A DNA stretch of 64,000 nt from an uncultured Candidatus Saccharibacteria bacterium. GTDB taxonomy: Bacteria > Patescibacteriota > Minisyncoccia > Phycocordibacterales > UBA9973. The stretch lies in assembly GCA_964645245.1 (NCBI GenBank), contig CAZYBS010000001.1:91388-155387 (forward strand). Reading direction: 5' to 3'. The notes beneath the pieces were generated by a model, which saw nothing but the letters and a program-made list of their open reading frames with translations, was not told the origin of the DNA and made no database searches. Of the stretch, positions 1 through 64,000 are shown piece after piece. Within the stretch, counting starts at the first letter, position 1; each line of letters starts with the position of its first letter. Made by a program: the position numbers and the translations under genes.

Positions 1-603
1 AGCAAAAAGTCCGCCAGCAAGCGCGCAAAATGCGGAAGTAATTACAAAAACAATAAGCTTATAGTAGCGTGTATTATACCCGAAGATTTGGATAGTCTTG
101 TCGTCTTCTCGGATAGCTTGCAACACTCGGCCAAAGGAACTTTTCGCAACGAAGTGTAGTAATAAATAAGAGAATCCAAAGAATAAAATTGCTAAGATCA
201 AAAAAAGTGAGTGTGTGTTGAAAGCGAAACCAAAAAGAATCGGAGGCCCGATACCTGGAATGCCGAGTGGACCGCGAGTTAGCATCTCAAGATTTTGTGC
301 CAAGCTGTAAACGATCATGGTAAAGCTGAGAGTAGCCAAAACAAAATAATCGCCAGAAAGCTTTGAAAAAACAAAACCGAGAAAATATCCCAGAGCCATA
401 GATAAAATCATGCCAACAAGTACAGCAAGAAAAAAGTTGAAATGAAACATGGTCATCAATACAGCCACAGTATAAGCTCCGATTCCCATAAAAGCTCCGC
501 CGGCAACAGAAATAAGACCGGTATATCCAGAAAGTAAATTCAAGGCAAGTCCGGCTATGCCGAAGATGGAAGAAAGTATTAAGATGTGGAGCAAGTATTC
601 CAT
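1..603 (-). CDS. Branched-chain amino acid ABC transporter permease (LivM-like), partial; runs off the left edge of the window
   Basis: Reverse-complement translation from the ATG at 603-601 gives MEYLLHILILSSIFGIAGLALNLLSGYTGLISVAGGAFMGIGAYTVAVL..., the G-rich TM pattern typical of the LivH/LivM permease family. It lies directly upstream of the LivH-like permease in the same operon orientation. Confidence 0.5.
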   Translation of the reverse strand, partial: MEYLLHILILSSIFGIAGLALNLLSGYTGLISVAGGAFMGIGAYTVAVLMTMFHFNFFLAVLVGMILSMALGYFLGFVFSKLSGDYFVLATLSFTMIVYSLAQNLEMLTRGPLGIPGIGPPILFGFAFNTHSLFLILAILFFGFSYLLLHFVAKSSFGRVLQAIREDDKTIQIFGYNTRYYKLIVFVITSAFCALAGGLFA

Positions 604-606
604 ATT

Positions 607-1476
607 TTATTGAAGTCGATAAAATAATCCTTTAGGCCGGATGAGAAGAATGAAAATTAAAACCAAAAAAGCGGTTGGGTCGCGCCATTCAGTTGAAAAT
701 AGAAAAACCGCTGCATTTTCAGCCACCGCCAGGATAAGCCCTCCTAAAATGCCACCTTTGATGTTTCCGATCCCTCCGACAATAGAGGCAATTACTGCCT
801 TCAAGAGAAAAGCCATTCCCATAATAGGTAAAAGTCCGGTGTCGTAGCCGAAAAGAATACCGGAGAGTCCTGCAATTAAGGCACTAACTGCGACAGTTTT
901 CATAATAATTTTCCTGGCCGGAACGCCAGTGATTTCTGCCACTTCCGTATCATCATCAATGGCCCGTAGGGCACGACCGTATTGGCTGTGATAAAGTACA
1001 ATAAGCAGAACTACACTAACTGTTATTGCCGTGAAAATAGTAAGAACATTCACTAGAGTTATATGTCCTCCGAGAATGGTAAAAATTCTTGCCGGGCCGT
1101 CTGATAAAGACTGATATTGACTGGTAAAGAATATTGATATAATTGCAGTTCCGGCAGTGTAAATACCAAGAGAGGCTATTAGTGGAACTAAATTTGATAC
1201 GTTCTTTTTTTTCTGGAAACGACTGTAAATAAAAACATCGAGTATGAGCGCCATAAGCATTGTAATCCCCAGGGCAAGGAGTAGAGCAAGTAAAAAAGAA
1301 AAATCAAATTCCCGTTTAAATAAAAACATCAGATACCCGCCGAGAGTAATAAGAACCCCATAAGATATATCAAAAAACTTTCTCGTTTTGTAGAGTAAAT
1401 TAAAACCAAGCGACAGGAGAACATAGCCTCCCGCTGCGAGGACTGTATTAAGGATGATCTGGACAAATATGGACAT
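607..1476 (-). CDS. Branched-chain amino acid ABC transporter permease (LivH-like)
   Basis: 289-aa polytopic membrane protein. LivH-family sequence character (…LLSLGFNLLYK…GGYLMF…). Adjacent to the substrate-binding protein and the second permease. Confidence 0.75.
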   Translation of the reverse strand: MSIFVQIILNTVLAAGGYVLLSLGFNLLYKTRKFFDISYGVLITLGGYLMFLFKREFDFSFLLALLLALGITMLMALILDVFIYSRFQKKKNVSNLVPLIASLGIYTAGTAIISIFFTSQYQSLSDGPARIFTILGGHITLVNVLTIFTAITVSVVLLIVLYHSQYGRALRAIDDDTEVAEITGVPARKIIMKTVAVSALIAGLSGILFGYDTGLLPIMGMAFLLKAVIASIVGGIGNIKGGILGGLILAVAENAAVFLFSTEWRDPTAFLVLIFILLIRPKGLFYRLQ

Positions 1477-1479
1477 CCT

Positions 1480-2628
1480 CTACTTAGTATACAACATCAC
1501 TGCTCCATTTTTGATGACCTTCGGAACATGTCCGCCAGCCACATCCCCATTACTTCCAATAGTAACTTTGCCTGAAGCACCATCCCAATCTTTTAAGGTT
1601 CGAATCCATTTGGATAGCTTTTGACCATTATTCCCAACAGCTTTTATGCCTTCTGCAAGTATATAGACACTATCATATTCCGTCTGGCCATAGCTTTGGT
1701 AGGGCGTGTCTGCACTATATTTCGCTTTATATGCGTCTAATAAATGTTTGAAGGTTGGATTATTGGGATCAGTACTAAACTCTGCTCCTAGTGTATCTTC
1801 AAGTGCAACTTTATTATCCAACACAGTCTTAGCATCGCCAGTAACAGCGTCTGAAACAAGAAGCGGAACTTTCCACTTAAGCTCAGTCATTTGTTTCAGT
1901 ATGCGCATAGCTACTGCTGGAGTTTGCGTGTCAATAAAAAGAGCATCCGGATTTTGAGCTTTCAACTTTGTTAAAGAAGATCGAAAGTCGGTAGTGCTGG
2001 AAGGAAATTCTTCTTTGAGGGTCTTGCCGCCAAAAGCGGAGAAGTTTGCGTCAAAAGCTTTATAAATACCGAGCGGATAATCTAATTGCTCCTGCATGAA
2101 AGCCACGGTTTTCCAGCCTTTGTCGTTGTAAGAAACATCAGCGAGAACTTTTCCTTGAGTAGAATCGCTAGGATAGTTACGAACAAAGTATTGACTCTTC
2201 CCCGTTAAGTCTGGACTTGAAGAACCAGGTGAGAAAAGAAGCACCCGAGCAGCAGTAGCAATCGGTTCAGCCGCAAGTGATTCACTTGAGCAGAACCCGC
2301 CAATTATTACTTGCACTTTGTCTGCATTTACCAGTTTTTGAGCTGCGCTAGCCGCAGAAGGACCAGAACATTTCCCATCTTCAAAAATCATTTGAAGTGG
2401 TTTACTGTTCACTCCTCCTGCTTGATTAATTTCATCTGCTGCAAGCGCAATAACATTTTGTCCCGGTTCACCATATACAGCGGCATCACCAGTAAGCGGC
2501 AATATTACACCGATCTTAATAGTGCTAGCCTCTCCCCCCACTCCCTTTTTACCACTCATTGAAGATATTCCCCAAATAATAAGAATTGCAACCACTCCCC
2601 ACGCAATAACTTTTCCTGTTGTAGTCAT
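1480..2628 (-). CDS. ABC transporter substrate-binding protein, Leu/Ile/Val-binding family (LivK/LivJ-like)
   Basis: 382 aa with an N-terminal signal/TM. Type-I periplasmic binding fold motifs (IKIGVILPLTGDAAVYGEPGQNVIALAADEIN…). Sits first in the liv-like operon. Confidence 0.75.
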   Translation of the reverse strand: MTTTGKVIAWGVVAILIIWGISSMSGKKGVGGEASTIKIGVILPLTGDAAVYGEPGQNVIALAADEINQAGGVNSKPLQMIFEDGKCSGPSAASAAQKLVNADKVQVIIGGFCSSESLAAEPIATAARVLLFSPGSSSPDLTGKSQYFVRNYPSDSTQGKVLADVSYNDKGWKTVAFMQEQLDYPLGIYKAFDANFSAFGGKTLKEEFPSSTTDFRSSLTKLKAQNPDALFIDTQTPAVAMRILKQMTELKWKVPLLVSDAVTGDAKTVLDNKVALEDTLGAEFSTDPNNPTFKHLLDAYKAKYSADTPYQSYGQTEYDSVYILAEGIKAVGNNGQKLSKWIRTLKDWDGASGKVTIGSNGDVAGGHVPKVIKNGAVMLYTK

Positions 2629-2770
2629 AAAAATAATAAATTAAAATTAATAATATACTAAAAGTCTAGCAGAATTAATTTAATTGTCAAACTTTATAGT
2701 CAATAAAATGTTAATAACTCTTTGACTGAAGAGAGTCTTTTAAAAACATTAATTTTTTGTGGAAAAATAT

Positions 2771-2800
2771 TGACACAAATATACTAAATAATATATACTC
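2771..2800 (+). promoter_or_regulatory. Putative sigma70-type promoter (TTGACA-17/18-TATACT) for the TrmB-like gene; near-leaderless
   Basis: TTGACAcaaatatactaaataatataTACTcattctATG. Read directly from the sequence. Confidence 0.35.
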
Positions 2801-2805
2801 ATTCT

Positions 2806-3597
2806 ATGACTCGTATACAACAACAAGAGCATATAAATCTGGAACAATCTTTAATAGAGATAGGCCTTTCAAAGAAGGAGGCGGGAGTATATATTGCATT
2901 ACTTTTACTCGGCCATGGAACAGTCTCGCAAATCTCTCGCCGGGCCAATATCAATCGTACGACTGGCTACGATATTCTGGACTCCCTGTCCACCAAAGGA
3001 CTCGTCAGCATTTCCGGCAAGGAACCAAAACAGGAATACAGCGCCGAATCACCGGAAAATTTAAGCAAGTTTATTTCCGAAGATATAAAAAATAAAAACG
3101 AAGCATTAAAAAAAACGGAAGAGATTATTCCAGAATTGAAATCAATACATAATGTGAAAGACCGGCCAAAAGTATTTTTTTATGAAGGCCGGGAAGGATT
3201 GGAAAAAGTTTATGAAGATACGCTTACTTCAACTGAGACCATCCGGGCTTATGCAAATGTAGAGCATATGAATGCAGGACTGCCGGGATATTTCCCAGAA
3301 TATTTCAAGAGGCGAGCTTCCAAGGGAATTTTTATTCGCGGTATTGGTCCAAAAACAGAAGAAAATATTGAACTAGGGAAACGCAATGTTGAAGAAAAAC
3401 GTGAAATGGCTTTAGTCCCGAGAGATAAATACGACTTTGTTCCGGAAATAAATATTTATGATAATAAAGTTATGATTGCTTCCTGGCACGAACAACTCGG
3501 CATCATTATTGAAAGCACGGAAATAGCCGATGCGATGAAAGTAATATACGAACTCGCCTGGGCCGAAGCAAAGAGATTGGATAAAACTGAAAATTAG
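2806..3597 (+). CDS. TrmB-family transcriptional regulator (paralog 1 of 3)
   Basis: N-terminal winged HTH (LSKKEAGVYIALLLLGHGTVSQISRRANINRTTGYDILDSLSTKGLVS) plus a C-terminal TrmB-like domain. About 70% identical to the ORF at 15796..16584. Confidence 0.6.
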   Translation: MTRIQQQEHINLEQSLIEIGLSKKEAGVYIALLLLGHGTVSQISRRANINRTTGYDILDSLSTKGLVSISGKEPKQEYSAESPENLSKFISEDIKNKNEALKKTEEIIPELKSIHNVKDRPKVFFYEGREGLEKVYEDTLTSTETIRAYANVEHMNAGLPGYFPEYFKRRASKGIFIRGIGPKTEENIELGKRNVEEKREMALVPRDKYDFVPEINIYDNKVMIASWHEQLGIIIESTEIADAMKVIYELAWAEAKRLDKTEN

Positions 3598-4160
3598 TAT
3601 TTTCTAATCACCGCCTTTAGAACTGCGTTGATGTTAAGAGTATAAGTTGGATAGATTGGCTTATAATTTTTATTGGCGGGTTCCAGCCAGACTTTGGCGC
3701 CATTTTTGCGAAAGTATTTCATCGTGAATTCCCCGTCTACTTCGGCGATAACTATCTCGCCGTCTTTCGCCTGATTGGTCTTCTCCACCAAGACCATGTC
3801 GCCCTTTTCTATATGTGCGTCTATCATAGAGTCCCCGTCCACTTCCAGCATATAAGTTAACGCTTTGTTTTTAACAAGTAAATCGTCAAGGTTCACGGTG
3901 TCCGCCAATTCTTCTTCCACTGTGGCTGGGAATCCCGCGGTGACAAGCCCGAGCATCGGAACTTCTCCGAAAATCTTGCTTGGGACGAGTCTGCCCAAAT
4001 GATCTTTCACCACCAATCCGGCCTCCATCAATTTCTCCACCACTCTAAACACGGCGTTCTTGGATTTGAAGCCGAAAAGTTTCGTCATTTCCGAGTAGGT
4101 GGGCATTCTTTTATTTTGCGAGTAGAAAGATTCTAATTTTATTTGGTGTAGATTACGCAT
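3594..4160 (-). CDS. lexA: LexA repressor (S24 peptidase, SOS regulator)
   Basis: N-terminal wHTH and a C-terminal S24 domain with the GDSM catalytic Ser motif and a conserved Lys (…EVDGDSMIDAHIEKGDMVLVE…GEIVIAEVDGEFTMKYF). Confidence 0.85.
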   Translation of the reverse strand: MRNLHQIKLESFYSQNKRMPTYSEMTKLFGFKSKNAVFRVVEKLMEAGLVVKDHLGRLVPSKIFGEVPMLGLVTAGFPATVEEELADTVNLDDLLVKNKALTYMLEVDGDSMIDAHIEKGDMVLVEKTNQAKDGEIVIAEVDGEFTMKYFRKNGAKVWLEPANKNYKPIYPTYTLNINAVLKAVIRKY

Positions 4161-4359
4161 AGATGTTCTTGCGGAAGAATAAGTGAATCATTCTTTGCGC
4201 AAGACTTCGTCTGGTATGATAGCGAACTTTCTGCAAGAGTAATTTATGATCTCTGGCTTCCTTAAAATACGCTTCCCCTTGGAGAATTTTCAAATCAATT
4301 TTCTTGTTGATTTTCTGTATTTCCCTTTCTAACATTTTTAAATATTGTGTTTGTAACAT
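4153..4359 (-). CDS. Small hypothetical protein translationally coupled to lexA (its stop overlaps the lexA start)
   Basis: 68-aa ORF whose TAA overlaps lexA codons 2-3. No recognisable ribosome-binding site, so this is uncertain. Confidence 0.25.
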   Translation of the reverse strand: MLQTQYLKMLEREIQKINKKIDLKILQGEAYFKEARDHKLLLQKVRYHTRRSLAQRMIHLFFRKNIYA

Positions 4360-4380
4360 AAATAATAAATTTAGTAATAA

Positions 4381-4436
4381 TACCCCCTCCTATTTCTCCT
4401 CCCCCTATATAGGGGGAGGCTGGGTAGGGGTAAGGA
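4381..4436. repeat. GC-rich palindromic repeat element, family A, intergenic copy
   Basis: TACCCCCTCC…CTCCTCCCCCTATATAGGGGGAGGC…GGGGTA. Nested inverted repeats. Same family as the in-frame copy inside ksgA at 32338-32397. Confidence 0.7.
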
Positions 4437-4456
4437 ACGACCTGCAGTTAGTATAA

Positions 4457-4472
4457 GTGAACGAGCGTTCAC
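4457..4472. promoter_or_regulatory. LexA operator (Cheo-box type, GAAC-N4-GTTC) between divergent lexA and a GC-rich small ORF
   Basis: gtGAACgagcGTTCac is a perfect palindrome matching the GAAC-N4-GTTC SOS-box consensus of Gram-positive and many other phyla. It lies ~85 bp upstream of the ORF at 4555 and ~100 bp upstream of the small ORF that precedes lexA. Confidence 0.5.
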
Positions 4473-4554
4473 TTGTCAATATGGGGCTGTGGATAACCCA
4501 AAATGATTAAAAATAGATATTAAGCTATAGTTTTGTTGGAGAGGAGAACACGCA

Positions 4555-4851
4555 ATGCTCAAACCACTTCCAGGTATTGTCATCGGCGTCTTGCTGGTGC
4601 TCGTATTCTATGGCGTAAATATCTGGTCGGCCTCTCAGGCCGATTATCGGCACGAGATTGCCACCGCAGAAATCCTGCTTAGGGGCGATCAAGTATCGCC
4701 CACTGAGTACGAAGAATTTTCCAAAATCGGGTGTTTCTTGAACACCAAGTCCCGCTACTTCTACAAGCGCGTAACTGAGCAGGGACTCAAGAGAGAGGAA
4801 GTGGAAAGGCTCTGTGCGAGCGTGCAGGTCAGGGCATTCGTCGTGAATTGA
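4555..4851 (+). CDS. Small GC-rich membrane protein (N-terminal TM helix), putatively SOS-regulated; hypothetical
   Basis: 98 aa. GGAGAGGAG ribosome-binding site 7 nt upstream. TM helix GIVIGVLLVLVFYGVNIW. Local GC ~52% against a ~38% background. Followed by a hairpin and T-run at 4858-4940. An ORF on the opposite strand overlaps it, which is typical of GC-rich DNA. Confidence 0.4.
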   Translation: MLKPLPGIVIGVLLVLVFYGVNIWSASQADYRHEIATAEILLRGDQVSPTEYEEFSKIGCFLNTKSRYFYKRVTEQGLKREEVERLCASVQVRAFVVN

Positions 4852-4857
4852 GTTCAT

Positions 4858-4940
4858 GTGCGGGGCGACAGCGGTTTGGATAAAATCAGTCTCGACGGGA
4901 AAAGCGCTTGACGCTGCCCCGCCGAGACTTTTCCTTTTCT
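4858..4940 (+). terminator. Hairpin (gcggggcgacagcg…cgctgccccgc) followed by a T-rich tract
   Basis: Inverted repeat of ~11 bp with a large loop, then ttttccttttct. Candidate terminator of the 4555 transcription unit. Confidence 0.3.
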
Positions 4941-5008
4941 GACTTAATACCATAATAACCACGGCCGTTGCTATTATGATATTATATAAAATTTCCAGCT
5001 AGGCAAGC

Positions 5009-6565
5009 CTAACTATTCACTTTCGGCCGATACTGTATCGCCTCCAGGATATGATTCGCTTGCACATCGGGAGAACTTTCCAAGTCGGCGATGGTACGGG
5101 CGATTTTGATGACGCGGTGATAGGCGCGGGCGGAGAGTCCAAGACGCTCGGCGCTGTCATCCAGCAAATCCCTGACTTCTTTAGTAAGTTTAACCATGCT
5201 TCCCAAGTCTTTGACATTCATTTCACTATTGGTGGCTATATCTCTATTTAATTTTTGAAATCGGCTTTTCTGAATTTCTCGCGCTTTTTGCACACGCACT
5301 TTTATTTTTTCGCTCTCCTCCCCGTCCCGCTTACTTCCCTCTGCGCCCAGCTTTTTATAATCCACATTGCCGACCGAGACCCAGAGGTCAATGCGGTCTA
5401 TTATTGGTCCGGATAACTTTCTTTTATACCTGTCCAAGTCGGACGGCTTGCAGATACATTGTTTCTTTTTGCTTCCGGCATTTCCGCAGGGGCAAGGATT
5501 CATCGCCGCAATTAAAATAAAATTAGACGGGAAAATTGCCGAGCCTTTGGCGCGGGAAATTGAAACAATATTATCTTCCAATGGCTGCCGCAGCGACTCT
5601 ATCACTCTTTTTTCAAATTCCGGAAATTCATCCAGAAATAAAACCCCTCGGTGCGCCAGCGTCACTTCCCCCGGTTTTGGATATGTTCCCCCGCCGACAA
5701 TAGAGACATAAGACGAAGTGTGATGCGGAGCGCGGAACGGAGGGAAACACACCAGCTCGCCCCTGGCACTTCCGGCCACCGAATGAATACCGGTTATTTC
5801 CAAGACTTCGTCAGCACTTAAATCAGGCAATAAACCCGAGAACACTCGAGCCAGCATCGTCTTGCCGGTGCCGGGCGGACCATACATGGCAATGTTGTGT
5901 CCGCCCGCCGCGGCAATTTCCAGCCCGCGCTTGGCGCCTTCTTGCCCGCGAATGTCGGAAAAATCCCCGCCTTTCATTTCTCTCTTGTAACTTATTTTAG
6001 TCTTCGGCTGAGCAGGGATTTTCTTTTTTTTATTTTCCAAGTTTTTCTTTTCATTAATATGTTCTATAACTTCTTGTAAATTGCCAGCGCCGAAAATTTT
6101 TAGACCCTCTACTAATGCCGCTTCAACTGCATTTTCTTTGGGCAAATATATTTCCTCATATCCGCGCCTTTTGGCTTCTTCCGCCAGTGGCAGCGCCCCC
6201 CGGATACTGCGCAGTATGCCATCCAGCCCCAGTTCGCCTAGAAAAATCCTTTTCTCCGAATTAAATTTAATATCACCGCTAGCAGAAAGATAGGCAATAG
6301 CAATCGCCAAATCAAAAAACGGCCCTTCTTTTTTTAAGTCAGCCGGTGAAAGTGAGACGGTTATTTTTTGATTTTTGGCTTTCGGAGATTTAAAACCGGA
6401 ATTTTTTACGGCGCCGCTGACTCGGTCTTTTGATTCATCCACCGCTTTATCCGGCAGACCCACCACACTAAAAGCATGAAGTCCTTTTGATAAATCCACC
6501 TCAATTGTCACAATGACTCCTTTTAACAAATTTACTTGGGCTGAATAGACTTTGGCAAAAGACAT
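5009..6565 (-). CDS. comM: YifB/ComM-family Mg-chelatase-like AAA+ ATPase
   Basis: N-terminal Lon-like domain, Walker A GPPGTGKTMLA, and a C-terminal Mg-chelatase domain. 518 aa. Confidence 0.85.
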   Translation of the reverse strand: MSFAKVYSAQVNLLKGVIVTIEVDLSKGLHAFSVVGLPDKAVDESKDRVSGAVKNSGFKSPKAKNQKITVSLSPADLKKEGPFFDLAIAIAYLSASGDIKFNSEKRIFLGELGLDGILRSIRGALPLAEEAKRRGYEEIYLPKENAVEAALVEGLKIFGAGNLQEVIEHINEKKNLENKKKKIPAQPKTKISYKREMKGGDFSDIRGQEGAKRGLEIAAAGGHNIAMYGPPGTGKTMLARVFSGLLPDLSADEVLEITGIHSVAGSARGELVCFPPFRAPHHTSSYVSIVGGGTYPKPGEVTLAHRGVLFLDEFPEFEKRVIESLRQPLEDNIVSISRAKGSAIFPSNFILIAAMNPCPCGNAGSKKKQCICKPSDLDRYKRKLSGPIIDRIDLWVSVGNVDYKKLGAEGSKRDGEESEKIKVRVQKAREIQKSRFQKLNRDIATNSEMNVKDLGSMVKLTKEVRDLLDDSAERLGLSARAYHRVIKIARTIADLESSPDVQANHILEAIQYRPKVNS

Positions 6566-6572
6566 GGTGATT

Positions 6573-6935
6573 TTAATTCTCTAAATGCTTTTTGCAGGTT
6601 CGAGCGGCCGGATTGGCTTCCAGGCGCGTCATTTCAATATCTTTTTTACAGACCTCGCACTTGCCGAAAGATTCCCTATTTAATCCCTTCAGCGCTTTCA
6701 AAATGTTATTTAATCTGGGCTCCAGGGTTTTAATCATCGAACTCCTCGCCTCAAAGTCCTCAAACCGGTCGGCCATATCATTCTGGTCCGACTGTGGAAA
6801 ATTTAGCTCTTCGGGCGTCGCCTCCCACTCGTCTGTCTCAACATTCAGTTTGCCCATATCTCGCAATTCCTCTAAAAGTATGTCGCGTTCTTTTTCTAAT
6901 TTATCTTTAATTTTTTGCTTATCTAACATGAACAC
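6573..6935 (-). CDS. DksA/TraR-family C4 zinc-finger protein
   Basis: C-terminal CEVCKKDIEMTRLEANPAARTCKKH is the CxxC…CxxC DksA/TraR signature, after a coiled-coil N-terminus. Confidence 0.65.
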   Translation of the reverse strand: MFMLDKQKIKDKLEKERDILLEELRDMGKLNVETDEWEATPEELNFPQSDQNDMADRFEDFEARSSMIKTLEPRLNNILKALKGLNRESFGKCEVCKKDIEMTRLEANPAARTCKKHLEN

Positions 6936-6970
6936 ATGATAGCATGCTGTATTTTCATAGCAAGTTTATA

Positions 6971-7813
6971 TCACTTTTTAATTTGGCTGGAAGCCAGGCG
7001 GAGCATTATTTCATGCGTGGCATTTTCAGTCTGGGTGATAATGACCGAAGTATCATCCGCAAAAATATACATCATCACTGTCTTACCATCTTTGTCATAA
7101 AGAATACGCGCATTTTTGTTTTGCACAATATTGTCCTCAAAATTTTTAGTCAGAAGATATTTCGTTTCCGGAGAAATATTAAATCCAAAGAAATCATGCA
7201 AATCAAGAAACATTTTGTTTTCCCAAGCGCGCCAAGAATCGAAAACATCAGCTAGGGAACGCACTTTAAGCAGCATAAAAAAGTCATTGGTATCATTATT
7301 GACAACACCAAGTAAAAAATTATCATTCACAAAATTATCTGGCGGAAAATCTGCCTTTATAAGTTCCATAAATCTTCTGAGCCTTATTATTCTTTTATCG
7401 AAAGTGAGATAAATTCCTTCCACTCCTCCGTTTTTAACTTGCGTTGTATTAACTTCATTTAGAATAGTTTGAACTATTTCGTTTTTACTAAAACCTTTCA
7501 CTTCAAAAAAGGCACTTTGGTCGTTAAAAATAATAGGTACGAATTGTTTTTCCGGCTCAACCGTGTAAATCTCATTTCTGAAAAAGAAAAACAGCAAAAT
7601 GGCAAAAGCGGTCAAAGTTAAGGTTAAACTTGTAAACATGAAAAGTTTGTTCTTTTTTGACTCCGGAGAGTATTGCTCTTTCTCTATTTCATGTTCTTCC
7701 TCCCCGTGAATTATTTTTTTTATTAGTCCTCCCTTGTCATCTTCAATTACCTTGGCCATATCTTCGGCATAGGTTTGCACAATCTTATTTTGCGTTCTGT
7801 TATCTTGCTGCAT
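6971..7813 (-). CDS. Hypothetical single-pass membrane protein
   Basis: One TM (LFMFTSLTLTLTAFAILLFFFF). I chose the start at MQQDN, which ends 2 nt from the pnp stop. The longer listed ORF would overlap pnp by ~100 nt. Confidence 0.45.
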   Translation of the reverse strand: MQQDNRTQNKIVQTYAEDMAKVIEDDKGGLIKKIIHGEEEHEIEKEQYSPESKKNKLFMFTSLTLTLTAFAILLFFFFRNEIYTVEPEKQFVPIIFNDQSAFFEVKGFSKNEIVQTILNEVNTTQVKNGGVEGIYLTFDKRIIRLRRFMELIKADFPPDNFVNDNFLLGVVNNDTNDFFMLLKVRSLADVFDSWRAWENKMFLDLHDFFGFNISPETKYLLTKNFEDNIVQNKNARILYDKDGKTVMMYIFADDTSVIITQTENATHEIMLRLASSQIKK

Positions 7814-7814
7814 A

Positions 7815-10031
7815 CTATTTATTTCCGCCAAAGGCGGATCCGCCTCGGGCGGAGAAAAAATCTTTATCGGCTTCCTTGATAGACAAACTGATTCTCCCCA
7901 TCTCCCTATCAACTTTTATAACCTTCACCGGAACAATCATACCTTCTTTTATTATATCGCTAACTCGTTCCACGCGAAATGGCGCCAATTCAGAGATATG
8001 CACCATCCCATCGGTAGAAGAATTAAGCCTAACAAATGCCCCAAATTCGGCAACTTTCACGACTTCGCCTTTGAGCACATCCCCCACTGCATATTCGTGC
8101 GTTATTTCTTCCACGATAACCTTGGCAGCCTCGGCTGAACCATCTTTGCCTGTAAGATAGACTGTTCCATCATCTTCAATGGTAATTTCCGCCCCAGTCC
8201 TTTCTTTAATTTCTTTAATGGTCTTGCCCCCGCTACCAATTACCATGCCAATCTGGTCCGGCTTAATTTTAATAATCAAAATCTTCGGAGCATTTGGAGA
8301 AATATTTTTACGTGGAGCTGGAATTTCTTTTTCAATTCTATCTATTATAGCCACTAGCGCTTTTTTTGCTTGCCTCATCGCCTCGCCCAATATTTTTATC
8401 GGCACTCCTTCCACTTTCACATCGAGTTGTATAGCAGTGACCCCTTCTCGTGTGCCGGCAATTTTAAAATCCATGTCGCCATGATGATCTTCCGGCCCTT
8501 GGATATCCGTTAAGATCTTATATCTTAACGGCGCTGAACTACGCGAACTAGACGCTGACTGACGCTGAATTTTGTCTGCGTTTTTCTGCGTGAAGTCTAC
8601 GGCGGTCTGCGGCGCTAGCATAAGCCCCATCGCGATGCCGGCGACCGGCGCCTTGATTGGTACCCCGCCGTCCATCAGGGCAAGGGTAGAAGCGCAAATT
8701 GAAGCCTGAGAAGTAGAACCATTCGAAGCCATAGATTCAGAGACGACGCGTATCGTATATGGGAACTCTGCAACAGTTGGTAAAACCATTGCCAGTGCTT
8801 TTTCAGCCAGGGCGCCATGACCGACTTCCCGACGATTAGTAAATCCCGCTCTGCCCACTTCCCCTCCCGAATAAGGTGGAAAGTTATAGTGATGCATAAA
8901 TCTTTTTTCAACTTTTAATTGCATGCCGTCAATTAAGTGCCTGTCTTCCGGACCGCCCAGTGTCAGTACGGAGAGAACGTGTGTTCCCCCGCGGTAAAAA
9001 ATTCCAGAACCATGCAAGACGGAAGATATCCCCCCAGCCTGAGCATAAAGGTCGCGAAGTTTATCCATTCCCCTGCCATCGGCGCGTTTGTTTTCTTTTA
9101 TAGCTTTGTCATGCAATATATTATTTTCTGTATCATCAAATAAATTATCCTCTAAAACGAAATCTTCCCGGTCAGGAAATTTTTCTTTTACAAAATTATT
9201 CCAGGTGGTGTGCAGTGCATCTATTTTTCCTTTGCCTGCGCCGGAGAAAATAGCCTCCTCCATCTTGGGCAGAATATTTTCATTAAATAATGCCACCGAT
9301 TCCGGAGAGATTTGCTCTTTTTCTATGACTCTTTTTTTCTTGCCTATTTCGGCAACTACTTTCTTCTGGAAATTTTCTAGTTTGGTAATTTCCTCGCTAG
9401 CTCGCCTGAGAGCCTCTTCCAATTCTTCTTCTTTAGTCTGATGGGCCGCTGCTTCAATCATATTGATATTCCCACCTTTACCACAAACTGTTAAATCAAA
9501 TTTGTATTCCGAGTTCTCGTCACATAGCTTTGATGAGACATTGATTTTCAGGTTATTGTTATCATATTTGCCTATTTTTACAGCGCCAATCGGCCCATTC
9601 CAGGGAATATCGGAAACAAGAAGGGCAAGCGAGGCCGCATTCACGGCCAGTATCGTAGGGTCATTGTCGTCAACGGAAATAACTGTCACGATTACTTGCA
9701 CCGCATGGCGAATGGATTGGTTAAAAAGCGGACGGAGCGTCCGGTCAATAACCCGGCTAGCCAATATTGCATCCTCGGACGGCTTGCCTTCTCTGCGGGT
9801 AAAGCGAGAACCCAAAATTTTCCCGGCTGCATAGAATTTCTCCACATAGTCAACCGTCAAATTAAAAAAGTCTAAACCTTCTCGGCTATCTTTAGACATA
9901 CAAACAGTCGCCAGAACGACACTCTCGCCGTACTTCAACATTACTGAACCATGAGCTTGTTCGGCCAAATCCGTAAAAATAGCAGTCAAAGTTTTTCCAC
10001 CAATTTCCACCGAGTATTCTTTTTTTTGCAT
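7815..10031 (-). CDS. pnp: Polynucleotide phosphorylase (PNPase) carrying lineage-specific insertions
   Basis: Two RNase PH-like core domains, a KH domain (GGKTIKEIKERTGAEITIEDDG) and an S1 domain (GDVLKGEVVKVAEFGAFVRL). 738 aa. A ~30-aa insert sits in the second core domain. Confidence 0.9.
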   Translation of the reverse strand: MQKKEYSVEIGGKTLTAIFTDLAEQAHGSVMLKYGESVVLATVCMSKDSREGLDFFNLTVDYVEKFYAAGKILGSRFTRREGKPSEDAILASRVIDRTLRPLFNQSIRHAVQVIVTVISVDDNDPTILAVNAASLALLVSDIPWNGPIGAVKIGKYDNNNLKINVSSKLCDENSEYKFDLTVCGKGGNINMIEAAAHQTKEEELEEALRRASEEITKLENFQKKVVAEIGKKKRVIEKEQISPESVALFNENILPKMEEAIFSGAGKGKIDALHTTWNNFVKEKFPDREDFVLEDNLFDDTENNILHDKAIKENKRADGRGMDKLRDLYAQAGGISSVLHGSGIFYRGGTHVLSVLTLGGPEDRHLIDGMQLKVEKRFMHHYNFPPYSGGEVGRAGFTNRREVGHGALAEKALAMVLPTVAEFPYTIRVVSESMASNGSTSQASICASTLALMDGGVPIKAPVAGIAMGLMLAPQTAVDFTQKNADKIQRQSASSSRSSAPLRYKILTDIQGPEDHHGDMDFKIAGTREGVTAIQLDVKVEGVPIKILGEAMRQAKKALVAIIDRIEKEIPAPRKNISPNAPKILIIKIKPDQIGMVIGSGGKTIKEIKERTGAEITIEDDGTVYLTGKDGSAEAAKVIVEEITHEYAVGDVLKGEVVKVAEFGAFVRLNSSTDGMVHISELAPFRVERVSDIIKEGMIVPVKVIKVDREMGRISLSIKEADKDFFSARGGSAFGGNK

Positions 10032-10211
10032 ATTGCGACCCCGCTTAGCGGGGTAAAGTTCGTATCCAGACTACAGTGTTGTTTCAACCAACTTAACAAT
10101 AAGCTGAAACACTACTTTGTGTCTAGACGCGAACCGGATTAACTAGTAAACCTGTCTGCCCTTTGGCGGATTCTTTTTATACTACCATTTTTAGACCAAA
10201 AAGCAAGAAAC

Positions 10212-10724
10212 TTATCTCACTCCAATCAAATATTTTCTGGGATTTTTAGATAAGTCCACAAAATCATCCGCGGCTTCGCGCAGTTTGCCGGATGTCGATT
10301 GGCCGAATGATACGACTTCCACCTGAATACCGGAGTGAATTTTCAGATATTCCACCAACGGCACGAAGTCTCCATCGCCAGAAACCAAAATCACCGCATC
10401 CAATTTAGGCGCCATGGTTATGGCATCAACGGCAATTCCAACGTCCCAATCAGCCTTTTTCATTCCTCCGGCGAAAACTTGCAAATCTTTTGTCTTGGTT
10501 TCAATGCCTAGCTTGGTCAATGCCTCAAAAAAATTCTTTTCATCGCCGGCTTCGGTGGTAATAACATAAGCCACTGCCCGAACCAATCTCCGACCGGCAA
10601 CCGCGTCTTTTAAAACCGCGCCGAAATTTACTCGCGCCTTATATAAATTGCGAGCCGAGTGGTATAAATTTTGAGTATCAATAAAAACTCCAACTCTCTG
10701 TTCCTTATGTTTAATAACGGTCAT
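10212..10724 (-). CDS. NYN-domain (LabA/DUF88-like) predicted ribonuclease
   Basis: VGVFIDTQNLYHSARNL… and …VILVSGDGDFVPLVEYLKIHSGIQVEVVSF match the NYN/LabA motif arrangement. It is inserted between rpsO and pnp. Confidence 0.7.
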   Translation of the reverse strand: MTVIKHKEQRVGVFIDTQNLYHSARNLYKARVNFGAVLKDAVAGRRLVRAVAYVITTEAGDEKNFFEALTKLGIETKTKDLQVFAGGMKKADWDVGIAVDAITMAPKLDAVILVSGDGDFVPLVEYLKIHSGIQVEVVSFGQSTSGKLREAADDFVDLSKNPRKYLIGVR

Positions 10725-10740
10725 TGTATATAAAAATTAT

Positions 10741-11004
10741 TTATGCGAGCTCCATTTTCTTCATTAGAGCGTTGTAGCGAGGTTTGCTTGTTCTTTCTAA
10801 ATATTTCAAATGAGTGCGTCGGTCTGCCACCATCTTGATCAGCCCCCGGCGAGAATGATTGTCTTTTTTATGCTTTTTTAAATGCTTGGCTAACTCGTCA
10901 ATAGCGGCAGATATGACCGCCACCTGTACCTCCGGAGAGCCTGTATCTTTATCATGCATCTGATTTTTCTTTATAATCGCTTGCTTTTTCTTGGTTGCTA
11001 ACAT
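10741..11004 (-). CDS. rpsO: 30S ribosomal protein S15
   Basis: 87 aa with the conserved S15 segment HKKDNHSRRGLIKMVADRRTHLKYL. Confidence 0.9.
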   Translation of the reverse strand: MLATKKKQAIIKKNQMHDKDTGSPEVQVAVISAAIDELAKHLKKHKKDNHSRRGLIKMVADRRTHLKYLERTSKPRYNALMKKMELA

Positions 11005-11043
11005 GCCTGTTATATTAGCATAAAAGGCTTAAAAATGCAATTC

Positions 11044-11090
11044 ACCTCACCCTTGCCCTCTCCTTGCCAAGGAGAGGGTTGGGAGAGGTC
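11044..11090. repeat. GC-rich palindromic repeat element, family B, intergenic copy
   Basis: ACCTCACCCTTGCCCTCTCCTTGCCAAGGAGAGGGTTGGGAGAGGT. Same family as the in-frame copies inside jag (46932) and polA (59471). Confidence 0.7.
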
Positions 11091-11120
11091 ATGTCGCACA
11101 ATATTTGGTACAATTAAAGC

Positions 11121-12071
11121 ATGACATCCCTCAAGCAACTAAAAACTCAATTTTTGGAATATATAGAGATAGAAAAAGGCCGTTCGCTTAATACAGTAGA
11201 GAATTATGATCGTTACCTTGCTCGCTTTTTAAATTTTACAAAAAATGACAACCCTGTAAATATTACTGACACTATGGTGCGTGAATTCCGTTTGTGGCTC
11301 AACCGTCAGACTACCGGCAACAATAGAGCCACTGGGGAGACTTTATCCAAGAAAACTCAAAACTATTACTTAATAGCGTTGCGGGCATTTCTGAAGTATC
11401 TGGCCCGAGAAAATGTTAAGTCTATGCCGGCCGAACGTATAGAGTTGGCGAAAGTTGAAGAAAGGTCTCTTGACTTAATAACCGGCGTGGAATTGAAGAG
11501 GCTTCTGGGGTCACCCAAGGGCAATGACTTAAAAGACCTGCGAGACAAAGCCATCTTGGAACTTTTATTCTCTACCGGGTTGCGTGTTTCAGAATTATGT
11601 TCCCTAACTTCTGACATTGATTTAAGCTCGGAAGAATTATCTGTTCGCGGCAAGGGTGGAAAAGTACGCGTGGTTTTTATATCTTCTGATGCAAAAAATG
11701 CTGTAAAAAATTATTTAGCAGCCCGTAGAGACATGAGCGATGCTCTTTTTGTTCAAACCCCCTCTAACTCCCCCTTATCAGGGGGAGAGGGTTCCCCCCG
11801 CCCTGCGAAGGGAGGGGTTGGAGAGGGTCTGACTCGACGTTCTATAGAAAGAATAGTCAAACAACATGCGATAAAAGCGGGCATTTCGAAAAAAGTAAGT
11901 CCTCATACGTTGCGCCATATGTTTGCGACTGATTTGCTTGGCAACGGCGCTGACTTGCGTTCAGTGCAATCCTTGTTAGGCCATTCTAGTATCACCGCCA
12001 CGCAAATATACACCCACGTCACCGACAAACACTTACGCGATATCCATAAAAAATACCATAATAGAAAATAG
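11121..12071 (+). CDS. Tyrosine recombinase XerC/XerD-like, with an in-frame GC-rich repeat insertion
   Basis: Phage-integrase SAM-like N-domain. Catalytic core contains …GLRVSEL…, …HTLRHMFAT… and …LGHSSITATQIYTHV. The insert PLSGGEGSPRPAKGGVGEG is encoded by repeat DNA at 11758-11830. Confidence 0.85.
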   Translation: MTSLKQLKTQFLEYIEIEKGRSLNTVENYDRYLARFLNFTKNDNPVNITDTMVREFRLWLNRQTTGNNRATGETLSKKTQNYYLIALRAFLKYLARENVKSMPAERIELAKVEERSLDLITGVELKRLLGSPKGNDLKDLRDKAILELLFSTGLRVSELCSLTSDIDLSSEELSVRGKGGKVRVVFISSDAKNAVKNYLAARRDMSDALFVQTPSNSPLSGGEGSPRPAKGGVGEGLTRRSIERIVKQHAIKAGISKKVSPHTLRHMFATDLLGNGADLRSVQSLLGHSSITATQIYTHVTDKHLRDIHKKYHNRK

Positions 12072-12178
12072 TTTTATTCATGAAACATAGTTGCAAAATC
12101 TAATTTGCGTGGTAGGCTTCAAGTTGAGTCACGCTCTTTAGTGGCTCATTAGCAACTCAGTAGCGAAAGGAGTCGCGA

Positions 12179-12376
12179 ATGCGAGCTGCACATATTGCCA
12201 AAAGAAAGTCGCTGAAGAAAGGGGCTGCGAACCGTCTCGGAGTGTCGCTCGATGCGCTGGGGTGGGTTGATGGCCAGCTCATCTTCCTCGCCAGCAACAC
12301 GACAGTGGACGGGATCCCCGTGGTCCCGAAACCCCCCAAACCGACGACGAGTCACAAGCACGGTCGGCACTTCTAA
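12179..12376 (+). CDS. GC-rich small ORF (65 aa), hypothetical; coding status uncertain
   Basis: AAAGGAG ribosome-binding site 7 nt upstream. ~58% GC island. An ORF on the opposite strand overlaps it. Flanked by hairpins at 12125-12152 and 12408-12436. Confidence 0.25.
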   Translation: MRAAHIAKRKSLKKGAANRLGVSLDALGWVDGQLIFLASNTTVDGIPVVPKPPKPTTSHKHGRHF

Positions 12377-12474
12377 TTTAATTGGGCATCGCTGACCGAA
12401 AAACATCACTCCCCTGCCGGGTATCTCGGCGGGGGATCTCACTTTATAGAAACATCTTATGCTACAATTCTTTC

Positions 12475-13257
12475 ATGCGTATTATCAGCTGGAATACAAA
12501 TGGCTTGCGGGCGACGGTGAAACAGGGATTTTTCGCTCCCTTATTTGCGGGCAGACCGGATATTTTATGCTTGCAGGAAACCAAAGCGGAGCCGGAGCAG
12601 TTACCGGAAGAAGTGCGAAATGTGCCCGGGTATTATTCTTATTTTTCGCATCCGAAAGTTAAAAAAGGCTATAGCGGAGTGGCTATTTATTCCAAAGAAA
12701 AATCCAAAGAAGTTTTCTATGGGATGGGCACCCTCCTCGGCGGGCAAGTAAAAAAATTAGACGACGAGGGCAGATTAATCGGCGTCAAGTATAAAGACTT
12801 TACACTTATTAACGTGTATTTCCCAAACGGCGGCCAAGGTCCGCATAGATTGAAATACAAACTGGAATTTTATGAGGCATTTTTGAAATTTATCCTGAAA
12901 TTGCGAAAGGCCGGCGAAAATGTGATTTTCTGCGGGGACGTAAACACCGCCCATACGGAAATAGACCTGGCCCGCCCGAAAGAAAATATTGAAAACACTG
13001 GATTTTTGCCGATTGAACGCGCTTGGATAGATAAAGTGGTGAAAAATAATTTTATAGATGTCTGGAGATATTTTTATCCAAATAAAATTGACGCATATAC
13101 CTATTGGGATATGAAAACTTTTGCCAGGGACAGAAATGTCGGCTGGCGAATGGATTATTTTTTTGCAGACATAAAAATTCTCTCTAAGATCAAAAACACC
13201 GGTACAATCCAGAACTATATGGGTTCGGACCATTGCCCAATTTGGCTGGAAATATAA
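12475..13257 (+). CDS. xth: Exodeoxyribonuclease III (Xth/ExoA family AP endonuclease)
   Basis: MRIISWNTNGLRA…LCLQETK… and …GSDHCPIWLEI are hallmark EEP-fold exonuclease III motifs. The start is taken at the internal Met; the longer listed ORF begins inside a GC-rich hairpin. Confidence 0.85.
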   Translation: MRIISWNTNGLRATVKQGFFAPLFAGRPDILCLQETKAEPEQLPEEVRNVPGYYSYFSHPKVKKGYSGVAIYSKEKSKEVFYGMGTLLGGQVKKLDDEGRLIGVKYKDFTLINVYFPNGGQGPHRLKYKLEFYEAFLKFILKLRKAGENVIFCGDVNTAHTEIDLARPKENIENTGFLPIERAWIDKVVKNNFIDVWRYFYPNKIDAYTYWDMKTFARDRNVGWRMDYFFADIKILSKIKNTGTIQNYMGSDHCPIWLEI

Positions 13258-13339
13258 AATAATTCCTTAATATATCATATATGATGGGTTTAAAAAATAC
13301 TCTGCTACGATATATCGTAGTATAAGGAAAAGTAAATAA

Positions 13340-13380
13340 AAAAAGCCAGCGCTCCCTTCCGGTGTTGCTGGCTTTTCATT
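13340..13380 (-). terminator. Rho-independent terminator (aaagccagc…gctggcttt followed by T7) downstream of the minus-strand small ORF; probably bidirectional for xth
   Basis: Minus-strand reading: AAAGCCAGCaacaccggaagggagcGCTGGCTTTTTTTATTT. Confidence 0.55.
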
Positions 13381-13404
13381 GAGAGGTTGATCAGGACTCT
13401 CAGC

Positions 13405-13656
13405 CTAGGGGTGTGGGATCCAAATCATAGGAGCAGGCAGGGCTTCTTGCGAAGTCTGCCCTTTAACCGCACCGGTAACCGCGAACGCAAACGCCCAGAA
13501 TTCATCTACGAGAGTATCGAGCATTACATATGCTCCGAGTCCCTCAGACAAAGCTCTGACGTGCTGTTCAACGACGCGCTCCAATGCTTCTCTTTTCTCT
13601 GGCGGCAAGTCGGCCAACCAGATGGGCCGCGAACGGAGATCGATTAGTCTGTTCAT
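13405..13656 (-). CDS. GC-rich small protein (83 aa), hypothetical; a LexA box lies ~25 bp upstream
   Basis: AAGAGGAAAA ribosome-binding site. Helical, protein-like sequence (…EKREALERVVEQHVRALSEGLGAYVMLDTLVDEFWAF…). ~55% GC. Has its own terminator. Confidence 0.4.
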   Translation of the reverse strand: MNRLIDLRSRPIWLADLPPEKREALERVVEQHVRALSEGLGAYVMLDTLVDEFWAFAFAVTGAVKGQTSQEALPAPMIWIPHP

Positions 13657-13681
13657 GGTTTTCCTCTTGACTGTTGTAAAG

Positions 13682-13695
13682 GAACCGTTGTTCTG
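13682..13695. promoter_or_regulatory. Second Cheo-type LexA box (GAAC-N4-GTTC)
   Basis: gGAACcgttGTTCtg. It lies between the GC-rich ORF on the minus strand and the divergent TrmB-like gene. Confidence 0.4.
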
Positions 13696-13780
13696 TCGCG
13701 TTATTGCAACAGAATCTTACCCGATTACAATTTATCACTATTTGACAATGATTGATATAGTGTCGTATACTTACGACAAC

Positions 13781-14572
13781 ATGATAGAAAACATCTTAAA
13801 ATCACTTAGTTTCGACGAGGACGAAGTAAAGACATATCTTTACCTTTTAGAACGCGGACCTTTGACTGCTGGCGCTTTGGCAAAAAGTTTAGGCGTCCCT
13901 CGTTCCTCGATATATGGATTTCTAAAACGGCTCGCAGGCGATAACTTGGTGGTGGAGTCTCAAAAAAGCGGGATAAAAATATTTTCCGCTGAATTGCCAG
14001 AAAAAATAAATTTGTTGTTCAGTCAGAAAATGGAAATTTTACAGAAAGCACAAGACGACTACATAAAAATATTACCCGAACTGAAAAGTAAGAAGGGTGA
14101 AAAATATCAAACTCCAAAATTTCAAGTATTTGAGGGTGCGGAAGAATTAAAAAACGCCCTCAAAGACATGCTTTTATATCGTGACATAAAAACTCAAGCC
14201 TACTGGCCACAAAAAAAGATGGTGGAAATTTTGGGTGGAGAATTTTTCCGTTACCATAACCAGGAACGCATCAAAAATAACATTTCAGTACATGCAATTT
14301 GGCCACAACATCAAAAAGTGGAAGTTAAGAACCATCCGTATTTCGGCAGCGGCAAAGAATTTCTGCGTGAAATTCGTATCACTCCCCCAGGTATCGATTT
14401 TCATATGGGTTATTGGATTTATGGCAATAAAATTGTTTTTATTTCATCAACTCAAGAAAGTTTCGGCTTTATAGTACAAAGCCAAGAAATGGCGCAGATG
14501 TTAAAAACACAATTTGAAATCTTGTGGCAAATATCCAGGCCACTTCTAGATAAATCAAGAAAGTTTAACTAA
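13781..14572 (+). CDS. TrmB-family transcriptional regulator (paralog 2; start uncertain, alternatives at 13622 and 13748)
   Basis: wHTH segment SFDEDEVKTYLYLLERGPLTAGALAKSLGVPRSSIYGFLKRLAGDNLVV matches the N-domain of the other two TrmB-like ORFs. Confidence 0.5.
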   Translation: MIENILKSLSFDEDEVKTYLYLLERGPLTAGALAKSLGVPRSSIYGFLKRLAGDNLVVESQKSGIKIFSAELPEKINLLFSQKMEILQKAQDDYIKILPELKSKKGEKYQTPKFQVFEGAEELKNALKDMLLYRDIKTQAYWPQKKMVEILGGEFFRYHNQERIKNNISVHAIWPQHQKVEVKNHPYFGSGKEFLREIRITPPGIDFHMGYWIYGNKIVFISSTQESFGFIVQSQEMAQMLKTQFEILWQISRPLLDKSRKFN

Positions 14573-14642
14573 TTCCGGCTTCACTTTCCCGCCGGACCAC
14601 TGCCCGGTTTGGATTGAATTATAATTATGTTATAATCTAGCT

Positions 14643-14897
14643 ATGGTTAAAAAGGCGACAATAAAAACTAAATACGGCCCCTTTCATTGTGTCTTTGAAC
14701 CCGAAAAGGATATGGGCGGGTACACAGCCGAGGCTCGCGATGTGCAAGGCGCAGTTTCTTGGGGTAAAAACTTAAATGAGGCAAAAAAAATGATTGCGGA
14801 AGCAATCGAAGGGATAATTGAAGCTGAAGCTGTTTACCAAGCACAAAAATCCGGCTTGGTGCGTATAATAAACAAAAAACTTCCTCACTTTGCATGA
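14643..14897 (+). CDS. hicB: HicB-family antitoxin (UPF0150)
   Basis: YGPFHCVFEPEKDMGGYTAEARDVQGAVSWGKNLNEAKKMIAEAIEGIIEA matches the HicB/UPF0150 fold pattern. Its stop overlaps the hicA start as ATGA. Confidence 0.65.
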   Translation: MVKKATIKTKYGPFHCVFEPEKDMGGYTAEARDVQGAVSWGKNLNEAKKMIAEAIEGIIEAEAVYQAQKSGLVRIINKKLPHFA

Positions 14898-15115
14898 GTA
14901 TTCTGCCTATTCTAGTCGCTCGCGTAGTCATGACGAAGCTAATCAGGGCTGGTTTTCGGTATGTTGGCACGAAAGGCAGCCACTACATCTTCAAAAATTT
15001 TATAAATGGGCGACGCACTTCTGTGCCCTATCACAGTAAAACAATAGGCCGCGGATTGCTAAGCAAGATCATCAAGCAAGCCGGACTTACGGTCAAACAG
15101 TTTCTGGATCTTTAG
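14894..15115 (+). CDS. hicA: HicA mRNA-interferase toxin
   Basis: …LIRAGFRYVGTKGSHYIFKN…TSVPYHSKTIGRGLLSKIIKQAGL… is the YcfA/HicA signature, including KGSH and P-H. Confidence 0.7.
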   Translation: MSILPILVARVVMTKLIRAGFRYVGTKGSHYIFKNFINGRRTSVPYHSKTIGRGLLSKIIKQAGLTVKQFLDL

Positions 15116-15136
15116 ATTGTGTGTTATATTACTGTT

Positions 15137-15799
15137 ATGTCTCACACACGCCTAGACCAGCTTTCGGACGGAATTTTTGCCATCGTGATGACGATTCTGG
15201 TTTTTGAAATTAAAGTGCCGGTCATTTGGGGACCGGTAGACAACTTAGGGCTCTGGTTTGAAATTAAAAAATTGCTTCCACCTTTTTTGAGCTACGTCTT
15301 ATCTTTCACCCTGCTCTTCACCTATTGGCGGGCACACCATTTTTTCGTTTCTATCTACGCGAAAAATGTGGACAGCATGCTCACGAATATCAATGCACTC
15401 TTTTTTATGCTTGTTTCTTTGGTGCCTTTTTCCGCCAGTGTTTTGGGTCAATTTCCGGAAAATGAATTATCTATTATCATCTTCGGCGCGCATATAATTT
15501 TAATCGGCCTTACTCTATACTGGATGCGCAGATATGTGCTTTACTCAGAACACATCAAAAATCCGGAAATCAGCAAAAGAGAAATTCGCGGCAGCACCAT
15601 CCGCACTTTAGTGCCCGTATTTTTCGCCCTCATCGCCATCCCCTTATCTTTTTGGAATATAAAAATTTCCCTGACCCTATTTACCTTGGCGGTAATTTTC
15701 AATCTCTTCTCTTATAGCAGCCGCCTTTTTGAAAATATAATGAAAGCAATCCATCACGCCCTTTTTGGCGCCGACACCAAAGGCCACTTTGCGGATTAA
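15137..15799 (+). CDS. DUF1211/TMEM175-family membrane protein (putative K+ channel-like)
   Basis: N-terminal signature RLDQLSDGIFAIVMTILVFEI, followed by ~6 TM segments. Confidence 0.6.
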   Translation: MSHTRLDQLSDGIFAIVMTILVFEIKVPVIWGPVDNLGLWFEIKKLLPPFLSYVLSFTLLFTYWRAHHFFVSIYAKNVDSMLTNINALFFMLVSLVPFSASVLGQFPENELSIIIFGAHIILIGLTLYWMRRYVLYSEHIKNPEISKREIRGSTIRTLVPVFFALIAIPLSFWNIKISLTLFTLAVIFNLFSYSSRLFENIMKAIHHALFGADTKGHFAD

Positions 15800-16584
15800 A
15801 AAGCTTTTTTTAACTCCTGACTTAACCGTTTTGCTTCAGGCCAGGCAAGTTCAAAAGCTTTTTTCATAGCATCGGCGATTTCCCGGCTTTCTATGATAAT
15901 TCCTAATTTTTCCTTCCAGGAAGCGATCATCACTTTATTGTCATAAATATTTATCTCCGGAGAAAAATAATATTTGTCAGCCGGGACCAGGGCTGACTCG
16001 CGAGCTTCTTTATTATCTTCTTTGGCGCGTTCAAATCCCGCTTCGTTAGTGGGGAAAATTGCCCTGATAGAAATCCCCTTATTAGTCCGGCGCTTATAAT
16101 AAAGGGGGAAGTAATGCGGCAGAGCTTCATGCATCTCGCTCACATTAGCATAGGCTCTGATGGTTTCATGAGACGAAAGCGTATCCTCATAAACTTTTTC
16201 CAAGCCCTCTTTCCCTTCGTAGAATAAAACCTTCGGTCTGTCTGCCACATTGTGCATTGATTTTAATTCGGGAATTATTTTTCTCGCTTCTTTTATAAAT
16301 GCCTGGTCATTTTCAACTTTCTGCAAGAGCATTTTCTCAATTTGGTCGGGAGACTCTGCCACATATTCCTGCTTGGGCTCTTTGCCGGAAACCCTGACCA
16401 GCCCTTTCACTTCGAGCGAATCCAAGATGTGATATCCAGTCGGGCGATTAATCCCCGCTTTGCGGGAAATAACCGTAACCGTGCCTTTTCCTAAAGAAAG
16501 CAGTGCTAAATATACCAAAACTTCTTTCTCGGAAAATCCGATATGTTCTAAAGTTTTTTTAAAATCCAAATTTTCATTTCTCAT
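15796..16584 (-). CDS. TrmB-family transcriptional regulator (paralog 3)
   Basis: Aligns along its whole length with the ORF at 2806..3597 (…GKEPKQEY.AESP…IPELKSMHNV.DRPKV.FYEGKEGLEKVYEDTL…EINIYDNKVMIASW…). Confidence 0.6.
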   Translation of the reverse strand: MRNENLDFKKTLEHIGFSEKEVLVYLALLSLGKGTVTVISRKAGINRPTGYHILDSLEVKGLVRVSGKEPKQEYVAESPDQIEKMLLQKVENDQAFIKEARKIIPELKSMHNVADRPKVLFYEGKEGLEKVYEDTLSSHETIRAYANVSEMHEALPHYFPLYYKRRTNKGISIRAIFPTNEAGFERAKEDNKEARESALVPADKYYFSPEINIYDNKVMIASWKEKLGIIIESREIADAMKKAFELAWPEAKRLSQELKKAF

Positions 16585-16792
16585 ATTATAAGTATATTAC
16601 AAAAGCTATAAATTTGTCAATAGCGACGAACAAAATTAGTGTTAATTACTTTTAACCTTGTAAAAAGGCTAGTTTCCTGCACTTTTTTGTTCGTAATGCT
16701 TGACATTATGTTTCTAATATGCTATGCTTGTCTCAGATATTAGAACTGTCCTTCGTAAACCTTTTTGCGCTTAATTGCGCGGGAGAAAGACC

Positions 16793-17215
16793 ATGAAACA
16801 AGAAGTTATTTTTGTCACAGCCCCCACGAGCAACCCGAATGAGGAGGCTGGTTCCCGTCAGGTCATCAATGCCTGCAATGAACTTGAGGTGGAGCTTCTG
16901 ACACGAGCCATTGAGGAGCACACACCAACGTTCAAGAGTAACAATGTGCTGGCCCTCATCACCAAGAAGGTCATTCACACCGTTCGCCATGAGTGTCCAT
17001 GTTGTTATCCCGTTCTAACGGCTCTAGTTGAAGTGACTTGTATTAATCTTCACTGGACCGAAGATCAGAGAACAGTTTCGGGACTATACAAGGTCAGTAT
17101 TGGACCCGAGGCGATGGGTGGTGGTCCCACAAAGATTACTGTGACAAAGCTCGCTGTCACAGAAACGGTGATCTTTGAAGAGGCCATCGCCGGGCATCCT
17201 CTCCGTAGAAGATAG
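16793..17215 (+). CDS. GC-rich hypothetical protein (141 aa), divergent from the TrmB paralog
   Basis: GGGAGAAAG ribosome-binding site. ~50% GC island. Contains CPCC. Followed by hairpins at 17255-17285 (gaggcgag…ctcgcctc). Confidence 0.4.
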   Translation: MKQEVIFVTAPTSNPNEEAGSRQVINACNELEVELLTRAIEEHTPTFKSNNVLALITKKVIHTVRHECPCCYPVLTALVEVTCINLHWTEDQRTVSGLYKVSIGPEAMGGGPTKITVTKLAVTETVIFEEAIAGHPLRRR

Positions 17216-17368
17216 AGGATAAAACGTAAGTCCGCGCGTCAGCCGGACACATCGAGGCGAGCTTATTTCATAACTCGCCTCAACTGTAGCAAAGTATTTG
17301 CTTTGCCTGATGAGCTCAAAAGAGCGAAACGGATTATTAGTGATATAATTAATTTAATATATTCATAC

Positions 17369-17394
17369 CAGATAGCGCCTAAGGCGCTATCTGG
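17369..17394. promoter_or_regulatory. Perfect 12-3-12 palindrome CCAGATAGCGCCtaaGGCGCTATCTGG overlapping the ribosome-binding site of the Cys-rich ORF
   Basis: Read directly from the sequence. A related palindrome occurs at 43169-43224. Confidence 0.5.
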
Positions 17395-17402
17395 AGAAAG
17401 TT

Positions 17403-19121
17403 ATGCAAAAGAACTGCAAAAATTGTAAAAAAGATTTTGAAATAGACAAGGAGGATTTGGATTTTTACGAGAAAATGAAAGCGCTGGCGCCAAATTATTG
17501 CCCGCCCTGCCGAATGGCGCGCCGGCTTTGCTTTCGCAACGAAAGGACTTTGTATAAAAGAACTTGCAGTAAAAGTGGAAAGCAAGTAATTTCTATCTAT
17601 CCGGAAAACACTCCCTTCCCCGTCTACGACCAGCATGTTTGGTGGGGCGATGAATGGGATGCGATAGATTACGGACAGGATTATAAACCCAATCGCTCAT
17701 TTTTTGAACAATTTTTAGAACTAAAAAATAAAGTTCCAAGAATTTCGCTTCTTAATATAAACTCAGTAAATAGCGAATATTGCAACAACGTTGAGGACCA
17801 TAAAAATTGCTATTTAGTCTTTGCCGCCCAATTAAATGAAGACTGCATGTACGGGCGATTGATGTACAGGAATAAATTTGCCGTTGATTCCGATTTTATC
17901 CAGGATTCCGAGCTTTGCTATGAATGCATAGACTCTCGCAAATGCCACAAATGCCTATACTCGGAAAATTGCGAAGCCTGCATTGACCTCCTGTTTTGCT
18001 TTGATATGCGCGACTGCCAGAATTGCATATTTTCCACCAATTTGAGGCATAAAAAATATCATATTTTTAACCAGCCAGTCTCTAAAGAAGAATATGAGCA
18101 AAAGAAAAAAGAAATTTTCTCTTCTTATGCAAAATTGGAGGAGGCCGAAAAAGAATTTGAGGACTTGAAAAAGCTTGGGCTGGTGAAATTTTCCCACCAG
18201 GTAAAATGCAAAAATGCTACCGGCGATTATATGTACAATTGCCACGACGTGGTACGAGGCTTTGACACAGAAGATGCGAAAAATTGCAAATATGTTGCCG
18301 ATGCCGAAGGCCCAATTGATTCCTATGACCTGAACAATACTTACTATAAACCAGAACTGTGTTTAGACTCAATGGGCATGCTACAAACGTATAATGTTAA
18401 ACACTGCGCATATACTCTATACTCAAGCAACTCGGAATATTGCGACAGTTTGAATAATTCCGACAGCTGTTTCGGCTGTGTCGGATTGAAAAAGAAAAAG
18501 TATTGTATTTTGAATAAGCAATATAGCAAAGAAGAGTATGAAAAACTAAAGGAGCAGATTATAGAAAGCATGAAGAAAGAGGGTGTGTATGGAGATTTTT
18601 CACCACCTTCACTTTCTCCTTTCGGTTACAACGAAACCTTAGCAATGGAATATTTTCCGATGAGTGAAAAAGAAGCCAAGGAAAAGAATTTTAATTGGCA
18701 AAAAGAAACAAGCGGCACATACGGCAAGGAAACTATTAAAGAAGAAAATATGCCGCAAACTATCGAAGAGGTTACGGAAGACCCGCCTGACGGACGGGCA
18801 GGCATTTTAAATCAAGTATTGGTCTGCAAAGACTGCAAAAAGAATTTCCGCATCACCAAGTCCGAATTTGATTTTTATAAGAGGATGAATATCCCCCTCC
18901 CCCATAAAGATTTCGAGTGCCGGCATCAGGACCGAATGAAAAAGCGCAATCCCCGCCAGCTTTGGCGCCGCGCTTGTATGTGTGGTTCGGCAGGCTCACC
19001 ACAGGCGACTGCAAATCACGGCCATGAAGGTAAATGCTTGAATGAATTCGAAACCTCCTATTCTCCTGACCGCCCGGAGACAGTCTATTGCGAAACCTGC
19101 TACCAGCAGGAAGTTTCTTAA
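17403..19121 (+). CDS. Cys-rich multi-zinc-ribbon protein, hypothetical
   Basis: 572 aa. N-terminal CKNCKK…CPPC and C-terminal CKDCKK…C.H ribbons. More than 12 internal CxxC / C-x-C pairs at ~11-17-aa spacing. No family recognised. Confidence 0.55.
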   Translation: MQKNCKNCKKDFEIDKEDLDFYEKMKALAPNYCPPCRMARRLCFRNERTLYKRTCSKSGKQVISIYPENTPFPVYDQHVWWGDEWDAIDYGQDYKPNRSFFEQFLELKNKVPRISLLNINSVNSEYCNNVEDHKNCYLVFAAQLNEDCMYGRLMYRNKFAVDSDFIQDSELCYECIDSRKCHKCLYSENCEACIDLLFCFDMRDCQNCIFSTNLRHKKYHIFNQPVSKEEYEQKKKEIFSSYAKLEEAEKEFEDLKKLGLVKFSHQVKCKNATGDYMYNCHDVVRGFDTEDAKNCKYVADAEGPIDSYDLNNTYYKPELCLDSMGMLQTYNVKHCAYTLYSSNSEYCDSLNNSDSCFGCVGLKKKKYCILNKQYSKEEYEKLKEQIIESMKKEGVYGDFSPPSLSPFGYNETLAMEYFPMSEKEAKEKNFNWQKETSGTYGKETIKEENMPQTIEEVTEDPPDGRAGILNQVLVCKDCKKNFRITKSEFDFYKRMNIPLPHKDFECRHQDRMKKRNPRQLWRRACMCGSAGSPQATANHGHEGKCLNEFETSYSPDRPETVYCETCYQQEVS

Positions 19122-19234
19122 AGTTTTTAAAATGAAACTTTTGAAGGGGTTTCGAGGCTGGCGAGCCGAGAACTTCAGGATTTTTTAAGCTTCAAAAAAT
19201 CCGTACCGGAAAAAGTTTGTATTTTAAAAACTTA

Positions 19235-20932
19235 TTATTTCCTCACTCCATGCTTAACGTGCAGCTTTTCTATCTCCTCTTCTTCTAGTTCTTCCTTTTT
19301 CTCTTTTCCGCGTTCGCCCAGAGCTCGGAGCTCGGCATCACCAAGCATATTTAGAGATTTAGCCAGTTCGGAGAGGTGTTCCACGGTATTTTTCTCCGGC
19401 GCATCCAACACTTCTTCTAAGAGCGCGTGCAGAATCCAGCCCATTCTGGGTCCCGGCGCAATTTTCAATTCTTTCATCATAAATTCCCCGTTAATTTTCA
19501 GCTGACCGACAGAAATCGGGTCACGCAGCGCTTCTTCTATCATCGCAAAATATTTCCGCAGGCGATAGGGCGCTTCTTTTTTCTTCATGCCAACCCTATC
19601 ACACTCACGCACGCTCATTAGGAGCCAAATATTTTCTACACCTACTTTGGTAATAATTCTGCGCACCGCGGAAAGCGTTATTAATTCCGTATCGGAAAAA
19701 AACATATGATTGCGCACAAGCTTGGATACTAATTCAATTTCCTTTCTGGGAAATTTTAATCTTTCCATTATTTTTTTCGCCATTCGCGCGCCGATAACTT
19801 CATGGCCGTAAAAAGTATATTTCTTTTTAGTAGCTCCGCCAGTAAACAATTTATCAGGTCCTCGGAAAAAATCCCCAGACCGTGCTAAATTGTTCACCGG
19901 CTTCGCTACTTGGGCGGAGTTTGGGTGCTTTTGTGAAGGACCGACGTTGCGAAGCAGGAGATCCTGAGCAGAAGCACCAGACGATGCCAGTCTTCGTGTT
20001 CTGGGCTTCCCAATATCGTGCATCAGCGCGGCCAGTCTGATTTCAAGCGGCCAATTTTTATCTGCGGCATGCTGTACTGCGTGAAGTAAATGGTCCCAGA
20101 CATCATAAATATGTTCACCCAACTGCTTGCAACCTATCCCCTCCTCCAGTTCCGGAATAATATTTTTCAACAGTCCAAATTTTTGTAGCATTACAATTCC
20201 CATGGCAGGATTTGGCGACATAATTATTTTTACCAATTCATCACGAATCCTTTCGGCGGATATTTCTTCTATTAAGCTTGAATTCTTTAAAATATTCTCC
20301 GAAGTTTCATATGACACAGAAAAATTAAGTTGGCAAGCGAAGCGTACAGCCCGTATCATTCTCAAAGCATCTTCTTCAAAACGATCATTCGGAACCCCTA
20401 CCGCTCTTAAAGTTTTATTTTCAATGTCCTTTAGACCTCCATATAAATCTACCAAGTGTCCGTTAGGATGTCCTTTATGAATGCTGAATGCCATGGCATT
20501 TACAGTGAAATCACGTCTTTTAAGGTCATCTTCTAACTTATCACTGAATTTAACCTCATCCGGATGCCTAAAATCACCATATTTTGCTTCAATCCTGTAA
20601 GGAGTGACCTCAACAACAAAATTGGGTTCTAGGTTAGAGGTTCTAGGTTCTAGTGTTTCTTGTGAAACATTATTCTGTGACATTTCACGTGGAACTATGA
20701 CCCCTACAGTACCAAAAGCATTCTCGTAGACCGTCTTTTCGAAAAGACTAATAATTTGTTCTGGTTTAGCATTTGTTGTAACATCCCAATCTTTGGGTTC
20801 TATCCCCATCAAAAGATCACGAACACAGCCGCCAACTAGATAGGCTTCAAAACCGGCTTTCTCGAGTATATCCGTTACATGTGAAACCTCTTTGGGTATT
20901 TTTGGTATTAAATTTTTAGTATTTGGTTCCAC
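19235..20932 (-). CDS. cca: CCA-adding enzyme / tRNA nucleotidyltransferase with HD domain, carrying repeat-encoded inserts
   Basis: Pol-beta-type head (LVGGCVRDLLMG…DWDV) and an HD domain (LAALMHDIGKP). In-frame CTAGAACC-type and GACGTTGCGAAGCAGGAGATCCTGAG repeat copies. Confidence 0.8.
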   Translation of the reverse strand: MEPNTKNLIPKIPKEVSHVTDILEKAGFEAYLVGGCVRDLLMGIEPKDWDVTTNAKPEQIISLFEKTVYENAFGTVGVIVPREMSQNNVSQETLEPRTSNLEPNFVVEVTPYRIEAKYGDFRHPDEVKFSDKLEDDLKRRDFTVNAMAFSIHKGHPNGHLVDLYGGLKDIENKTLRAVGVPNDRFEEDALRMIRAVRFACQLNFSVSYETSENILKNSSLIEEISAERIRDELVKIIMSPNPAMGIVMLQKFGLLKNIIPELEEGIGCKQLGEHIYDVWDHLLHAVQHAADKNWPLEIRLAALMHDIGKPRTRRLASSGASAQDLLLRNVGPSQKHPNSAQVAKPVNNLARSGDFFRGPDKLFTGGATKKKYTFYGHEVIGARMAKKIMERLKFPRKEIELVSKLVRNHMFFSDTELITLSAVRRIITKVGVENIWLLMSVRECDRVGMKKKEAPYRLRKYFAMIEEALRDPISVGQLKINGEFMMKELKIAPGPRMGWILHALLEEVLDAPEKNTVEHLSELAKSLNMLGDAELRALGERGKEKKEELEEEEIEKLHVKHGVRK

Positions 20933-20934
20933 TT

Positions 20935-21447
20935 TTATTTTGTGCGCCCGGCAGGAATCGAACCCACATCACTCGTTCCGAAGACGAGCACTCTATCCGT
21001 TGAGCTACGGGCGCTTTTATTTTTAAACCAATTAAATACTTGTGCTGTTTTTCTTCTATGACAATTAGCACATCGAACTTCACACTTGTCAATTTCCTTC
21101 TGAATTTTATCAATAGGAAAGTGTGCCCTAGCTAATTGAGAAACTGCCTTCAATTTTGGAACTATTCCCTTATGATCAAATTCCAAAACTGTAACATCTG
21201 ATTCACCACAGTCAACACAAGGGTTTTTTAATAAATGCTGACACAAAAACACATTTACCTTGTCACGTAAGGTTTTATTACGTTTTCTGGCTTTCAATAA
21301 ATAATATTGACGATTACTATTATAATGGTTTCTAATTAATAAGCGAGTACACTCTTTGCATTGTCGATGTCTTAACCCTGTAGCTTTTATTTTAAAGCTA
21401 AATTCACTGAGCGATTTTTCCTTTTTACACTTAGAACATTTTTTCAT
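20935..21447 (-). CDS. HNH endonuclease with an N-terminal zinc ribbon; the ORF reads through tRNA-Arg on the same strand
   Basis: CVDCGESDVTVLEFDHKGIVPKLKAVSQLARAHFPIDKIQKEIDKCEVRCANCHRRKT is a canonical HNH (ββα-Me) motif. The last ~25 codons are encoded by the tRNA gene. Confidence 0.55.
   Translation of the reverse strand: MKKCSKCKKEKSLSEFSFKIKATGLRHRQCKECTRLLIRNHYNSNRQYYLLKARKRNKTLRDKVNVFLCQHLLKNPCVDCGESDVTVLEFDHKGIVPKLKAVSQLARAHFPIDKIQKEIDKCEVRCANCHRRKTAQVFNWFKNKSARSSTDRVLVFGTSDVGSIPAGRTK
20942..21013 (-). tRNA. tRNA-Arg (anticodon UCG), no encoded CCA
   Basis: Manually folded: acceptor GCGCCCG/CGGGCGC, anticodon stem CTCGT/ACGAG, loop CTTCGGA, T-loop TTCGATT. Confidence 0.7.
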
Positions 21448-21547
21448 TACGGATACATTTTATCACATATAGTTTCGGAAAACAAGAAAATTCCGAAGAT
21501 GTTTATTGCATAAATAATGTGGAAATAATATAATAGGTCAGCTTATC

Positions 21548-21618
21548 GCGGTCATAGTTTAGTGGCAGAACACGATCTTGCCAAGATTGAGGCGCGGTTT
21601 CGATTACCGCTGGCCGCA
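21548..21618 (+). tRNA. tRNA-Gly (anticodon GCC), no encoded CCA
   Basis: Acceptor GCGGTCA/TGGCCGC (one G·U pair), anticodon stem CGATC/GATTG, loop TTGCCAA, T-arm GCGGT-TTCGATT-ACCGC. Confidence 0.75.
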
Positions 21619-21855
21619 CAAAAGTAATGTCCATTATCAAAAATGCTAATCCCTATAAATTAAGGATATTATAGCTAAAAATGTGGATAACTATGTTGGT
21701 AATGTTTATAAAGGACATTAAGATAACTTGTCTTTTACAACTTTTTTATATAAAATATGTTGATAAATAAGGATATATTAATAAAAGACATAAAATTAAG
21801 TATAAAGTTTCACATGAAACATATTTGATTATGTTATTCGTGAAACACACCAAAT

Positions 21856-22266
21856 ATGCCTAAAGTATTTACATCAGAGAAACAAAAAATAGGAGAAATT
21901 GGTGAAAATATAGCCGTAAAGTTTCTCGTGAAACAGGGCTTTTCAATATTAGATCGAAATTATACTAAAAAATGGGGTGAAATAGACATTATAGCTGAAA
22001 AAGATAATAAATTATATTTCATTGAAGTTAAGTCTGTATCAAGGTTGAACCTTGACGACGTTTCACAAGAAACGTTGGACCAATACAATCCGGAAGATAA
22101 TATGCACCCCTGGAAATTAAAAAGGCTCTCAAGGACAATTCAAACTTATCTCTTATCTAGGAATGTCCCTGAAGAAAAAGAATGGCAATTTGACCTTTTG
22201 ATTGTCTTTTTGAGTCTAAAGGACAAAAATGCCAAAATCAAAGTAGTCAAGGATATAATTTTGTGA
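21856..22266 (+). CDS. yraN: YraN-family (UPF0102) predicted endonuclease
   Basis: GEIGENIAVKFLVKQGFSILDRNYTKKWGEIDIIAEKDNKLYFIEVKSV matches the UPF0102 core. Confidence 0.65.
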   Translation: MPKVFTSEKQKIGEIGENIAVKFLVKQGFSILDRNYTKKWGEIDIIAEKDNKLYFIEVKSVSRLNLDDVSQETLDQYNPEDNMHPWKLKRLSRTIQTYLLSRNVPEEKEWQFDLLIVFLSLKDKNAKIKVVKDIIL

Positions 22267-22315
22267 CCCATTCGACAGGCTCAGGGTCATGGTGAATAAA
22301 ATTGAACCATGATAT
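22263..22315. repeat. Repeated hairpin element (gacccattc…GGGTCATGGTGA-loop-GAACCATGA), copy 1
   Basis: Nearly identical to 32137-32190. 8-bp stem TCATGGT/ACCATGA with a 12-nt loop. Confidence 0.55.
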
Positions 22316-22332
22316 ACTCCAAAATATTTTGA

Positions 22333-22403
22333 CGGGCCGTAGTATACCGGTAGTACAAGTGCTTTGGGAGCATTTAGACTGGGTTCAATTCCCAGCGGCC
22401 CGA
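22333..22403 (+). tRNA. tRNA-Pro (anticodon GGG) with a C1:G72 pair, no encoded CCA
   Basis: Acceptor CGGGCCG/CGGCCCG, U8, anticodon stem GTGCT/AGCAT, loop TTGGGAG, T-arm CTGGG-TTCAATT-CCCAG. Confidence 0.7.
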
Positions 22404-22417
22404 ACGTTATTTGATTT

Positions 22418-22488
22418 GCGGGATTAGTTTAGTGGTAAAACGTCAGTTTTCCAAACTGAGGTTGGGAGTTCGATTCTCCCATCCCGCA
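22418..22488 (+). tRNA. tRNA-Gly (anticodon UCC), no encoded CCA
   Basis: Acceptor GCGGGAT/ATCCCGC, anticodon stem TCAGT/ACTGA, loop TTTCCAA, T-arm GGGAG-TTCGATT-CTCCC. Confidence 0.8.
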
Positions 22489-22545
22489 CAAATTTTTATT
22501 TGACTAAAATCTTCAGAGTTGTAGTATTTAACTGGAGGCACACCA

Positions 22546-22665
22546 TGTCACAGCAATTGACCGATGAGGAACAGATGGCGCGATCGGGTCCCATTGTGGG
22601 ACTTGTGATCCTCGTCGGTATCGGGCTGCTTCTCTGGGGCGCTTGGGTCGCATGGACCCGCTGAT
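22546..22665 (+). CDS. GC-rich micro-ORF (39 aa) encoding a single-TM peptide, hypothetical
   Basis: GGAGG ribosome-binding site 7 nt upstream. MSQQLTDEEQMARSGPIVGLVILVGIGLLLWGAWVAWTR. Followed by hairpin gggcggg…ccccgccc and a T-run at 22672-22730. Too short to appear in the ORF track. Confidence 0.3.
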
Positions 22666-22750
22666 GTGGCGAAGAAAGAACGAGGGCGGGAAGTCGAAAA
22701 ATATCTCGACACACCCCGCCCTCAAGCTTTTTAAAATCAAAAAATAATTT

Positions 22751-23500
22751 ATGATCACAACATACATTTATGCTCTCATAAGCGTCATAATAGTTAGCTT
22801 AGTGTCATTGGTTGGAGTTTTTGCGCTTTCTTTAAAAGAAGAAATTTTAAGAAAATATATTTTCATTTTTATCAGTTTAGCTGTTGGCGCGCTTTTGGGA
22901 GACGCTTTCATTCATCTCATTCCCAAGGCTTTAGAAAATTCCCCGAACATTAGCCTAACTAGCACGCTTATTATCACTGGCATTCTGATTTTTTTTATTT
23001 TGGAAAAATTTCTGCACTGGCACCATCACGGAGAGGATAAGGAAGAAACACATATTCATCCAGTCGGGAAATTAGTGCTCTTTTCGGATGGCGTGCACAA
23101 CTTTATTGACGGCATGATCATCGGAGCAAGTTTTATTCTAAGCATCCCGATAGGCATCGCCACGACTATAGCCGTAATCCTGCATGAAATCCCTCAAGAA
23201 ATAGGGGACTTTGCGGTGCTCCTGCATTCCGGTTATTCAAAAACGCGCGCATTATGGCTAAACTTTCTTTCGGCGCTCCTCGCAGTTTTGGGACTTTTTG
23301 TTCTTTCTATCTTAAATCAAACAGAACGAGTTGTAACTCTATATTTTCTGCCAATCGCCGCTGGAGGATTTATTTATATTGCATTGGCTGACTTAATACC
23401 TGAACTGCATAAGACAAAGGAAATAAAATATTCCGTCTTGCAACTCCTGGCAGTCATAATTGGAGTCTTGGCAATGTTTGCTTTGACTTTACTTGAATAA
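22751..23500 (+). CDS. ZIP-family divalent metal transporter (ZupT-like)
   Basis: His-rich loop (HWHHHGEDKEETHIHP) and HEIPQEIGDFAVL, the ZIP signature. Confidence 0.8.
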   Translation: MITTYIYALISVIIVSLVSLVGVFALSLKEEILRKYIFIFISLAVGALLGDAFIHLIPKALENSPNISLTSTLIITGILIFFILEKFLHWHHHGEDKEETHIHPVGKLVLFSDGVHNFIDGMIIGASFILSIPIGIATTIAVILHEIPQEIGDFAVLLHSGYSKTRALWLNFLSALLAVLGLFVLSILNQTERVVTLYFLPIAAGGFIYIALADLIPELHKTKEIKYSVLQLLAVIIGVLAMFALTLLE

Positions 23501-23560
23501 TCAGGTTCTGGTTTCCAGTTTCGAGGTTCTAGTCACTGGCACCTAGTTACTAGCAACTGA

Positions 23561-24709
23561 TTAGTTGGCCCAAGACCAGCTAGCACCTGGATTTCTGGCA
23601 TTGAAAACTTCAAAGTGAAGATGCGGGCCGGTGGAGCGCCCCGTAGAACCGACATAACCAATTACCTCGCCTCGAGATACTTCCGCGCCGGTGCGTGTGC
23701 CAAGTTTGGACATATGCGCATAAAGAGTTTTTGTGCCATTAGGATGTTGGATGATGGCTATATTCCCATAACCTCCGCTCCAACCAGCCTTGGCGATAAG
23801 CACCGTACCGGGTGCTGATGCGTAAATTAAAGTACCTTTGGGCGCACCGATATCTATCCCTCGATGCCCTGGACCATGAAGGCCTTGAGTCTTGCGTCCG
23901 GTCGGCACCGGATTAATAAAATACCCAATAATATCTTGTATCGGATTATTTTCATAATATTTCTTGTCTCTGGCCAGAGCCGATGCTAAGTTCGGCGCGG
24001 GTTTATCGCCCCCTTCATCGGCCATTTCACCGCCCGGAACCATGAGTTTGTCACCAATTGCAAGTTTAGCGTCCGGTGTAAGGCCATTATAAAAAGCGAT
24101 GTCATTTATATCTACTTTATAAAGTTTGGCAATGCTCTTGATTGTTTGCCCCTTGGTAACAGTGTGTTCAAGGCCGGAAATAGGCAAAATGAAAAGCACG
24201 TCGCCCTCTATCAGCTTATCACTCTTTTTCATATCATTGGCTGCCAGAATAGTGTTTACCGAAACTCCGAACATATTAGCGATGGCGGATAGGGAATCTC
24301 CTTTTCTGACCACGTAAACACTTGTCTCTCCGGAAGAAGAGTCTAGGGTGTCTTTCCCGTCTGAAATTCCCATTGGACCGGTTGCCGGAAGCATAGCATT
24401 ATCAGAAATGATATTTATATTCGCATTTTCATTAATAATATCGTCTTTCTTATTGTCTTTTTTATCATTTTTAGCTTGAAAGACTGAAGCAGAGGAAACG
24501 TTAGCCTGAAGAAGCGACATGGTTTGTGAGTTTTGCTGTATGTTTTTATTGGACTGAATTTCTTCAGTGACTTCTGCATGGGCTTGGTCGCCTAAAATTG
24601 AGGAGAAAAATCCCGCTTTCGCTTGTAGGGGCATAGACAACAAAAAAACCGCCCCAAATAACAGGGAAAAGGCCGGAGCAGAACTGTATATTTTAGGTAA
24701 AGTTCTCAT
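23561..24709 (-). CDS. Secreted M23-family metallopeptidase with two LysM domains
   Basis: LysM repeats (YVVRKGDSLSAIANMFGVSVNTILAAND… and HTVTKGQTIKSIAKLYKVDINDIAFYNG…). M23 motifs HRGIDIGAP and GSTGRSTGPHLHFEV. Confidence 0.8.
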   Translation of the reverse strand: MRTLPKIYSSAPAFSLLFGAVFLLSMPLQAKAGFFSSILGDQAHAEVTEEIQSNKNIQQNSQTMSLLQANVSSASVFQAKNDKKDNKKDDIINENANINIISDNAMLPATGPMGISDGKDTLDSSSGETSVYVVRKGDSLSAIANMFGVSVNTILAANDMKKSDKLIEGDVLFILPISGLEHTVTKGQTIKSIAKLYKVDINDIAFYNGLTPDAKLAIGDKLMVPGGEMADEGGDKPAPNLASALARDKKYYENNPIQDIIGYFINPVPTGRKTQGLHGPGHRGIDIGAPKGTLIYASAPGTVLIAKAGWSGGYGNIAIIQHPNGTKTLYAHMSKLGTRTGAEVSRGEVIGYVGSTGRSTGPHLHFEVFNARNPGASWSWAN

Positions 24710-24931
24710 GATATACCATCGCCTCTGATTTCAACCATTTTCTATCGCAACTGCTCTCAAAAGGTACTTCCATAGGGTAGCCTAAAACAGGCCAAAAGTC
24801 AATCGTGGTGGGGAAAACTATTTTGATGATATTTCGTCAAAAATTTGACAAAACAAGTGAGAAAGCGTATAATTGGAGTACTTTTGAATAAAAATTAGTA
24901 TAAAAAGTTAAAGAATATATAATACAAATAT

Positions 24932-26275
24932 ATGTCGTTAGATGATTTAAGTAAATTAGTAACTCCAAAACCAGTAGTTGAGAATACTGCGGATAGAGCT
25001 GCAACCGCGGCAGGAAGTTTTGAGGAAAGGAAAGCGGATATTGAGAGAAGAAAAAAAGGGGAGATACTTAACTTACCAAAAGTAAAAAGATACATAGGAT
25101 TTCTTGCGCAGATGCTGGCGTCAGTAAAAAAAGAGGAGGAAAAAGATGAGATTATAAGGAATCTAAAGGAGATTAGCGATGCACCAGAGGGATTCTTTAA
25201 AAAATTAGTGGGCCTGGTAAAAGAGGAGGAAAAATCAGAAGCTCAAAAGATAGTCACTGAAATAGGGGTAATCAATGCAAAATATGATGCTGAATTGTCC
25301 CGAGAAGCGACCGTGGGGAAAATTGGCATTGGCAGTAGAATTTTACAAGAGGGGAAAACTTATGTAGTAAAAGAACTGCCTAGCGCAGACAATAATGGGG
25401 AGTATGTGGTGGAAGATGAAGAGGGGGGAATTTATAGATCCAAACAAGAAGACGTAAGAGAAGCATTTGAAAGCGGAAAAGCGGTTCTGTTGGGAATAGA
25501 CAAGGCAGAACCTCTAGGGCCCGCAGAAGAAGTGGATACAAAAACCAAACTAAAAGCAGCACTGGAAAGAGAAGAGGCAGAACTTAGGCGAGCTTCCGAA
25601 GAGGCGGAGAGATATATAATGATGCACATAGAAACCTTAAAAAGAGAAGGCGCGGGCATGATTGGCTCCATTGAATTGAATGTGAGAGCGCAAGATTTTT
25701 TCAAAGGTATTAGCCACGAATATCTATCTTCTCCGCTGGGACGAGAGCTTAAAGGCAAAATCTATGATTTAGAAAGGCAATACAGAGAAGCGCTCAAAGA
25801 ATCGGAGGAAAGGCCTGACGCTTCAATAACAGTGGAAGGCAAAGAAGTATCTATGTATAGAGCAATGATGGATTCCGCCCGCAAAGCTTTTAATGGCAGG
25901 GATGGCAACATAATTAATTTGCAAACCGGAGAATTTAGTCTTAAATTCACTGAAGATTGGCGCAAAAGATATACTGGCCCAAAGTTGGGTACATTTATAA
26001 GCAGAATTATAAAAAGAGCTGAGAAAGATTTCATAGCTGAAATCTTTGCTAGTAGAATTGAAACTCCAAAAATCCCTACGGCCAAGGCTGAAGAATGGAC
26101 AGAAGCCGACGAAAAAGCATTGGCGGAAATTGAGAGAAGGCTCGCGCAAATAGATGAGATTGAGAGAAAGAGGAAAGAAGAATTAGAAAAAATAGAAAGA
26201 GCACTCTATAGGGAAGTTATTTCTGGGCAAATCAACGCCAAATATGACGCAATGCTTGCAGAATTAGAAAAATAA
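24932..26275 (+). CDS. Hypothetical coiled-coil protein rich in E and K
   Basis: 447 aa, highly charged, no recognisable domain. Confidence 0.45.
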   Translation: MSLDDLSKLVTPKPVVENTADRAATAAGSFEERKADIERRKKGEILNLPKVKRYIGFLAQMLASVKKEEEKDEIIRNLKEISDAPEGFFKKLVGLVKEEEKSEAQKIVTEIGVINAKYDAELSREATVGKIGIGSRILQEGKTYVVKELPSADNNGEYVVEDEEGGIYRSKQEDVREAFESGKAVLLGIDKAEPLGPAEEVDTKTKLKAALEREEAELRRASEEAERYIMMHIETLKREGAGMIGSIELNVRAQDFFKGISHEYLSSPLGRELKGKIYDLERQYREALKESEERPDASITVEGKEVSMYRAMMDSARKAFNGRDGNIINLQTGEFSLKFTEDWRKRYTGPKLGTFISRIIKRAEKDFIAEIFASRIETPKIPTAKAEEWTEADEKALAEIERRLAQIDEIERKRKEELEKIERALYREVISGQINAKYDAMLAELEK

Positions 26276-26280
26276 ATTTT

Positions 26281-27516
26281 ATGGACCAGCCACCTGAAAC
26301 AATAACAGAAAGATTAAAAAGGGAACGAGAAAAGCTCCTGGCAAAACGTGCTCGGGCTAAAAAGCCTACAACGGGAGAAAATGCCGCACCGGAAATAAAA
26401 ACCCCGGCGCAAAGAATCCTTTCCCAAGAAGAAATTGACGCGCTGTTGTTCTCGGCGATTAAGAAAACCCCGCTTGCGGCGGAAACACCGAAAGTAGTAA
26501 AAACAGTAGAGCCCATGAGACCTTTGGAAACCAGACCTCCGGCCGAGGTTATGCCCACAGGTGAAACTTCTGAAGCTGACGCAAGATACGAAGAGGCCAA
26601 GAGGCTTGTGGGGGCAGATCCAATATCGGTTTCTTTTCTGCAGCGGAACTTCAGAATAGGATTTAGCGAGGCAGCAAGATTGAAAGACAGGCTGGAAGAT
26701 GAAAGAGCGGGACATGTTCCCCCGCCAGTTGCCCCAGTAGAACCAGCGCCAACTTTCAAAATACCGCCAGAGTGGACAAAACCGACAATGCCTCCGGGTG
26801 AGGCAACGCCTCCGCTTGAATCAAATCCAGACTTGCGAGGAAGCTTTTATTTTATTGAAAACTCACAAAGGCGTCAGGCAGAAATACTGGAAGGACGAAA
26901 TCCATATGGGCTTGTGTTTAGAGGGTTAGAGGCTGATGTCAGGCGAGAGATAGAAGGCCTGTCTTCGGTGGTTTCCTTGCCAAAAGACAGAGAACTCTTG
27001 AATTTATTAAGGGGAAGTCAAGACAGGCTTTCCAGGGCAGCAGAATTAACGATACCGGCGGAAACACTCGCGCCTGCGCCTTCTAGGCCTCCGGTAGAAA
27101 GAATGGAAGACAAAAAAGCGCAAGCGATAGCCAGGCTGAGAGAGACAATAGGAAGAAACGAGGAAATAATAGCAAGTGCACATAGAGAGTTAAGAGAGAT
27201 TGAAGTAAGGCTCGATCGAAAACGTAAAAATGAGGTAGAAATAGAAATTGGAAAACTGGAAGAGAAACAAAAAAGGATTGGCAGATTCGTTGGAAAGGGA
27301 AAGGGTGAAGTCTGGTGGAAGAGGGGTTTAAATATAATAATATTGGAAGGGCTAGTTTTTGGAACCCTAGGAGGATATCTCGTTTATGTTGTGGTAAAAG
27401 ATAGGAGGATTACAAAAAGATTAAAAGAACTGGATCGGGAAGAAATTATTTTAAGGAAAAAAATTTTAGAGGCGGAAAGATTAGAAAGGGAAAGACTAAA
27501 TGAAGAAAATTATTAA
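26281..27516 (+). CDS. Hypothetical membrane-anchored protein with an FtsK-gamma-like winged helix
   Basis: GADPISVSFLQRNFRIGFSEAARLKDRLEDE resembles the FtsK gamma-domain consensus (…QRRFRIGYNRAARIIEQME…). Coiled coil, then a C-terminal TM (LNIIILEGLVFGTLGGYLVYVVV). Confidence 0.45.
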   Translation: MDQPPETITERLKREREKLLAKRARAKKPTTGENAAPEIKTPAQRILSQEEIDALLFSAIKKTPLAAETPKVVKTVEPMRPLETRPPAEVMPTGETSEADARYEEAKRLVGADPISVSFLQRNFRIGFSEAARLKDRLEDERAGHVPPPVAPVEPAPTFKIPPEWTKPTMPPGEATPPLESNPDLRGSFYFIENSQRRQAEILEGRNPYGLVFRGLEADVRREIEGLSSVVSLPKDRELLNLLRGSQDRLSRAAELTIPAETLAPAPSRPPVERMEDKKAQAIARLRETIGRNEEIIASAHRELREIEVRLDRKRKNEVEIEIGKLEEKQKRIGRFVGKGKGEVWWKRGLNIIILEGLVFGTLGGYLVYVVVKDRRITKRLKELDREEIILRKKILEAERLERERLNEENY

Positions 27517-27563
27517 ATAACATACCCGCCGACGCTTAAAGCTAAGGCGAGCCAAGTAAAAAT

Positions 27564-28766
27564 ATGTCAGAAATAGAAGATGCATTAAGAAGAGCACAAG
27601 GAAGGAAAGAAAAACCTGCTCCCAAAACAAGGGACGAGCAAAGAGCCGAAGAGCTTAGACGAATTGTTGGAGAAGCGGCAAAAAGCAACAGAGAAGCAAT
27701 GGCAGCTTTGGAAAGAGCCGAAAGGGGCGAGGATATAGATTTCACTCCAGGAGGAAGGGGGACAAGAAGTCAAGGCGATCGGGCAAGGGAAAACGATTTA
27801 AGGAGGCAGATATCTGCTTCATATGAAGATCGGGGGCCTGGGACCGTTGCGAGATTAAAAACGCCGTCTCCCCTTGAACCCCCAGAACCCTTAACTCCTC
27901 CGGGTCGAGAACTAAGTTTAAAAGAAAGAGCGGAGGAAAATGGGTACGTTGTTTTGGATGAACAAGATATCAGAAGAGCAATTATGATAGATTGGGAGTT
28001 TGTTTTAAGAAAGGAAAAATTAAGCTTTGGTAAACCGATAGAAATAACAGCAGACTATGACGAAGATGATGGTTATTTGTTAAATATAGATATACACATC
28101 AAAAAGAAAAGAGGAATTTTGCCTGCTTCCAATTTGTACATTAGGGTACCCGTTAGTAACGTATATTCACGTTTGTTTTTCAAACAACCGTTATTCACTG
28201 GAAATAGGAGGTTAATGCTCACACATGGTAGCATATTAGGTTCAAAAATAGGTACATTGGATTCAACCCTTAATAAGTGTATGGAAGTAAAATGCGGTAA
28301 AAAAATGGAACGTATAATGATGGGGGGTAAAATGATTATCGGTGAACCCTCTTCTTATTTAGATTCAGATGTTCCAGCAGATTTATATACCCCAGTGGAA
28401 AGAAGAGATGATTTAACAGGAGCAGATGATACCCGGCATTCGATTAGAAAATTCCTATTCCTAAGGAAAATACCGGAAGCACTGGAGAAGCCGGAGGAGC
28501 AGGCCTCATGGTTGCAGCAAGAAATTGCGGAATTGCGTAGAGAAAATGAAAGAATGATGCAAAAAAAAGAACTTCCTGAAATTTCAAGTGGGTTCTGGGA
28601 CTTCGTTGAAAGCATCCCAAGACGCACTGTAAGAATCCCAAGCCGTGTCTTTAACTCCTTTAAAAGAAAAATAATGAGAAACTGGAATAATGGAAAAATT
28701 GTTAAACTAAGTAAAAAATTAGAAGGAAATAAAAGTAAAATAGAAAGAGAAAGCAGAAGGAGATGA
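27564..28766 (+). CDS. Hypothetical charged/coiled-coil protein
   Basis: 400 aa, no recognised domain. Confidence 0.45.
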   Translation: MSEIEDALRRAQGRKEKPAPKTRDEQRAEELRRIVGEAAKSNREAMAALERAERGEDIDFTPGGRGTRSQGDRARENDLRRQISASYEDRGPGTVARLKTPSPLEPPEPLTPPGRELSLKERAEENGYVVLDEQDIRRAIMIDWEFVLRKEKLSFGKPIEITADYDEDDGYLLNIDIHIKKKRGILPASNLYIRVPVSNVYSRLFFKQPLFTGNRRLMLTHGSILGSKIGTLDSTLNKCMEVKCGKKMERIMMGGKMIIGEPSSYLDSDVPADLYTPVERRDDLTGADDTRHSIRKFLFLRKIPEALEKPEEQASWLQQEIAELRRENERMMQKKELPEISSGFWDFVESIPRRTVRIPSRVFNSFKRKIMRNWNNGKIVKLSKKLEGNKSKIERESRRR

Positions 28767-28787
28767 TTGTTATGTTATATTAGATAA

Positions 28788-31700
28788 GTGATTAAGAATG
28801 CGCAACATCTAAGAGGACTAAATAAACGGCAAAGAGAAGCGGCGAGTCATATGAAGGGTCCGCTGCTTATCGTTGCGGGAGCGGGAGCAGGAAAAACTAA
28901 AACAATAACGCATAGAATTGTAAATTTAATAAAGGAAGGAGTGCCTCCGGAGCGTATTTTGGCTGTCACTTTTACCAATAAAGCAGCCGAGGAGATGCGG
29001 GGGCGGATTAGCTCTGCAATAAAAGATAACTTCGTCGGTAATCCTTTTTCAGAGGTCCTCGGTTCTCCGGGTCCCTATCCCGGCCAGACCATCCGAAAAA
29101 GCATTACCGACTCCGTGCCTTTCGTCAGCACTTTTCACTCTTTGGGAGTTTTTATAATCAAAGAAAATGCAAAAATCTTGAAGCTGACTCGGTATTTTAG
29201 CATTTTGGACGAAGATGATTCAAAAACTCTCATCAAAGAAATTATCAAAGAGTTGGGCCACGATCCAAAAGAACATTCGCCCGGTAAAATAAGGGTGATA
29301 ATAAGCATTGAAAAAGGAAAATTTGTTACTCTGGAAAATTACAGGCAAAATATCCGGGGCTCTTTTCAGGAACTGGTAGCCAATGTATGGAAAATTTATG
29401 AAGAGAGAAAGGCAAAAGAGAATTCACTGGACTTTGATGACCTGCTTTTAAAGGCGACCAAACTATTAAAGGAAAATGAGCAGATTAGAAAAATTTATCA
29501 AGAAAGGTGGGAATATATCCATATTGACGAATATCAGGACACCAACGAAGTGCAATATTTAATGTCCAAACTTCTGTCTGAAAACAATAACAACATAGCT
29601 GTTGTAGGCGACACAGACCAATGTCTTATTAAAGGCACAAAAATAACAATGGCCGATAGCACTTTTAAACCCATTGAAAATATAAAAAGGGGCGACCTTG
29701 TGCTGTCAAATTATGGAAGCGGAGATTTTAGACCAGCTAAAGTTATTGGGAGAAAAAATCTAAAATTCAAGGGAAATTTAATCAAAATTAAAACAGAGAA
29801 AGGGAAAATTATTACCAGCACCCCCGATCATATTCACTTTGCCGGATATCGCCTTGGGCTAACTCCACAGATATATCTGAACTACTTAATGTATAAAAAA
29901 AATGCGGGTTGGCGCATAGGCACCACATCAATACATACAAAAGGGCAAAAGAAACCCGTAGTAGGATTTATACAAAGGTCCAACCAAGAACACGCCGATG
30001 CCACATGGGTCATCGCTACCCACAAAACACAAAGAGAGGCCCGCATAAAGGAATATCAGTTATCGCTGAGATATCAAATACCAACTTTGCCATTTGTACC
30101 TCGTAGGGGTTTTAGCATTAATGGTTACGTGCATGACAATACTGCCTTGAAAGAAATTTTTTCTTCTTTTAATACTGAAAATTCTGCTTTAAAACTACTC
30201 TCTGGGCTTGGTCTTTCACGAGACCATCCACATCATCAGCCTCAGGCTCGAAATGCGAACAGAAGAAATATAAATATTACTTTGTGCGCAGACAGGCGCG
30301 GCAAAAATCCAATGCATCTTATTTCAACATTTGGTAATGACGATATTGGTAGGAAAAAACTGGAGTCCTTTGGCTTTTCTGTCCGTCCAGCGAAAAAAAA
30401 CACAAAGAATTGGCGATTTGAGACAGTTCGAGCTGACTATGGAGAGGCTTACTTATTGGCTACAAAAATAGCTTCGGTCTTTTCCGAAACCAATCTTATA
30501 TTGAGTGCTCGACTTGGTGGTATGAAAACCAATTCTCGTGACGGCAACTCACTTCCACACCTGCCAGCCAGCTCTATTATGCCCGGCATGGCTCTTTTTG
30601 TTCAGGGCGGTTACGATATTGTTTCAAAAGTTTCACAGATCCCAACATCTAAAATAAAAGTGTTTGATCTTGATATAGAAAAAACCCATAATTTTATGGC
30701 AAATGATATAGTAACTCATAATTGTATTTACTCCTGGCGCGGAGCGAATTTAAAAAATATTTTGAGCTTTGAAAAAGATTATCCGAATGCGAAAATAATC
30801 CTCTTGGAGGAAAATTATAGGTCAACAAAAAATATTCTGGAAGCGGCCAACGTTATAATCAAAAAAAATAAATACCGGCCAGAAAAAAATTTATTCACAA
30901 AAAATAAAAGTGGCGAGAGAATTGGCCTCTATGAAGCGCTCAATGAAAATGACGAAGCGGACTTCGTGGCGACAAAAATTTTAGAAATAATGGACGGCTC
31001 CGTCTCTTCAAATTTTTTCTCGCTACGTACCGCCAAGCGTAATTCCTCACTCGAAAAAATTGAAGAAGACTTCGCTTTAGAAATTCAAAAAGGGGTTGGT
31101 AGTGATTTTTTGAATGGTGACGTTGCGAAGCAGGATATCCTGAGAAAAAATACTACCAACCCCTTTTTGTCAGAAATCGCAATCCTTTACCGGGCGAACT
31201 TTCAGTCGCGCGCGCTGGAGGAAGCAATGTTAAGATATAATATCCCATATCAAGTCTTGGGTGTTAAATTTTTTGAAAGAAAAGAAATTAAAGATACCCT
31301 GGCCTATCTGCGCGCCGCATTAAATAGAGACAGCCTCTCGGATATAAAAAGAATAATAAATTTCCCGGCGCGGGGCATCGGCAAGGCTACGCTGGCTAAA
31401 ATTTTTGCCACCGCCAGGGCGGGGCAAGCAAATGATATGGAAAATCTGCCGATAAAAATGAAAATTAAGATCAATAATTTCTACAAAATTCTGGAAGAAA
31501 TAAAAATAAAAATCGCGGAAGAAAAAGCGAGCGCGGTGATAAAATTCGTAGTCAAACATTCCGGCATCGAGAGAGAATTGGGGGAAGGCGGGGAAGAGGA
31601 GATGGAGAGACTGGCAAACATTAAAGAACTTGCGACCCTCGCCTTAAAATACGACAATCTGGCAAACGCAAAAGATAATATAAGCGGTATTGAAAGGCTT

Positions 31701-32138
31701 TTAGAGGATGCGGCGCTGGCATCAGACCAGGATTCGTTGATGATAAGTGAGGGCGTTGCCTCCGAGAAAAAGAAAAATAACGGGGTAAAATTGATGACCG
31801 TGCACGCCTCAAAAGGACTTGAGTTTAAATATGTTTTTGTCGTCGGACTGGAAGACGGACTATTCCCCGCCCGCAACGCCTCGCGTAGCGAGGCGGGCGG
31901 GCCCAATAAAAGAGACGAGGAGACAAAAAATAAAGAGGACTCCGAAGAAGAACGCAGGCTTTTTTATGTGGCAGTCACGCGCGCCAAAGAAAAATTATTT
32001 TTATCGTTCGCGAATTTCCGCACCATCTTCGGAGCCCTTCAAATAAACGCTCCATCGGAATTTATTTCCGATATTCCAGGAAACCTATTAGACCCCGTCG
32101 CTCACGAGCGACGGGGAGAAAAAATTATCTACATATGA
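28788..32138 (+). CDS. UvrD/PcrA-family superfamily-1 DNA helicase interrupted by an intein
   Basis: Walker A AGAGAGKTKTI, motif Ia TFTNKAAEEM, motif II IHIDEYQDTN, and …VGDTDQ[intein]CIYSWRGA (motif III). Later motifs follow. Confidence 0.85.
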   Translation: MIKNAQHLRGLNKRQREAASHMKGPLLIVAGAGAGKTKTITHRIVNLIKEGVPPERILAVTFTNKAAEEMRGRISSAIKDNFVGNPFSEVLGSPGPYPGQTIRKSITDSVPFVSTFHSLGVFIIKENAKILKLTRYFSILDEDDSKTLIKEIIKELGHDPKEHSPGKIRVIISIEKGKFVTLENYRQNIRGSFQELVANVWKIYEERKAKENSLDFDDLLLKATKLLKENEQIRKIYQERWEYIHIDEYQDTNEVQYLMSKLLSENNNNIAVVGDTDQCLIKGTKITMADSTFKPIENIKRGDLVLSNYGSGDFRPAKVIGRKNLKFKGNLIKIKTEKGKIITSTPDHIHFAGYRLGLTPQIYLNYLMYKKNAGWRIGTTSIHTKGQKKPVVGFIQRSNQEHADATWVIATHKTQREARIKEYQLSLRYQIPTLPFVPRRGFSINGYVHDNTALKEIFSSFNTENSALKLLSGLGLSRDHPHHQPQARNANRRNINITLCADRRGKNPMHLISTFGNDDIGRKKLESFGFSVRPAKKNTKNWRFETVRADYGEAYLLATKIASVFSETNLILSARLGGMKTNSRDGNSLPHLPASSIMPGMALFVQGGYDIVSKVSQIPTSKIKVFDLDIEKTHNFMANDIVTHNCIYSWRGANLKNILSFEKDYPNAKIILLEENYRSTKNILEAANVIIKKNKYRPEKNLFTKNKSGERIGLYEALNENDEADFVATKILEIMDGSVSSNFFSLRTAKRNSSLEKIEEDFALEIQKGVGSDFLNGDVAKQDILRKNTTNPFLSEIAILYRANFQSRALEEAMLRYNIPYQVLGVKFFERKEIKDTLAYLRAALNRDSLSDIKRIINFPARGIGKATLAKIFATARAGQANDMENLPIKMKIKINNFYKILEEIKIKIAEEKASAVIKFVVKHSGIERELGEGGEEEMERLANIKELATLALKYDNLANAKDNISGIERLLEDAALASDQDSLMISEGVASEKKKNNGVKLMTVHASKGLEFKYVFVVGLEDGLFPARNASRSEAGGPNKRDEETKNKEDSEEERRLFYVAVTRAKEKLFLSFANFRTIFGALQINAPSEFISDIPGNLLDPVAHERRGEKIIYI
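29622..30722 (+). mobile_element. Intein (~367 aa) inserted in helicase motif III of uvrD/pcrA
   Basis: Block A CLIKGTKITMADS, block B TPDHIHF, block F VFDLDIEKTHNFMAN, block G DIVTHN, followed by extein Cys+1 (CIYSWRGA). The central ~200 aa lacks a clear LAGLIDADG/HNH motif. Confidence 0.8.
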
Positions 32139-32190
32139 CCCATTCAAAAAATTCAGGGTCATGGTGATAGAATAGAACCATGACACACAA
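32137..32190. repeat. Repeated hairpin element (gacccattc…GGGTCATGGTGA-loop-GAACCATGAC), copy 2; its 3' arm contains the ksgA start codon
   Basis: Nearly identical to 22263-22315. Confidence 0.55.
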
Positions 32191-33091
32191 AGCAAAAAGA
32201 TCACTTGGACAAAATTTTTTGAAATCAGAAATAGCGCTCCGGAAGATTATTGAAGCGGGAGAGGTGAAAAAAGATGACGTAATTCTTGAAATTGGTCCGG
32301 GGAAGGGAGCACTGACAGAAAAATTACTAGAGCGTATTTACCCCCACCCGGCCTCCCCCTATGTAGGGGGAGGTGCCAAAGGCGGAGGGGGTATGGTCAT
32401 AGCCGTAGAAAAAGACCGCGAGCTTTTTGAGTTTTTGAAAGTTAAATTTGAAAAGGAAATAAATATACGTTCTCTTATACTAGTACATGATAACATACTA
32501 AATTTCAATACTAGAACCTATAACCTAGAACCTAGAACCTATAAAGTGATTGCCAACATCCCCTACAACATTACCGGCGCAATTTTAAAAAAATTCCTGA
32601 CAGAAGAAAATCAGCCTGAAAGCATGGTATTGATGGTTCAAAACGAGGTGGCCAAAAGAATTACCACCCCAAACCCCTCCTCAACAAGGAGGGGAGGGAA
32701 AGAAAGCATATTGTCTATTTCGGTGAAAGCGTACGGGGAGCCGAAAATGATAATGAAGGTGGAAAAGCGATATTTTTCGCCCCAGCCGAAAGTGGACTCG
32801 GCTGTAATTACCATAAAAAACATTTCCCGAAAAATATTTGAAACCCCACCCCAACCCTCCCCAAAGGAGAGGGAAGAATCCAAATCCTCCCCCTTGGGGG
32901 GAGGTCGGGAGGGGGTAAACGAGGATAAATTTTGGAAAATAGTAAAAGCAGGCTTTGCGCACAAGCGAAAAAAACTCTCCAGCAACCTAAAAGGCATTCT
33001 TGCCTGTCAAGGGGCGCCCTTGACACTGGTTAAAGACAAAAGGGCAGAGGATTTAGCGCTTGCAGACTGGATTGCGCTTGCGAAAATGTGA
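32180..33091 (+). CDS. rsmA: 16S rRNA (adenine1518/1519-N6)-dimethyltransferase RsmA/KsgA with four in-frame repeat insertions
   Basis: QNFL…, …LEIGPGKGALT… and …IANIPYNIT… are KsgA motifs. Inserts: IYPHPASPYVGGGAKGGGGM, TRTYNLEPRTY, PNPSSTRRGGKES and PQPSPKEREESKSSPLGGGREGVN. Confidence 0.85.
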   Translation: MTHKAKRSLGQNFLKSEIALRKIIEAGEVKKDDVILEIGPGKGALTEKLLERIYPHPASPYVGGGAKGGGGMVIAVEKDRELFEFLKVKFEKEINIRSLILVHDNILNFNTRTYNLEPRTYKVIANIPYNITGAILKKFLTEENQPESMVLMVQNEVAKRITTPNPSSTRRGGKESILSISVKAYGEPKMIMKVEKRYFSPQPKVDSAVITIKNISRKIFETPPQPSPKEREESKSSPLGGGREGVNEDKFWKIVKAGFAHKRKKLSSNLKGILACQGAPLTLVKDKRAEDLALADWIALAKM

Positions 33092-33160
33092 TATAATTAA
33101 GCCATAATTAAATTAGATTGGTTAAAACACAAAAGAACGCTTTGGATTGCTTTTGCAGTT

Positions 33161-34063
33161 GTGTTCATTATTTTGCTTTTTTTCTCAAAAAACAAGTCAA
33201 TATTTAAAAATCCCCTCGACTTTGCTCGGGGCAAGCAAGAAAATAAACTAGAACAAGAAGGACTAACTTATGGCAACGAAATACTTGGTAATTTAGTAAA
33301 TAAAGACACCGATTTGGACGGAGTCCTGGATTGGGAAGAGTCCTTATGGGGAACGAATCCAAATAAAAAAGATACGAACGGTGACGGAGTTGGAGATGAT
33401 GTTGAAATAGAAAATTTAAAGCTCGCCCGACTGGACGACACCAGTCGTTCGGGCGGGAAGCTAACAGAGCAAGATAATGAAAACTTGACGGAAACAGATA
33501 AATTTTCCAGAGAATTTTTTGCAACCATTGCCACACTCAACCAGAGTGGGCAAATGGACCAAGCTACGGTAGATAAATTGAGCAGCTCGTTAGCGGAGCA
33601 TATACAAAATTCCCCTCCAAGAAAAGTGTTCTTACTTTCTGATGTGAAAATAATAAAAGACGACAGTGTCCAAGCTGTAAAAAATTACAACAACAATTTA
33701 AATAAAATTCATGATAAATATCAAACAGAGCGTACTGTTATTGATGTACTACAAGAATTCATAGCTGATGAAAATAATATTAACGCAGGTGTGTTATTGG
33801 AACTTGATCCAATAGTAGAACAAACACAAAATGTAATAAACGAACTGGTAAAAATGAGTGTGCCTCAATCCCTCTCGGTACTCCACTTAGATATGATAAA
33901 TGCCATGGAAAGATTAGTGGAAAATATCAGCGACATAAAGCTTTACGATACTGACGTCATCGTATCTTTAAGCGCCATCAGCCAGTATGACCAAAACACG
34001 ACCACACTGCAGTCAGCTATAAACAGTCTTGCGGGCGCAATAGGTAAAAAATTGAACAATTAA
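33161..34063 (+). CDS. Hypothetical membrane-anchored/secreted protein with Asp-rich calcium-binding-like repeats
   Basis: The listed ORF starts at GTG. An upstream in-frame signal-anchor (KHKRTLWIAFAVVFIILLFF) suggests the true start is earlier. DTDLDGVLDW…DTNGDGVGDD are TSP3/dockerin-like repeats. Confidence 0.45.
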   Translation: MFIILLFFSKNKSIFKNPLDFARGKQENKLEQEGLTYGNEILGNLVNKDTDLDGVLDWEESLWGTNPNKKDTNGDGVGDDVEIENLKLARLDDTSRSGGKLTEQDNENLTETDKFSREFFATIATLNQSGQMDQATVDKLSSSLAEHIQNSPPRKVFLLSDVKIIKDDSVQAVKNYNNNLNKIHDKYQTERTVIDVLQEFIADENNINAGVLLELDPIVEQTQNVINELVKMSVPQSLSVLHLDMINAMERLVENISDIKLYDTDVIVSLSAISQYDQNTTTLQSAINSLAGAIGKKLNN

Positions 34064-34081
34064 AAAGAAAATTGTATAATA

Positions 34082-36601
34082 ATGGGTAAAATGACAGCAA
34101 AAAATATCACAATAAAATTTATCTCTGTCTTGCTGATTATTTCTATAATAATGCCGGCTGTTTTATTTTCCAGACCCCAAAAAGCGGACGCCCAGTTCTC
34201 TGGCTGGGTTTCAGACTTTTTTGCCCCTTTTACAGCGGGAAGTACCGGAGTAAGCGCGGGGGTCAATACGACAGAAACAGCTTTTTCAATTAAAAATTTT
34301 GCAAAAGACATCGCCCAGCAGGTACTTATGGCTATTGCCAGGAGATCCCTGCAGGAAATAACTAAAAGCACTGTAAACTGGATAAATACCGGCAGGTGGG
34401 GTAACCCGCTTTTCTTAGAAAATCCAAATTCCTTCTTTAGGGATATAGCTAAATATGAAGTCAGAACCTTTGTGGACATGATCGGTTATGACCCGCTCCG
34501 ATATCCTTTTGGTAGAAATATTGCTTTAAGTACGATAGATACTTTTAAAAGAAAATTTGAAGATAATGCGCAATACAGCTTGAGTAAGGTTATCAATGAC
34601 CCTATTTTACTGCGGGATTACCGAAATAATTTTAATGTGGGAGGATGGAACGGTTTTCTGATAAATACCCAATACCCGCAAAATAATTATATAGGATTTC
34701 AGATGCTGGCGACCGAAGAACTGGCTAGAAGAACAACAGGACTAGCTCAAAATAAAGCGGAGGAAATAAATAAAAAACTACAGCAGGGAATGGGTTTCTT
34801 GTCTCCACAAATTTGCCGTTCTAATCCTAATTATCCCCCAGCCACAAATCCATACAATCCTCCAGTATTTAAAGAAACACCATGGGCTCCGCCGCCAGTG
34901 TCCGACCTTTCTTATGCTGTTGATGCAAATGGAAACTTCATATATGACGCAAATGGAAACCCTGTACCGGACCAATCACGAAGCAGGTATGATTTATATA
35001 AATCTAATTGGGAACGAACAAACCAAATCAACAGAGAGAATTTTAACAAAAAATATGATTGCCCGGAGGGTTTGATAAATACTACTCCCGGCGGCGTAGT
35101 GGCAAACCAAATAACAACTGCGATGAGTTCAGTAGTCCGCAATAAAGAATTGGCGGCAGCTATGGGTAATAGCATTTCGGCTATTTTGGATACTCTATTA
35201 AGTAAGTTTATGGGTGACGGACTAAGTGCTTTAACAAGCAAGGTGAACCCGAAACCGCCTGCGGATGACTGGAGTTATCTGGGCAATACTTTAGGCAGCC
35301 CAAGTAATAATTTTGGTAATGATTGGAGTGTCGGTCCGGATGAAGTAATTGTGCTATCTGACTTTAAGACAGCAATAGATGATGGAATAAATAATACTGA
35401 AACAGAACTTCAATTAATGGGTGATCTAACGCAATTACTCAGTGAAATTTGGCCGGAAGCGCGAAAACTTGATATATGCATACCTGGTCCGAATATAGGC
35501 TGGCAAGACAGAACAACGGAAGAGATGACTAGAAATAGCAAAGGACTTCAAGGAGAAGCAAATAAAGATAGCGGGGAAAAATCAGTTCAAGCCGGCTTGG
35601 TTCTCAAAGAATTAAAATTCGCCGTAAATTTATTTAAGGATTGGATAAATAATAAAATGATAACCGAGCTTCCAAATTCAGTCATTTATATGGACGCAGT
35701 GGATGAAATCCACGATTTGGCCCAACAATCAGACGAGTTGACCGACAAAAAACGAGCTAAAACTCAAGCGCTGGCAAGGTTAAAAGCTATAGAGACAGCT
35801 CTGAATAATACGGAAAGGTTTTCAACTCAACCAGCTCCAGGTTCTACTGGAGAAATAATTTTGATATCGTTAAAAAAACAATATAATGCCACCAGGAATG
35901 CGGTCTCAAACAGTTTTACCATAGGAGACACACAAAACGAGCTAGCTATCGCGAAAGGTAAAAAGGCCAATCTGGAAAAGCTGGTAACAGAATGCGTGGC
36001 AGAGAGAAAAGCCAAGGGCTGGACAAACCCAGGCTGGACAAGCCAAGACAGACAAATAAACCAAGTTCTGTTTCAGAACAGCACATATCTTGACAAAGGC
36101 ACAGAACAAAATATATTCTGCGATTTCCCAATTCAGGAAGGATATGACCATGAATCTTTTAGACACGCCAATGATAACGAAAATCAAAGAAAAACTCTCA
36201 AAGAAAGAGAAGCAGGCATGGGTCCACGAACTATTTATCAAACAGTACCATATGTAAATGCAAAAGATGTATTGAAGTGGAAAGGAAAGCTTGGATTATT
36301 TAGCCACTCTGCCAACATGCAGCTAAGTTGCAACATTATATACAAAGCCAATGTTCTGGACTATAAAGGCAACTTGCCTGGAACAACTAATATAGTAGAT
36401 CCTTATCAGGAACTGCCGGATGATACGGGCGGGGGAGATGGGGATGGCGGGGGTGGAGGCGGCGGAGATGGAGGTAAAACGCCAAATCCGCACCATGCAA
36501 ATCCTCCGGGAGTTTGCGCGAGTGATGAAGAGGTTGCCGCATTCCTAGAAAACAATCCCGGAGATGAGGAGAGATTACCCACATCTTTCCCATGCAATTA
36601 A
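34082..36601 (+). CDS. Large secreted/cell-surface hypothetical protein (839 aa) with a C-terminal Gly/Asp-rich tail
   Basis: N-terminal signal anchor. No known domain. The tail is GGGDGDGGGGGGGDGGKTPNP. First gene of the T4SS-like block. Confidence 0.5.
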   Translation: MGKMTAKNITIKFISVLLIISIIMPAVLFSRPQKADAQFSGWVSDFFAPFTAGSTGVSAGVNTTETAFSIKNFAKDIAQQVLMAIARRSLQEITKSTVNWINTGRWGNPLFLENPNSFFRDIAKYEVRTFVDMIGYDPLRYPFGRNIALSTIDTFKRKFEDNAQYSLSKVINDPILLRDYRNNFNVGGWNGFLINTQYPQNNYIGFQMLATEELARRTTGLAQNKAEEINKKLQQGMGFLSPQICRSNPNYPPATNPYNPPVFKETPWAPPPVSDLSYAVDANGNFIYDANGNPVPDQSRSRYDLYKSNWERTNQINRENFNKKYDCPEGLINTTPGGVVANQITTAMSSVVRNKELAAAMGNSISAILDTLLSKFMGDGLSALTSKVNPKPPADDWSYLGNTLGSPSNNFGNDWSVGPDEVIVLSDFKTAIDDGINNTETELQLMGDLTQLLSEIWPEARKLDICIPGPNIGWQDRTTEEMTRNSKGLQGEANKDSGEKSVQAGLVLKELKFAVNLFKDWINNKMITELPNSVIYMDAVDEIHDLAQQSDELTDKKRAKTQALARLKAIETALNNTERFSTQPAPGSTGEIILISLKKQYNATRNAVSNSFTIGDTQNELAIAKGKKANLEKLVTECVAERKAKGWTNPGWTSQDRQINQVLFQNSTYLDKGTEQNIFCDFPIQEGYDHESFRHANDNENQRKTLKEREAGMGPRTIYQTVPYVNAKDVLKWKGKLGLFSHSANMQLSCNIIYKANVLDYKGNLPGTTNIVDPYQELPDDTGGGDGDGGGGGGGDGGKTPNPHHANPPGVCASDEEVAAFLENNPGDEERLPTSFPCN

Positions 36602-39051
36602 ATATAGAAATGAAAAAGAAAGCTAAAAAAATAATTCCGTACTGCTTGATACTGATCGCGATATTCGCATTGGTTGGACTTTTTAACCCGGCGGGGGAGG
36701 CGCAGGCGCAGACACCGCCGCCAATAACCACAACTGGATGCTATAACGTAAACAATCAGATTCAGGGTACTCCCCCACTTAATCAAAGTCAATGTTTAGC
36801 GCTTGGAAGTTCGGTACGTTGGGTAGTGGTAGCAGGTACCCCGACTCCGGCATCACCTCGAGCGGCAGGGGAGGATTCAGAGCTTACAAAGAATATACCG
36901 GGCTGTGCGGTTATTACCGGTGATTTTGACGATTGTATAGTAAAAATTTCATACTATCTTTTTTATTCTCTTCCATCCTTTTTACTGGGCATAGTAGCAA
37001 GTATTTTTAATGTTGTACTGTCTATTTCATTAAGCAGCTCTCTTTACACTAAATCTCCCTTTATCCCTGAAGCATGGGCGGTTGTCCGAGATCTTTCCAA
37101 TATTTTTTTCATACTTATCCTGCTTTATATAGGAATAAAAATAATTTTAGGACTTGGCGGGTCTGAGGTCAAAAAGATGATAGCTCAAATTATAATCATG
37201 GCACTTTTAATCAACTTTTCTATGTTTTTCACAAAGATAGTTATTGATGCTTCCAATATCTTAGCATTGATTTTTTATAATAAAATTGATACTGAAGTGA
37301 AGATAACAACGGGCTCAACCAACATGACAACCACAGGGAGAGATTATCTGCCAATTACCAACCCGGCAATAACTGGTAACGTGGAAAAAGATATTGCGGG
37401 TGGATTGGCCTCCGCCTTCAAACCTGGTGAAATGCTAACTCCAACTTTCTTTGAAAAAGCCGCGACGAGAACTATAAGGGCACCGAGCTTGTCAGGTGCC
37501 GCCGCTTATACACTCGGCGGAGCGCTTGCAGGAAGTTTCATACCAGTCGTTGGCACGGCAATAGGAGCGGGGGTTGGAATTGCAGGCTATGCGGCTAGTA
37601 CTATTTTTGGTTTATGGACAAGTGAACCGGTGCCAAACTCTCTATTGTTTGGAATAATTGTTACAAGCGGAGCAATTATGTTTTTCGCGATTTATGCATT
37701 TTTTATATCAGGTATGAGCTTCATAGGCAGATTGATTGAACTTTGGATATTGATTATCGCTTCCCCTTTCGCTTTTATGTCTTCAACTGTACCATTACTA
37801 AGCGGTATACCTCACGTCGGCTGGAAAGAATGGTTAAAACGCCTTTTACAAGTTTCTTTTATGGCGCCAATTTTTATGTTCTTTTTATATTTGATATTTA
37901 AATTGGTATCAATAGATGTATTTGGAGATATTGCAGCTAGAGGCTTCGCAGACCAGGGTACCTTTGAGGCTATAGCACTGCTTTCTATAAAAGCTATAAT
38001 AATTTTAATACTTCTTCTAAAAGCAACTTCTTTTGCTAAAAAGTGGTCAGGCCAATTAGGGGAGATGATGATGAAAGGCGTGGCAATAGCAGGAGGAATT
38101 GCCGGTGGATTGGCAATAGGTGGAACAGCATCTGTGTTACAAGCAAGTGTGGGTAAGTATAGTGACCGGTTTGCCGAATCCACAACAGCAAAAAGATGGA
38201 TAAGAGAAGGCAGATTTGGTGCTGATACCTTACAGAAAATGACCAGCTATCTGGGAGGTGCAAGCTTTGATGCAAGAAAGGGAGTGGCTGGTGCAGCTTT
38301 AGGCGCTGTGTCTTCAGTGACTGGATTAGATCTCGGAGCAAAATCCCAATTATTATTAAAGAAGGATGGCGGATACAGGGAAGATAGGAAGAAGGCTGTA
38401 GAAAAGAGAATGCAGAGAGCACAAGAGCTTGAAGTTGGAGAAGACGAGGAGCTTACACGAAACTTACATGAACTAGAAGAACAGAAACAGGGGTTGCTTA
38501 GAGACGTTTCACATGATATTGAACAACTTGATAACAGAATTAAGACTTGGAGGGATAGGTCAAGAGATAGAGCTGAAAGAGTCAGGGTACTAAATGGCGA
38601 CCCTAATGCAACTCAAGCAGAAAGGGGTGCAGCGGCGGTAGAGGCAAGAGAAGCAGTTGATAATCTGAGAGAACTAAATACACATAGGAGGGCAATTAAA
38701 GACGGAGAGAATTTCACTCCGACAGCTGTTTCAGCCATAAACCTAGCAGACGTAGGAGTAGTGCAAGCTTACAGTACAAGGGCTAGGGTAGGTGGAGTAG
38801 CTACAGGAGCTTCAATAAATCAGTTGGAAGACACTTTTATCCCCCAGGTTCAGCATGAAATAGAAAGAGAAAACAGAGACAGAAAATGGGCTTACGCTAA
38901 CTACACCGAGATGGGAGGCGGAGGAATCAGAAACTTTTTCAGAGCAATAGGATTACAGCGAGCAGGAGACAACGAAGAATCTCGCAGAGAAGCCGCTCAT
39001 AAAATAATAATGGAGGCAAAGGTAGAGGATAAAGGAGGAGAGCATAGTTAA
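36592..39051 (+). CDS. VirB6/TrbL-like polytopic membrane protein with a long C-terminal coiled-coil extension
   Basis: Signal peptide, then ≥6 TM helices (…IFFILILLYIGIKIILGLGG…IIIMALLINFSMFFTKIVID…). Placement in the cluster with VirB4 and the PrgI-like protein. Confidence 0.5.
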   Translation: MQLNIEMKKKAKKIIPYCLILIAIFALVGLFNPAGEAQAQTPPPITTTGCYNVNNQIQGTPPLNQSQCLALGSSVRWVVVAGTPTPASPRAAGEDSELTKNIPGCAVITGDFDDCIVKISYYLFYSLPSFLLGIVASIFNVVLSISLSSSLYTKSPFIPEAWAVVRDLSNIFFILILLYIGIKIILGLGGSEVKKMIAQIIIMALLINFSMFFTKIVIDASNILALIFYNKIDTEVKITTGSTNMTTTGRDYLPITNPAITGNVEKDIAGGLASAFKPGEMLTPTFFEKAATRTIRAPSLSGAAAYTLGGALAGSFIPVVGTAIGAGVGIAGYAASTIFGLWTSEPVPNSLLFGIIVTSGAIMFFAIYAFFISGMSFIGRLIELWILIIASPFAFMSSTVPLLSGIPHVGWKEWLKRLLQVSFMAPIFMFFLYLIFKLVSIDVFGDIAARGFADQGTFEAIALLSIKAIIILILLLKATSFAKKWSGQLGEMMMKGVAIAGGIAGGLAIGGTASVLQASVGKYSDRFAESTTAKRWIREGRFGADTLQKMTSYLGGASFDARKGVAGAALGAVSSVTGLDLGAKSQLLLKKDGGYREDRKKAVEKRMQRAQELEVGEDEELTRNLHELEEQKQGLLRDVSHDIEQLDNRIKTWRDRSRDRAERVRVLNGDPNATQAERGAAAVEAREAVDNLRELNTHRRAIKDGENFTPTAVSAINLADVGVVQAYSTRARVGGVATGASINQLEDTFIPQVQHEIERENRDRKWAYANYTEMGGGGIRNFFRAIGLQRAGDNEESRREAAHKIIMEAKVEDKGGEHS

Positions 39052-39064
39052 AAAATAAAAAATC

Positions 39065-39568
39065 ATGACTGAAAAATTAAAACAAACAATTAAAGAGGAG
39101 GTGATGAAGTTGCCGAAAGAATTGCAGGAGGCTATCAACGCTTTTGATTGGGTGAAAGTTACAGAAGAACTGGGAGAAAAATATAAACTTTCAGAAAGCG
39201 AACTGAATGATTTTCAAGTAGAAACCTTGTTGGTTTTAGTAGGATTCACGGATCTGAATTTTTATGCAACTGCCATTGAAAATCGGGTTGGCATTACTAA
39301 AGATGACGCAAAAAAAATGGCTGACGAAGCCTTAGAAAAAATATTTACCCCAATAGCGGACAAAATTACCGAAAAAATTAAAGAAAAAACAAAAAACAAA
39401 AACCCGAGCCCGGAACAGACGCTTAATTTCATTCTTTCTGGCGGAGACTACTCGGCTTTTATGGAACAAAGAGAAAATCAAGCACAAGAAGCTGCGCCAA
39501 CTAATAAGCCTATAAATCCTCCATCTCTGGCCGACATAAAAGCTAAGTTATTAATAGACAATAAATAA
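39065..39568 (+). CDS. Small acidic hypothetical protein (tandem paralog A)
   Basis: Shares an N-terminal helical motif with the ORF at 39570 (…DW…LE.E.LL..GL…ELENRM…). Confidence 0.4.
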   Translation: MTEKLKQTIKEEVMKLPKELQEAINAFDWVKVTEELGEKYKLSESELNDFQVETLLVLVGFTDLNFYATAIENRVGITKDDAKKMADEALEKIFTPIADKITEKIKEKTKNKNPSPEQTLNFILSGGDYSAFMEQRENQAQEAAPTNKPINPPSLADIKAKLLIDNK

Positions 39569-39569
39569 A

Positions 39570-40217
39570 ATGCAAACACCAATAGATTTACTGCAAATAA
39601 AGATTGAAAAAGCCAGAGCAGCCTTGCCGGCCGAAACTCTCAATGCCATTGCCGCTGTTGATTGGAAGGCAGCCATTCTGGGGATGAGAGCTAAAAAAGG
39701 ATATACCTTTGAGCAATTGGGGGATTTAGAGCTGGAAACAGAATTATTGCTCTGCGGCCTTTTAGCTCCCGGTGGTTATCCGAAGGAATTGGAAAACAGA
39801 ATGAAAATCTCCAGAGCTCAAGCAAATGAATTGGTAAATGAAATGAATGACTTAGTTTTTAAAAAGATAAGAGAAGAATTAATCAAGAATACTGAAAGAA
39901 AAAAAATATTCGCAAATAAGATGACCCCCCCGCTCCGACCTGAGTCGAAGCACTCCCCCTTAGCAGGGGGAGAGGATAAAGCCTCCCTTGATAAGGGGAG
40001 GTTGGAGGGGTTTGGGGAGAAAAAGGAATCATTACCAATACCGGGGAAACTAGAACTTGAAACAGCCCATCCAATATTAGCGCAAAAATTATCCGGTTCT
40101 TTTCAAATTCCGATGGTAAAAACCGATCACTCCTTGAAAAATCTCCAGCCCTCTTCCACCCAGAACGGAACAATCCCAAAAAAGCCGGTCGATCCTTATA
40201 GGGAAATACCGGAATAA
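39570..40217 (+). CDS. Small hypothetical protein (tandem paralog B) with an in-frame GC-rich repeat insertion
   Basis: Paralogous N-terminus. The segment PPLRPESKHSPLAGGEDKASLDKGRLEGFGEKK is encoded by repeat DNA at 39935-40020. Confidence 0.4.
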   Translation: MQTPIDLLQIKIEKARAALPAETLNAIAAVDWKAAILGMRAKKGYTFEQLGDLELETELLLCGLLAPGGYPKELENRMKISRAQANELVNEMNDLVFKKIREELIKNTERKKIFANKMTPPLRPESKHSPLAGGEDKASLDKGRLEGFGEKKESLPIPGKLELETAHPILAQKLSGSFQIPMVKTDHSLKNLQPSSTQNGTIPKKPVDPYREIPE

Positions 40218-40221
40218 AATT

Positions 40222-40656
40222 ATGCAATTCAAAGTCCCACAATTTTTAGACATAGAAGACAAGATTTTTGGCCCATTTACTTTCAGGGAATTTGTTTATT
40301 TGGCCGGCGGGGCAGGTTTATGTTTTGTACTTTATAAAATACTAGGGCTTTATTTGGGCGCTATCCCAATTTTAGCCGCAGCGGGACTGGCGCTGGCGCT
40401 TACTTTCTACCGGCCAAATAATAAGCCTTTTATAAATATGATTGAGGCGGGATTCAACTATTTTGTAAAAGATAAACTTTATATCTGGAAAAGACGTAAG
40501 GCTAAAATGAGCAGTGACAGACAATTAGAAACTTCGGATGGAGATAGAAAGAGAGAAAACTTGGAGAACGAGGTCCGGCTGGGCGGAAATAAGTTGCGAG
40601 ACCTGGCTTGGAGTTTGGATGTGCTAGACTCAAATAAACACCAAAATGAGTTATAA
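40222..40656 (+). CDS. PrgI-like (VirB3-like) conjugation-system membrane protein
   Basis: MQFKVPQFLDIEDKIFGPFTFREFVYLAGGAGLCF… matches the PrgI-family N-terminus. Two TM helices. Confidence 0.45.
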   Translation: MQFKVPQFLDIEDKIFGPFTFREFVYLAGGAGLCFVLYKILGLYLGAIPILAAAGLALALTFYRPNNKPFINMIEAGFNYFVKDKLYIWKRRKAKMSSDRQLETSDGDRKRENLENEVRLGGNKLRDLAWSLDVLDSNKHQNEL

Positions 40657-40680
40657 AGTTTATAAAGTAAAAACAAAAAG

Positions 40681-41319
40681 ATGGCCCTAAACGCAAAAGC
40701 AACTCAAGAATTTGTACCAATCAAGGAGGTCCGCGACGGAATAATTATGTTGAAAGACGGCGGATTGCGGGCAATTGTGCTGGCCAATTCAGTCAACCTA
40801 TCCTTAAAATCAGACGACGAACAGAAAGCAACAATCCTTCAATTCCAGAGTTTTCTTAACACTTTGGACTTTGCTGTCCAAATATCGGTGCAATCAAGAA
40901 GACTGGATATCCGGCCTTACCTTTTACTTTTGGAAGAAAGAATAAAAGTGCAAAACGAGCCCTTGCTTAAGTTGCAAACAAAAGAATACGTAGAGTTCGT
41001 TAGAAATTTCACTGAGTCGGTGAGTATAATGACCAAAAGCTTTTTTGTTGTGGTTCCTTATACGCATACTGTTCTAAAATCAGATTCCGGAACATTTAAA
41101 CGCCTATTTGGAATAAGAAGTAAAGAAGAAGTAAAAATAGCCAAGCAAGAAGACTTTGAAGAAAAGAGGTCCCAACTGGAAGAAAGAGTGGGGGTAATAC
41201 AGCAAGGACTTGGCCGTTGCGGTATAAAATCAGCCCAATTAGGCACGGAAGAGATTGTGGAGGTATTTTATAAAGTTTTTAATCCCGGGGAAGTGGAAGG
41301 GAAAATTAAGCTGGAATAA
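40681..41319 (+). CDS. VirB4-like N-terminal domain, encoded as a separate ORF 5 nt upstream of the VirB4 ATPase body in another frame
   Basis: …VPIKEVRDGIIMLKDGGLRAIVLANSVNLSLKSDDEQKATILQFQSFLNTLDFAVQISVQSRRLDIRPYL resembles the extreme N-terminus of VirB4/TrbE proteins. Combined length 212+626 = 838 aa, about full VirB4 size. Confidence 0.45.
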   Translation: MALNAKATQEFVPIKEVRDGIIMLKDGGLRAIVLANSVNLSLKSDDEQKATILQFQSFLNTLDFAVQISVQSRRLDIRPYLLLLEERIKVQNEPLLKLQTKEYVEFVRNFTESVSIMTKSFFVVVPYTHTVLKSDSGTFKRLFGIRSKEEVKIAKQEDFEEKRSQLEERVGVIQQGLGRCGIKSAQLGTEEIVEVFYKVFNPGEVEGKIKLE

Positions 41320-41324
41320 AAATT

Positions 41325-43205
41325 ATGTCTATTTTTGACACATTATTTAGAAAAAAGAAAATGGGGGGTGAAGTTCACCCCGCCGATGGCGGGGCAAGTG
41401 CCTCAATTTTAGCGGTATTGCCAGAACAAATCTACGAATCAGCCAGTCTGGAACTGCAAGATGTCATCGCGCCCTCGGCGCTTAAAATTGAATCAAAATC
41501 CATAAACCTGGGCGATAAAATCGCGCGCACTTTTTTCATAATATCTTATCCGAGATTTTTGACCGACAATTGGTTTTCCCCAATAATCAACTTGGATAAA
41601 GTTTTTGATATTTCAATTTTTATCCACCCGATAGATACATCCTTAATGCTGCGGCAATTTCAGAAAAAAGTCGCTGAAGTGCAAAGCCAAATAAGCGTAC
41701 GCGAGAGCAAGGGGATGGTGCGCGACCCGATGCTCGATACCGCTTACCAAGACCTGGAAGGACTCCGCGACAATTTAATCCAGGCGCAGGAAAAAATGTT
41801 TGATGTCGGTATTTATATCACAATTTATGCCAACAATGACTTGGAACTTTTCAAACTTGAAAATGAAATAAAGTCAATGCTGGAGTCAAAATTAATATAC
41901 ATTAAACCGGCGCTTTTTCAGCAAGAAGACGGTTTTAAGAGCGTTATACCGATAAATACCGATTTACTAAATATCCACCAAAAATTAAATTCTGAACCGC
42001 TTTCCAGCGTTTTCCCTTTCATTTCTTTTGACTTAACTTCTGATAAAGGCGTACTCTACGGCGTCAACCGGCATAATTCCAGTTTGGTAATTTTTGACAG
42101 ATTTTCTCTGGAGAATTATAACTCGGTAACTTTTGCTAAAGCCGGCGCAGGTAAATCATATGCCACGAAACTGGAAGTTTTAAGGTCTTTGATGTTTGAT
42201 ATTGATGTCATTATAATAGACCCGGAACGGGAATATGAATTTTTGGCGGAAGCTGTGGGCGGACGATATTTCAGCATTTCCCTTTCCTCGGACCACCACA
42301 TGAACCCTTTTGATTTGCCAATGCCACGCGAAGACGAAACAGCCGAAGATGTCTTGCGTTCAAATATTATTAACCTCGTTGGACTTTTCCGATTAATGCT
42401 GGGAGGGCTTACGCCGGAAGAAGATTCAATGGTGGACCGCGCCATTTCCGAGACTTATGCCATCAAAGACATTACTCCAGAATCAGATTTTTCAAACATT
42501 GAACCTCCACTTCTTTCCGACTTTGAAATGGTGCTTTCGGGAATGGAAGGAAGCGATTCGGTCGTGCAGAGATTGGCGAAATACACCAAAGGTTCTTGGG
42601 CGACATTTTTAAACAGGCCTTCCAATGTGGACATTAATAAAAAGTTTGTGGTATTTTCCATCCGCGATATGGAAGACGAATTAAAGCCAGTCGCAATGTA
42701 TATCATTATGCATTATATCTGGAATGCAATACGCAAAAATTTGAAAAAGCGCTTATTGGTTGTGGATGAAGCTTGGTGGATGATGAAATCCGAAGATACT
42801 GCATCTTTTCTCTATTCTATCGCCAAGCGAGGCAGAAAATATTATCTGGGCCTTTCCACTATCACTCAAGATGCGGCTGACTTTTTGAATTCCCCCTACG
42901 GCGTACCGATAATCACCAACTCTTCCATCCAGCTTCTCCTAAAACAATCCCCCACCACTATTGATATCCTGCAAAAAACTTTTAATCTTACCGACGAAGA
43001 AAAATATCTTCTTTTAGAATCCAGTGTGGGTGAGGGCATCTTCTTCGCAGGATTAAAGCATGTCGCCATAAAAGTCATTGCTTCTTATACCGAAGACCAG
43101 ATTATCACCTCCGATCCTTCACAAATACTATCAAACAGAAAAGCCAAAGAAGAGCAGGAGGCAGAGCAAATACGGACACCAGATAGAGCTTTAGGCGCTA
43201 TCTAG
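41325..43205 (+). CDS. VirB4/TrbE/CagE-family type IV secretion ATPase (body)
   Basis: CagE_TrbE_VirB-like region (…LGDKIARTFFIISYPRFLTDNWFSPII…). Walker A FAKAGAGKSYATK, Walker B LLVVDEAWWMM. Confidence 0.8.
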   Translation: MSIFDTLFRKKKMGGEVHPADGGASASILAVLPEQIYESASLELQDVIAPSALKIESKSINLGDKIARTFFIISYPRFLTDNWFSPIINLDKVFDISIFIHPIDTSLMLRQFQKKVAEVQSQISVRESKGMVRDPMLDTAYQDLEGLRDNLIQAQEKMFDVGIYITIYANNDLELFKLENEIKSMLESKLIYIKPALFQQEDGFKSVIPINTDLLNIHQKLNSEPLSSVFPFISFDLTSDKGVLYGVNRHNSSLVIFDRFSLENYNSVTFAKAGAGKSYATKLEVLRSLMFDIDVIIIDPEREYEFLAEAVGGRYFSISLSSDHHMNPFDLPMPREDETAEDVLRSNIINLVGLFRLMLGGLTPEEDSMVDRAISETYAIKDITPESDFSNIEPPLLSDFEMVLSGMEGSDSVVQRLAKYTKGSWATFLNRPSNVDINKKFVVFSIRDMEDELKPVAMYIIMHYIWNAIRKNLKKRLLVVDEAWWMMKSEDTASFLYSIAKRGRKYYLGLSTITQDAADFLNSPYGVPIITNSSIQLLLKQSPTTIDILQKTFNLTDEEKYLLLESSVGEGIFFAGLKHVAIKVIASYTEDQIITSDPSQILSNRKAKEEQEAEQIRTPDRALGAI

Positions 43206-43224
43206 CGCCTAAAGCTCTATCTGG
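43169..43224. promoter_or_regulatory. Long palindrome CCAGATAGAGCTTTAGGCGCTATCTAGCGCCTAAAGCTCTATCTGG at the virB4 stop
   Basis: Shares CCAGATAG…GCGCTATCTGG arms with the palindrome at 17369-17394. Candidate terminator or operator. Confidence 0.5.
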
Positions 43225-43260
43225 ATAGTCAATTATCATATTTGGTTATATAATTGGGTT

Positions 43261-44229
43261 ATGAAATTAAAATTTTCATTATTAATTGCAGTACTCATGC
43301 TGTCTGGAACAGTAGCAAATGCCGCTTCATCCAGCAGTATCTTGGTTAACATCGTACCTGAAAGTCCAGCTCCGTATGAAGACATAGCTATTAGCTTGAA
43401 CAGTTATGCCAATAACCTAGACAGCGTTTTAATAACATGGTCTCTGGATGGTAAAAGTGTTCTATCTGGAATTGGGAAAAAATCGTTCTCCTTAAAAGCT
43501 CCGGCTGCCGGCTCTGAGACTATCGTCACCACTGTCATATCTTTGCCAGCTGGTAATATAGAAACAAGGATGATAATAAGGCCATCTGTCATGATACTAC
43601 TTTGGCAAGCAAATGATTCTTATGTTCCGCCATTTTATAAAGGCAAAGCCCTACCGACAGCCGACAGTGAGATAAAAATAATAGCTATGCCCGAAATAAG
43701 AATAACTTCTGGATTAGCTGATTCAAAAAATATGACTTACGCTTGGAAAAAAGATTATACCAACGACCAAGGGGCTTCGGGTTATGGCAAAAACTTTTTT
43801 CTTTACACCAATGATTATCTAGAAGATTCCAACAATATATCGGTGGTAGCATCAACGGTAGACCAGAAATATTCAAGTCAAGCAAGCATAACTATAGGAA
43901 CAAAAGAACCAAAAATATTATTTTACAAAAATGATAATAGTATCGGAACAATTTGGGAAAAAATACTTACTAATCCGCATAAAATACAAGGTGATGAGAC
44001 AGTCGTAGCAATACCTTATTTTATTTCACCGAAAGAAATACAAAATCCGAGGTTAGTATGGAACTGGTTCATTAATGATAATATAGTAAATATATTAGGT
44101 TTTAAAAAGAATTTTATGCCGCTTAAAGTGCAAGAGGGAACTTCTGGAACATCTAAATTAAAATTAGAAATTGAAAACAAGGATAAAATTTTTCAGACAG
44201 CCAGTAAAGAAATTAATATAGAATTTTAA
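43261..44229 (+). CDS. Secreted hypothetical protein (signal peptide, beta-rich)
   Basis: MKLKFSLLIAVLMLSGTVANA signal peptide. No known domain. Confidence 0.45.
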   Translation: MKLKFSLLIAVLMLSGTVANAASSSSILVNIVPESPAPYEDIAISLNSYANNLDSVLITWSLDGKSVLSGIGKKSFSLKAPAAGSETIVTTVISLPAGNIETRMIIRPSVMILLWQANDSYVPPFYKGKALPTADSEIKIIAMPEIRITSGLADSKNMTYAWKKDYTNDQGASGYGKNFFLYTNDYLEDSNNISVVASTVDQKYSSQASITIGTKEPKILFYKNDNSIGTIWEKILTNPHKIQGDETVVAIPYFISPKEIQNPRLVWNWFINDNIVNILGFKKNFMPLKVQEGTSGTSKLKLEIENKDKIFQTASKEINIEF

Positions 44230-44230
44230 A

Positions 44231-45277
44231 ATGAAAAAAATATTAATTTATATTTTAATACTCATTATACTGGTCGGAGTAAGCCTGCCAATCTATGCGC
44301 AAACACAAACGCCCTGCCAGACGGATTATGTCCGAGTAGGTGGTAGGTGTGTTCCTGCAAGCAGTTATATTCTTTTAGCTCCACTGCCTTGCGCAGAAGG
44401 TACTCCTGGATGCATTGACGGAAAATTGAAGACTTTTAATCCCGAGCAAAAAGATAGTGCCGGAAAAAGTACTGCTCTAGGCACATATTTAAACCTTATG
44501 ATAAAAATAATTATCGGTCTGGCGGCGGTTTTGTCTGTGATAATGATTGTTGTGGGCGGGCTGGAGTATATGACCAGCGAACTGATATCCAGCAAAGAAG
44601 AAGGTAAAAAAAGAATTCTAGGCGCGATTTTTGGGCTTCTTTTGGCCCTAGGCGCTTATGCGCTTTTAAATACAATAAACCCCGACCTGCTTAGTACCGA
44701 TATAAAAATAGATCAGGCAACGATTACGGTAACGTTAGATGAAGCAAATTTTGCAAAAACAGAACAAACTGTAGCTACTGCCGGAACAAGATATGCACTA
44801 AGTGGAGCTCCAAGTCCTGGCGTTTCCGATTTTATAAGAAATCGTCTTAGCCAAGGACAACCATTAAGAACTATTGTTGTAGACACTAGTACACGCAGAG
44901 CATACTTTTATGTTGGTCCAGCCGGAAACTGGAATACATTTGTAGCTGTTCCGGTAAATCTTGGATTGAATGGCATAGCGGAAATAGGACAAGCACAAGC
45001 AGGTGATGGCAAAACTCCAAAAGGAACCACAACTTTAGGTTCAGTTGCACTAGCAAGCAACGGAAATGCTGTTACCGTTGCAGGGGGGAGATATAATGTT
45101 GGTGCTGCTTTTGTTAATGTAGGTGCAACAATAAATGGGACAGATAGAGGAATTGGTTTTCATGGATCAGCTAACAATGCCCTAGGAACAACTAACGGTT
45201 GTATTAGAATGACTAATGATGATTTAGCCGCTTTAACGCCATACATGAGAGCAGGGGTAACGGTACTTATAAAATAA
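44231..45277 (+). CDS. Fusion protein: VirB2/TrbC-pilin-like hydrophobic hairpin plus a C-terminal L,D-transpeptidase (YkuD) catalytic domain
   Basis: Signal peptide. Middle segment LNLMIKIIIGLAAVLSVIMIVVGGLEYM…ILGAIFGLLLALGAYALL is pilin-like (two TM helices). C-terminal …GFHGSANNALGTTNGCIRMTNDDLAALTPYMRAGVTVLI is the YkuD His/Cys motif. Confidence 0.55.
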   Translation: MKKILIYILILIILVGVSLPIYAQTQTPCQTDYVRVGGRCVPASSYILLAPLPCAEGTPGCIDGKLKTFNPEQKDSAGKSTALGTYLNLMIKIIIGLAAVLSVIMIVVGGLEYMTSELISSKEEGKKRILGAIFGLLLALGAYALLNTINPDLLSTDIKIDQATITVTLDEANFAKTEQTVATAGTRYALSGAPSPGVSDFIRNRLSQGQPLRTIVVDTSTRRAYFYVGPAGNWNTFVAVPVNLGLNGIAEIGQAQAGDGKTPKGTTTLGSVALASNGNAVTVAGGRYNVGAAFVNVGATINGTDRGIGFHGSANNALGTTNGCIRMTNDDLAALTPYMRAGVTVLIK

Positions 45278-45278
45278 G

Positions 45279-46667
45279 ATGTCAAGAAGAAATCTTATAC
45301 TTTTAATAATAATCTTGGTTGCCGTGGTAATTACGGTTTTTGGATTTTTATATTTACGCCAAGGAAAAATTGTGCCGGGAGAAGAAGGTCCAGGCACCAA
45401 TTTTATTTCACGATTCAACCCATTTGGAAGTAAAACGACTCCTCCAGTTGTGGCGCCTCCAATTGACGTTTCAGGATACCAGCCCGATTCTGGAGAAGAA
45501 ACACCAAAACTGAAACTAATGAAAGTTTCCAGTATGCCTATAGCAGGGTTTGCGGTGTTTATAAAAGAAAGATTAAAAGAGGTGCCGATAGCTCCCCTCC
45601 TTGTGGAGGAGGGGGTTGGGGGTGGTGATAGTTCTACAACACCACCTCGCCCTTCGGGCACTCCTCCTCGGAAAGGAGGAGAGAAAGCCAAGCCTACCCC
45701 ACCACTGACTGAATTTGTGCCAGCTTTAAGATATGCAGAGCGAGCGACGGGAAATATCTATCAAACTTTCACGGATAAAATAGAAGAAAGAAAATTCTCA
45801 GGAACGACAATACCCAAAGTATATGAGGCATATTTTGGCAATCGCGCAGAGTCTGTAATTATGCGATATTTAAAAGCTGATGACAAAACCATCGAAACTT
45901 TTGTCGGTACTCTTCCGAAAGAATACTTGGGGGGAGACACAACAAAAAACAATGAAATAAAGGGGTCTTTTTTACCCAATAATATTAAAGATATAAGTCT
46001 TTCGCCGGATGCTTCAAAAATATTCTACTTGTTTAGCAGTGGAGTTAATTTGGGAAACAATATAGTAGGTACAACTGCGAGCTTGTTGGATAATAAAAAA
46101 GTTCAAGTTTTTGATTCCCCTTTCACCGAATGGCTATCATTTTGGCCAACTAGTAAAATGATTACCCTTTCCACTAAACCTTCCAGTAATGTCCCCGGAT
46201 ATATGTACATGCTCGACCTGGATAAGAAAAATCTAACTAAAATTTTAGGCGATATAAATGGACTCACTACTCTGACAAGCCCTAACGGGAAATTAGTTCT
46301 TTACGGTGACAACAGTTTATCACTGTATATCTATCATACCGATAACAGAAATTCTGATTTATTGGGGGTAAAGACTTTGCCTGAAAAATGCGTTTGGGGT
46401 AAAGTAAGTGATGTTATTTATTGTGCTGTGCCAAAATTAATTGACCTAGGCGCATATCCGGATACCTGGTATCAAGGAGAAGTATCTTTTAGTGATCAGT
46501 TTTGGAAAATAGACATCAAAAGCGGAAATGCAACTTTAATAATGGACCCAGTTACAGTTACCGCCGAAGAAATTGACGGTATTAAACTCGATCTAGACGA
46601 AAGTGAAAATTACTTATTTTTTGTAAATAAAAAAGATTCTTTTCTCTGGAAGTTGGATTTGAAATAA
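45279..46667 (+). CDS. Membrane-anchored hypothetical protein with a beta-propeller-like C-terminal region and an in-frame repeat insertion
   Basis: N-terminal TM. Repeat-encoded LLVEEGVGGGDSSTTPPRPSGTPPRKGGEKAKP. The C-terminal half resembles a TolB-like propeller. Confidence 0.45.
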   Translation: MSRRNLILLIIILVAVVITVFGFLYLRQGKIVPGEEGPGTNFISRFNPFGSKTTPPVVAPPIDVSGYQPDSGEETPKLKLMKVSSMPIAGFAVFIKERLKEVPIAPLLVEEGVGGGDSSTTPPRPSGTPPRKGGEKAKPTPPLTEFVPALRYAERATGNIYQTFTDKIEERKFSGTTIPKVYEAYFGNRAESVIMRYLKADDKTIETFVGTLPKEYLGGDTTKNNEIKGSFLPNNIKDISLSPDASKIFYLFSSGVNLGNNIVGTTASLLDNKKVQVFDSPFTEWLSFWPTSKMITLSTKPSSNVPGYMYMLDLDKKNLTKILGDINGLTTLTSPNGKLVLYGDNSLSLYIYHTDNRNSDLLGVKTLPEKCVWGKVSDVIYCAVPKLIDLGAYPDTWYQGEVSFSDQFWKIDIKSGNATLIMDPVTVTAEEIDGIKLDLDESENYLFFVNKKDSFLWKLDLK

Positions 46668-46676
46668 AAAGTTTAT

Positions 46677-47183
46677 TTACAAATTTCCTATATACTTGAT
46701 AACCACCCGGCGAGAGGGCCCAAAACCGACCGATTCAGTTTTTAGGTCGGTCGCATCAGATAAAAATTCATGCACAATTCTGCGTTCAAAAGCTGACATT
46801 GGGTCAACTTCTATGCTTGACTTGAAATATCTGGCTCGTTCAGACATCATATGAGCTACTGTGCGAATGTTCTCCACGCGCTTCTTTTGGAAACCATTGA
46901 TATCAATCAGGATAGATTTCTCTAATTCTGACCTCACCCCTTCGCCCCTCTCCTTATTAAGGAGAGGGGTTGGGGAGAGGTTCTTTTCAATTATTCTACG
47001 AACCAGATGATTTAATGCATAAAGTGCCTCACCGTCATGTCCAATAAAAAAATGCGGTTCATTTACTTCAACTGAAAACCAAGTATTATGCGGGCTATCT
47101 TCAATAACGGTAATTTGGGTCGTTTTTATAGTGGTTTTTTCAATCAGCTCTTTTATTAAATTTTGCATTTCATCCTTATTCAT
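46677..47183 (-). CDS. jag: Jag/KhpB-like RNA-binding protein (KH + R3H) with an in-frame repeat insertion
   Basis: R3H motif …ERRIVHEFLSDATDLKTESVGFGPSRRVVI. The insert NLSPTPLLNKERGEGVRSE is encoded by a family-B repeat. Confidence 0.7.
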   Translation of the reverse strand: MNKDEMQNLIKELIEKTTIKTTQITVIEDSPHNTWFSVEVNEPHFFIGHDGEALYALNHLVRRIIEKNLSPTPLLNKERGEGVRSELEKSILIDINGFQKKRVENIRTVAHMMSERARYFKSSIEVDPMSAFERRIVHEFLSDATDLKTESVGFGPSRRVVIKYIGNL

Positions 47184-47188
47184 AAATA

Positions 47189-47920
47189 TTATTTTCCCCT
47201 TTCGACATAAATCTGCTGACCTATCGCAAAAATATTATTTGTAATCCAATATAACGCAACTGCCCCGGAAAGAGAAACACCCAGAAAATCAGTATAAAGA
47301 ATGACAAAAATAAAAACTGGGAAAATATATTTCATCTGCATGTGCATGCTTTTGGCAAAACTTTCTGAAAAGGAAGGAGCCGAGCCGGCAGTAGCCGGAG
47401 AAATATTCGGTTGGGGCATAAAATATACTTGAAAGTATTGGGATACACCGGCTAAAATTGCTAAAATAAAACTTTTCTTGCTTATATCAAGAACTCCCAA
47501 GAAAATCATATTTATATTTTCTGGGACATGGATAAAAGAATAAAGCAGCTCGCTTTGAAAATTTATTCCCTTAAAAAAAACAAAATATAATGCAAAAATA
47601 ATGGGAATCTGAATTAAAACCAAAAGACATCCGGAAAACGGATTGGTTTTGTGTTTTTTATAAAGTTCGAAAGTAAGTCTGGCTTGTTCTTCTTTGCCCG
47701 CTCCGTTCGCCTTTATTTTATTGAGCTCCGGAGCGAGCATATTCATAGCAGCCTGACTCTCAATGGATTTTTGGGCAAGAGGAAAGAGTATGATTTTAAC
47801 CAGAATGGTAAGAATAATAACCGCAATTCCCATATCTCCACCGGGGACAATTGAAACCAAAAAAGCCAATGCATTCAGTAATGGCTGATATAAAACAGTG
47901 TTCCAGATATTTAAGAGCAT
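47189..47920 (-). CDS. yidC: Membrane protein insertase YidC/Oxa1 (short form)
   Basis: …LVKIILFPLAQKSIESQAAMNMLAPELNKIK… is the conserved YidC TM2/TM3 region. Sits in the jag-yidC-yidD-rnpA-rpmH synteny. Confidence 0.85.
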   Translation of the reverse strand: MLLNIWNTVLYQPLLNALAFLVSIVPGGDMGIAVIILTILVKIILFPLAQKSIESQAAMNMLAPELNKIKANGAGKEEQARLTFELYKKHKTNPFSGCLLVLIQIPIIFALYFVFFKGINFQSELLYSFIHVPENINMIFLGVLDISKKSFILAILAGVSQYFQVYFMPQPNISPATAGSAPSFSESFAKSMHMQMKYIFPVFIFVILYTDFLGVSLSGAVALYWITNNIFAIGQQIYVERGK

Positions 47921-47954
47921 TATCTAATCTTATATTAAAATGGGAGATTGTCCA

Positions 47955-48170
47955 CTATTTCACGGGATCAAAATGATTCTTCTGCCACGGATGACAGCGA
48001 AGAATACGAAATATGGAAAGGCAGGAACCTTTGATAATCCCGTATTTATTTATTGCAACTTTCCCATATTCCGAGCAAGTAGGATAAAAAACGCAACTTC
48101 GCTTTCTCAAAACAGAAATATTTCTTTGGTAAAAATTAATTAATTTTATCAAGTATATTTTTAATTTCAT
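47955..48170 (-). CDS. yidD: Membrane protein insertion efficiency factor YidD
   Basis: CVFYPTCSEYGKVAINKYGIIKGSCLSIFRILRCHPWQKNHFDPV is the YidD signature. Confidence 0.7.
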   Translation of the reverse strand: MKLKIYLIKLINFYQRNISVLRKRSCVFYPTCSEYGKVAINKYGIIKGSCLSIFRILRCHPWQKNHFDPVK

Positions 48171-48462
48171 TTTCAATTATTAAAATATCAGCTTGGTACT
48201 TTTTAAAAACAAAAACACCTAAAAGTCTGGTAGGGAATTTATTAATATATTTTTTTAAGACAGCATACCCATGTCGTCTTAATAAATTTCGATTTACTGC
48301 CTTTTTTGAAACAGTTTTGGGTACAATAAAGGAAATACGCGGAATACTGGAGTTATTATTTAATATGAACTTAAAAGTTAAATTTGGAGAAGTAAGAAAT
48401 TTCCCATCCTTAAAAATAAAATCTATGTCTTTTTTACTGGCCCTGTTTTTTTTAGCTAGCAT
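48136..48462 (-). CDS. rnpA: RNase P protein component
   Basis: …KKAVNRNLLRRHGYAVLK… is the RNR-like basic motif. Located immediately downstream of rpmH. Confidence 0.8.
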   Translation of the reverse strand: MLAKKNRASKKDIDFIFKDGKFLTSPNLTFKFILNNNSSIPRISFIVPKTVSKKAVNRNLLRRHGYAVLKKYINKFPTRLLGVFVFKKYQADILIIENEIKNILDKIN

Positions 48463-48486
48463 AACTTGTCCCGCTATAGGCGTGGA

Positions 48487-48621
48487 TTAAACAGACAGCT
48501 TCTTCCTACCTTTTCTTCTTCTTCTCAAAAGCACTTTTTGACCAGCTTTGACCCTGGACCTAATTAAAAACCCGTGGGTTCTGGCTCTTTTTCTCTTTTT
48601 AGGCTGGTATGTTTGTGACAT
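48487..48621 (-). CDS. rpmH: 50S ribosomal protein L34
   Basis: Manual translation: [44 protein letters not shown] (45 aa). Not in the ORF track because it is shorter than 60 aa. Confidence 0.8.
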
Positions 48622-48724
48622 ATCCCCATTCTATAGTATTATCCACAGTTTATCAACATAGTTAATAAGTTTTTATGGATTTTTATAGGTTTTATTTATT
48701 AGGTAAATAGTATAGTATGGAACG
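48622..48724. promoter_or_regulatory. Putative oriC / dnaA promoter region with DnaA boxes
   Basis: Perfect DnaA box TTATCCACA at 48631-48639 and TTATCAACA at 48642-48650. AT-rich spacer between rpmH and dnaA. An additional TTATCCACT sits at 50147-50155 in the dnaA-dnaN spacer. Confidence 0.5.
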
Positions 48725-50074
48725 ATGAATACAAAACAGCTTTGGGAAAATTGTCTGATTGAAATTGAAGCAGGGATGTCCAAAGCGAATTTTAGCACTT
48801 GGTTTAAAAATACATCTATTATAAAAGAAGATACGGGTACCATTTATATTGGCGTGCCAAATGAATTTGTTCGTGATTGGCTTATGAATAAATACCATAA
48901 ACTCATCACCAGGACTATCGCCAACGCCTATGAAAATATGCGGGCGGTAGAATACATTATTGCCAAAATGGAAGTAGTTAAGCAAGAATTGGCTACAACC
49001 CCGGAGAATGTAGGTTATATAAATAAAGAACTACCTCTGAAAGATCTTTACATAAATCCGGAAGATAACTTAAACCCGCGCTATCATTTTAATTCTTTCA
49101 TCGTGGGATCTTTCAATGAACTTGCCTATGCTGCATCTCAAGCAATAATAGATAGTCCGGGTACGAAATATAATCCATTTTTCGTCTATGGGGGCACCGG
49201 CCTCGGCAAAACTCATCTGATCCAAGCTGTGGGAAATTCAATAAAAGAGAAGTACCCAAATAAAAAGGTGCACTATATGACTTTAGAGAAGTTTGCTACC
49301 GACTTTATAAATTCATTGCAGAGCAACAAGGCAAATTCCTTCAAAGAAAAATACCGTAAGTATGATCTTTTAATTATAGATGACATTCAATTTATAGGTA
49401 AAATGGAAAAAATCCAGGAAGAACTTTTCCACACATTTAACACCTTTCATGAAAATAATAAGCAAATCATTTTTTCTTCTGATAAACACCCTAATTATAT
49501 TCCTGAATTAGCGGACCGTTTAAAGTCTCGTTTTGCTGCTGGAATGATAGTGGATATCTCCCCGCCGGAGTATGAGCCCCGTCTGGCAATTTTAAAAGTA
49601 AAATCACAAGAACTTGATATCAATCTAGATCAAGAAGTATTGGAATACATTGCCGGGGCGATAGACGGTAATATTCGAGAACTTGAAGGAAGTTTAAATA
49701 CCATCGTCTGCCAATATCGCTTGAAAAATAGACCTCTTTCACTGCCAGAGGTAAAAAACCTGCTCAAAAATAACATGAAGCCTAAAAAAAATATGGCTAT
49801 AAAAGATGTTGTGAAAATAGTGAGTGAATATTATAAATTGGAAGAGGCATCGGTTTATGAAAAAACCAGAAAGAAAGAGATAGTCCGAGCAAGGCAGGTG
49901 GTTATGTATTTACTCCGAGAAGATTTTAATGTATCATACCCTTTAATTGGGCAAAAATTGGGTGGGAAGGACCACACAACGGTAATACATTCATATCTAA
50001 AAATTAAGGCGGATCTAAAAAACGATCCACAATTGTCACAAGAATTAGAACAAATAAGAATTACATTTAAATGA
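48725..50074 (+). CDS. dnaA: Chromosomal replication initiator DnaA
   Basis: AAA+ Walker A GGTGLGKTHLIQAV and a C-terminal DNA-binding domain. 449 aa. Confidence 0.9.
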   Translation: MNTKQLWENCLIEIEAGMSKANFSTWFKNTSIIKEDTGTIYIGVPNEFVRDWLMNKYHKLITRTIANAYENMRAVEYIIAKMEVVKQELATTPENVGYINKELPLKDLYINPEDNLNPRYHFNSFIVGSFNELAYAASQAIIDSPGTKYNPFFVYGGTGLGKTHLIQAVGNSIKEKYPNKKVHYMTLEKFATDFINSLQSNKANSFKEKYRKYDLLIIDDIQFIGKMEKIQEELFHTFNTFHENNKQIIFSSDKHPNYIPELADRLKSRFAAGMIVDISPPEYEPRLAILKVKSQELDINLDQEVLEYIAGAIDGNIRELEGSLNTIVCQYRLKNRPLSLPEVKNLLKNNMKPKKNMAIKDVVKIVSEYYKLEEASVYEKTRKKEIVRARQVVMYLLREDFNVSYPLIGQKLGGKDHTTVIHSYLKIKADLKNDPQLSQELEQIRITFK

Positions 50075-50212
50075 TTATTGGCAAGTTGTTAGACAATAAT
50101 TAAAAACAGTGAAACATATTAAACAACACCAAATAAGATTAAACGTATTTATCCACTTATCAACACCATTAATAGTATTAGTAAGTTAAATAAATAAAGA
50201 TATAAACATAAT

Positions 50213-51310
50213 ATGAAACTAGAGTGTAGTGTTGAAAATGTTAAAAATAAAATTTCCCAAGTAGAAAGAATTACCGGTAAAAACCTAACCTTGCCTGTTT
50301 TAAACTCAATTCTCTTAATTGCATCCGGAAAATCTTTAAAACTTAGAGCTACAAATTTAAGTCTTGGTATTGAAGTTGAGATTCCCGCGAAAATAGAAAA
50401 AGAGGGAATACTGGCTGTTTCCGGGTTGGTGTTAAGCGGTATTTTTTCTAATATTTTTCAAAATGAAAATGTTTACCTTGAGGGTCTTGATGGAAATTTA
50501 TTGATCCAAACAAAAAAAAGTAAAATAAAATTAAAAGGCCAGCCACACGATGATTTTCCGACCATACCAAAAGTTACCGGAACAAATTTTGAAATAGAAT
50601 CAAAAAAATTAACGGATGGCATAAAAGCGGTTTATTATAGTTCTTCCGTATCGGACATAAAGCCTGAAATTTCAAGTGTTTTCATGTATACCAATGAAGA
50701 TAATTTGGTATTTGTTTCTACTGATTCTTTTAGATTGGCTGAGAAAAAAATTAAAATAAAAGGACTTGGAGAAATTCCTGGAATTCTCATTCCATTTAAA
50801 AATGTTTCAGAAATATTAAGAGTTTTTGGGGAATTTGTTGGTATTATAAAAGTGTGTTTCAATAAAAATCAAATTTCTTTTTCATCTGACGATGTTTATC
50901 TAACTTCACGGGTAATTGACGGAGTTTTTCCCGACTATCGCCAAATCATCCCCAAAAACTCTTCAACCAATGCTATCGTGCTGAAGCAAGATTTATTAAA
51001 TGCGCTGAAGCTTTCCAATATTTTTTCCGATAAATTCAACCAAGTGAATTTAGCAATTAAGCCCCAAGAGAAGATTTTTGAACTCTCCTCCGCTAACAAC
51101 GAAGTCGGAGAAAATAAAACATATTTGGATGCCGCTCTAAATGGAGAAAATATTGAGCTTGGTTTTAATTATAAATATTTTTTAGATTGTTTTCAATCAA
51201 TTACCACTGATAGCCTGTCCATAAAACTCTCCGGAGCCACCAGCCCGATCACAATCTCCCCAGTGGGAGATACCTCATTTATTTATCTTATAATGCCGAT
51301 GAATAGGTAA
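50213..51310 (+). CDS. dnaN: DNA polymerase III beta sliding clamp
   Basis: 365 aa, three-domain clamp pattern, immediately downstream of dnaA. Confidence 0.9.
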   Translation: MKLECSVENVKNKISQVERITGKNLTLPVLNSILLIASGKSLKLRATNLSLGIEVEIPAKIEKEGILAVSGLVLSGIFSNIFQNENVYLEGLDGNLLIQTKKSKIKLKGQPHDDFPTIPKVTGTNFEIESKKLTDGIKAVYYSSSVSDIKPEISSVFMYTNEDNLVFVSTDSFRLAEKKIKIKGLGEIPGILIPFKNVSEILRVFGEFVGIIKVCFNKNQISFSSDDVYLTSRVIDGVFPDYRQIIPKNSSTNAIVLKQDLLNALKLSNIFSDKFNQVNLAIKPQEKIFELSSANNEVGENKTYLDAALNGENIELGFNYKYFLDCFQSITTDSLSIKLSGATSPITISPVGDTSFIYLIMPMNR

Positions 51311-53827
51311 TTACTGCTGCACTTTAAATATTGAAGTTGCTTCATTACTGTTGTAAACACTATCGTAGGCGATTATTTTGATTTCATTCTCCATTTGCAA
51401 GTTTTCTAATTCCCCGGGGATAAAAGAAAAAGCAGAAGTGAGACTGGAGGTTCCCAAATAGGTATCGTTTACAAAAATGTCTATTTTAGCCAGCGGATAA
51501 GGGCCAGAGCTCAAAATTTTTAAATTTATTTTTTGACCAGGCAGGTAAGTTGTTTTTACATTTGGTTCAATAATTGAGATAATTGGTTTGGCTGAGTCGG
51601 TGTGTACGTCGTCCAGCATACTTGGCTTTTCGTTCAAAGTTATTATTCCGTATTTTCCTTTATTTTGCATCCACCAGTTTTGTACTGGTATTTCCCAATG
51701 GCTAAATTGTGGATCGTCGCTCGGGTTTAAAGGCGGTGCCCCTAAAATATCATTTTTATTTATCCAATAAAGAATTGAGTGCACATTGGTTATTACTTTT
51801 TCCTGCAGGGTCTCCTTGGGGGTGTTGGAATTTGCCAATTTACGGGAGATTTTATCTATAAAAAAGTTTTCATTTCCTTGCCAAAATCCTCGAAGGGCTG
51901 GTTTTACCGTCTTCGGGTCGATATCCAAGTTTGGCTTTTCAAATTTTTCATCGGGTAGAGTTTTTAAAACCTCATTCATAAATTTATTCCAAATCGGTCC
52001 CGCCACGGCCACCCCGCCTTTCTTCATTGGTCGATTGTCATTGTTGCCCGCCCAAACACCGGCAACAATCGATGGGGTATAACCGATAGTCCAGGCATCT
52101 TTATTATTATTTGTTGTCCCGGTTTTCACTGCCACGTCTTTCCCGGGTATAAAAAGAGCTGAATGTATTCCGAAAGTCGGGCTACGAGCCTTTTCATCAG
52201 ATAAAATATCTGAAACAGTTAAGGCGGTATTTTTAGGTAAAACTTCCTGTGCATTTGGCGTAAATTCTTCCAGGATTTTCCCGCTTAAATCTTCAACTTT
52301 CAAAATTCCAGTATATGGATTTCTAATACCATCATTGGCAAAAACTCCATAGGCCGATGTCATATCCAGAAGCGACACTTCTCCGCCTCCAATAACCAGG
52401 GTCAGTCCGTATCGGCCAATATCGGAGAGAGTGCTAATCCCCAGATCTTCGGCTGTTTTTAGTGAATCGGAAGTCCCGGCTAAGTAAAAAAGTTTTACCG
52501 CTACCAGGTTGATTGACTGCGCTAAAGCATCTCTTAAAGAAATTGGCCCACGGAATTTTTCGTCATAGTTGTCAGGCATATAACAATCTTTTTGATTGTG
52601 TCCAGGCAGAGCTTTGCCTTGCGCGTTGCAGGTTGTCTGGAATTCTGTCGGCAAGTCAAAGAGCATGGTGTCGGGGGTAAAGCCTTTATTGAAAGCGGTG
52701 GCGTAAATGAAGGGCTTGAAAGATGAGCCCGGCTGCCGATTGGCGGTGGCTATATTATAGTTGCCGTCTATGCTTTTATCAAAGTAGTCCCTAGAGCCTA
52801 CCATTGTTAAAATCTGCCCAGTTTTAGGGTCTATCGCCACCAGGCCGGCATTTTCCCCATTCCAATCTTTTTCATTTTTCAATGCACCTTCTTTTACAAT
52901 TTGCTCTGCTTTTTCTTGTAAATCATAATTTAATGTGCTGATAACTTTCAATCCGCCTTTTTCTACCATTTCACTTCCATGTTTCTCTTCCAGATAATCT
53001 TTAATGAAAAAAACAAAGTGCGGCGCCTTAATCCCCATCGTCGCCGGTGGAATAAAAATTACAATTTCCTTTTTTGCTTTGTCGTATTCTTCTTTAGAAA
53101 TGAAATTTAGCTCGGACATCCTGGAAAGCACTAAATTTTTTCTAGCTTCCAATTTGTCTTTATTTTTGCCATAGGGCGACAATAAGGTTGGAGATTGCGG
53201 GATTGATGCCAAATAGGCTGCCTCCGCCAGGGTCAAAGAGCTTGCTTCTTTATTAAAATAAGTTTTACTGGCTTCTTCTATTCCATAAACATTTCCACCG
53301 TAGGGAGCTTCATTTAAGTAATATTCCAGGATTTTTTCTTTCGGGATGGAGTTGTCTATTTTAATTGCCAAGACCCATTCTTTTATTTTCCGGGCATAAG
53401 TTTTTTTCTGTGTTAAAAGAGTATTTTTTACTAACTGTTGGGTTATGGTTGAACCGCCTTGAGTACGGCCGGTGCCAAAAATATTGGACAAGACAGCGCG
53501 AACAATAGAAGTAATTCTTATTCCACGATGATTATAAAATTCAGAATCCTCAATGGCCACGGTAGCGTTTTTGATATTTACCCCCATATTTTCAAAAGTT
53601 ATGTCAGTTCTTTTTGTATCTTTATGTATATCATAAAGTAGAATCTCTCCCGTGCGGTCATATATTTTTGTAGAATTTTCTATTTTTCTGTCTTCAAAAG
53701 AATGAAAATCCGGAATTTTCAAAGAAGAAAGCCAGACGATTATTATTCCGGTTATCAAAATAACAATGCCGGCAGAAAGTAATATCACATTTTTCCAGAA
53801 ATTTTTATTTCTAGGTCTCTTTTGCAT
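51311..53827 (-). CDS. Bifunctional class A penicillin-binding protein (GT51 transglycosylase + transpeptidase)
   Basis: GT51 motifs (…EDSEFYNHRGI… and …GGSTITQQLVKN…). Transpeptidase motifs SGSSFKPF and KTGTT. C-terminal extension. Confidence 0.85.
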   Translation of the reverse strand: MQKRPRNKNFWKNVILLSAGIVILITGIIIVWLSSLKIPDFHSFEDRKIENSTKIYDRTGEILLYDIHKDTKRTDITFENMGVNIKNATVAIEDSEFYNHRGIRITSIVRAVLSNIFGTGRTQGGSTITQQLVKNTLLTQKKTYARKIKEWVLAIKIDNSIPKEKILEYYLNEAPYGGNVYGIEEASKTYFNKEASSLTLAEAAYLASIPQSPTLLSPYGKNKDKLEARKNLVLSRMSELNFISKEEYDKAKKEIVIFIPPATMGIKAPHFVFFIKDYLEEKHGSEMVEKGGLKVISTLNYDLQEKAEQIVKEGALKNEKDWNGENAGLVAIDPKTGQILTMVGSRDYFDKSIDGNYNIATANRQPGSSFKPFIYATAFNKGFTPDTMLFDLPTEFQTTCNAQGKALPGHNQKDCYMPDNYDEKFRGPISLRDALAQSINLVAVKLFYLAGTSDSLKTAEDLGISTLSDIGRYGLTLVIGGGEVSLLDMTSAYGVFANDGIRNPYTGILKVEDLSGKILEEFTPNAQEVLPKNTALTVSDILSDEKARSPTFGIHSALFIPGKDVAVKTGTTNNNKDAWTIGYTPSIVAGVWAGNNDNRPMKKGGVAVAGPIWNKFMNEVLKTLPDEKFEKPNLDIDPKTVKPALRGFWQGNENFFIDKISRKLANSNTPKETLQEKVITNVHSILYWINKNDILGAPPLNPSDDPQFSHWEIPVQNWWMQNKGKYGIITLNEKPSMLDDVHTDSAKPIISIIEPNVKTTYLPGQKINLKILSSGPYPLAKIDIFVNDTYLGTSSLTSAFSFIPGELENLQMENEIKIIAYDSVYNSNEATSIFKVQQ

Positions 53828-53865
53828 TATTCTAATTATAACAGGGATTATGTTATAATCCGAGT

Positions 53866-55050
53866 ATGAAAGTGATTATAGATGAGGACAAAATTATTGG
53901 ATTACTCAACCGAGGGGTTGATAAGATTTACCCTTCTTGTGAAAAGTTAGAACAGGTTTTGCGTTCTGGGAAAAAACTCCGGCTCTACCAAGGCTTTGAT
54001 CCGACCGGGGATAAACTTCATATTGGCCATATGGTTGGCTTGCGAAAACATAGGCAATGGCAAGACCTGGGCCATGAAGTCATTTTTCTTGTGGGTGATG
54101 GTACTGGCCAAGCGGGGGATCCAACTGGCAGAAAAAAATCGAGAGAAAAATTTTTTACCCGGGAAGAATTGCGCGCTAATGCTAAAAATTATCTTACCCA
54201 AGCAAAAAAAATAGTCCGCTTTGACGGGCCAAATCCTGTTAAGATAATGTACAATGCAGATTGGCTAAATAAATTAACCCTTATTGATATTTTAAATATC
54301 GCAGGACACTTCTCTGTTCAACAGCTGATTGAACGGGATATGTTTCAGGAACGTCTCAAGGCGGGTGATTCCATAAATCTCCGCGAATTTTTATATCCTC
54401 TCCTTCAAGGTTATGATTCTGTTGCCATGGACGTAGATTTAGAATTGGGAGGCTCTGACCAGACTTTTAACATGCTGGCCGGACGGATGCTTATGCGCGC
54501 CATGAAGGGCAAAGAAAAATTTGTGATGACGACACCCCTGCTTTCTGACTCCAAAGGTGTCAAGATCGGTAAAAGCGAAGGTAATGTGATTGGGCTAACC
54601 GATGAACCAAATGATCTATTCGGTAAGATTATGTCTTTGGGAGATGATGCTATTATCCCCATGTTTACGCTCTTAACAGACGTGCCATTAGATGAAATAA
54701 ATTCTTTTAATATAAAAAAGAACCCTATGGAGTTAAAGAAAAGGGTAGCTCATATTCTAGTCACAACACTTCATTCCAAGAAAGAGGCAGAAAAAGCGGA
54801 AGAATTTTTTTCTAAGACTTTTCAGAAGGGTGAAATACCGGAAGAGGTTGAGGAAATAAAAGGAGGAGAAAAACCACTTGATATATTTGTTGTAAATGGT
54901 ATTGCTTCATCAACTTCTGCAGCTAGACGTCTTTTTGACGCTGGGGCTGTTACTGATATGACAGACGGTAGAAAACTAACATCAAAAGATGAACTCAAAA
55001 CTGGTCACGTTTACAAAATCGGCAAACATCGCTTCATAAAAATAAAATAA
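53866..55050 (+). CDS. tyrS: Tyrosyl-tRNA synthetase
   Basis: Class I HIGH motif (KLHIGHMVGL) and a KMSKS-like motif (KIGKSEGN). GFDPTGD… N-terminus typical of TyrRS. Confidence 0.75.
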   Translation: MKVIIDEDKIIGLLNRGVDKIYPSCEKLEQVLRSGKKLRLYQGFDPTGDKLHIGHMVGLRKHRQWQDLGHEVIFLVGDGTGQAGDPTGRKKSREKFFTREELRANAKNYLTQAKKIVRFDGPNPVKIMYNADWLNKLTLIDILNIAGHFSVQQLIERDMFQERLKAGDSINLREFLYPLLQGYDSVAMDVDLELGGSDQTFNMLAGRMLMRAMKGKEKFVMTTPLLSDSKGVKIGKSEGNVIGLTDEPNDLFGKIMSLGDDAIIPMFTLLTDVPLDEINSFNIKKNPMELKKRVAHILVTTLHSKKEAEKAEEFFSKTFQKGEIPEEVEEIKGGEKPLDIFVVNGIASSTSAARRLFDAGAVTDMTDGRKLTSKDELKTGHVYKIGKHRFIKIK

Positions 55051-55053
55051 AAT

Positions 55054-55086
55054 ACACAGGGGTCTCCTGTGTGTTTTATTTTTTAT
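55054..55086 (+). terminator. Rho-independent terminator downstream of tyrS
   Basis: ACACAGGggtctCCTGTGT followed by TTTTATTTTTT. Confidence 0.7.
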
Positions 55087-55218
55087 CTATCTTTATCTGG
55101 GTCTTCTTCATCTAAACCAAAATCAGTCATTTCTTCCGGCATCTCTAATGGTTCATCGTCATCAGCGCCACTTATTCTAAAACCATCCTCCATGTCCACG
55201 TCCTCATCATAACTCATA
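55081..55218 (-). CDS. Micro-ORF (46 aa) encoding a highly acidic peptide, hypothetical
   Basis: Manual translation MSYDEDVDMEDGFRISGADDDEPLEMPEEMTDFGLDEEDPDKDR. Downstream of ruvC on the same strand. No strong ribosome-binding site. Confidence 0.2.
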
Positions 55219-55306
55219 TAATTTAAAAATTAGTTTAATAACTTTTATTTTGTACCAAAATATGAGAAACTTGGCAATAGCAAGAAGCCTTAAGGTGTGG
55301 ATAAGT

Positions 55307-55786
55307 CTATTGCCTTTTATGCGCAAAGGCGGTCAAAGCTATAGCGATAGCATCCAGTTCGTCATCGGAGGTCTTGGATTTATCAGTTTTTACCAGTATT
55401 TTAAGCATTTTCATCACTTGTGTTTTATCCGCCCTACCATAACCGGTCGTGGCTATTTTTATTTGAAGGGGAGTCGCTTCAAAAATTTTGAGTCCTGCTT
55501 GCACAGCTTCGTAAACCACGACTCCCCGCGCTTCGGCTACGCGCATGACAGTTTTTTGGTTGGTATTTAAAAATAAAGTCTCAATCGCCAATACTTCCGG
55601 CTTGTATTTTTTTATTATTCTTTTCACCTCTGCGCCGATTAAAGCTAATCTTTCCGAAAATTCTAATTTTACCGAAGTCTTAAAGCATTCGGAAAAAACC
55701 ACAATTTCTTTCTTGCTGTTTTTGTCTTTTTCTAAAATTGCAATCCCCAACCTCTCAAACCCCGGGTCTATTCCTAAAATGCGCAT
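55307..55786 (-). CDS. ruvC: Holliday junction resolvase RuvC
   Basis: MRILGIDPGFERLGIAILE… and the acidic catalytic residues of the RNase H-like fold. 159 aa. Confidence 0.85.
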   Translation of the reverse strand: MRILGIDPGFERLGIAILEKDKNSKKEIVVFSECFKTSVKLEFSERLALIGAEVKRIIKKYKPEVLAIETLFLNTNQKTVMRVAEARGVVVYEAVQAGLKIFEATPLQIKIATTGYGRADKTQVMKMLKILVKTDKSKTSDDELDAIAIALTAFAHKRQ

Positions 55787-55949
55787 AATATGCAGTTTAA
55801 CATTTTTTATTGACTGAGGAGTTGAAGGAGGTGAACGGCTTATGGGCGCGAGGCACTTCTTGAGGAGTACCCTTCAGGGGGAGGCGGATGAGTTCATCTC
55901 CTCCTTATGGAGGAGGAGTGCCGAAGGCGAGGTGGTGATTAAATAGTTA

Positions 55950-55988
55950 CCACCCCCAACCCCCTCCTCAATAAGGAGGGGAGGACTA
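55950..55988. repeat. GC-rich palindromic repeat element, family C, abutting the ruvB stop codon
   Basis: CCACCCCCAACCCCCTCCTCAATAAGGAGGGGAGGAC. Same family as 32667-32700 in ksgA and, in reverse orientation, 45588-45636. Confidence 0.65.
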
Positions 55989-57050
55989 CATCAACTTATT
56001 CTGCCTTCCCGTAACATCAAAATCCAAGTGTTCATATGCTTTCTTAGTAGCCACACGGCCCCGGGCGGTGCGCTCAAGCAGTCCGAGTTGAATTAAATAT
56101 GGTTCTATCACTTCTTCCACCGTGGCTTCTTCTTCAGACATTGCTGCGCCGATGGTTTTGAGTCCGACCGGCCCGCCGTTGAATTTCTCAATCAATATTT
56201 CCAAAAATTTTCTGTCAGAAGAATTCAAACCAATATCATCAACCGCCAGCATGTTGAGAGCATCTTTGACTACTTTATAATCCAAATTTTTTTTACTTGC
56301 CCCGCCCTGGCGTGGGTTGACTTGGGCAAAGTCGCGACAGCGTTTCAAAAAATAATTTGCTGTGCGGGGAGTGGACCGGCTTCTCTTGGCAATTTCTTCT
56401 AAAGCATCTCTGTCAAATGTAATTTTTAAAAGTTTACTTGACCTTTTTATAATTTCGGCAATTTCTTCATTTGAATAAAATTCCAATCTGAAAACTCCGC
56501 CGGAAAATCGCGACCGCAGAGGGGAGGAAATAAGGGCTACTCGAGTGGTCGCCGCTATCAGGGTAAAAGGCGGGAGGTCTAATTGAATAGTGCGGGCGGA
56601 TGGTCCTTTGCCGATGATGATGTCTAAAACCCCGGACTCCATAGCCGGATAAAGTATTTCTTCAACCATTTTATTAAGCCGGTGGATTTCATCTATGAAA
56701 AGAATATCACCGGAAGAAAGATTGGTTAGGATAGAAGCCAAATCACCCACTTTTTCAATCGCCGGTCCGGAAGTTATTTTCATTTGCCGGCCGGTTTCTT
56801 TGGCTATTAAGTGTGCCAGGGTGGTTTTGCCTAATCCCGGAGGTCCGTAAAAGAGAATATGTTCAGGAATATGTCCGCGTTCCTCTGCAGCTCCCAAAAG
56901 GATTTTAACGTTGTCTTTTATGTGTTTTTGGCCAACATATTCATCCCAGCGGGTAGGGCGCAGGGTTTTGTCCAGCAAGGAGTCTTCAGTTTTGCTTGCC
57001 CCGCCGTGGCGTGGGTCTTTGTTTTTAGGGGTTGACATTGCAGTTGACAT
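55986..57050 (-). CDS. ruvB: Holliday junction branch-migration ATPase RuvB, with two in-frame copies of a short GC-rich repeat
   Basis: Walker A GPPGLGKTTLA, sensor motifs, and a C-terminal winged helix. The peptides PRHGGASK and PRQGGASK are encoded by TTGCCCCGCCNTGGCGTGGGT at 56996-57018 and 56298-56320. Confidence 0.9.
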   Translation of the reverse strand: MSTAMSTPKNKDPRHGGASKTEDSLLDKTLRPTRWDEYVGQKHIKDNVKILLGAAEERGHIPEHILFYGPPGLGKTTLAHLIAKETGRQMKITSGPAIEKVGDLASILTNLSSGDILFIDEIHRLNKMVEEILYPAMESGVLDIIIGKGPSARTIQLDLPPFTLIAATTRVALISSPLRSRFSGGVFRLEFYSNEEIAEIIKRSSKLLKITFDRDALEEIAKRSRSTPRTANYFLKRCRDFAQVNPRQGGASKKNLDYKVVKDALNMLAVDDIGLNSSDRKFLEILIEKFNGGPVGLKTIGAAMSEEEATVEEVIEPYLIQLGLLERTARGRVATKKAYEHLDFDVTGRQNKLM

Positions 57051-57189
57051 TAATTGTATAATATGCTATATTGCTTGCACGGTACCTTTATCAACAGGGT
57101 ATCAACATAGCTATCAACATTATAGCACTTGTGTGCTTTTGCATATAGTAAAATTACATTAGAGAGATGATGTTAAACCCCGCCAAGGA

Positions 57190-57345
57190 CGGGGTAAAAA
57201 GGCATTAATCTCTAAGCAATCAGCCATCGGTTATATGAATTTGCATAGGACGTTCTGGTAAGATTTATCTTTTCTGGGGCTATCCTATAAAAATTCGTTA
57301 CTCTCGGGGCCCAGCCCTGAAAGGATTGTTTAGAGATTAATGCTT
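57190..57345. ncRNA. Candidate structured RNA element (unclassified) between ruvB and pilB
   Basis: 14-bp long-range complement GCATTAATCTCTAA (57201-57214) / TTAGAGATTAATGC (57329-57342) encloses ~110 nt with internal GC helices (ggggc…gcccc). An adjacent hairpin CCCCGCCaaggaCGGGG lies at 57179-57195. Strand and class undetermined. Confidence 0.2.
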
Positions 57346-57347
57346 TT

Positions 57348-59048
57348 TTATTCTTCGTTTAGGTCCACTACGCTTTGCACTTCTTCCAGCGAGGTAATTC
57401 CTTTTAAGATTTTTACCATGCCGTCTTGGCGCATAGAAAGTATTCCTTGCTGGCTGGCCACTTTTTTAATTTCACGCTCGCTTGGATTTTCCGGCATTAT
57501 TTTTTCTATCGCCTCGTCGGTTTTAATCGCCTCAAAGACGCCTATGCGTCCACTGTAACCGATTGAATTGCATTTCTCACAGCCTACCGGAGAGAAAATT
57601 TTAAAAGGTGCACCGGGCTTTAGGTTGTATTTTGAAAAATCTTTACCTTCTTCCTTCATGCTATCCAAAACTAATTTTATAGTTTTAGCTTCTTTGGGAA
57701 TAGGGGTATTTTCTTTTTTGCAAAGCTTGCAGAGCCTGCGTACCAAACGCTGAGCCATGGAAAGAGATAAAGCTGAAACCATAATCTTTGGATTTACTCC
57801 AAGGTCAATCAGACGGGGGATAACACCAGCGGCATTGTTGGTGTGCAGGGTAGAGAAAACCATGTGACCAGTCAGCGATGATTGCACCGCAATTTCGGCC
57901 GTTTCGCCGTCGCGGATTTCTCCGACCATTATTACATCCGGATCTTGGCGCAAGGCCGAACGCAATCCTTCCGGGAAAGTATACTTCCTTTTCAAGCTTA
58001 TTTGCGTTTGAGTTATACCGGGAAGGTGGTATTCCACCGGGTCTTCAATTGTGATTATGTTTATTTCCGGGGAATATATTTTTCGTAAAAATGCGTAGAG
58101 GGTTGTTGTTTTTCCAGACCCGGTCGGACCGGTGACCAGAATTAAGCCATTTGGTTTTGCAATTTCATTTTTAACAATTTCAAAAAGGTAAGACTCAATT
58201 CCCAATTCTTCAAGGTCCACCTGGATGGATTTTGGGTCCAAGATGCGCATCACGATTGATTCACCGTAAGAGCCGGGAATAAGCGAAGAACGGATACTTA
58301 TTTCTTCCGGCCCTTCCATAATATTAAAACGCCCGTCTTGCGCTATCTTGGAAGTTAGCTTCATGCCGGAGAGGAGCTTGATGCGTGAATTGAGCAAGTT
58401 ATATATATCAAGCCCAAAGAAATTTATGTCTTGCAGCACACCATCCAGCCGCAGCCGCAGCCGTCCTCGGTCTTTTTCCGGCTCGATGTGTATGTCCGAA
58501 GCTTTGATGGCGATTGCTCCGGCCAGGATTATTTCCAGCAGATGAGAAATTTTGTGAATTTTATTTCCTTCCAGCGCTTCAATTACCAGCTTTTCAATAT
58601 CTTGAATGTGTTGTATGTTTTTTGCAATCTCTCTCAAAACTTCCCCAGAGATGTCCAGACCGCCGATTTTTGAGCTTTCGGCCATGGAAATTTCTTTATA
58701 TCTGTCCCAGACTTTATTTAGACTGGCGTTGGAGGCCATATAAAAGGCAGGCACTAAATTCTTTCTTTCCATTGCATCTTTAAGACTTTCTATCAACTCC
58801 GGAGTCGGAGAACGCACCGCTATGAAAATGTTTTTTCCAAAAAGTTTAAAAGGTGCGACCTTCATTTCAATGGCCTCTTTCTCCGATATTGCCCTGAGCG
58901 CTTCATTGTCTATGCCCAGGCGATACAGGTCAATATAAGGGAGGCCGTATTTGGACTCCGCTAACGTCGCCACCAGCTGCTCTTCTTCTTGTTTATGCAA
59001 GTCCTCCAGCTGCTTATTTTGTTTTTCTTCGTCAAAATTCGCCATCAT
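57348..59048 (-). CDS. GspE/PilB-family type II secretion / type IV pilus assembly ATPase
   Basis: N-terminal GSPII_E_N-like domain. Walker A LILVTGPTGSGKTTTL, Asp box, Walker B …VIMVGEIRD, His box. Confidence 0.85.
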   Translation of the reverse strand: MMANFDEEKQNKQLEDLHKQEEEQLVATLAESKYGLPYIDLYRLGIDNEALRAISEKEAIEMKVAPFKLFGKNIFIAVRSPTPELIESLKDAMERKNLVPAFYMASNASLNKVWDRYKEISMAESSKIGGLDISGEVLREIAKNIQHIQDIEKLVIEALEGNKIHKISHLLEIILAGAIAIKASDIHIEPEKDRGRLRLRLDGVLQDINFFGLDIYNLLNSRIKLLSGMKLTSKIAQDGRFNIMEGPEEISIRSSLIPGSYGESIVMRILDPKSIQVDLEELGIESYLFEIVKNEIAKPNGLILVTGPTGSGKTTTLYAFLRKIYSPEINIITIEDPVEYHLPGITQTQISLKRKYTFPEGLRSALRQDPDVIMVGEIRDGETAEIAVQSSLTGHMVFSTLHTNNAAGVIPRLIDLGVNPKIMVSALSLSMAQRLVRRLCKLCKKENTPIPKEAKTIKLVLDSMKEEGKDFSKYNLKPGAPFKIFSPVGCEKCNSIGYSGRIGVFEAIKTDEAIEKIMPENPSEREIKKVASQQGILSMRQDGMVKILKGITSLEEVQSVVDLNEE

Positions 59049-59082
59049 GAAGAATTATAGCGTAAGTGGTATAATTTACATA

Positions 59083-61491
59083 ATGCTCAAAGAAAATGAT
59101 AAGAATAGTAAAACTTTAGTATTATTGGATGCCCATGCCATCATCCATCGCGCTTATCATGCGTTGCCGGAATTTTTATCATCCCAAGGCGAGCCCACCG
59201 GGGCATTATACGGCCTCTGCAGTATGTTGATGAAAATAGTTGCCGACTTAAAACCGGATTATGTTGTAGCCTGTTATGACTTGCCGCAGAAAACATTTAG
59301 GCATGAAGCATATGATAACTACAAAGCCGGTAGAGCCAAAACAGACGATGGCCTAATTTTACAACTAAAAAATTCTCGTTCCATATTTGAAGCCTTCAAT
59401 ATTCCTATGTACGACAGCCCGGGTTTTGAAGCGGATGATGTATTGGGAACGATAGTTGAGAAAATGAAGAACCTCACCCTTCACCCTCTCCTTAATAAGG
59501 AGAGGGTTGGGGAGAGGTTGAACATAATTATTGCCTCCGGTGATATGGACACGATGCAATTGGTGGATGATAAAAAAGTGCAAGTCTATACCCTTAAAAA
59601 AGGCATCAATGAAACTGTTTTATATGATGAAGATGCGGTCGTCGCACGGTTTGGATTTAAGCCGGAACTTTTACCGGATTATAAGGGTTTGCGCGGCGAT
59701 CCGTCAGACAATATTGTTGGCATTAAAGGCATCGGGGAAAAGACAGCCACGACTTTAATCACGACTTTTGGCACGATTGAGGAAATTTACAGAAAAATAA
59801 AAAAGAGTCCAGAAATCTTCTCTAAAGCCAAGATTAGTCCCAGGATTATAGAATTAATTAAAAATAATGAAGAAGAGGCCCTATTTTCAAAAACCCTGGC
59901 CAAGATTAGGACCGACGCGCCGATAGATTTCACCTTACCCCAAAAAACTTTTTGGGAGAATGTAGATTTAAAAAAGATAGAACAAGTTTTTGCCCTATTT
60001 GAATTTCGGAGTTTGTTTACGCGCTTGAAAAGTTTTTTTAGAAATAATCACTTCGAAAATTCTCTAAACTCGCCAGCTGTAAATAATATAGATCAAAAGC
60101 AATTACAGGAAGCAGGCATTGCTCTCTGGCTTATTAATTCTGATATAGCCAATCCAAATTTAGAAGATATTTTATTGTTTGCGAAAACTGATTCTTTCCA
60201 AATTGCTTATGAATATATTTTCAAAACATTAAAAGATAAAAATCTGGATAAAGTGTACGAAGAAATAGAAAAACCGATAATACATACGGTAAAAGAGATG
60301 GAAGATTACGGAATTTTGATAGATAAGAAATACTTTGAAAATTTAGGATATGAATATCATAAAGAATTGGATAAACTTACCGCCAGAATATATAAAATGG
60401 CGGGAGTAGAGTTTAATATAAATTCTCCAAAGCAACTAGGGGAAGTGCTTTTTGGCAAAATGGGGATGAAATCGAGCAGGAAGAGGGGCGAGCGTTTCTC
60501 TACTAAGGTTTCCGTCTTAGAAGAACTGGAAGAAGAAAATCCGATTATCAAAGAAATATTAGCTTATCGGGAATTGCAAAAACTGCTTTCCACCTATATT
60601 GACGTAATTCCCAAAATGGTTGGAAAAGATGGCCGACTGCATGCAAAATTTTTACAAAATGGCGCGACCACGGGAAGATTTTCTTCGCAAGATCCTAATT
60701 TACAAAACTTACCAATTAAGACAGAACTGGGGAAGAGAATCCGAGGGGGATTTATCGCGCCAAAGGGTTGTAAACTTTGCGCTTTTGATTATAGTCAGAT
60801 TGAACTACGAGTCGCGGCTATGCTCTCGGGGGACAAAAAAATGACAGCAATATTCCGTGAGCGAAAAGACATTCACTCGGGTGTAGCATCTTTTGTTTTT
60901 GGCGTGCCGATAGAAAAAGTGGATAGTGAGATGCGTCGCAAGGCAAAGGTGATAAATTTCGGCATCCTTTATGGTATGGGAATTTCGGCTTTACGGAAGA
61001 ACCTCGGAGGTAGCCGCCAAGAGGCGCAGAAGTTTTACGATAATTATTTCAATCAATTTTCCGGTGTACGGGATTATTTGGAAAAAGTGAAAGCTTTTGC
61101 TCTTAAAAATTCTTACACCGAAACTTTATTCGGTCGGCGCCGGAATTTCCCGAATATAAACTCTAGGATTCCATTTTTGAAAAATATGGCGCAGCGCACC
61201 GCTACTAATGCGCCGATTCAGGGTACAGCCACGGCGGATATTATTAAGCTGGCCATCAGGTGTGTAGAAGAAGATTTGAAAAGCGCAAGGCTATTAAATA
61301 GGGTTCATCTAGTGCTGCAAATACACGACGAGCTGGTTTATGAGATAGAAGATAGTATTTTACAAAAAGCTGATAAAATAATAAAAAATGCCATGCAGGG
61401 CGTACTTTCCAGGTCTTATTTACATTATCAGACCGAGATTCCGCTGGAAGTGCATTCCAGTTCGGGGGATAACTTCGGAGAGATTAAATAG
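59083..61491 (+). CDS. polA: DNA polymerase I (5'-3' exonuclease + polymerase domains) with an in-frame family-B repeat insertion
   Basis: 5' nuclease N-terminus (LVLLDAHAIIHRAYHALP…). Pol A motifs (…RRKAKVINFGILYGM… and …LQIHDELVYE…). The insert LTLHPLLNKERVGERL is encoded at 59471-59520. An alternative start at 59047 would overlap the pilB start head-to-head. Confidence 0.85.
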   Translation: MLKENDKNSKTLVLLDAHAIIHRAYHALPEFLSSQGEPTGALYGLCSMLMKIVADLKPDYVVACYDLPQKTFRHEAYDNYKAGRAKTDDGLILQLKNSRSIFEAFNIPMYDSPGFEADDVLGTIVEKMKNLTLHPLLNKERVGERLNIIIASGDMDTMQLVDDKKVQVYTLKKGINETVLYDEDAVVARFGFKPELLPDYKGLRGDPSDNIVGIKGIGEKTATTLITTFGTIEEIYRKIKKSPEIFSKAKISPRIIELIKNNEEEALFSKTLAKIRTDAPIDFTLPQKTFWENVDLKKIEQVFALFEFRSLFTRLKSFFRNNHFENSLNSPAVNNIDQKQLQEAGIALWLINSDIANPNLEDILLFAKTDSFQIAYEYIFKTLKDKNLDKVYEEIEKPIIHTVKEMEDYGILIDKKYFENLGYEYHKELDKLTARIYKMAGVEFNINSPKQLGEVLFGKMGMKSSRKRGERFSTKVSVLEELEEENPIIKEILAYRELQKLLSTYIDVIPKMVGKDGRLHAKFLQNGATTGRFSSQDPNLQNLPIKTELGKRIRGGFIAPKGCKLCAFDYSQIELRVAAMLSGDKKMTAIFRERKDIHSGVASFVFGVPIEKVDSEMRRKAKVINFGILYGMGISALRKNLGGSRQEAQKFYDNYFNQFSGVRDYLEKVKAFALKNSYTETLFGRRRNFPNINSRIPFLKNMAQRTATNAPIQGTATADIIKLAIRCVEEDLKSARLLNRVHLVLQIHDELVYEIEDSILQKADKIIKNAMQGVLSRSYLHYQTEIPLEVHSSSGDNFGEIK

Positions 61492-61497
61492 TGGGTT

Positions 61498-61980
61498 TTG
61501 TGCTACAATAAGAAAATGGAGACAGAAAATAAATATAAGCATAGTGTACATAAAGTTTTGGCACATTCTTATTCGACCTATTTTGTCTTGTTTTTAATTG
61601 GAGTTTTTCTCGATATGCTTTTTCAGTTTAAGATTTTTACCGATTCTATCATGATGCCGGTCGGTTTCTTTTTTGTAGTGTTGGCTTCTATCATAATACT
61701 CTGGGCGCAGAAGACCGGGCATGATTTTAGAAAAATAAAGGAGAAAAAGATAGAACATTTTTACCGAGGGCCGTACTGTTATACCCGCAGTCCGACGCAT
61801 TGGGGCCTTTTTTTCCTGATGCTGGGATTTGGAATTATAGCCAATGCTTTTTTTGTAGTTTTATTTACACTTATTTCTTTCATTATCACAAAATTTGTCT
61901 TTCTGAATAAACAGGAGAGAATCCTGGCGGAGAAATATGGCACTGCTTATATAGAATACAAAAAGTCAGTTAAGTTTTAA
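61498..61980 (+). CDS. ICMT/PEMT-family membrane methyltransferase
   Basis: …HFYRGPYCYTRSPTHWGLFFLMLG… matches the isoprenylcysteine carboxyl / phospholipid methyltransferase family motif. 4-5 TM segments. Confidence 0.55.
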   Translation: MCYNKKMETENKYKHSVHKVLAHSYSTYFVLFLIGVFLDMLFQFKIFTDSIMMPVGFFFVVLASIIILWAQKTGHDFRKIKEKKIEHFYRGPYCYTRSPTHWGLFFLMLGFGIIANAFFVVLFTLISFIITKFVFLNKQERILAEKYGTAYIEYKKSVKF

Positions 61981-61983
61981 TTT

Positions 61984-62646
61984 ATGATATATCTTTTTAG
62001 CGGTGATGATTCTAATAATAAGCTTAGAGCTTATCAGCAGTTTTCTAAATCTATACCAAAAAGTACTGAAATTTTTTTTGTTAATCGCAATGATTTTAAT
62101 AAAATGCAAATTGAGAGCTTATATTCCGGTTCGGGCCTTTTTTTCGCAGAATCGGCTGTGATATTTTCAAATATTTTTGAATATGAAGAAACACGAGATT
62201 TTATTTTAGAAAAATTGGAGTTGATGAGTAAATCTGCCAACTCTTTTATCTTTTTAGAAGGGAAATTAAACAAGCCGATACTAGATGCTTTTAAGAGGGT
62301 TCGTGCCGAGCTCAATACCTTTCTATTACCCAAAGAAAAAAAGGAAAAATTTGACAATTTTTTAGTAGCCAATGCATTTAGTCAAAAAAATAAATTAAAT
62401 CTTTGGATTTATTTTCGCCAGGCGATAGACAAAGGAGTCGGAATGGAAGAGCTTATTGGCGTCCTTTTTTGGAAAATTAAAGATATGCTGCTAAAGAGAG
62501 ATTTCCGTAAATTCTCCGAAGCCGAGCTTAAAAATTCTGCCTCTCGTCTTTCTTACCTCTTACCACAAACTCGCAAAAAAGGCCTGGATGCCGAATCAGC
62601 CTTTGAGCAGTTTTTACTGGAAGCTTTTAAATATCTTGATTTTTAG
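61984..62646 (+). CDS. Hypothetical protein; possible short DNA polymerase III delta (HolA)-like
   Basis: N-terminus IYLFSGDDSNNKLRAYQQF resembles the HolA start (vYLlyGeD.yL…). Weak call. Confidence 0.3.
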   Translation: MIYLFSGDDSNNKLRAYQQFSKSIPKSTEIFFVNRNDFNKMQIESLYSGSGLFFAESAVIFSNIFEYEETRDFILEKLELMSKSANSFIFLEGKLNKPILDAFKRVRAELNTFLLPKEKKEKFDNFLVANAFSQKNKLNLWIYFRQAIDKGVGMEELIGVLFWKIKDMLLKRDFRKFSEAELKNSASRLSYLLPQTRKKGLDAESAFEQFLLEAFKYLDF

Positions 62647-62691
62647 CCTTATTTCATATATATTTCATATATATTCAAGCAATTTTTTCAT

Positions 62692-62762
62692 GCCCCCATA
62701 GCTCAGTGGTAGAGCAGTTGCCTTTTAAGCAATTGACTTAGGTTCGATTCCTAGTGGGGGCA
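62692..62762 (+). tRNA. tRNA-Lys (anticodon UUU), no encoded CCA
   Basis: Acceptor GCCCCCA/TGGGGGC, D-arm TAGCTCAGTGGTAGAGCA, anticodon stem GTTGC/GCAAT, loop CTTTTAA, T-loop TTCGATT. Confidence 0.85.
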
Positions 62763-62763
62763 C

Positions 62764-63399
62764 ATGGACAAAATTACTGAGTTGAACAAATTAGAGCTTG
62801 AAATGACGGAAGACAAAAGCTTGCCGCTTTTAGAGTCCAACCTGGTATTTGGGGAAGGTAATTCCAATTGCCAGGTGATTTTTATCGGGGAGGCACCAGG
62901 TTTTAATGAAGACCGTGAGGGACGGCCATTTGTCGGGCGAGCTGGCCAGCTTCTGCGAAAATTCATTAGAGATCTGGGGTGGCAGGAGAGAGACGTTTAT
63001 ATCACCAATATCTTGAAGCGTCGCCCGCCGGAGAACCGTGATCCAAATCCGGAGGAAATTGAGAGTTACAAACCGTATCTGGCGCGACAGATAGATATTA
63101 TCAATCCGAAAATCATCGTGCCGCTCGGCCGGTTTGCGATGAATTATTTTTTGCCCGCGGCCAAGATTACCCGGGACCAGGGCAAACTATTTAGCACTGG
63201 AAAGTATTTTATTTTACCGATGCTCCATCCGGCCGCGGCTCTGCGCGGCAATGAGGCAATGAAAATGTTTGAAGAAAGTTTCCAAAAACTGCCGGCGGCG
63301 CTTGATAAAGTTAATAAAGGAGAATTTGAGGAGGTAAAGCAAGTTGAATATAGTCAAAAACAAAAAAAATTTGAAGATGTGCAGAAAAAACTTTTTTAA
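62764..63399 (+). CDS. Uracil-DNA glycosylase, family 4-like
   Basis: …VFGEGNSNCQVIFIGEAPGFNEDREGRPFVGRAGQLL… is the UDG family 4 motif A/B. The start lies 2 nt after the tRNA; an alternative Met is at 62803. Confidence 0.7.
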   Translation: MDKITELNKLELEMTEDKSLPLLESNLVFGEGNSNCQVIFIGEAPGFNEDREGRPFVGRAGQLLRKFIRDLGWQERDVYITNILKRRPPENRDPNPEEIESYKPYLARQIDIINPKIIVPLGRFAMNYFLPAAKITRDQGKLFSTGKYFILPMLHPAAALRGNEAMKMFEESFQKLPAALDKVNKGEFEEVKQVEYSQKQKKFEDVQKKLF

Positions 63400-63416
63400 T
63401 AATCTAAAATATAATA

Positions 63417-63944
63417 ATGCGCCAGGAAAATGTTTTAATACTGCATAATATTCGCAGTGTGGAGAATGTCGGAGCGATGTTTCGCACCGCGGATGCGGCT
63501 GGGATCAATAAAATTTATTTGACTGGCTACACGCCAACACCGCTTGATAGGTTTGGCAGGAAAAGGCGTGATATGGCGAAGTCGGCATTAGGCGCGGAAG
63601 AATTTGTGCCTTGGGAGCAAAAGAAAAATATCTTTTCATTACTTACGAAGCTGAAAAATGAAAACTATTTAATTATTGGCATAGAACAAGCTAAAAATTC
63701 TACTGACTATAAAAAAGTGTCCGCCCGAGGCGGACCAGCCTTTGGCTGGAAGAAAAAAGCCTTCATCGTCGGCGCTGAAGTAACAGGAATTCCTAAAAGT
63801 ATTCTAAAAAAATGCGACATAATTGCCGAGATTCCAATGCGCGGCAAACTTGCCCGAAATCGTCTTCCTGACGACGTCGGGAAAGAATCGTTAAACGTCT
63901 CCGTGGCGCTGGGGATTGTGCTGTTTAGAGTGCTTAATTTGTAA
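63417..63944 (+). CDS. SpoU/TrmH-family RNA 2'-O-methyltransferase
   Basis: SPOUT motifs (…NVGAMFRTADAAGI… and …IVGAEVTGIPKSILKKCDIIAEIPM… and …SLNVSVALGIVLF). Confidence 0.75.
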   Translation: MRQENVLILHNIRSVENVGAMFRTADAAGINKIYLTGYTPTPLDRFGRKRRDMAKSALGAEEFVPWEQKKNIFSLLTKLKNENYLIIGIEQAKNSTDYKKVSARGGPAFGWKKKAFIVGAEVTGIPKSILKKCDIIAEIPMRGKLARNRLPDDVGKESLNVSVALGIVLFRVLNL

Positions 63945-63961
63945 AATTACTATAAATAGTT

Positions 63962-64000
63962 ATGAAAAAAATTGCCATTGTCTTGTCAGAAGGAGGAATG
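63962..64000 (+). CDS. Start of an ORF truncated by the window edge (MKKIAIVLSEGGM…)
   Basis: ATG at 63962 after a short spacer. Only 13 codons are visible. Confidence 0.2.
   Translation, partial: MKKIAIVLSEGGM

Follow-up and report, generated by a model that had tools for sequence, protein, structure and literature searches.

A small gene encoding a 98-aa protein lies back-to-back with the promoter of the lexA operon in the 64,000-nucleotide stretch of DNA analysed here (hereafter the window), and is a credible candidate for a damage-induced cell-cycle brake by analogy with the division inhibitors encoded beside lexA in Gram-positive bacteria. The host of the locus is an uncultivated groundwater bacterium, Nomurabacteria-like (Parcubacteria). 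The CPR/Patescibacteria, most of which have never been cultivated, make up much of the diversity of bacteria and have tiny genomes. The 98-aa protein may serve as an effector of DNA damage or replication stress, positionally analogous to YneA, SosA, ChiZ and DivS, that delays division; we give this reading about an even chance of being correct, the inhibition of division itself being inferred only.

The lexA gene (3594..4160, minus strand) encodes an S24 peptidase repressor of 188 aa, matching the TIGR00498 lexA equivalog with 126.4 bits (cut-off 110.95) and the Pfam Peptidase_S24 family with an E-value of 1.6e-29. Its translation, read from the sequence, carries LVTAG|FP (Ala-Gly), the serine of GDSM and the lysine of FTMKYF, which we take to be the cleavage site and the Ser/Lys dyad by analogy with A84-G85, S119 and K156 of E. 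coli LexA. The product is 77-86% identical to LexA of 80 Nomurabacteria/Paceibacterota loci. As had been proposed in the initial annotation, lexA is preceded on the minus strand by an ORF of 68 aa (p68; 4153..4359), which encodes a conserved helical-hairpin protein and by its 8-nt overlap with the lexA start (ATGCGTAA) is predicted to be translationally coupled to lexA. Homologues of p68 number 545, with identities of up to 94%, and p68 stands upstream of lexA in the related loci too. Its AF2 model comprises two helices (pLDDT 87); p68 has no match in Pfam, NCBIfam, PHROG or PADLOC, and the fold search returned generic helical hairpins only. The 5' leader of the operon contains a perfect palindrome of 22 nt read from the sequence (CCTCCCCCTATATAGGGGGAGG, 4398..4419, minus strand), which recurs as 22 nt at 95% identity in five loci (L005, L008, L030, L050 and L075).

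The promoter of the p68-lexA operon (4450..4479, minus strand) combines a -35 hexamer TTGACA (4479..4474), a spacer of 18 nt and a -10 hexamer TATACT (4455..4450), matching the consensus at 11 of 12 positions, and the two hexamers are present in 84/85 and 81/85 related loci, respectively. Its spacer is filled by the predicted LexA operator GTGAACGAGCGTTCAC (4457..4472, no strand assigned), with a Cheo-type GAAC-N4-GTTC core, exactly where a LexA box had been annotated initially. The operator is conserved in 83-85 of the 85 related loci, in 83 of them with its 16-mer, GTGAACGNNCGTTCAC, exact, and this 16-mer has no second occurrence in the window when as many as 2 mismatches are allowed. GAAC-N4-GTTC is observed 3 times in the window, 0.63 occurrences being expected; the matches at 8975, inside pnp, and at 13682, in or just before a TrmB-like ORF, fail the extended palindrome and are probably due to chance. 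The operator is far beyond chance: the block of promoter, operator and DnaA box recurs a single time in every one of 87 related loci and is otherwise absent from 746 kb. A LexA dimer bound to it between the -35 and -10 hexamers would block the promoter, and on the basis of this predicted binding the p68-lexA operon is considered to be autoregulated via a conserved LexA-type operator. The arrangement resembles the Cheo-box autoregulation of lexA known from Gram-positive bacteria in that the GAAC-N4-GTTC core lies inside the lexA core promoter, and differs from it in three respects: a longer palindrome is conserved (GTGAACG-NN-CGTTCAC, with 14 positions fixed), lexA comes second in its operon after the conserved 68-aa ORF, and the -35 hexamer is preceded at 7-10 nt by a fixed DnaA box. 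The divergent region had been described as about 400 bp long with LexA boxes shared by both transcription units. This length is obtained only by counting from the start of lexA, the spacer between the start codons being 195 bp (4360-4554), and the boxes proved to be a single operator, sited to block the promoter of the lexA operon.

The 98-aa gene (4555..4851, plus strand) is preceded by a strong ribosome-binding site (GGAGAGGAG, 4538-4546), as the initial annotation had noted, and encodes an N-terminal membrane helix followed by a four-helix domain. Its AF2 model (pLDDT 83) has helices at residues 5-28, 32-42, 49-59, 64-75 and 80-97, the first of these being the hydrophobic helix and agreeing with the single transmembrane segment annotated earlier. 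An exhaustive phmmer search of 1.8 billion representatives identified seven small homologues (98-114 aa; E-values down to 2e-15), and two additional members were found through a 21-mer of the conserved 3' element described below, not through back-translated patterns, a scan of metagenome contigs with which found nothing. The ten members are 24-44% identical, and each carries the N-terminal membrane helix, the four-helix domain and two invariant cysteines; independent profile comparisons gave a probability of 97-98% for the two members without lexA linkage. The family is extremely rare (8 clusters in the 1.8 billion representatives), and a word-indexed search of 5.8 billion proteins retrieved only the 98-aa query itself and, when made with the family profile, known members only. 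Four residues are invariant across the ten members (M1, C60, F69 and C87). Because of the homologues of the same length, the profile matches and these four residues, the 98-aa ORF is regarded on sequence evidence as a genuine gene.

The N-termini of the family are rich in MK or MKR, and an acidic stretch follows the membrane helix. These features fit, by the positive-inside rule rather than by a dedicated predictor, a topology with the N-terminus inside and the C-terminus outside the cell. The product would thus be bitopic, a short positive N-terminus inside the cell leading through a single membrane helix to an outer domain of four helices (about 70 aa), where C60 and C87 probably form a disulfide. 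No significant match to the 98-aa protein was obtained in Pfam, NCBIfam, PHROGs, PADLOC or a PDB sequence search, and its fold had no match in Foldseek searches of PDB and BFVD. A LysM domain was absent from the Pfam matches at E-values of up to 0.1, and the AF2 model is all-helical.

The known Gram-positive SOS division inhibitors are small proteins that span the membrane with one helix and have their C-terminus outside the cell; they are encoded beside lexA and are mutually non-homologous (PMC6851548). The small gene is divergent from lexA, as are the genes for SosA, YneA, ChiZ (Rv2719c) and DivS, in the window and in seven other members of the family, and its product, like the SosA class (about 80-110 aa), has a single membrane helix at the N-terminus and is predicted to have its C-terminal part outside the cell. 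SosA is 25-60% identical among staphylococci (PMC6851548), and the small protein likewise diverges quickly and keeps its position. The likeness to YneA, ChiZ and DivS drawn in the initial annotation thus extends to position and architecture but not to homology: the 98-aa protein has neither sequence nor fold similarity to YneA, SosA, ChiZ or DivS, and unlike YneA and ChiZ it lacks LysM, its outer domain being an all-helical bundle with two invariant cysteines. Other differences are that the gene has one LexA operator, which does not overlap its candidate promoter, that the host is a CPR/Patescibacteria bacterium, and that the gene is very patchily distributed and absent from the 80 closest lexA loci. 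Another group of SOS-linked products, comprising SidA and DidA of Caulobacter and the TisB type, are hydrophobic membrane peptides of about 29-70 aa with no folded outer domain, whose genes are not beside lexA. The 98-aa protein resembles them in being small, predicted to be membrane-inserted and linked to an SOS locus; however, at 98 aa, with a structured domain in the AF2 model and a gene beside lexA, it is far larger than the SidA-type peptides and the parallel to SidA suggested earlier did not hold.

The genomic contexts of the family members were compared. Eight of the ten genes are divergent beside the lexA promoter, which bears out the earlier description of a lexA-divergent layout apart from its shared LexA boxes; the ninth lies between uvrB and uvrA and the tenth elsewhere. 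Six homologues (P0123, P0124, P0125, P0128, L094 and L095) are divergent from p68-lexA, between the lexA promoter and comM, with the 1-kb contig of P0125 (locus L084) ending before comM, and P0126, on a short contig, carries the same lexA promoter block. P0130 is the member between uvrB and uvrA, and the lexA locus of its own MAG (L041) is without the small gene; P0127 adjoins redox genes and a fragment of IS110. In the loci of these two members, no sequence matches the operator with 3 or fewer mismatches. Identity is 69-85% for the flanking proteins but only 24-41% for the small protein, suggesting fast evolution of the small protein with its position retained.

In the window, comM (5009..6565, minus strand; Pfam Mg_chelatase, ChlI and Mg_chelatase_C) has a terminator-like hairpin at its end (4996..5015, minus strand; hairpin scan). 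The comM-lexA spacer is a variable hotspot, since comM abuts the lexA promoter in 27 of the 80 closest lexA loci and unrelated cargo (a HAD hydrolase, DUF5672, DUF5674 and unknown ORFs) occupies the same slot elsewhere. Spacer lengths in 74 loci run from 29 nt up to 2.9 kb, some of the unrelated genes being also divergent and at similar distances from the operator, and the shared position beside lexA could partly reflect common descent. The small gene may then be a passenger, encoding an accessory protein, secreted or of the envelope, that takes no part in the DNA-damage response, and came to lie beside lexA by one ancestral insertion into an insertion-tolerant spacer. Such an origin would agree with the unrelated neighbours above, with the absence of the gene from all 80 closest lexA loci (tblastn), with an operator that is not over the small gene's promoter and with the neighbours of P0127. 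However, the position has been kept at 24-41% protein identity across lineages despite the turnover of the slot, the uvrB-uvrA locus provides an independent second context, and the architecture matches that of the known lexA-adjacent inhibitors (PMC6851548), so that we regard a passenger as rather unlikely.

A recent import is not favoured by the base composition. The GC content is 51.5% for the 98-aa ORF (given earlier as about 52%), 46.7% for comM, 44.4% for lexA and 40.5% for the window, the latter replacing the earlier estimate of about 38% for the genome, and elsewhere in the window 300-bp stretches attain 0.53-0.55. A foreign origin had been deduced from this difference; high GC is instead a trait of the family, every homologue being 5-10 GC points above its own locus (6-11 in the locus comparisons), and locus L059 retains a deletion remnant. 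The high GC of every homologue and the L059 remnant argue for an old residence of the small gene with repeated loss.

The control of the small gene was considered from its promoter region. A candidate promoter is proposed at 4503..4531 (plus strand), with a weak -35 ATGATT (4503-4508), 17 nt and a -10 TATAGT (4526-4531); it matches the consensus at 8 of 12 positions only, under the threshold of the scan. In each of the six lexA-linked loci that were examined first, a hexamer resembling a -10 stands at the equivalent place, 17-23 nt ahead of the ATG. The distance from the ATG to the operator centre is 85.5-96.5 nt in six loci; in the window this centre lies about 73 nt upstream of the inferred transcription start, too far for simple occlusion of the small-gene promoter by LexA to be likely; there is no second LexA box in 4497-4555. 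In L095, a palindromic insertion places the operator 150 nt from the ATG, with the ORF still intact.

The DnaA box, a perfect 9-mer TTATCCACA predicted on the minus strand (4488..4496; plus-strand letters TGTGGATAA), was found as annotated initially and lies 8 nt upstream of the lexA -35 hexamer, at about -46 relative to the inferred start of the 98-aa gene. Of 85 related loci, 82 have the box without a mismatch, 81 of them at a distance of 7-10 nt from the -35 hexamer. Replication status, signalled by DnaA, may be the main control of the small gene in place of LexA, with TTATCCACA, next to the weak -35, acting as an activator or repressor site for both promoters. The conservation of the box and its fixed distance from the lexA -35 are compatible with such control, as is the distance of 33-37 nt between its centre and the small-gene -10 in the six loci first examined, including L084, in which an additional 10 nt separate the box from the lexA -35. 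The spacing is, however, 28-30 nt in L094 and rearranged in L095, and the sample of loci is small and related by descent. The box is, moreover, equally conserved in loci without the small gene and hence belongs first to the lexA promoter, and single DnaA boxes are often weak sites. The same 9-mer flanks dnaA-dnaN in the window (48639, 48650, 50149 and 50157), and 9-mers identical to TTATCCACA or with one mismatch cluster on both sides of dnaA (48639-50165). That DnaA and LexA can jointly control an SOS gene has a precedent in uvrB of E. coli, a DNA-damage gene with a consensus DnaA box and a LexA operator in one promoter region (PMC6015884); here, unlike uvrB, the promoter is that of lexA itself, the predicted box is single and fixed in position, and the phylum is another one. 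On balance, DnaA as the main regulator of the small gene is considered clearly unlikely.

Downstream of the small gene, a structured 3' element ending in a U-tract (4860..4941, plus strand) comprises the terminator hairpin and an upstream arm (GCGGGGC...) complementary to the loop of the hairpin. The 79-nt structured element after the stop codon is strongly conserved, its stem arm starting 8-11 nt past the stop codon. The hairpin (4887-4929) followed by the U-tract UUUUCCUUUU has the features of an intrinsic (Rho-independent) terminator, in keeping with the hairpin terminator annotated initially; it had been missed by a simple terminator scan as its stem is long and irregular. The hairpin pairs and the U-tract are invariant across full-length copies, and in the alignments of the element (A7, A8) 95.5% of pair cells are kept, as against about 55% in slid controls, with one covarying pair. 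Alternative folds were also seen. Matches to the model of the element (R1) occur only downstream of the family genes, in the L059 remnant and at one unrelated ORF in L093, and Rfam has no match to the element or the leader in 4300-5050 at E-values of up to 1. The element was also considered as an integron attC site, for which conserved R''/R' core sites were lacking by eye, and as phage-derived, for which viral contigs contained no match. A possible insertion-junction repeat, in the form of a degenerate second DnaA box at 4875-4883, was seen in the window only.

The unusual conservation of this untranslated element, together with a small membrane-inserted protein beside a LexA operator, would also suit the membrane toxin of an SOS-linked type I toxin-antitoxin system (TisB- or DinQ-like), the element being the target of an antisense RNA. 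This is highly improbable, since the protein has 98 aa, a folded and conserved soluble domain of about 70 aa and two invariant cysteines, and is no hydrophobic peptide of 30-50 aa, and since the opposite strand of the element has no conserved antisense promoter or terminator, only the plus-strand U-tract being invariant. The reading of the 98-aa ORF as a chance frame in a GC-rich spacer with long ORFs on both strands, or as the shadow of a real antisense ORF of 145 aa (4962..4525), would account for the word-indexed search retrieving only the query, but is effectively refuted by the phmmer homologues of the same length with conserved hydrophobic and cysteine positions and by the conserved strong ribosome-binding site and terminator, the sole match of the antisense ORF being 32 aa that correspond to the conserved 3' element in the wrong frame.

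In the favoured reading of the 98-aa protein as a damage or replication-stress effector, the small gene, with its own promoter of weak -35, its strong ribosome-binding site and its structured terminator, would be expressed upon de-repression of the divergent control region. Its control may be exerted by LexA or DnaA, directly, by competition of the back-to-back promoters or by supercoiling coupling. The protein would then act from the outer membrane face on the division or cell-wall machinery, and division would be delayed. The points counted against this role are that the single operator is placed for the lexA promoter, the spacing in L095, the lack of an operator at the members away from lexA, the absence from the 80 closest loci, the hotspot spacer, the rarity of the family and the lack of similarity to known inhibitors. 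A more speculative extension, which we consider rather doubtful, is that in Nomurabacteria-like CPR bacteria the lexA region constitutes a compact two-input switch (LexA for damage, DnaA for replication) that drives both back-to-back promoters, the 98-aa protein being the first CPR effector of an SOS or replication-stress checkpoint, with a new fold, and the 3' element a translation-sensing terminator switch; since the arm starts so close behind the stop codon, a terminating ribosome would choose between the terminator and anti-terminator folds.

The locus provides a concrete candidate in the CPR/Patescibacteria, a new protein family with the position and architecture of the Gram-positive SOS division inhibitors, whose role would be lineage-specific rather than general in view of the great rarity of the family. 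The 3' RNA element represents a new structured motif, its sequence held more tightly than that of the protein preceding it. The lexA promoter of a whole CPR lineage has a DnaA box fixed next to the LexA operator, suggesting that one promoter, that of lexA, may read both replication status and DNA damage.

The small gene of 98 codons (4555-4851, plus strand) adjoining lexA is, from sequence comparisons, a genuine member of a very rare family. The window belongs to a Parcubacteria (Nomurabacteria-like) MAG, Gr01-1014_24. A word-indexed protein search with its product returned only the self-match, but an exhaustive search with phmmer, covering 1.8 billion representatives, identified seven small homologues (98-114 aa, 28-44% identical); large repetitive proteins in the same list were rejected as spurious matches. 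Two further members, in loci L094 and L095, were recovered using a conserved 3' element as a DNA probe. M1, C60, F69 and C87 are common to all 10 members, as is the motif (E)IATAR.LL.G, and each protein has an N-terminus with positive charge and a hydrophobic segment roughly 20 residues long; this agreement in length and residues bears out the ORF of the initial annotation as a real gene. An AF2 model built with the family alignment (pLDDT 83) comprises helix 5-28 followed by helices 32-42, 49-59, 64-75 and 80-97. The protein matches nothing in Pfam, NCBIfam, PHROGs, PADLOC or the PDB sequences, nor does Foldseek find a match in PDB and BFVD. A LysM protein identity was ruled out, and an antisense 145-aa ORF was rejected as it is not conserved.

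Eight of the 10 members are linked to lexA, in agreement with the divergent position noted initially. P0123 (L081), P0124 (L083), P0125 (L084), P0128 (L089) and the members in L094 and L095 are divergent from the p68-lexA operon, on the comM side of its promoter, and P0126 (L085) lies on a short contig starting with the same lexA-promoter block. The other two, P0130 and P0127, were confirmed by independent profile comparisons, and no operator is present in their loci. P0127 is flanked by an IS110 fragment and redox genes. P0130, the one member of 10 linked to nucleotide-excision-repair genes, is the X of a uvrB-X-uvrA-uvrC-UDG cluster, with uvrB on one side and uvrA on the other, and was found in two MAGs; one of these, JALYJR01, is the source of lexA locus L041, in which comM abuts the promoter and the small gene is absent. 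The compact repair cluster spans L090 / L091 2629-9554. Since the LexA operator is absent throughout this 10-kb locus, the nucleotide-excision-repair genes may escape LexA control in that genome. Judged by gene neighbourhood, the family is linked to DNA-damage genes twice, in independent settings.

The lexA gene itself (4160..3594, minus strand) scores above the TIGR00498 equivalog cut-off (126.4 vs 110.95 bits), and its translation carries the Ala-Gly site, the GDSM serine and a downstream lysine. It overlaps by ATGCGTAA the 68-aa ORF p68 (4359..4153, minus strand), a translationally coupled helical-hairpin protein for which an obvious ribosome-binding site was not seen. Homologues of p68 number more than 545 (up to 94% identity); it falls in no assigned family and, in the Nomurabacteria-like lineage, is a conserved, as yet uncharacterised partner of LexA. 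A consensus scan identified a near-perfect minus-strand promoter for the operon, with TTGACA at 4479..4474, an 18-nt spacer and TATACT at 4455..4450. Both the LexA box GTGAACGAGCGTTCAC (4457-4472) and the DnaA box TGTGGATAA (4488-4496) reported earlier were read directly from the sequence. As the palindrome lies between the -35 and -10 hexamers, the operator fills the promoter spacer, a placement consistent with the classical geometry of lexA autoregulation. The 5' leader contains a perfect 22-nt palindrome CCTCCCCCTATATAGGGGGAGG (4398-4419), also found in L005, L008, L030, L050 and L075, and GGAGGGGG downstream could pair with its 5' arm.

A LexA search with one genome per GTDB species yielded 80 loci (77-86% identity), nearly all from Nomurabacteria/Paceibacterota, each with exactly one GAAC-N4-GTTC box just upstream of the p68 homologue. 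The sole conserved non-coding DNA among the loci is a 50-nt block matching 4449-4497. Of 85 loci, 84 keep TTGACA, 81 keep TATACT and 83 keep the 16-mer GTGAACGNNCGTTCAC; in 82 the lexA-operon -35 is preceded, at 7-10 nt, by a perfect DnaA box TTATCCACA. At up to two mismatches the 16-mer is confined to lexA-operon promoters within 746 kb of related genomes, and it is unique within the window. The reported site is confirmed and is part of a strongly conserved regulatory architecture. Two other GAAC-N4-GTTC sequences, at 8975 (inside pnp) and 13682, were rejected as operators because both fail the extended palindrome; the latter (13682-13693), near the probable true start of the second of two plus-strand TrmB-like regulators (2806-3597 and 13622-14572), is probably a chance occurrence. 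The replication origin probably lies 44 kb from lexA, in the region 48136-51310, which encodes rnpA, dnaA (48725-50074) and dnaN (50213-51310). Clusters of DnaA boxes at 48639/48650 and 50149/50157 flank dnaA-dnaN on both sides (48.6-50.2 kb), and the clustering of the same 9-mers there strengthens the DnaA-box reading of 4488-4496. The fixed box suggests a DnaA input into lexA expression across Nomurabacteria-like genomes.

In each of the six lexA-linked loci that were examined first, the small gene has a strong ribosome-binding site, a weak -35 and, 17-23 nt before the ATG, a -10-like hexamer. The -10 position places the probable start at ~4538, with the operator centred at ~-73 and the DnaA box at ~-46. 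Of the shared SOS box proposed initially, the operator and the adjacency are real, but the operator lies ~73 nt upstream of this start; analogy and adjacency make LexA control plausible, but the operator placement does not demonstrate it. Control by DnaA is an alternative: the distance from DnaA box to small-gene -10 is 33-37 nt in six loci, being kept in L084 though the box lies 10 nt further from the lexA -35, whereas L094 has 28-30 nt. The other alternatives are that the back-to-back promoters compete or are coupled through supercoiling. In L095 the operator is pushed 150 nt from the ATG by a MITE-like palindromic insertion (2237-2340, CCCTGTAGTAG...CTACAGGG) between DnaA box and small gene, which duplicates GGATAAC at its flanks.

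Across the lexA-linked loci, identity to the window is 77-80% for LexA, 83-85% for comM (6565..5009, minus strand, with a terminator-like hairpin at its end) and 69-79% for p68, but only 24-41% for the small protein, indicating fast evolution with retained position. None of the 80 closest lexA loci carries the small gene. In 27 of 74 loci the end of comM is separated from the operator by 29-73 nt; in the remainder unrelated genes fill a comM-lexA spacer of up to 2.9 kb. This spacer is a variable hotspot in L001-L080 (29 nt to 2.9 kb), its cargo including a HAD hydrolase, DUF5672, DUF5674 and unknown ORFs, several of them divergent ~72-80 nt from the operator (L004, L009, L030, L021, L061). In L059 all that is left is the 3' half of the terminator element, directly next to the DnaA box, which points to loss of the gene by deletion. 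The window has a GC content of 40.5%. A foreign origin, proposed initially from the GC of the ORF, is unlikely: every homologue is GC-rich (52-56%; P0127 48%; GC3 0.57-0.71) against 41-48% for its own locus, so that high GC is a family trait and not a mark of recent import. Taken together, the small gene looks like an old resident of the comM-lexA slot, repeatedly lost.

The 3' element (75-80 nt; 4860-4941, plus strand) starts 8-11 nt after the stop codon and is conserved far more strongly than the ORF, with the consensus GCGGGGYGGC ... GTCTCG ... GGAAAAGCGCTCGACGCCRCCCCGCCGAGACTTTTCCTTTT. Further copies occur in L081 (3289-3363), L083 (2923-2999), L084 (970-1040), L085 (457-531), L089 (2606-2677), L090 (5333-5405), L093 (471-399), L094 (555-485) and L095 (2661-2737). 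A hairpin with a U-tract behind it can form by GGAAAAG/CTTTTCC plus CTCG/CGAG, or by GTCTCG/CGAGAC together with inner pairs, in keeping with the terminator initially assigned to the ORF. The upstream arm is complementary to the 12-nt loop (GCCRCCCCGC) of this hairpin, and the element is predicted to have two competing folds, the terminator hairpin and the loop-upstream-arm pairing. Of four sequences folded by minimum free energy, three gave the long-range helix and the window copy gave the terminator fold. Standard pairs occupy 95.5% of pair cells vs ~55% in slid controls, one pair shows covariation (C-G or U-A) and L089 carries a matched 1-nt deletion on both arms; shuffle statistics were not significant, the sequences being few and similar. 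Covariance-model matches were found after family genes, at the L059 remnant and in L093 (91.5 bits), where the copy follows an unrelated, GC-rich ORF of 91 aa that comes after rpsL-rpsG, and nowhere else; the element is absent from Rfam and from viral contigs. Speculatively, given that the stem begins at a set distance from the stop codon, the terminating ribosome might choose between the two folds.

Gram-positive SOS division inhibitors adjacent to lexA are small proteins without homology to one another, each having one membrane helix and its C-terminus outside the cell, and SosA is only 25-60% identical even within staphylococci (PMC6851548). Like the SosA-type inhibitors, the small protein is lexA-adjacent and fast-evolving with its position kept. 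The gene thus has the position and the architecture that are hallmarks of SOS checkpoint proteins encoded beside lexA, and we infer that its product may inhibit division. The family is very rare and not homologous to these inhibitors; it occurs in CPR bacteria, in association with a LexA-plus-DnaA promoter and with a conserved RNA element at the 3' end.

Follow-up and report, generated by a model that had tools for sequence, protein, structure and literature searches.

GC-rich repeats with a putative triplex-motif architecture within housekeeping genes of a Parcubacteria bacterium

The Rickettsia palindromic elements (RPEs) are palindromic repeats of several families that lie in frame in the conserved genes of a reduced genome, where they add surface peptides; they are ~100–150 bp long and are not of the GC-run or triplex type. 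To our knowledge, RPEs are confined to Rickettsia and its relatives, and we know of no transposase for them. The small dispersed repeats (SDR) of heterocystous cyanobacteria (Elhai et al. 2008), mobile sequences of ~21–27 nt, are said to insert into genes and into other repeats without obvious target duplication, reportedly by an unknown mechanism. Yeast mitochondria contain GC clusters and byp elements, the latter being bypassed rather than translated.

Coding palindromes occur in the mitochondria of Nematomorpha (PMC6649704), and RPEs were the subject of Ogata et al. (2000, 2002), as cited in PMC3733652 and PMC10969869. REP and REPIN sequences are GC-rich imperfect palindromes of 20–40 nt, multicopy and often paired, that are supposed to move as single-stranded hairpins; REPs are extragenic, carry a GTAG or CGTC head, and have a RAYT gene alongside (PMC3116915, PMC3733652). 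BoxC/PIT elements (Hoyne et al. 2000, as cited in Holder et al. 2015, PMC4666352) belong with the E. coli triplex motif, which Holder et al. report to be always intergenic and off phages and plasmids, finding no evidence of a stable in vivo triplex.

The present study concerns a 64-kb stretch of DNA, hereafter the window, from a small-genome Parcubacteria (CPR) bacterium with many short GC-rich hairpin repeats, mostly in frame within housekeeping genes. A first-pass annotation had listed 11 such elements, all of which are present in the sequence at the positions given, and had assigned them to families A to D.

Architecture, families, and placement

The members of families A to D follow one order: a C/T-only arm, a loop of 3–5 nt, a complementary G/A-only arm, a spacer of 2–4 nt (mostly 3), and a G-rich third segment, which mirrors the purine arm and appears on the opposite strand as a C-rich leader. 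Judged by sequence, the four families appear to belong to the class II intrastrand triplex motifs (BoxC/PIT/TM_ECO; PMC4666352). There are 13 complete class II motifs at 10 loci in the window and none in 30 shuffles, and a scan for perfect GC-rich hairpins (stem of at least 7) returned 44 records versus 1.25 in shuffles. The third segment is a perfect mirror in 29 of 55 cases and has at most one mismatch in 44 of 55; when trailers were swapped among arm types in 2000 permutations, perfect mirrors averaged 3.6 and never exceeded 10. In two family B copies, B1 and B3, each 9-nt block differs from the published TM_ECO pattern by one substitution at most (PMC4666352). DNA-folding z-scores lie between −2.3 and −5.4 in most copies (B1, −4.95; E1 and H1, described below, −5.4 and −4.5) and are weaker in A1 (−0.9), D1 (−1.7), and D2 (−0.4). 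The elements may form triplexes or hairpins in vivo. The first-pass annotation had overlooked both the mirror-repeat third segment and several further hairpin families.

Self-BLAST of the window retrieved the four families as proposed: A (4398–4433 versus 32338–32373, 92% over 36 nt), B (46946–46982 versus 59484–59519, 95% over 37 nt, with a further match at 11056), C (32667, 45592, and 55949, 93–94% over 30–35 nt, with 45592 reversed), and D (11767 versus 39952, 96% over 24 nt). Seven of the 10 loci are intragenic; the other three fall in the part outside long ORFs, which under a permissive ORF mask makes up only ~8% of the window, so that density per base pair is higher in intergenic DNA. 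Pfam confirmed KsgA/RsmA, a XerC-like tyrosine recombinase, Jag (R3H), PolA, RuvB, and RuvC as genes at the loci.

Among the copies outside genes, A1 (4381–4436, plus strand) lies between ORFs 3594–4160 and 4525–4962, both on the minus strand, and consists of the Y-arm CCTCCCCCT, a loop, the R-arm AGGGGGAGG, the spacer CTG, and the mirror trailer GGTAGGGGT. B1 (11043–11090), ~30 nt upstream of the xerC start, is two-sided, with a triplex motif legible on either strand. The ruvB–ruvC spacer (55887–55988, minus strand) holds two elements, a hairpin CTCCTCCT...AGGAGGAG at 55898–55918 and C2, a family C motif at 55949–55981 that starts 4 nt past the ruvB stop codon (55986–55988).

Within genes, the composite D1 (11757–11830, minus strand) interrupts the XerC-like recombinase gene with the peptide TPSNSPLSGGEGSPRPAKGGVGEGL and comprises a complete motif at 11757–11787 followed by a second hairpin at 11796–11817. 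Two-sided family B copies are present in jag (B2, 46930–46984, read as LSPTPLLNKERGEGVRS) and in the PolA 5′-nuclease domain (B3, 59470–59520, read as LTLHPLLNKERVGERL). The two-hairpin composite D3 (39935–40020, plus strand) is a candidate insert in ORF 39570, which has no Pfam family, at a position that is a hypervariable linker in the ortholog comparison. In ORF 45279, the element first placed at 45588–45636 exists but extends farther, as C3x, a composite of ~100 nt (45588–45690, plus strand) made up of a family C motif at 45594–45626, a GGTGGTG...CACCACC hairpin, and a module of CACCTCGCCCTTCGGGCA plus an CTCCTCCT hairpin.

Genes of the window are also interrupted by other hairpin families and by an intein. 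The UvrD/PcrA gene contains E1 (29030–29115, plus strand), an 86-nt hairpin element whose 40-nt core (GCTTTTTC/GAAAAAGC) is invariant and whose outer stems are specific to the locus; F1 (31035–31169, plus strand), another repeat element, which holds GACGTTGCGAAGCAGGAGATCCTGAG and a 25-nt inverted repeat; a smaller insert at 31413–31433; and H1 (31854–31909, plus strand), a GC-rich nested hairpin with the peptide ARNASRSEAGGP. Material of the E and F families lies within the CCA-adding/poly(A) polymerase gene (19829–19968, minus strand). The double hairpin G1 (7822–7856, minus strand; TCCGCC-AAA-GGCGGA / TCCGCC-TCG-GGCGGA) occupies the final codons of the gene for PNPase, and the related G2 (63716–63752) lies in a SpoU methylase gene; the peptide AKGGSASGG appears as an insert in KsgA and PolA orthologs from elsewhere.

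Insertion into conserved genes and nucleotide-level conservation

KsgA/RsmA (32180–33091, plus strand) has 303 aa, and its orthologs without inserts have 251–260 aa. Where four inserts amounting to ~22% of its length had been proposed, ortholog comparison gives three sites, one of them composite, and an extra length of ~45–50 aa, or 15–16%; the tandem repeat at 32500–32545 is no insertion relative to orthologs. At site 1, A2 (32337–32397, minus strand), a ~57-nt family A unit (TTTACCCCC...GGGGGTAT) read as IYPHPASPYVGGGAKGGGG, is missing from ~90% of 120 KsgA homologs and from Bacillus subtilis KsgA (6ifs). C1 (32663–32700, minus strand), a family C copy in the R-I...KES loop with the peptide TTPNPSSTRRGG, is 91% identical to the orthologous copy of L010, with flanks at 70–74%. 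D2 (32838–32915, plus strand), a composite in the inter-domain linker, joins a degenerate B-like module (~32843–32873) to a complete motif (32886–32915), at a site that holds B elements in other genomes. In the AF2 model inserts 1 and 3 are coil with pLDDT below 50 (A2; D2 over residues 234–242), placing them in predicted disordered loops.

Ortholog alignments show clean presence or absence at loop-coding sites of KsgA, PolA, XerC, and UvrD, and the inserts are absent from most orthologs, which bears out the earlier proposal of in-frame insertion at such sites of conserved genes. D1 is missing from the XerC ortholog of L073, and two other orthologs have different inserts at its site. B3 is missing from most of 120 PolA orthologs (empty site IVEKYKK-DK-NLNIII) and common to the closest ones (80–83% identity), with other element types there in other orthologs. 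In an unbiased scan for ortholog gaps, the window-specific UvrD and KsgA inserts were GC-rich strong hairpins, whereas short AT-rich gaps were not; the CCA-enzyme gene and ORF 36592 yielded a few inserts that were weaker and mixed. Every intragenic copy lies within an uninterrupted ORF, as first claimed, and each of the ~16 examined lengthens its gene by a number of bases divisible by three and holds no in-frame stop. By ortholog comparison the inserts measure ~7–25 aa, not 11–30 aa. Elements are open in three to five of six frames and random segments of the same length in two to three. The inserts are presumably translated.

Orthologous copies are 91–95% identical, against 65–82% in flanking coding DNA, and the identity peak is restricted to the element. 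E1 is 91–95% identical to its orthologous copies, with a rightward drop to ~0.6–0.7 within 50 nt; to its left, a conserved UvrD N-terminal stretch has identity of 0.76–0.87. The reading of family E varies among proteins, over three frames or orientations, and that of family B over two frames; conservation is therefore at the nucleotide rather than the peptide level. Sense-strand mismatches are unbiased (G·T, 39; A·C, 35) and thus give no support for an mRNA-level role. The recurrence of the same peptides at the same positions in distant relatives, which the first-pass annotation held to speak against mobile insertion, is seen in part: several inserts have identical junctions in genomes of only 54–83% identity. 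Some insertions are therefore old and inherited, and much of the pattern could reflect old vertical inheritance instead of ongoing mobility; a single-gene NJ tree resolves too poorly to tell multiple gains from losses. Old copies are very highly conserved, unlike what would be predicted for simple selfish junk.

Unrelated genes have elements in common, as do different genomes, phage contigs, and plasmids. The ~57-nt A element of KsgA site 1 is found elsewhere in PolA (91% identity between A2 and the polA copy of L129), at KsgA site 4, and in intergenic DNA. C3x matches the KsgA site-4 insert of L011 (92 nt, 86% identity), and D1 matches L004 outside ksgA (8904–8968; 65 nt, 91% identity). Family B is present in 48 IMG/VR viral contig stretches of 34–64% GC and on cyanobacterial plasmids; the elements are therefore not specific to low-GC reduced genomes, to which they had initially been linked. 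The E. coli motif was found at 66 plasmid places.

Origin and persistence of the elements

Collectively, these observations suggest that families A to D are probably small, nonautonomous repeats of the BoxC/PIT/triplex class that were repeatedly inserted and whose genic copies persist at sites that the protein can accommodate. Along with several unrelated families of GC-rich hairpins, they would have entered the host genome and those of its relatives many times over. A-rich segments coding for surface loops and linkers would recur as insertion hotspots, and genic copies would outlast selection only at such protein-tolerated sites. To survive, a genic copy would need a multiple of three bases and no stop codon; an arm made only of pyrimidines or only of purines cannot hold one, which would favour stop-free reading. 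Surviving inserts would then be translated into Pro/Ser/Leu ... Gly/Glu/Lys/Arg loops. Candidates for a mobilising gene, such as a transposase or RAYT, were not found within the 64-kb window, and no target-site duplication was definable around the elements compared. We infer that spread may involve a single-stranded, structure-dependent step together with the exchange of filled alleles among relatives by homologous recombination.

The missing transposase would also fit functional DNA signals for recognition, uptake, recombination, or repair, kept by selection or molecular drive and disseminated without transposition by DNA uptake and homologous recombination between relatives, in which case the protein loops would be a by-product. 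Consistent with such signals, old orthologous copies far exceed adjacent coding DNA in conservation, synonymous sites included; the invariant family E core sits inside variable yet complementary outer stems; filled alleles have changed flanking residues, as allele replacement would give; many hosts serve genome or RNA maintenance (UvrD, PolA, XerC, the RuvB spacer, KsgA, CCA enzyme, PNPase); and the window contains a type IV pilus ATPase gene. We nevertheless consider this origin unlikely: the families are many and unrelated rather than a single motif, they are insertions of 20–100 nt rather than point-mutational motifs, and the occurrence of family B on cyanobacterial plasmids and on phage contigs of such varied GC content speaks against a lineage-specific receptor. 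In addition, PIT elements had no effect on conjugation, promoter, or terminator activity in work from Maher's group, insofar as it is reported in PMC4666352.

Local, repeated birth of hairpins by mutation, through template switching or foldback synthesis at A-rich tracts, would make the families convergent low-complexity sequence. The arms are indeed C/T and G/A runs with a small sequence repertoire, different hairpins fill the same hotspots in different lineages, family E outer stems are locus-specific but complementary, and local instability has been tied to such motifs (PMC4666352). However, templated copying cannot yield mirror repeats, and long nonpalindromic segments are shared, including the 57-nt A unit in two different genes, the 92-nt and 65-nt composites, and the 86-nt E element (95%). 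Exact multipart B elements recur in the 48 viral stretches, and identical nonsymmetric internal sequence is seen in independent insertions, all of which makes a purely local origin very improbable.

Protein-level selection on ancestral, lineage-specific loops, with incidental DNA palindromy, could account for identical peptides at identical positions, such as YPHPASPYVGGG in 4 KsgA homologs, PxPSSTR in ~12, and PLLNKER in the closest PolA orthologs. This explanation is largely refuted and in our view hardly tenable, as one nucleotide sequence is found both between genes and within unrelated proteins, in differing frames and orientations, conservation covers synonymous positions and surpasses that of the UvrD stretch just upstream of E1, and the inserts are missing from most orthologs and predicted to be disordered. 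Finally, that the inserts are excised from mRNA or bypassed by ribosomes like yeast mitochondrial byp elements is scarcely credible: the genome is AT-rich and the elements are predicted to fold as stable hairpins high in GC, but their multiple-of-three lengths and lack of in-frame stops would be needless under bypassing or excision, intergenic A1 and the genic A unit differ in length, and splice-like boundaries and Rfam matches are absent.

Comparison with known systems

The same nucleotide element occurs in nonhomologous genes as in-frame inserts and in intergenic DNA, and its behaviour therefore resembles that of RPEs, as first suggested; like them, the window elements are in-frame palindromic inserts of several families in conserved genes of a reduced genome, would add surface peptides, and have no known transposase. 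In contrast to RPEs, they are 35–100 nt long, occur in several phyla, and have no sequence similarity to RPEs. Identity with RPEs was accordingly rejected, the closer described family being BoxC/PIT/TM_ECO. REPs are likewise short GC-rich multicopy palindromes; none of their three hallmarks, the extragenic habit, the GTAG/CGTC head, and the RAYT gene, was found in the window. SDR repeats, likewise very small and said to enter genes, differ in sequence and host group. The mitochondria of yeast and Nematomorpha also have GC-rich or perfect palindromes inside protein-coding genes of AT-rich reduced genomes, but these belong to organelles and have unrelated sequences.

The window host is a CPR bacterium, a group that was, as far as can be told from the date, absent from the survey of Holder et al. 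(2015). The arm sequences of families A, C, and D are unlike one another. Moreover, 7 of the 10 loci lie inside genes, in frame, and family B occurs on viral contigs and plasmids, whereas E. coli copies were reported always intergenic and off both. Shared with BoxC/PIT/TM_ECO, in contrast, are the C-rich arm, the loop of 3–6 nt, the G-rich arm, the 3-nt second loop, and the mirroring G-rich segment, as well as occurrence in either orientation and in two-sided "palindromic" pairs, without an associated transposase, at locally variable sites, and with abundance in cyanobacteria too.

Hairpin families and their distribution

The first-pass annotation had listed 11 copies of GC-rich palindromic elements in four families (A to D), and all 11 are present as described. 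Short-word self-BLAST gives 92–96% identity over 24–37 nt for families A to D, and the matches take in non-palindromic flanks. Perfect GC-rich hairpins with a stem of at least 7 account for 44 records in the window, whose GC content is ~40%, compared with 1.25 in shuffled sequence. Folded as single-stranded DNA with ViennaRNA, which models hairpins only, most copies do better than all or nearly all of 200 dinucleotide shuffles; the exceptions are the intergenic copy A1 (z = -0.9) and the copies D1 in xerC (z = -1.7) and D2 in ksgA (z = -0.4), for which the z-scores are weak because shuffled C-run/G-run sequence also folds well. Every intragenic copy lies within an uninterrupted ORF, as had been claimed, and Pfam agrees with the earlier gene calls for KsgA, the XerC-like recombinase, Jag (R3H), PolA, RuvB and RuvC; two further host ORFs, 39570 and 45279, match no Pfam family.

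More families are present than were first reported. In the UvrD/PcrA gene, which lies immediately upstream of ksgA, are an 86-nt element, E1 (29030–29115), a second element, F1 (31035–31169), and two GC-rich hairpin inserts (31413–31433 and 31854–31909). Related material is found within the CCA-enzyme and SpoU genes and at the 3′ end of the PNPase gene. Family E consists of an invariant 40-nt core with the flanks GCTTTTTC/GAAAAAGC and of outer stems that vary by locus yet remain complementary; it is used in three different frames or orientations across proteins, and its core has no exact match in viral contigs. Rfam, at both gathering and E-value thresholds, returned tRNAs only and no match on the elements.

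The same units recur in different genes. The ~57-nt unit of family A (TTTACCCCC...GGGGGTAT), which occupies KsgA site 1 in the window, is also found in a metagenome contig, at the PolA hotspot, 91% identical and in the same frame. Its asymmetric right half occurs in 17 stretches of a metagenome scan, six of them the PolA site, one antisense in KsgA site 4 and several intergenic. A 92-nt stretch of the composite element in ORF 45279 is 86% identical to the insert at KsgA site 4 in a related locus, L011, and the XerC composite has a 65-nt match (91%) in locus L004, outside ksgA. Family B at KsgA site 4 is read in two frames across genomes. The placement of an A-like copy of loci L134 and L139 within a 5S rRNA gene was rejected, there being no 5S match at the gathering threshold or at E ≤ 1.

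Several other features of the window deserve mention. A palindrome family of the form CCAGATAG(C/A)GC..GC(G/T)CTATCTGG has one copy at 17368–17394, just upstream of ORF 17403, and another at 43179–43224, across the stop of a VirB4/TraG-like gene; these palindromes, which have no match in related loci, may act as terminators or represent another repeat. A type IV secretion-like cluster (34082–46667) encodes a PrgI-family protein, a VirB4/TraG-type ATPase, a TrbC/VirB2-like pilin fused to a YkuD domain and several large ORFs without a Pfam family, two of which contain repeat elements. Three TrmB-family regulator paralogs lie at 2806–3597, 13622–14572 and 15796–16584, two of which share inverted DNA matches of 27 nt (96%; 3199–3225 with 16177–16203) and 100 nt (83%; 3441–3540 with 15862–15961). 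The region at ~20000–24000, which adjoins a tRNA cluster, contains the cumulative GC skew minimum, with genes mostly on the minus strand to its left and mostly on the plus strand to its right; from these two features it looks like a replication origin. The ORFs first called dnaA and dnaN (48725 and 50213) lie ~27 kb away.

A mirror third segment and the class II triplex motif

The window and 80 related CPR loci (L001–L080) contain 56 hairpins that pair a C/T arm with a G/A arm, 13 of these records coming from the window, where stems are 8–11 bp, loops are 3–5 nt, and the arms are homopyrimidine and homopurine. Nearly all 56 have an additional segment, which is confined to one side. Read on the strand that has the purine arm 3′, a G-rich trailer comes after a spacer of 2–4 nt (mostly 3) and mirrors that arm, G facing G and A facing T or A; the complementary strand shows the trailer as a C-rich leader (e.g., ACCTCACCCC). 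The mirror match is perfect in 29 of 55 trailers and has no more than one mismatch in 44 of 55. When trailers were swapped among arm types in 2000 permutations, a mean of 3.6 and a maximum of 10 were perfect, and the mean number of mismatches was 2.32 ± 0.16, compared with 0.98 for the actual trailers. The segment has the form expected of a third strand, that is, an antiparallel mirror behind a second loop of ~3 nt, with G·G-C and A/T·A-T triplets. A mirror repeat is beyond the reach of templated copying and has precisely the form demanded by an antiparallel purine-motif triplex.

Because three family B copies are two-sided, the window contains 13 such class II motifs at 10 loci, compared with none in 30 shuffles. 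Their density is 1.56 per 10 kb in the window versus 0.26 in relatives, ranging from 0 to ~2.5 per 10 kb across the 80 related loci, 18 of which have any class II motif. On the flank opposite the trailer, in the window and in L001–L080, the purine arm usually continues into an A-rich purine tract of the host (e.g., AAAAGAGAG and GGAAGAAATAAAA), and empty hotspots are Lys/Asn/Glu-rich; the A-rich flanks could be a target preference or the mere composition of loop-coding DNA.

The class II intrastrand triplex motif was named BoxC first, then PIT element and then TM_ECO, the last with the pattern CCCTCNCCC N3-6 GGGNGAGGG N3 GGGNGAGGG (PMC4666352). As a single strand in vitro, the E. coli sequence, to which the CD and NMR data are confined, forms a stable triplex; the motif showed no in vivo footprint, is without promoter or terminator activity and is tied to locally variable loci (PMC4666352). 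In MG1655 it is reported to be “always located intergenically,” and it was reported as absent from phages, plasmids and transposons (PMC4666352). The published consensus has no exact match in the window; the intergenic copy B1 and the copy B3 in polA fit with at most one substitution per block, and the arms of families A, C and D differ from it in sequence. A BLAST search of 28 Gb of E. coli genomes with B1, a short and low-complexity query, gave no match. The E. coli consensus itself occurs at a median of 18 places per E. coli genome, with no annotated feature among the matches listed. It also occurs at 66 places on E. coli plasmids, whereas the 2015 paper reported no plasmid association (PMC4666352).

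Repeated in-frame insertion at loop-coding hotspots

Ortholog alignments of KsgA, UvrD, XerC and PolA bear out the proposal that palindromic repeats sit in frame in conserved ORFs and are missing from orthologs. KsgA was aligned with 120 homologs and, separately, across 78 orthologous loci from species-representative genomes. The columns of insert 1 (IYPHPASPYVGGGAKGG) and insert 2 (PNPSSTR) are filled in ~10% of homologs, and the third insert lies in a linker filled in 40–70%. KsgA of B. subtilis (6ifs) has a gap at insert 1, and in an AlphaFold2 model of KsgA (mean pLDDT 77.7) residues 56–68 and 234–242 are coil with pLDDT below 50. The earlier estimate that inserts make up ~22% of KsgA was too high: insert-free orthologs have 251–260 aa and the protein here 303 aa, an excess of 15–16%. 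The supposed fourth insert is probably a tandem repeat at 32500–32545 (CTAGAACCTATAAC-like, peptide NLEPRTY), whose columns are filled in at least 70% of homologs and which is thus not an insertion. The window KsgA is 100% identical to a “Parcubacteria group bacterium” protein, the next-best homologs are from Nomurabacteria/Paceibacteria (66–68% identical), and identities of the aligned homologs to the window are all 54–70%. In a neighbor-joining tree of 121 KsgA sequences the insert types are scattered, on a topology too star-like to separate vertical descent from repeated gain.

An unbiased scan for inserts of at least 4 aa covered every window gene with at least five orthologs among the fetched loci. 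The window-specific inserts of UvrD and KsgA are GC-rich, strongly folding hairpins, whereas short AT-rich gaps are not; the CCA-enzyme gene and ORF 36592 have few flagged inserts, with weaker folding. The empty site in PolA is IVEKYKK-DK-NLNIII, and 43 of 120 orthologs carry inserts of ≥5 aa at this site, belonging to at least eight types; the closest orthologs (80–83% identity) share the B3 insert. At the D1 site of XerC, one ortholog is without an insert and two have different ones. The region of D3, in ORF 39570, is hypervariable in orthologs, so the comparison does not separate insert from native sequence. Across KsgA, UvrD and PolA orthologs (L001–L080 and proteins P0002–P0240), the same few loop positions hold many unrelated small GC-rich palindromic inserts, such as PRHGGAG (CCCCGCCATGGCGGGG), PSAAKAKAG, FFSGPRFSGSLSRPDHS, GTLGRSDGDGQRKFSAENFRG and SAKGGSASGG.

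Two of the host genes have further peculiarities. The UvrD/PcrA ORF (28788–32138) contains a 367-aa intein (aa 279–645; 29622–30722) that starts with CLIKG, ends with THN followed by C, matches Pfam Intein_splicing and is missing from the 68 orthologs. In the polA ORF as listed, whose start region is 58951–59090, the TTG start overlaps an opposite-strand pilB-like gene (57348–59048); because PolA homology starts near residue 45, the true start is probably at ~59083.

Orthologous copies are 91–95% identical in DNA, whereas their 150-nt flanks are 65–82% identical, and in sliding windows the identity peak, of up to 0.98, is restricted to the element. To the right of E1, identity falls to ~0.6–0.7 within ~50 nt; to its left, it merges into a conserved UvrD N-terminal stretch (0.76–0.87). 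A peak confined to the element, among genomes that are about equidistant from the window (54–70% protein identity), places the constraint on the nucleotide sequence rather than on the peptide. Selection on mRNA structure finds no support: sense-strand mismatches are unbiased (39 G·T versus 35 A·C), and thus nothing points specifically to mRNA structure. Collectively, these comparisons show that insertion was repeated, that copies were filtered to loop-coding hotspots that tolerate them, and that conservation is at the nucleotide level.

We infer that the inserts are translated, since each of the ~16 intragenic elements adds complete codons and contains no stop, a requirement that neither excision nor bypass would impose. 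The elements have 3–5 of six frames open, compared with 2–3 for random segments, because their arms are stop-free by composition. The predicted peptides spanning insert junctions include LLERIYPHPASPYVGGGAK and MKNLTLHPLLNK.

Origin, significance and relation to known repeats

Pfam searches of the ~47 window ORFs gave no transposase or RAYT, and the flanks of A, B and E copies have no consistent direct repeat indicative of target-site duplication. Filled alleles have altered flanking residues, which, together with the sharing of old copies, fits homologous recombination of filled alleles and transposition equally well. A broader proposal, which we regard as rather unlikely, is that in Parcubacteria/Paceibacteria BoxC-type motifs and other conserved-core hairpins are portable “loop cassettes,” exchanged across phyla among bacteria, phages and plasmids, recognized by conserved putative cellular or phage machinery, and repeatedly reshaping surface loops in essential enzymes at a small number of hotspots. 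Old copies would then be 91–100% identical in nucleotide sequence because of their recognition by this putative machinery. If this is true, loop cassettes would be a major source of protein-length variation in CPR bacteria that has gone undescribed, and would provide the first natural case of intrastrand-triplex DNA with a consequence on which selection can act.

These repeats commonly give rise to in-frame insertions in the core enzymes of CPR bacteria, KsgA, PolA, UvrD and XerC among them, and account for part of the striking variation in protein length (251–363 aa among KsgA homologs). They affect gene calling, ortholog alignment, phylogenomic trimming and structure prediction, and the recurrence of hotspots, with conservation above that of the host gene, makes the origin and function of the repeats open to comparative testing. 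In the literature searched, no description was found of palindromic in-frame inserts in CPR/Patescibacteria or of the motif strings. The findings join two literatures, that on triplex (BoxC/PIT) repeats, whose biology lacks an explanation and which had been regarded as intergenic, and that on “protein-coding palindromes” such as Rickettsia palindromic elements (RPEs).

MITEs have terminal inverted repeats and target-site duplications and derive from transposase-bearing IS elements. Family A has the termini TACCCCC/GGGGGTA, but neither a consistent duplication nor a parent IS was found, and most one-sided elements here are without a terminal inverted repeat. REP/REPIN elements are extragenic, with a GTAG/CGTC head and a cognate RAYT, whereas the present elements are mostly intragenic and have the termini ACC.../...GGT; the 64 kb searched contains no Y1 transposase. 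The RPE-like label holds for behavior, namely in-frame palindromic insertion that is missing from orthologs, but not for family: RPEs have a consensus of ~100–150 bp and belong to Rickettsiales, whereas the elements here are 35–100 nt in a Parcubacteria host, the distinction being drawn on size and host. In comparison with BoxC/TM_ECO, which is reported as intergenic in E. coli, the CPR motif loci lie mainly within ORFs of at least 120 aa (7 of 10 in the window and 26 of 33 in related CPR DNA); intergenic location describes the E. coli copies rather than defining the motif. Associations also differ, in that the family B architecture is present in viruses and plasmids as well: its exact form occurs in 48 IMG/VR stretches of 34–64% GC, a 7.3-kb viral contig of 45% GC (L083; IMGVR_UViG_3300048592_001291) has five B copies in the same orientation with nearly identical loops, and plasmids of Pseudanabaena and Synechocystis also carry it. 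Thus, the original observation is confirmed, and the family should be described as BoxC/PIT-type triplex motifs together with other hairpin families, not as RPEs.

Follow-up and report, generated by a model that had tools for sequence, protein, structure and literature searches.

The window analysed here, a stretch of 64,000 nucleotides, contains five GC-rich islands that, on a slight balance of the evidence, we take to be five unrelated, independently transcribed small-protein genes (39-140 aa) inserted into a conserved, AT-rich Parcubacteria backbone. One of them, island 2, is a genuine gene that has been conserved under purifying selection, and its sequence relatives indicate that it founds an undescribed small-protein family of Patescibacteria.

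Five GC-rich islands in an AT-rich genome

The islands lie at the following positions.

4555-4851, plus strand: island 1 coding sequence (98 aa, GC 0.515, N-terminal hydrophobic helix)
12179-12376, plus strand: island 2 coding sequence (65 aa, GC 0.591)
13405-13656, minus strand: island 3 coding sequence (83 aa, GC 0.540)
16793-17215, plus strand: island 4 coding sequence (140 aa, GC 0.496)
22545-22664, plus strand: island 5 coding sequence (39 aa, GC 0.592, single hydrophobic helix)

A preliminary description of this DNA had delimited the same units; four of its five sets of coordinates stand, and that of island 5 (22546-22665) was one base off. The five GC-rich units are real and, as had been claimed, look compositionally foreign: they reach 50-59% GC as compared with 40.3 ± 4.0% in 53 native genes (mean 0.403, sd 0.040, maximum 0.467), giving z = 2.3-4.7, and ordinary intergenic gaps are 18-36% GC. 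Since independent contigs from Logan span all five islands together with their flanks, the assembly chimeras that had been considered earlier are excluded. Internal GC-rich stretches as strong as the islands occur within ComM and PNPase; the unusual feature is thus whole small genes of GC-rich composition, not GC-rich stretches per se.

All five island ORFs show the pattern GC1 > GC2 < GC3. ORF length exceeds that in dinucleotide shuffles for island 4 (P = 0.004) and island 1 (P = 0.019), and does not do so significantly for islands 3 (0.066), 2 (0.26) and 5 (0.44). The products are mutually unrelated, and none matched a known protein family in family/domain and homology searches, in line with what had been judged by eye. 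Islands 1 and 5 each encode one hydrophobic helix, bearing out the earlier call of two single-TM peptides, so that two of the five products may be membrane-anchored.

A conserved small-protein gene between XerC and ExoIII

The view of the islands as stand-alone coding units is supported directly for island 2, by codon-position differences, dN/dS and a confident structural model. The parts of this unit and the start of the next gene are as follows.

12091..12435, plus strand: island 2 unit (promoter, leader, SD, coding sequence, terminator)
12091-12096 and 12110-12118, plus strand: island 2 promoter match, TTGCAA and TGGTAGGCT
12411-12435, plus strand: island 2 terminator hairpin (fold)
12460-12468, plus strand: leaderless-type ExoIII promoter TGCTACAAT, ahead of the ATG at 12475-12477

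Homology searches (E<=1e-3) revealed 36 homologs or more, all of them small proteins. In no fewer than four further lineages (L015, L016-19, L100, L102-104) an ortholog likewise sits between XerC and ExoIII, and across them the whole unit can be aligned: the promoter, the conserved leader of ~52 nt with its SD AAGGAG, the terminator and the downstream ExoIII promoter are all kept. The leaderless-type ExoIII promoter always accompanies the unit, and in ~24 relatives that lack island 2 the XerC|ExoIII gap measures 2-25 bp. The gene on the other side (11121-12071) is no regulator but a Xer-type tyrosine recombinase (XerC) that belongs to the conserved backbone and is found in 80/80 relatives.

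Differences between orthologs are distributed over the three codon positions as 26/14/33, with dN 0.36-0.50, dS 1.4-1.7 and dN/dS ~0.25. The orthologs have a GC content of 0.52-0.66 (flanks, 0.35-0.46) and a GC3 of 0.6-0.8 (flanks, 0.3-0.55), and four-fold sites are 77% G/C as compared with 48% in ExoIII, with codon turnover. The high GC of island 2 is thus maintained across lineages with near-saturated synonymous sites and is not a fading signature of import, because orthologs at such dS are still GC-rich. An AlphaFold model (pLDDT 87.5) places a helix at residues 2-20 and a beta-hairpin at 27-36, predicting an architecture of an N-terminal basic helix and beta-hairpin followed by a proline-rich tail, for which Pfam, PDB and BFVD returned no match.

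Insertions into a conserved backbone

The remaining four units and their neighbours are listed below.

4535..4945, plus strand: island 1 unit (SD GGAGAGGAG at 4540-4548, coding sequence, hairpin)
13343..13700, minus strand: island 3 unit (coding sequence, SD AGAGGA just upstream of the start)
13742-13771, plus strand: promoter of TrmB paralog 2, TTGACA-18-TATACT, leaderless-type
13781-14572, plus strand: TrmB-type wHTH paralog 2 (263 aa; true start ATG 13781)
15796-16584, minus strand: TrmB-type wHTH paralog 3 (262 aa)
16620..16591, minus strand: promoter of TrmB paralog 3, leaderless-type
16700..17283, plus strand: island 4 unit (promoter, SD GGGAGA, coding sequence, hairpins)
16700-16728, plus strand: island 4 promoter match, TTGACA-17-TATGCT
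17230-17248 and 17254-17281, plus strand: island 4 hairpins, no U-tract
22500..22732, plus strand: island 5 unit (promoter, SD, coding sequence, terminator)
22500-22527, plus strand: island 5 promoter match, TTGACT-16-TAGTAT
22534-22538, plus strand: island 5 SD motif GGAGG
22682-22732, plus strand: island 5 terminator (fold)

We regard the islands as insertions into a conserved backbone because relatives have nothing, or something else, at the corresponding positions; the junctions would be lexA|ComM, XerC|ExoIII, ExoIII|TMEM175, TrmB3|572-aa gene and tRNA-Gly|Zip. Island 1 is an insertion of ~450 bp relative to L031 and L037, with the lexA promoter/DnaA box on one side and the stop codon of ComM on the other; in these two relatives the lexA|ComM spacer extends ~100 bp past the promoter. 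On its 3' side (~4860-4945) lies a nested GC-rich hairpin with a T-rich tail. The insertion that holds island 3 (13258-15118) also contains TrmB2, HicB and HicA, and none of the relatives has it; in L023, L048 and L066 ExoIII directly abuts TMEM175. The slot of island 4, between TrmB3 and the 572-aa gene, is 140-440 bp long and AT-rich in relatives.

L023 has a counterpart of island 5 at the equivalent position behind tRNA-Gly(tcc), with the same promoter, SD, a GC-rich ORF for a 57-aa single-helix peptide and a terminator. The two peptides cannot be aligned; each has a charged N-terminus and, after it, a single hydrophobic helix. The unit is absent from L004, L054 and ~17 other relatives; in L054 tRNA-Gly is directly followed by Zip.

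Searches of 5.8 billion protein clusters, phages and ~100 related loci returned no homolog of islands 1, 3 or 4, nor did IMG/VR and plasmids for islands 3 and 4, and these three islands appear to be orphans in lineage-specific insertions. Because none of the three has a homolog anywhere, their putative coding status is based on the ORF, the SD-like motif and codon-position GC only. For island 1 the coding strand is a candidate, since the antisense ORF (4525-4962, minus strand, 142/145 aa) is statistically even longer and is called as a gene by another pipeline. A single-sequence AlphaFold model of island 4 was uninformative (pLDDT 37).

Leadered islands among leaderless-looking genes

An aspect that had not been described before is that the islands' expression signals, as read from motifs and predicted folds, differ from those of their neighbours in combining an SD leader, a GC-rich coding sequence and a GC-rich terminal hairpin. 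As had been stated, an SD-like motif stands at the right distance from each of the five starts. Motifs of at least 4 nt precede 5/5 islands, 5/53 native genes and 15.6% of random positions (hypergeometric p ~5.5e-5 for islands vs native genes), although 5/53 may understate native SD use because native starts were set mechanically (first start after stop), and the native count rises to 18/53 at the same length when the best alternative start is chosen. Conversely, a -10 box lies immediately before the start codon in 12/53 native genes, at 1.8% of random positions and in none of the five islands. Native genes thus seem mostly leaderless (the -10 box ending 4-11 nt before the ATG) or without SD. 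Upstream sigma-70-type promoters set leaders of ~17-65 nt for islands 2, 4 and 5, and no clear promoter was found for islands 1 or 3. Strong SD motifs are also found on GC-rich small ORFs of relatives (the I2 family, L023, L041, L057, L074 and L082). A GC-rich hairpin follows each of the five ORFs, as had been stated; the hairpins of island 4 have no U-tract, and that of island 3 is a bidirectional terminator (13343-13372) common to island 3 and ExoIII. GC-rich, strongly folding, SD-dependent transcripts might place the islands in a translation or mRNA-stability regime apart from bulk leaderless translation.

Origin of the islands

We favour a reading in which the units would be old insertions that related Parcubacteria have gained, lost or passed to one another, and part of a lineage-variable accessory layer of small genes found throughout the clade. 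Like lineage-specific small ORFan genes, the islands are short, without known domains, patchy in close relatives and set between housekeeping genes, each with an SD-like motif and terminator hairpin and, for islands 2, 4 and 5, a clear promoter. Unlike such genes, they are consistently far more GC-rich than the genome, this GC is retained across near-saturated divergence in one of them at least (island 2), and they use SD leaders where other genes look leaderless.

That the islands are instead recent cargo from a higher-GC host, partner or mobile element, of a composition not yet drifted to that of the recipient, as had been suggested, now seems unlikely. Such an origin would fit their GC z-scores, an SD-led architecture foreign to a leaderless genome, the lineage-specific insertions that hold islands 1, 3 and 4, and the neighbours of island 3, namely the toxin-antitoxin pair HicAB and a TrmB paralog whose closest relatives, at 44% and 38% identity, come from unrelated MAGs. 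The islands also resemble horizontally acquired genomic islets in deviating in composition and in being inserted relative to relatives, with island 5 near a tRNA, island 2 near a tyrosine recombinase and island 3 near a toxin-antitoxin pair. However, the islands showed neither mobility genes nor integrase/att, IS or repeat signatures, no donor turned up, the window holds no further copies of them, and the units are only 200-550 bp long. Furthermore, island 2 is old, syntenic and still GC-rich, with orthologs across lineages that include its native-type promoter, and the XerC-type gene next to it is backbone. The promoters of islands 2, 4 and 5 are all native-type, those of 2 and 5 being conserved, and the four-fold sites of islands 3 and 4 show no GC bias (0.51 and 0.53, compared with 0.48 in ExoIII).

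In AT-rich genomes, GC-rich islands are classically a sign of ncRNA genes, and some of the five, most plausibly 5, 3 or 1, might be structured ncRNAs or dual-function RNAs with ORFs that are by-products of GC-richness; we consider this improbable. Folding z-scores for the transcripts of islands 1-5, which take in the terminator hairpins, are -3.57, -2.1, -1.14, -3.87 and -4.44, strongly negative for three of the five (islands 5, 4 and 1) as expected of GC-rich RNA genes in AT-rich intergenic DNA. The unexceptional ORF lengths of islands 2, 3 and 5, the antisense ORFs, and the promoter that island 5 shares with L023 while their peptides do not align point the same way. Against this, no Rfam family matched even at E<=1, all five islands have an SD-like motif and ATG at correct spacing, and the ORF of island 4 is longer than expected by chance. 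In addition, the peptides predicted for island 5 and L023 are of the same design, and island 2 is clearly coding, with a codon-position substitution pattern, a confident protein fold and no covariation for a specific mRNA structure (term +0.77 for leader and core).

It is more doubtful again that island 5, and possibly island 1, encodes a type I toxin-like membrane peptide with a structured mRNA that blocks translation until a trigger. LexA-controlled TisB in E. coli is an example of such type I toxin-antitoxin or stress-induced small membrane proteins. Islands 5 and 1 are similar in that each is a stand-alone intergenic unit whose mRNA is highly structured and specifies a small peptide with a single helix. 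Island 5, just 39 aa, has the most strongly folded of the five transcripts, its AUG region being paired with the surroundings of the stop codon, and it is patchy at a fixed intergenic slot beside a tRNA. Yet its antisense side offers just a weak minus-strand promoter match (22551..22523), there is no duplication and no homology to known toxin families, no functional LexA box was found at the islands, and islands 2, 3 and 4 encode soluble proteins.

The LexA operator and the TrmB paralogs

The preliminary description had linked the islands to lexA and to three TrmB-family paralogs; the features concerned are listed here.

2806-3597, plus strand: TrmB-type wHTH paralog 1 (263 aa; PF01978, E = 1.7e-15)
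3594-4160, minus strand: lexA (TIGR00498, 126 bits, above cut-off)
4153-4359, minus strand: orf68, in the lexA operon
4479..4450, minus strand: lexA-operon promoter match, TTGACA-18-TATACT
4455-4474, minus strand: LexA operator AAGTGAACGAGCGTTCACTT, in the lexA-promoter spacer
4488-4496, minus strand: DnaA-box-like motif TGTGGATAA
13682-13693, no strand: GAACCGTTGTTC, earlier called a second LexA box, 25 nt from the island 3 start codon

All three paralogs are full-length proteins of the TrmB-type wHTH, as described; paralogs 1 and 3 are 63.5% identical, and paralog 2 is ~30% identical to either. Their pairing with islands, by contrast, is not conserved. TrmB3 has orthologs of 75-77% identity at the corresponding position of L029 and L097, but no island-4-like partner was found beside TrmB3 orthologs in L029, L097, L049, L060 or L066. 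TrmB2 has no ortholog in 80 related loci, being absent from relatives together with HicBA and island 3, and in L037, with 2.6 kb of sequence covered on the relevant side, lexA does not have TrmB1 as its neighbour.

The pattern GAAC-N4-GTTC occurs three times in the window as against 0.63 expected (3/100 shuffles reach three), and the window and relatives together (1.03 Mb) contain it 15 times; because this is chance frequency, the 13682 box is not beyond chance. It also has only the GAAC/GTTC core in common with the clade operator GTGAACGAGCGTTCAC, mismatching at 4/4 conserved flanking positions, and its reading as a LexA box is not supported. The proposed SOS or stress module under LexA and TrmB control, which this site, the divergent arrangement of islands 3 and 4 with TrmB paralogs and the nearness of island 1 to lexA would favour, is accordingly very hard to credit, the more so as the five products are unrelated. 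The genuine clade operator, AGTGAACGAGCGTTCACT, is a 9+9 palindrome in the lexA-operon promoter, conserved in L031, L033, L037 and L060; promoter and operator serve orf68 and lexA on the minus strand, and not island 1.

Five GC-rich small genes

The region of the window that carries the five GC-rich small open reading frames (ORFs), islands 1 to 5, was mapped on the basis of Pfam and NCBIfam.

Gene map, 2.8-23.5 kb (window coordinates, strand, gene)
2806-3597, +, TrmB-type wHTH 1 (TrmB1)
3594-4160, -, LexA
4153-4359, -, conserved 68-aa ORF
4555-4851, +, island 1
5009-6565, -, ComM
6573-6935, -, DksA/TraR-type protein
6971-7912, -, 313-aa protein
7815-10031, -, PNPase
10212-10724, -, NYN protein
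10741-11004, -, S15
11121-12071, +, Xer-type tyrosine recombinase, 316 aa (XerC)
12179-12376, +, island 2
12475-13257, +, exonuclease III (ExoIII)
13405-13656, -, island 3
13781-14572, +, TrmB-type wHTH 2 (TrmB2)
14643-15115, +, HicB and HicA
15119-15799, +, TMEM175 channel
15796-16584, -, TrmB-type wHTH 3 (TrmB3)
16793-17215, +, island 4
17403-19121, +, 572-aa protein
19235-20932, -, CCA-adding enzyme
20942-21619, tRNA-Arg(tcg) (-) and tRNA-Gly(gcc) (+)
21856-22266, +, UPF0102
22333-22489, +, tRNA-Pro and tRNA-Gly(tcc)
22545-22664, +, island 5
22751-23500, +, Zip transporter

All five island peptides are annotated as hypothetical proteins (TSC78015, 78007, 78005, 77999 and 77994) on a 220,949-bp contig of the MAG 'Parcubacteria group bacterium Gr01-1014_24'. 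An assembly artefact, a possibility raised in the preliminary description, was ruled out because Logan-project contigs assembled independently from run SRR8863434 cover every island with its flanks, and hence the junctions, at 100% identity (L012, island 1; L013, island 2; L001, islands 3 and 4; L014, island 5).

The islands proved to be as GC-rich as first described, at 49.6-59.2% across the five ORFs compared with a mean of 40.3% (sd 4.0, maximum 46.7) in 53 native genes (natives) and 18-36% in ordinary intergenic gaps. Equally strong GC-rich stretches are nevertheless present within ComM and PNPase, and the peculiarity of the islands is that this composition spans whole small genes. In all five ORFs GC content follows a coding-like pattern across codon positions (GC1 > GC2 < GC3). 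When ORF length was compared with dinucleotide shuffles, only islands 4 and 1 reached significance (P=0.004 and P=0.019, respectively); the antisense ORF of island 1 (142 aa), called as a gene by another pipeline, was still more extreme. For islands 3 and 4, GC-richness derives mainly from amino-acid composition, their four-fold GC being 0.51-0.53.

The earlier observation that no product resembles a known family was borne out by searches with the five peptides against Pfam, PHROGs, NCBIfam and PADLOC, which gave nothing above noise (the best match was DUF6474, E = 0.027, for island 2), and the antisense ORFs had no match in Pfam. All five proteins are singleton 90% clusters, and for islands 1, 3 and 4, which are orphans, a word-indexed search of 5.8 billion protein clusters returned the query alone. 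A single-sequence AlphaFold model of island 4 was unusable (pLDDT 37), and literature searches yielded nothing on the GC-rich island phenomenon. At the RNA level, Rfam 15 identified only tRNAs at gathering thresholds and nothing inside the islands at E<=1. Whole-unit folds, which include the terminators, had z-scores against dinucleotide shuffles of -3.6, -2.1, -1.1, -3.9 and -4.4 for islands 1 to 5, respectively; islands 1, 4 and 5 thus fold more stably than their shuffles, with a smaller difference for islands 2 and 3.

Probable insertions in a conserved backbone

Loci from relatives (L-handles) were reached in two ways: through the clusters of neighbouring genes, and through a metagenome scan with the Xer-type recombinase as query, yielding 80 loci (about 1 Mb in all) at 66-81% identity. 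The conserved backbone runs from ComM, PNPase, NYN and S15(-) through XerC(+), ExoIII(+) and TMEM175(+) to TrmB3(-), which is semi-conserved, and on to the 572-aa gene(+), CCA(-), the tRNAs, UPF0102, tRNA-Pro, tRNA-Gly and Zip.

The positions of the islands coincide precisely with junctions that relatives have either closed up tightly or arranged differently. The XerC|ExoIII gap measures 2-25 bp in about 24 loci, and other loci have unrelated ORFans, a methyltransferase, or Fic plus HTH_17 at this position. In L023, L048 and L066 ExoIII abuts TMEM175, while the window has island 3, TrmB2 and HicBA between them, none of which has orthologs in relatives. The TrmB3|572-aa spacer of relatives is AT-rich and 140-440 bp long; the distance from the lexA promoter to the ComM stop is about 100 bp in L031 and L037 and ~450 bp longer in the window, the difference being island 1; and in L054 Zip directly follows tRNA-Gly. 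Taken together, these junctions indicate that all five islands are most probably insertions into a conserved backbone. An origin from MITEs or other repeats was rejected, as the islands have no further copies in the window.

The XerC|ExoIII junction (window 12072-12474; L006, L045, L086, L067, L075) is a hot spot, whose cargo includes Fic plus HTH_17, a SAM methyltransferase, an ORF6N/Rha-like protein and other ORFans. At the S15|XerC junction, which spans only 116 bp in the window, several relatives have a GC-rich family of two-helix membrane proteins of 77-95 aa, mostly led by a Shine-Dalgarno (SD) sequence (L040 750-1037; L041 139-372; L042 3383-3616; L057 9378-9623). A TMEM175 homolog in L006 (4645-5438; 72-75% nucleotide identity) is represented by just two called fragments (62 and 75 aa), and may be a pseudogene.

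Island 2 defines a small-protein family

A full-sensitivity HMMER search with island 2 identified 36 homologs at E<=1e-3. These are 60-118 aa long, 40-68% identical, and share the motif RRKxLKKxAAxRLGVxxxxLGWxDGxLxFLxxxxxVxGVPxVPKP; the named members come from Patescibacteria or unclassified 'bacterium' MAGs. The family, which we call I2, had no match in PDB or BFVD, and none of its members matched Pfam; the island 2 alignment, run against metagenomes, found nothing. Island 2 occurs in five other lineages, in four of them in the XerC|ExoIII slot, and is missing from most relatives. The order XerC, island 2 ortholog, ExoIII is seen in L016-19, ExoIII follows the ortholog in L015 and L100, and XerC precedes and ExoIII follows it in L102-104, so that among loci with fetched DNA context the slot differs in L101 only. 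I2 is thus an undescribed small-protein family with a fixed address between the XerC and ExoIII genes.

The island 2 unit can be aligned end to end between lineages, from a promoter (TTGCAA ... TGnTAnnCT) through a leader of some 55 nt that is very conserved and contains the SD GGAG, the coding sequence and a terminator hairpin to the ExoIII promoter, a conserved TGnTACAAT downstream of the unit that re-starts ExoIII. The hairpin behaves as a terminator, its stems showing the compensatory changes expected of one. When six island 2 sequences were folded with RNAalifold, a leader hairpin was kept through wobble changes only, and the SD paired with CTC-GG, which is invariant within the RLG codons. 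With a covariation term of +0.77, this fold gives no real support for a specific structure.

Substitutions between island 2 orthologs are distributed 26/14/33 over the codon positions, with dN of 0.36-0.50 and dS of 1.4-1.7, and dS is saturated in the flanking genes. AlphaFold, given a 31-sequence alignment, returned a model with a pLDDT of 87.5 that consists of a helix (2-20) plus a beta-hairpin. Every ortholog of island 2 is GC-rich (0.52-0.66) and set beside AT-rich flanks (0.35-0.46). On this comparative evidence, island 2 is an old, conserved protein gene. Its GC content is actively maintained, and not a relic of recent import, as judged from four-fold sites, where G/C makes up 77% in the family (n=269) and 48% in the neighbouring ExoIII genes (n=267), even though individual codons turn over.

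On an ExoIII tree, loci with island 2 are scattered among relatives whose junction is 2-4 bp; the unit is therefore patchily distributed, either through an old gain followed by losses or through exchange among relatives. An integron-cassette reading of island 2, considered by eye, was set aside, since the unit brings its own promoter and the neighbouring Xer-type recombinase belongs to the universal backbone: all 80 relatives have it, whether or not they carry the unit.

Island 5 and its counterpart in L023

About 19 other relatives lack an island 5 unit; L023 alone has a counterpart in the same slot after tRNA-Gly(tcc), with the same TTGACT-16-TAGTAT promoter, a strong SD and a terminator. 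The L023 ORF encodes 57 aa (57% GC, GC3 71%) with one hydrophobic helix, and its peptide does not align with that of island 5. The island 5 peptide, at 39 aa and with a maximum 17-residue hydropathy of 2.61, fits the description of a type I toxin as a single-TM-helix peptide of <60 aa; for the cognate antisense RNA of such a toxin, the only hint is a 9/12 promoter-like match on the minus strand (22551..22523). In L023 (17394-17518), a second copy of the final 19 nt of tRNA-Gly(tcc) occurs 106 nt beyond the tRNA, just ahead of the island-5-like unit, and may represent an integration scar.

Are the islands recent imports?

The preliminary description took the islands for horizontally acquired cargo. 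Their GC z-scores of 2.3-4.7 do show the atypical composition looked for in recent transfer, and this part of the claim stands. No relative has island 1, 3 or 4, island 2 is found in five other lineages, and island 5 has its counterpart in L023 only. The signatures of a donor or of mobility did not appear: no homologs were found in large protein sets or phages (islands 1, 3 and 4), or in plasmids or IMG/VR (islands 2, 3 and 4); no repeats, att or IS signatures were found; and XerC belongs to the backbone. Nor does island 2 show the decay of GC toward the host that would be expected with age, since its four-fold GC remains far above that of ExoIII at a dS of 1.4-1.7. Islands 1, 3 and 4 could still be recent acquisitions. 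GC-rich islets in CPR/Patescibacteria genomes should not, then, automatically be read as recent transfer or as ncRNA, given that one of them is an old conserved protein gene whose GC is maintained.

No evidence for a link to LexA or the TrmB-type regulators

The islands had also been proposed to form a stress/SOS-linked module, on the strength of a second LexA box at 13682 and a pairing with three TrmB paralogs. The LexA gene (3594-4160) is well supported (PF00717, E = 1.6e-29; TIGR00498, 126.4 bits vs a cut-off of 110.95). Together with the 68-aa ORF it forms an operon with a minus-strand promoter, TTGACA-18-TATACT (4479..4450), whose spacer contains the perfect palindrome AAGTGAACGAGCGTTCACTT. 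The clade operator, GTGAACGAGCGTTCAC, is the same or almost the same in the window, L031, L033, L037 and L060, is always followed by TGTGGATAA, and by its position would regulate lexA, not island 1. The site at 13682-13693, upstream of island 3, has only GAAC/GTTC in common with this operator and mismatches it at 4/4 conserved flanking positions. GAAC-N4-GTTC occurs 15 times in 1.03 Mb, a frequency not above chance, with five of these sites being lexA promoters and two lying in a conserved PNPase codon context; the window has 3 against 0.63 expected. Island 3 has no ortholog in which the site might be conserved. We have accordingly removed the annotation of a second LexA box and SOS module.

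Two features of the lexA promoter region recur in the same relatives. The TGTGGATAA element, at 4488-4496 just upstream of the operon's -35, is perfect and DnaA-box-like, and is conserved in L031, L033, L037 and L060. The first gene of the operon, the 68-aa ORF (4153-4359, -), is present in these four loci too (65-82 aa, MSQKQY.../MLQTQYLK...) and has no family assignment.

The three regulators are genuine paralogs with a PF01978 wHTH (E = 1.7e-15, 2e-13 and 1.3e-15). NCBIfam TrmB/TrmBL equivalogs score them at 21-44 bits vs cut-offs of 500-650 and cover only the first ~130 residues, and their C-terminal half has no Pfam hit and hence no full-length sugar-binding match; they are best described as TrmB-type HTH proteins, not demonstrated TrmB orthologs. 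The pairing with islands did not hold in relatives. TrmB3 lacks an island-4-like partner there; TrmB2 is lineage-specific, and a genome-collection scan with it found only two distant, non-syntenic loci, whose neighbourhoods have no divergent small ORF; and TrmB1 is not beside lexA in L037, the sole relative with enough sequence on that side. No evidence ties the units to each other, to LexA or to the TrmB-type regulators; the islands are five unrelated accessory small-protein genes, not a module.

SD-led small genes among apparently leaderless natives

CPR/Patescibacteria genomes contain many small genes without annotation, and the regulation of expression in these reduced organisms is poorly understood. 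A -10 box right before the start codon is a signature of leaderless mRNAs. Such a box (TAYRMT, with its end 4-11 nt ahead of the start codon) precedes 12/53 natives and 0/5 islands, against 1.8% of random positions; examples are XerC, ExoIII, TrmB2 and TrmB3 (11106-11120, 12460-12474, 13766-13780 and 16585-16596). SD-like matches of at least 4 nt show the opposite bias, being found in 5/53 natives, 15.6% of random positions and 5/5 islands (hypergeometric p ~5.5e-5, our own calculation), with native start codons assigned mechanically; when the best alternative starts are allowed, 18/53 natives reach such a match. The natives thus appear to be mostly leaderless or SD-less. Every island ORF has an SD-bearing leader upstream, and the promoters of islands 2, 4 and 5 imply that transcription begins some 17-65 nt ahead of the ATG. 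A strong SD is also found on the GC-rich small ORFs of relatives, namely the I2 family, the L023 unit, the S15|XerC two-helix membrane family, and ORFs in L074 and L082. The sharp contrast between leaderless and SD-led genes, if genome-wide, offers a handle on translational control in organisms not yet cultured alone.

What remains of most interest is the I2 family at its XerC/ExoIII address, together with what appears to be a class of small genes, both GC-rich and SD-led, within a leaderless CPR genome. A further reading, which we regard as speculative and rather unlikely, is that Parcubacteria of this clade maintain a distinct set of GC-rich, strongly folding, SD-led small genes as a separate translational regime, with both composition and initiation mode kept by selection. 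Genes of this kind would be scattered at fixed junctions of an AT-rich, otherwise largely leaderless genome, and would depend on 30S/SD-dependent, structure-gated initiation as opposed to the bulk leaderless mode. If true, this would amount to a two-channel expression system built into an ultra-small symbiont, with the I2 family as its most conserved member.

Short repeated elements

Two short elements recur outside the islands. One, of ~75 nt (GGGGTTTCGAGG...AACTTCAGGATTTTTTAAGCTTCAAAAAATCCGTACCGG, 19139-19214), separates the 572-aa gene from the convergent CCA-adding gene. It is also found after ComM in L031 and L037 and, at 93% identity, in L006 between HU and RNase Y; it is possibly a mobile terminator or else a small RNA. 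The other is a CCTCCCC-loop-GGGGAGG hairpin with a G-rich tail (TGGGTAGGGGTAA), present at 4381-4432, about 32338-32373 and about 55945-55990, and upstream of rpsO (S15) in L006-L011. Its third copy falls within the ruvB/ruvC spacer (55787-55985), which is 199 bp long, GC-rich (51%), and contains additional CCTCC/GGAGG hairpins.
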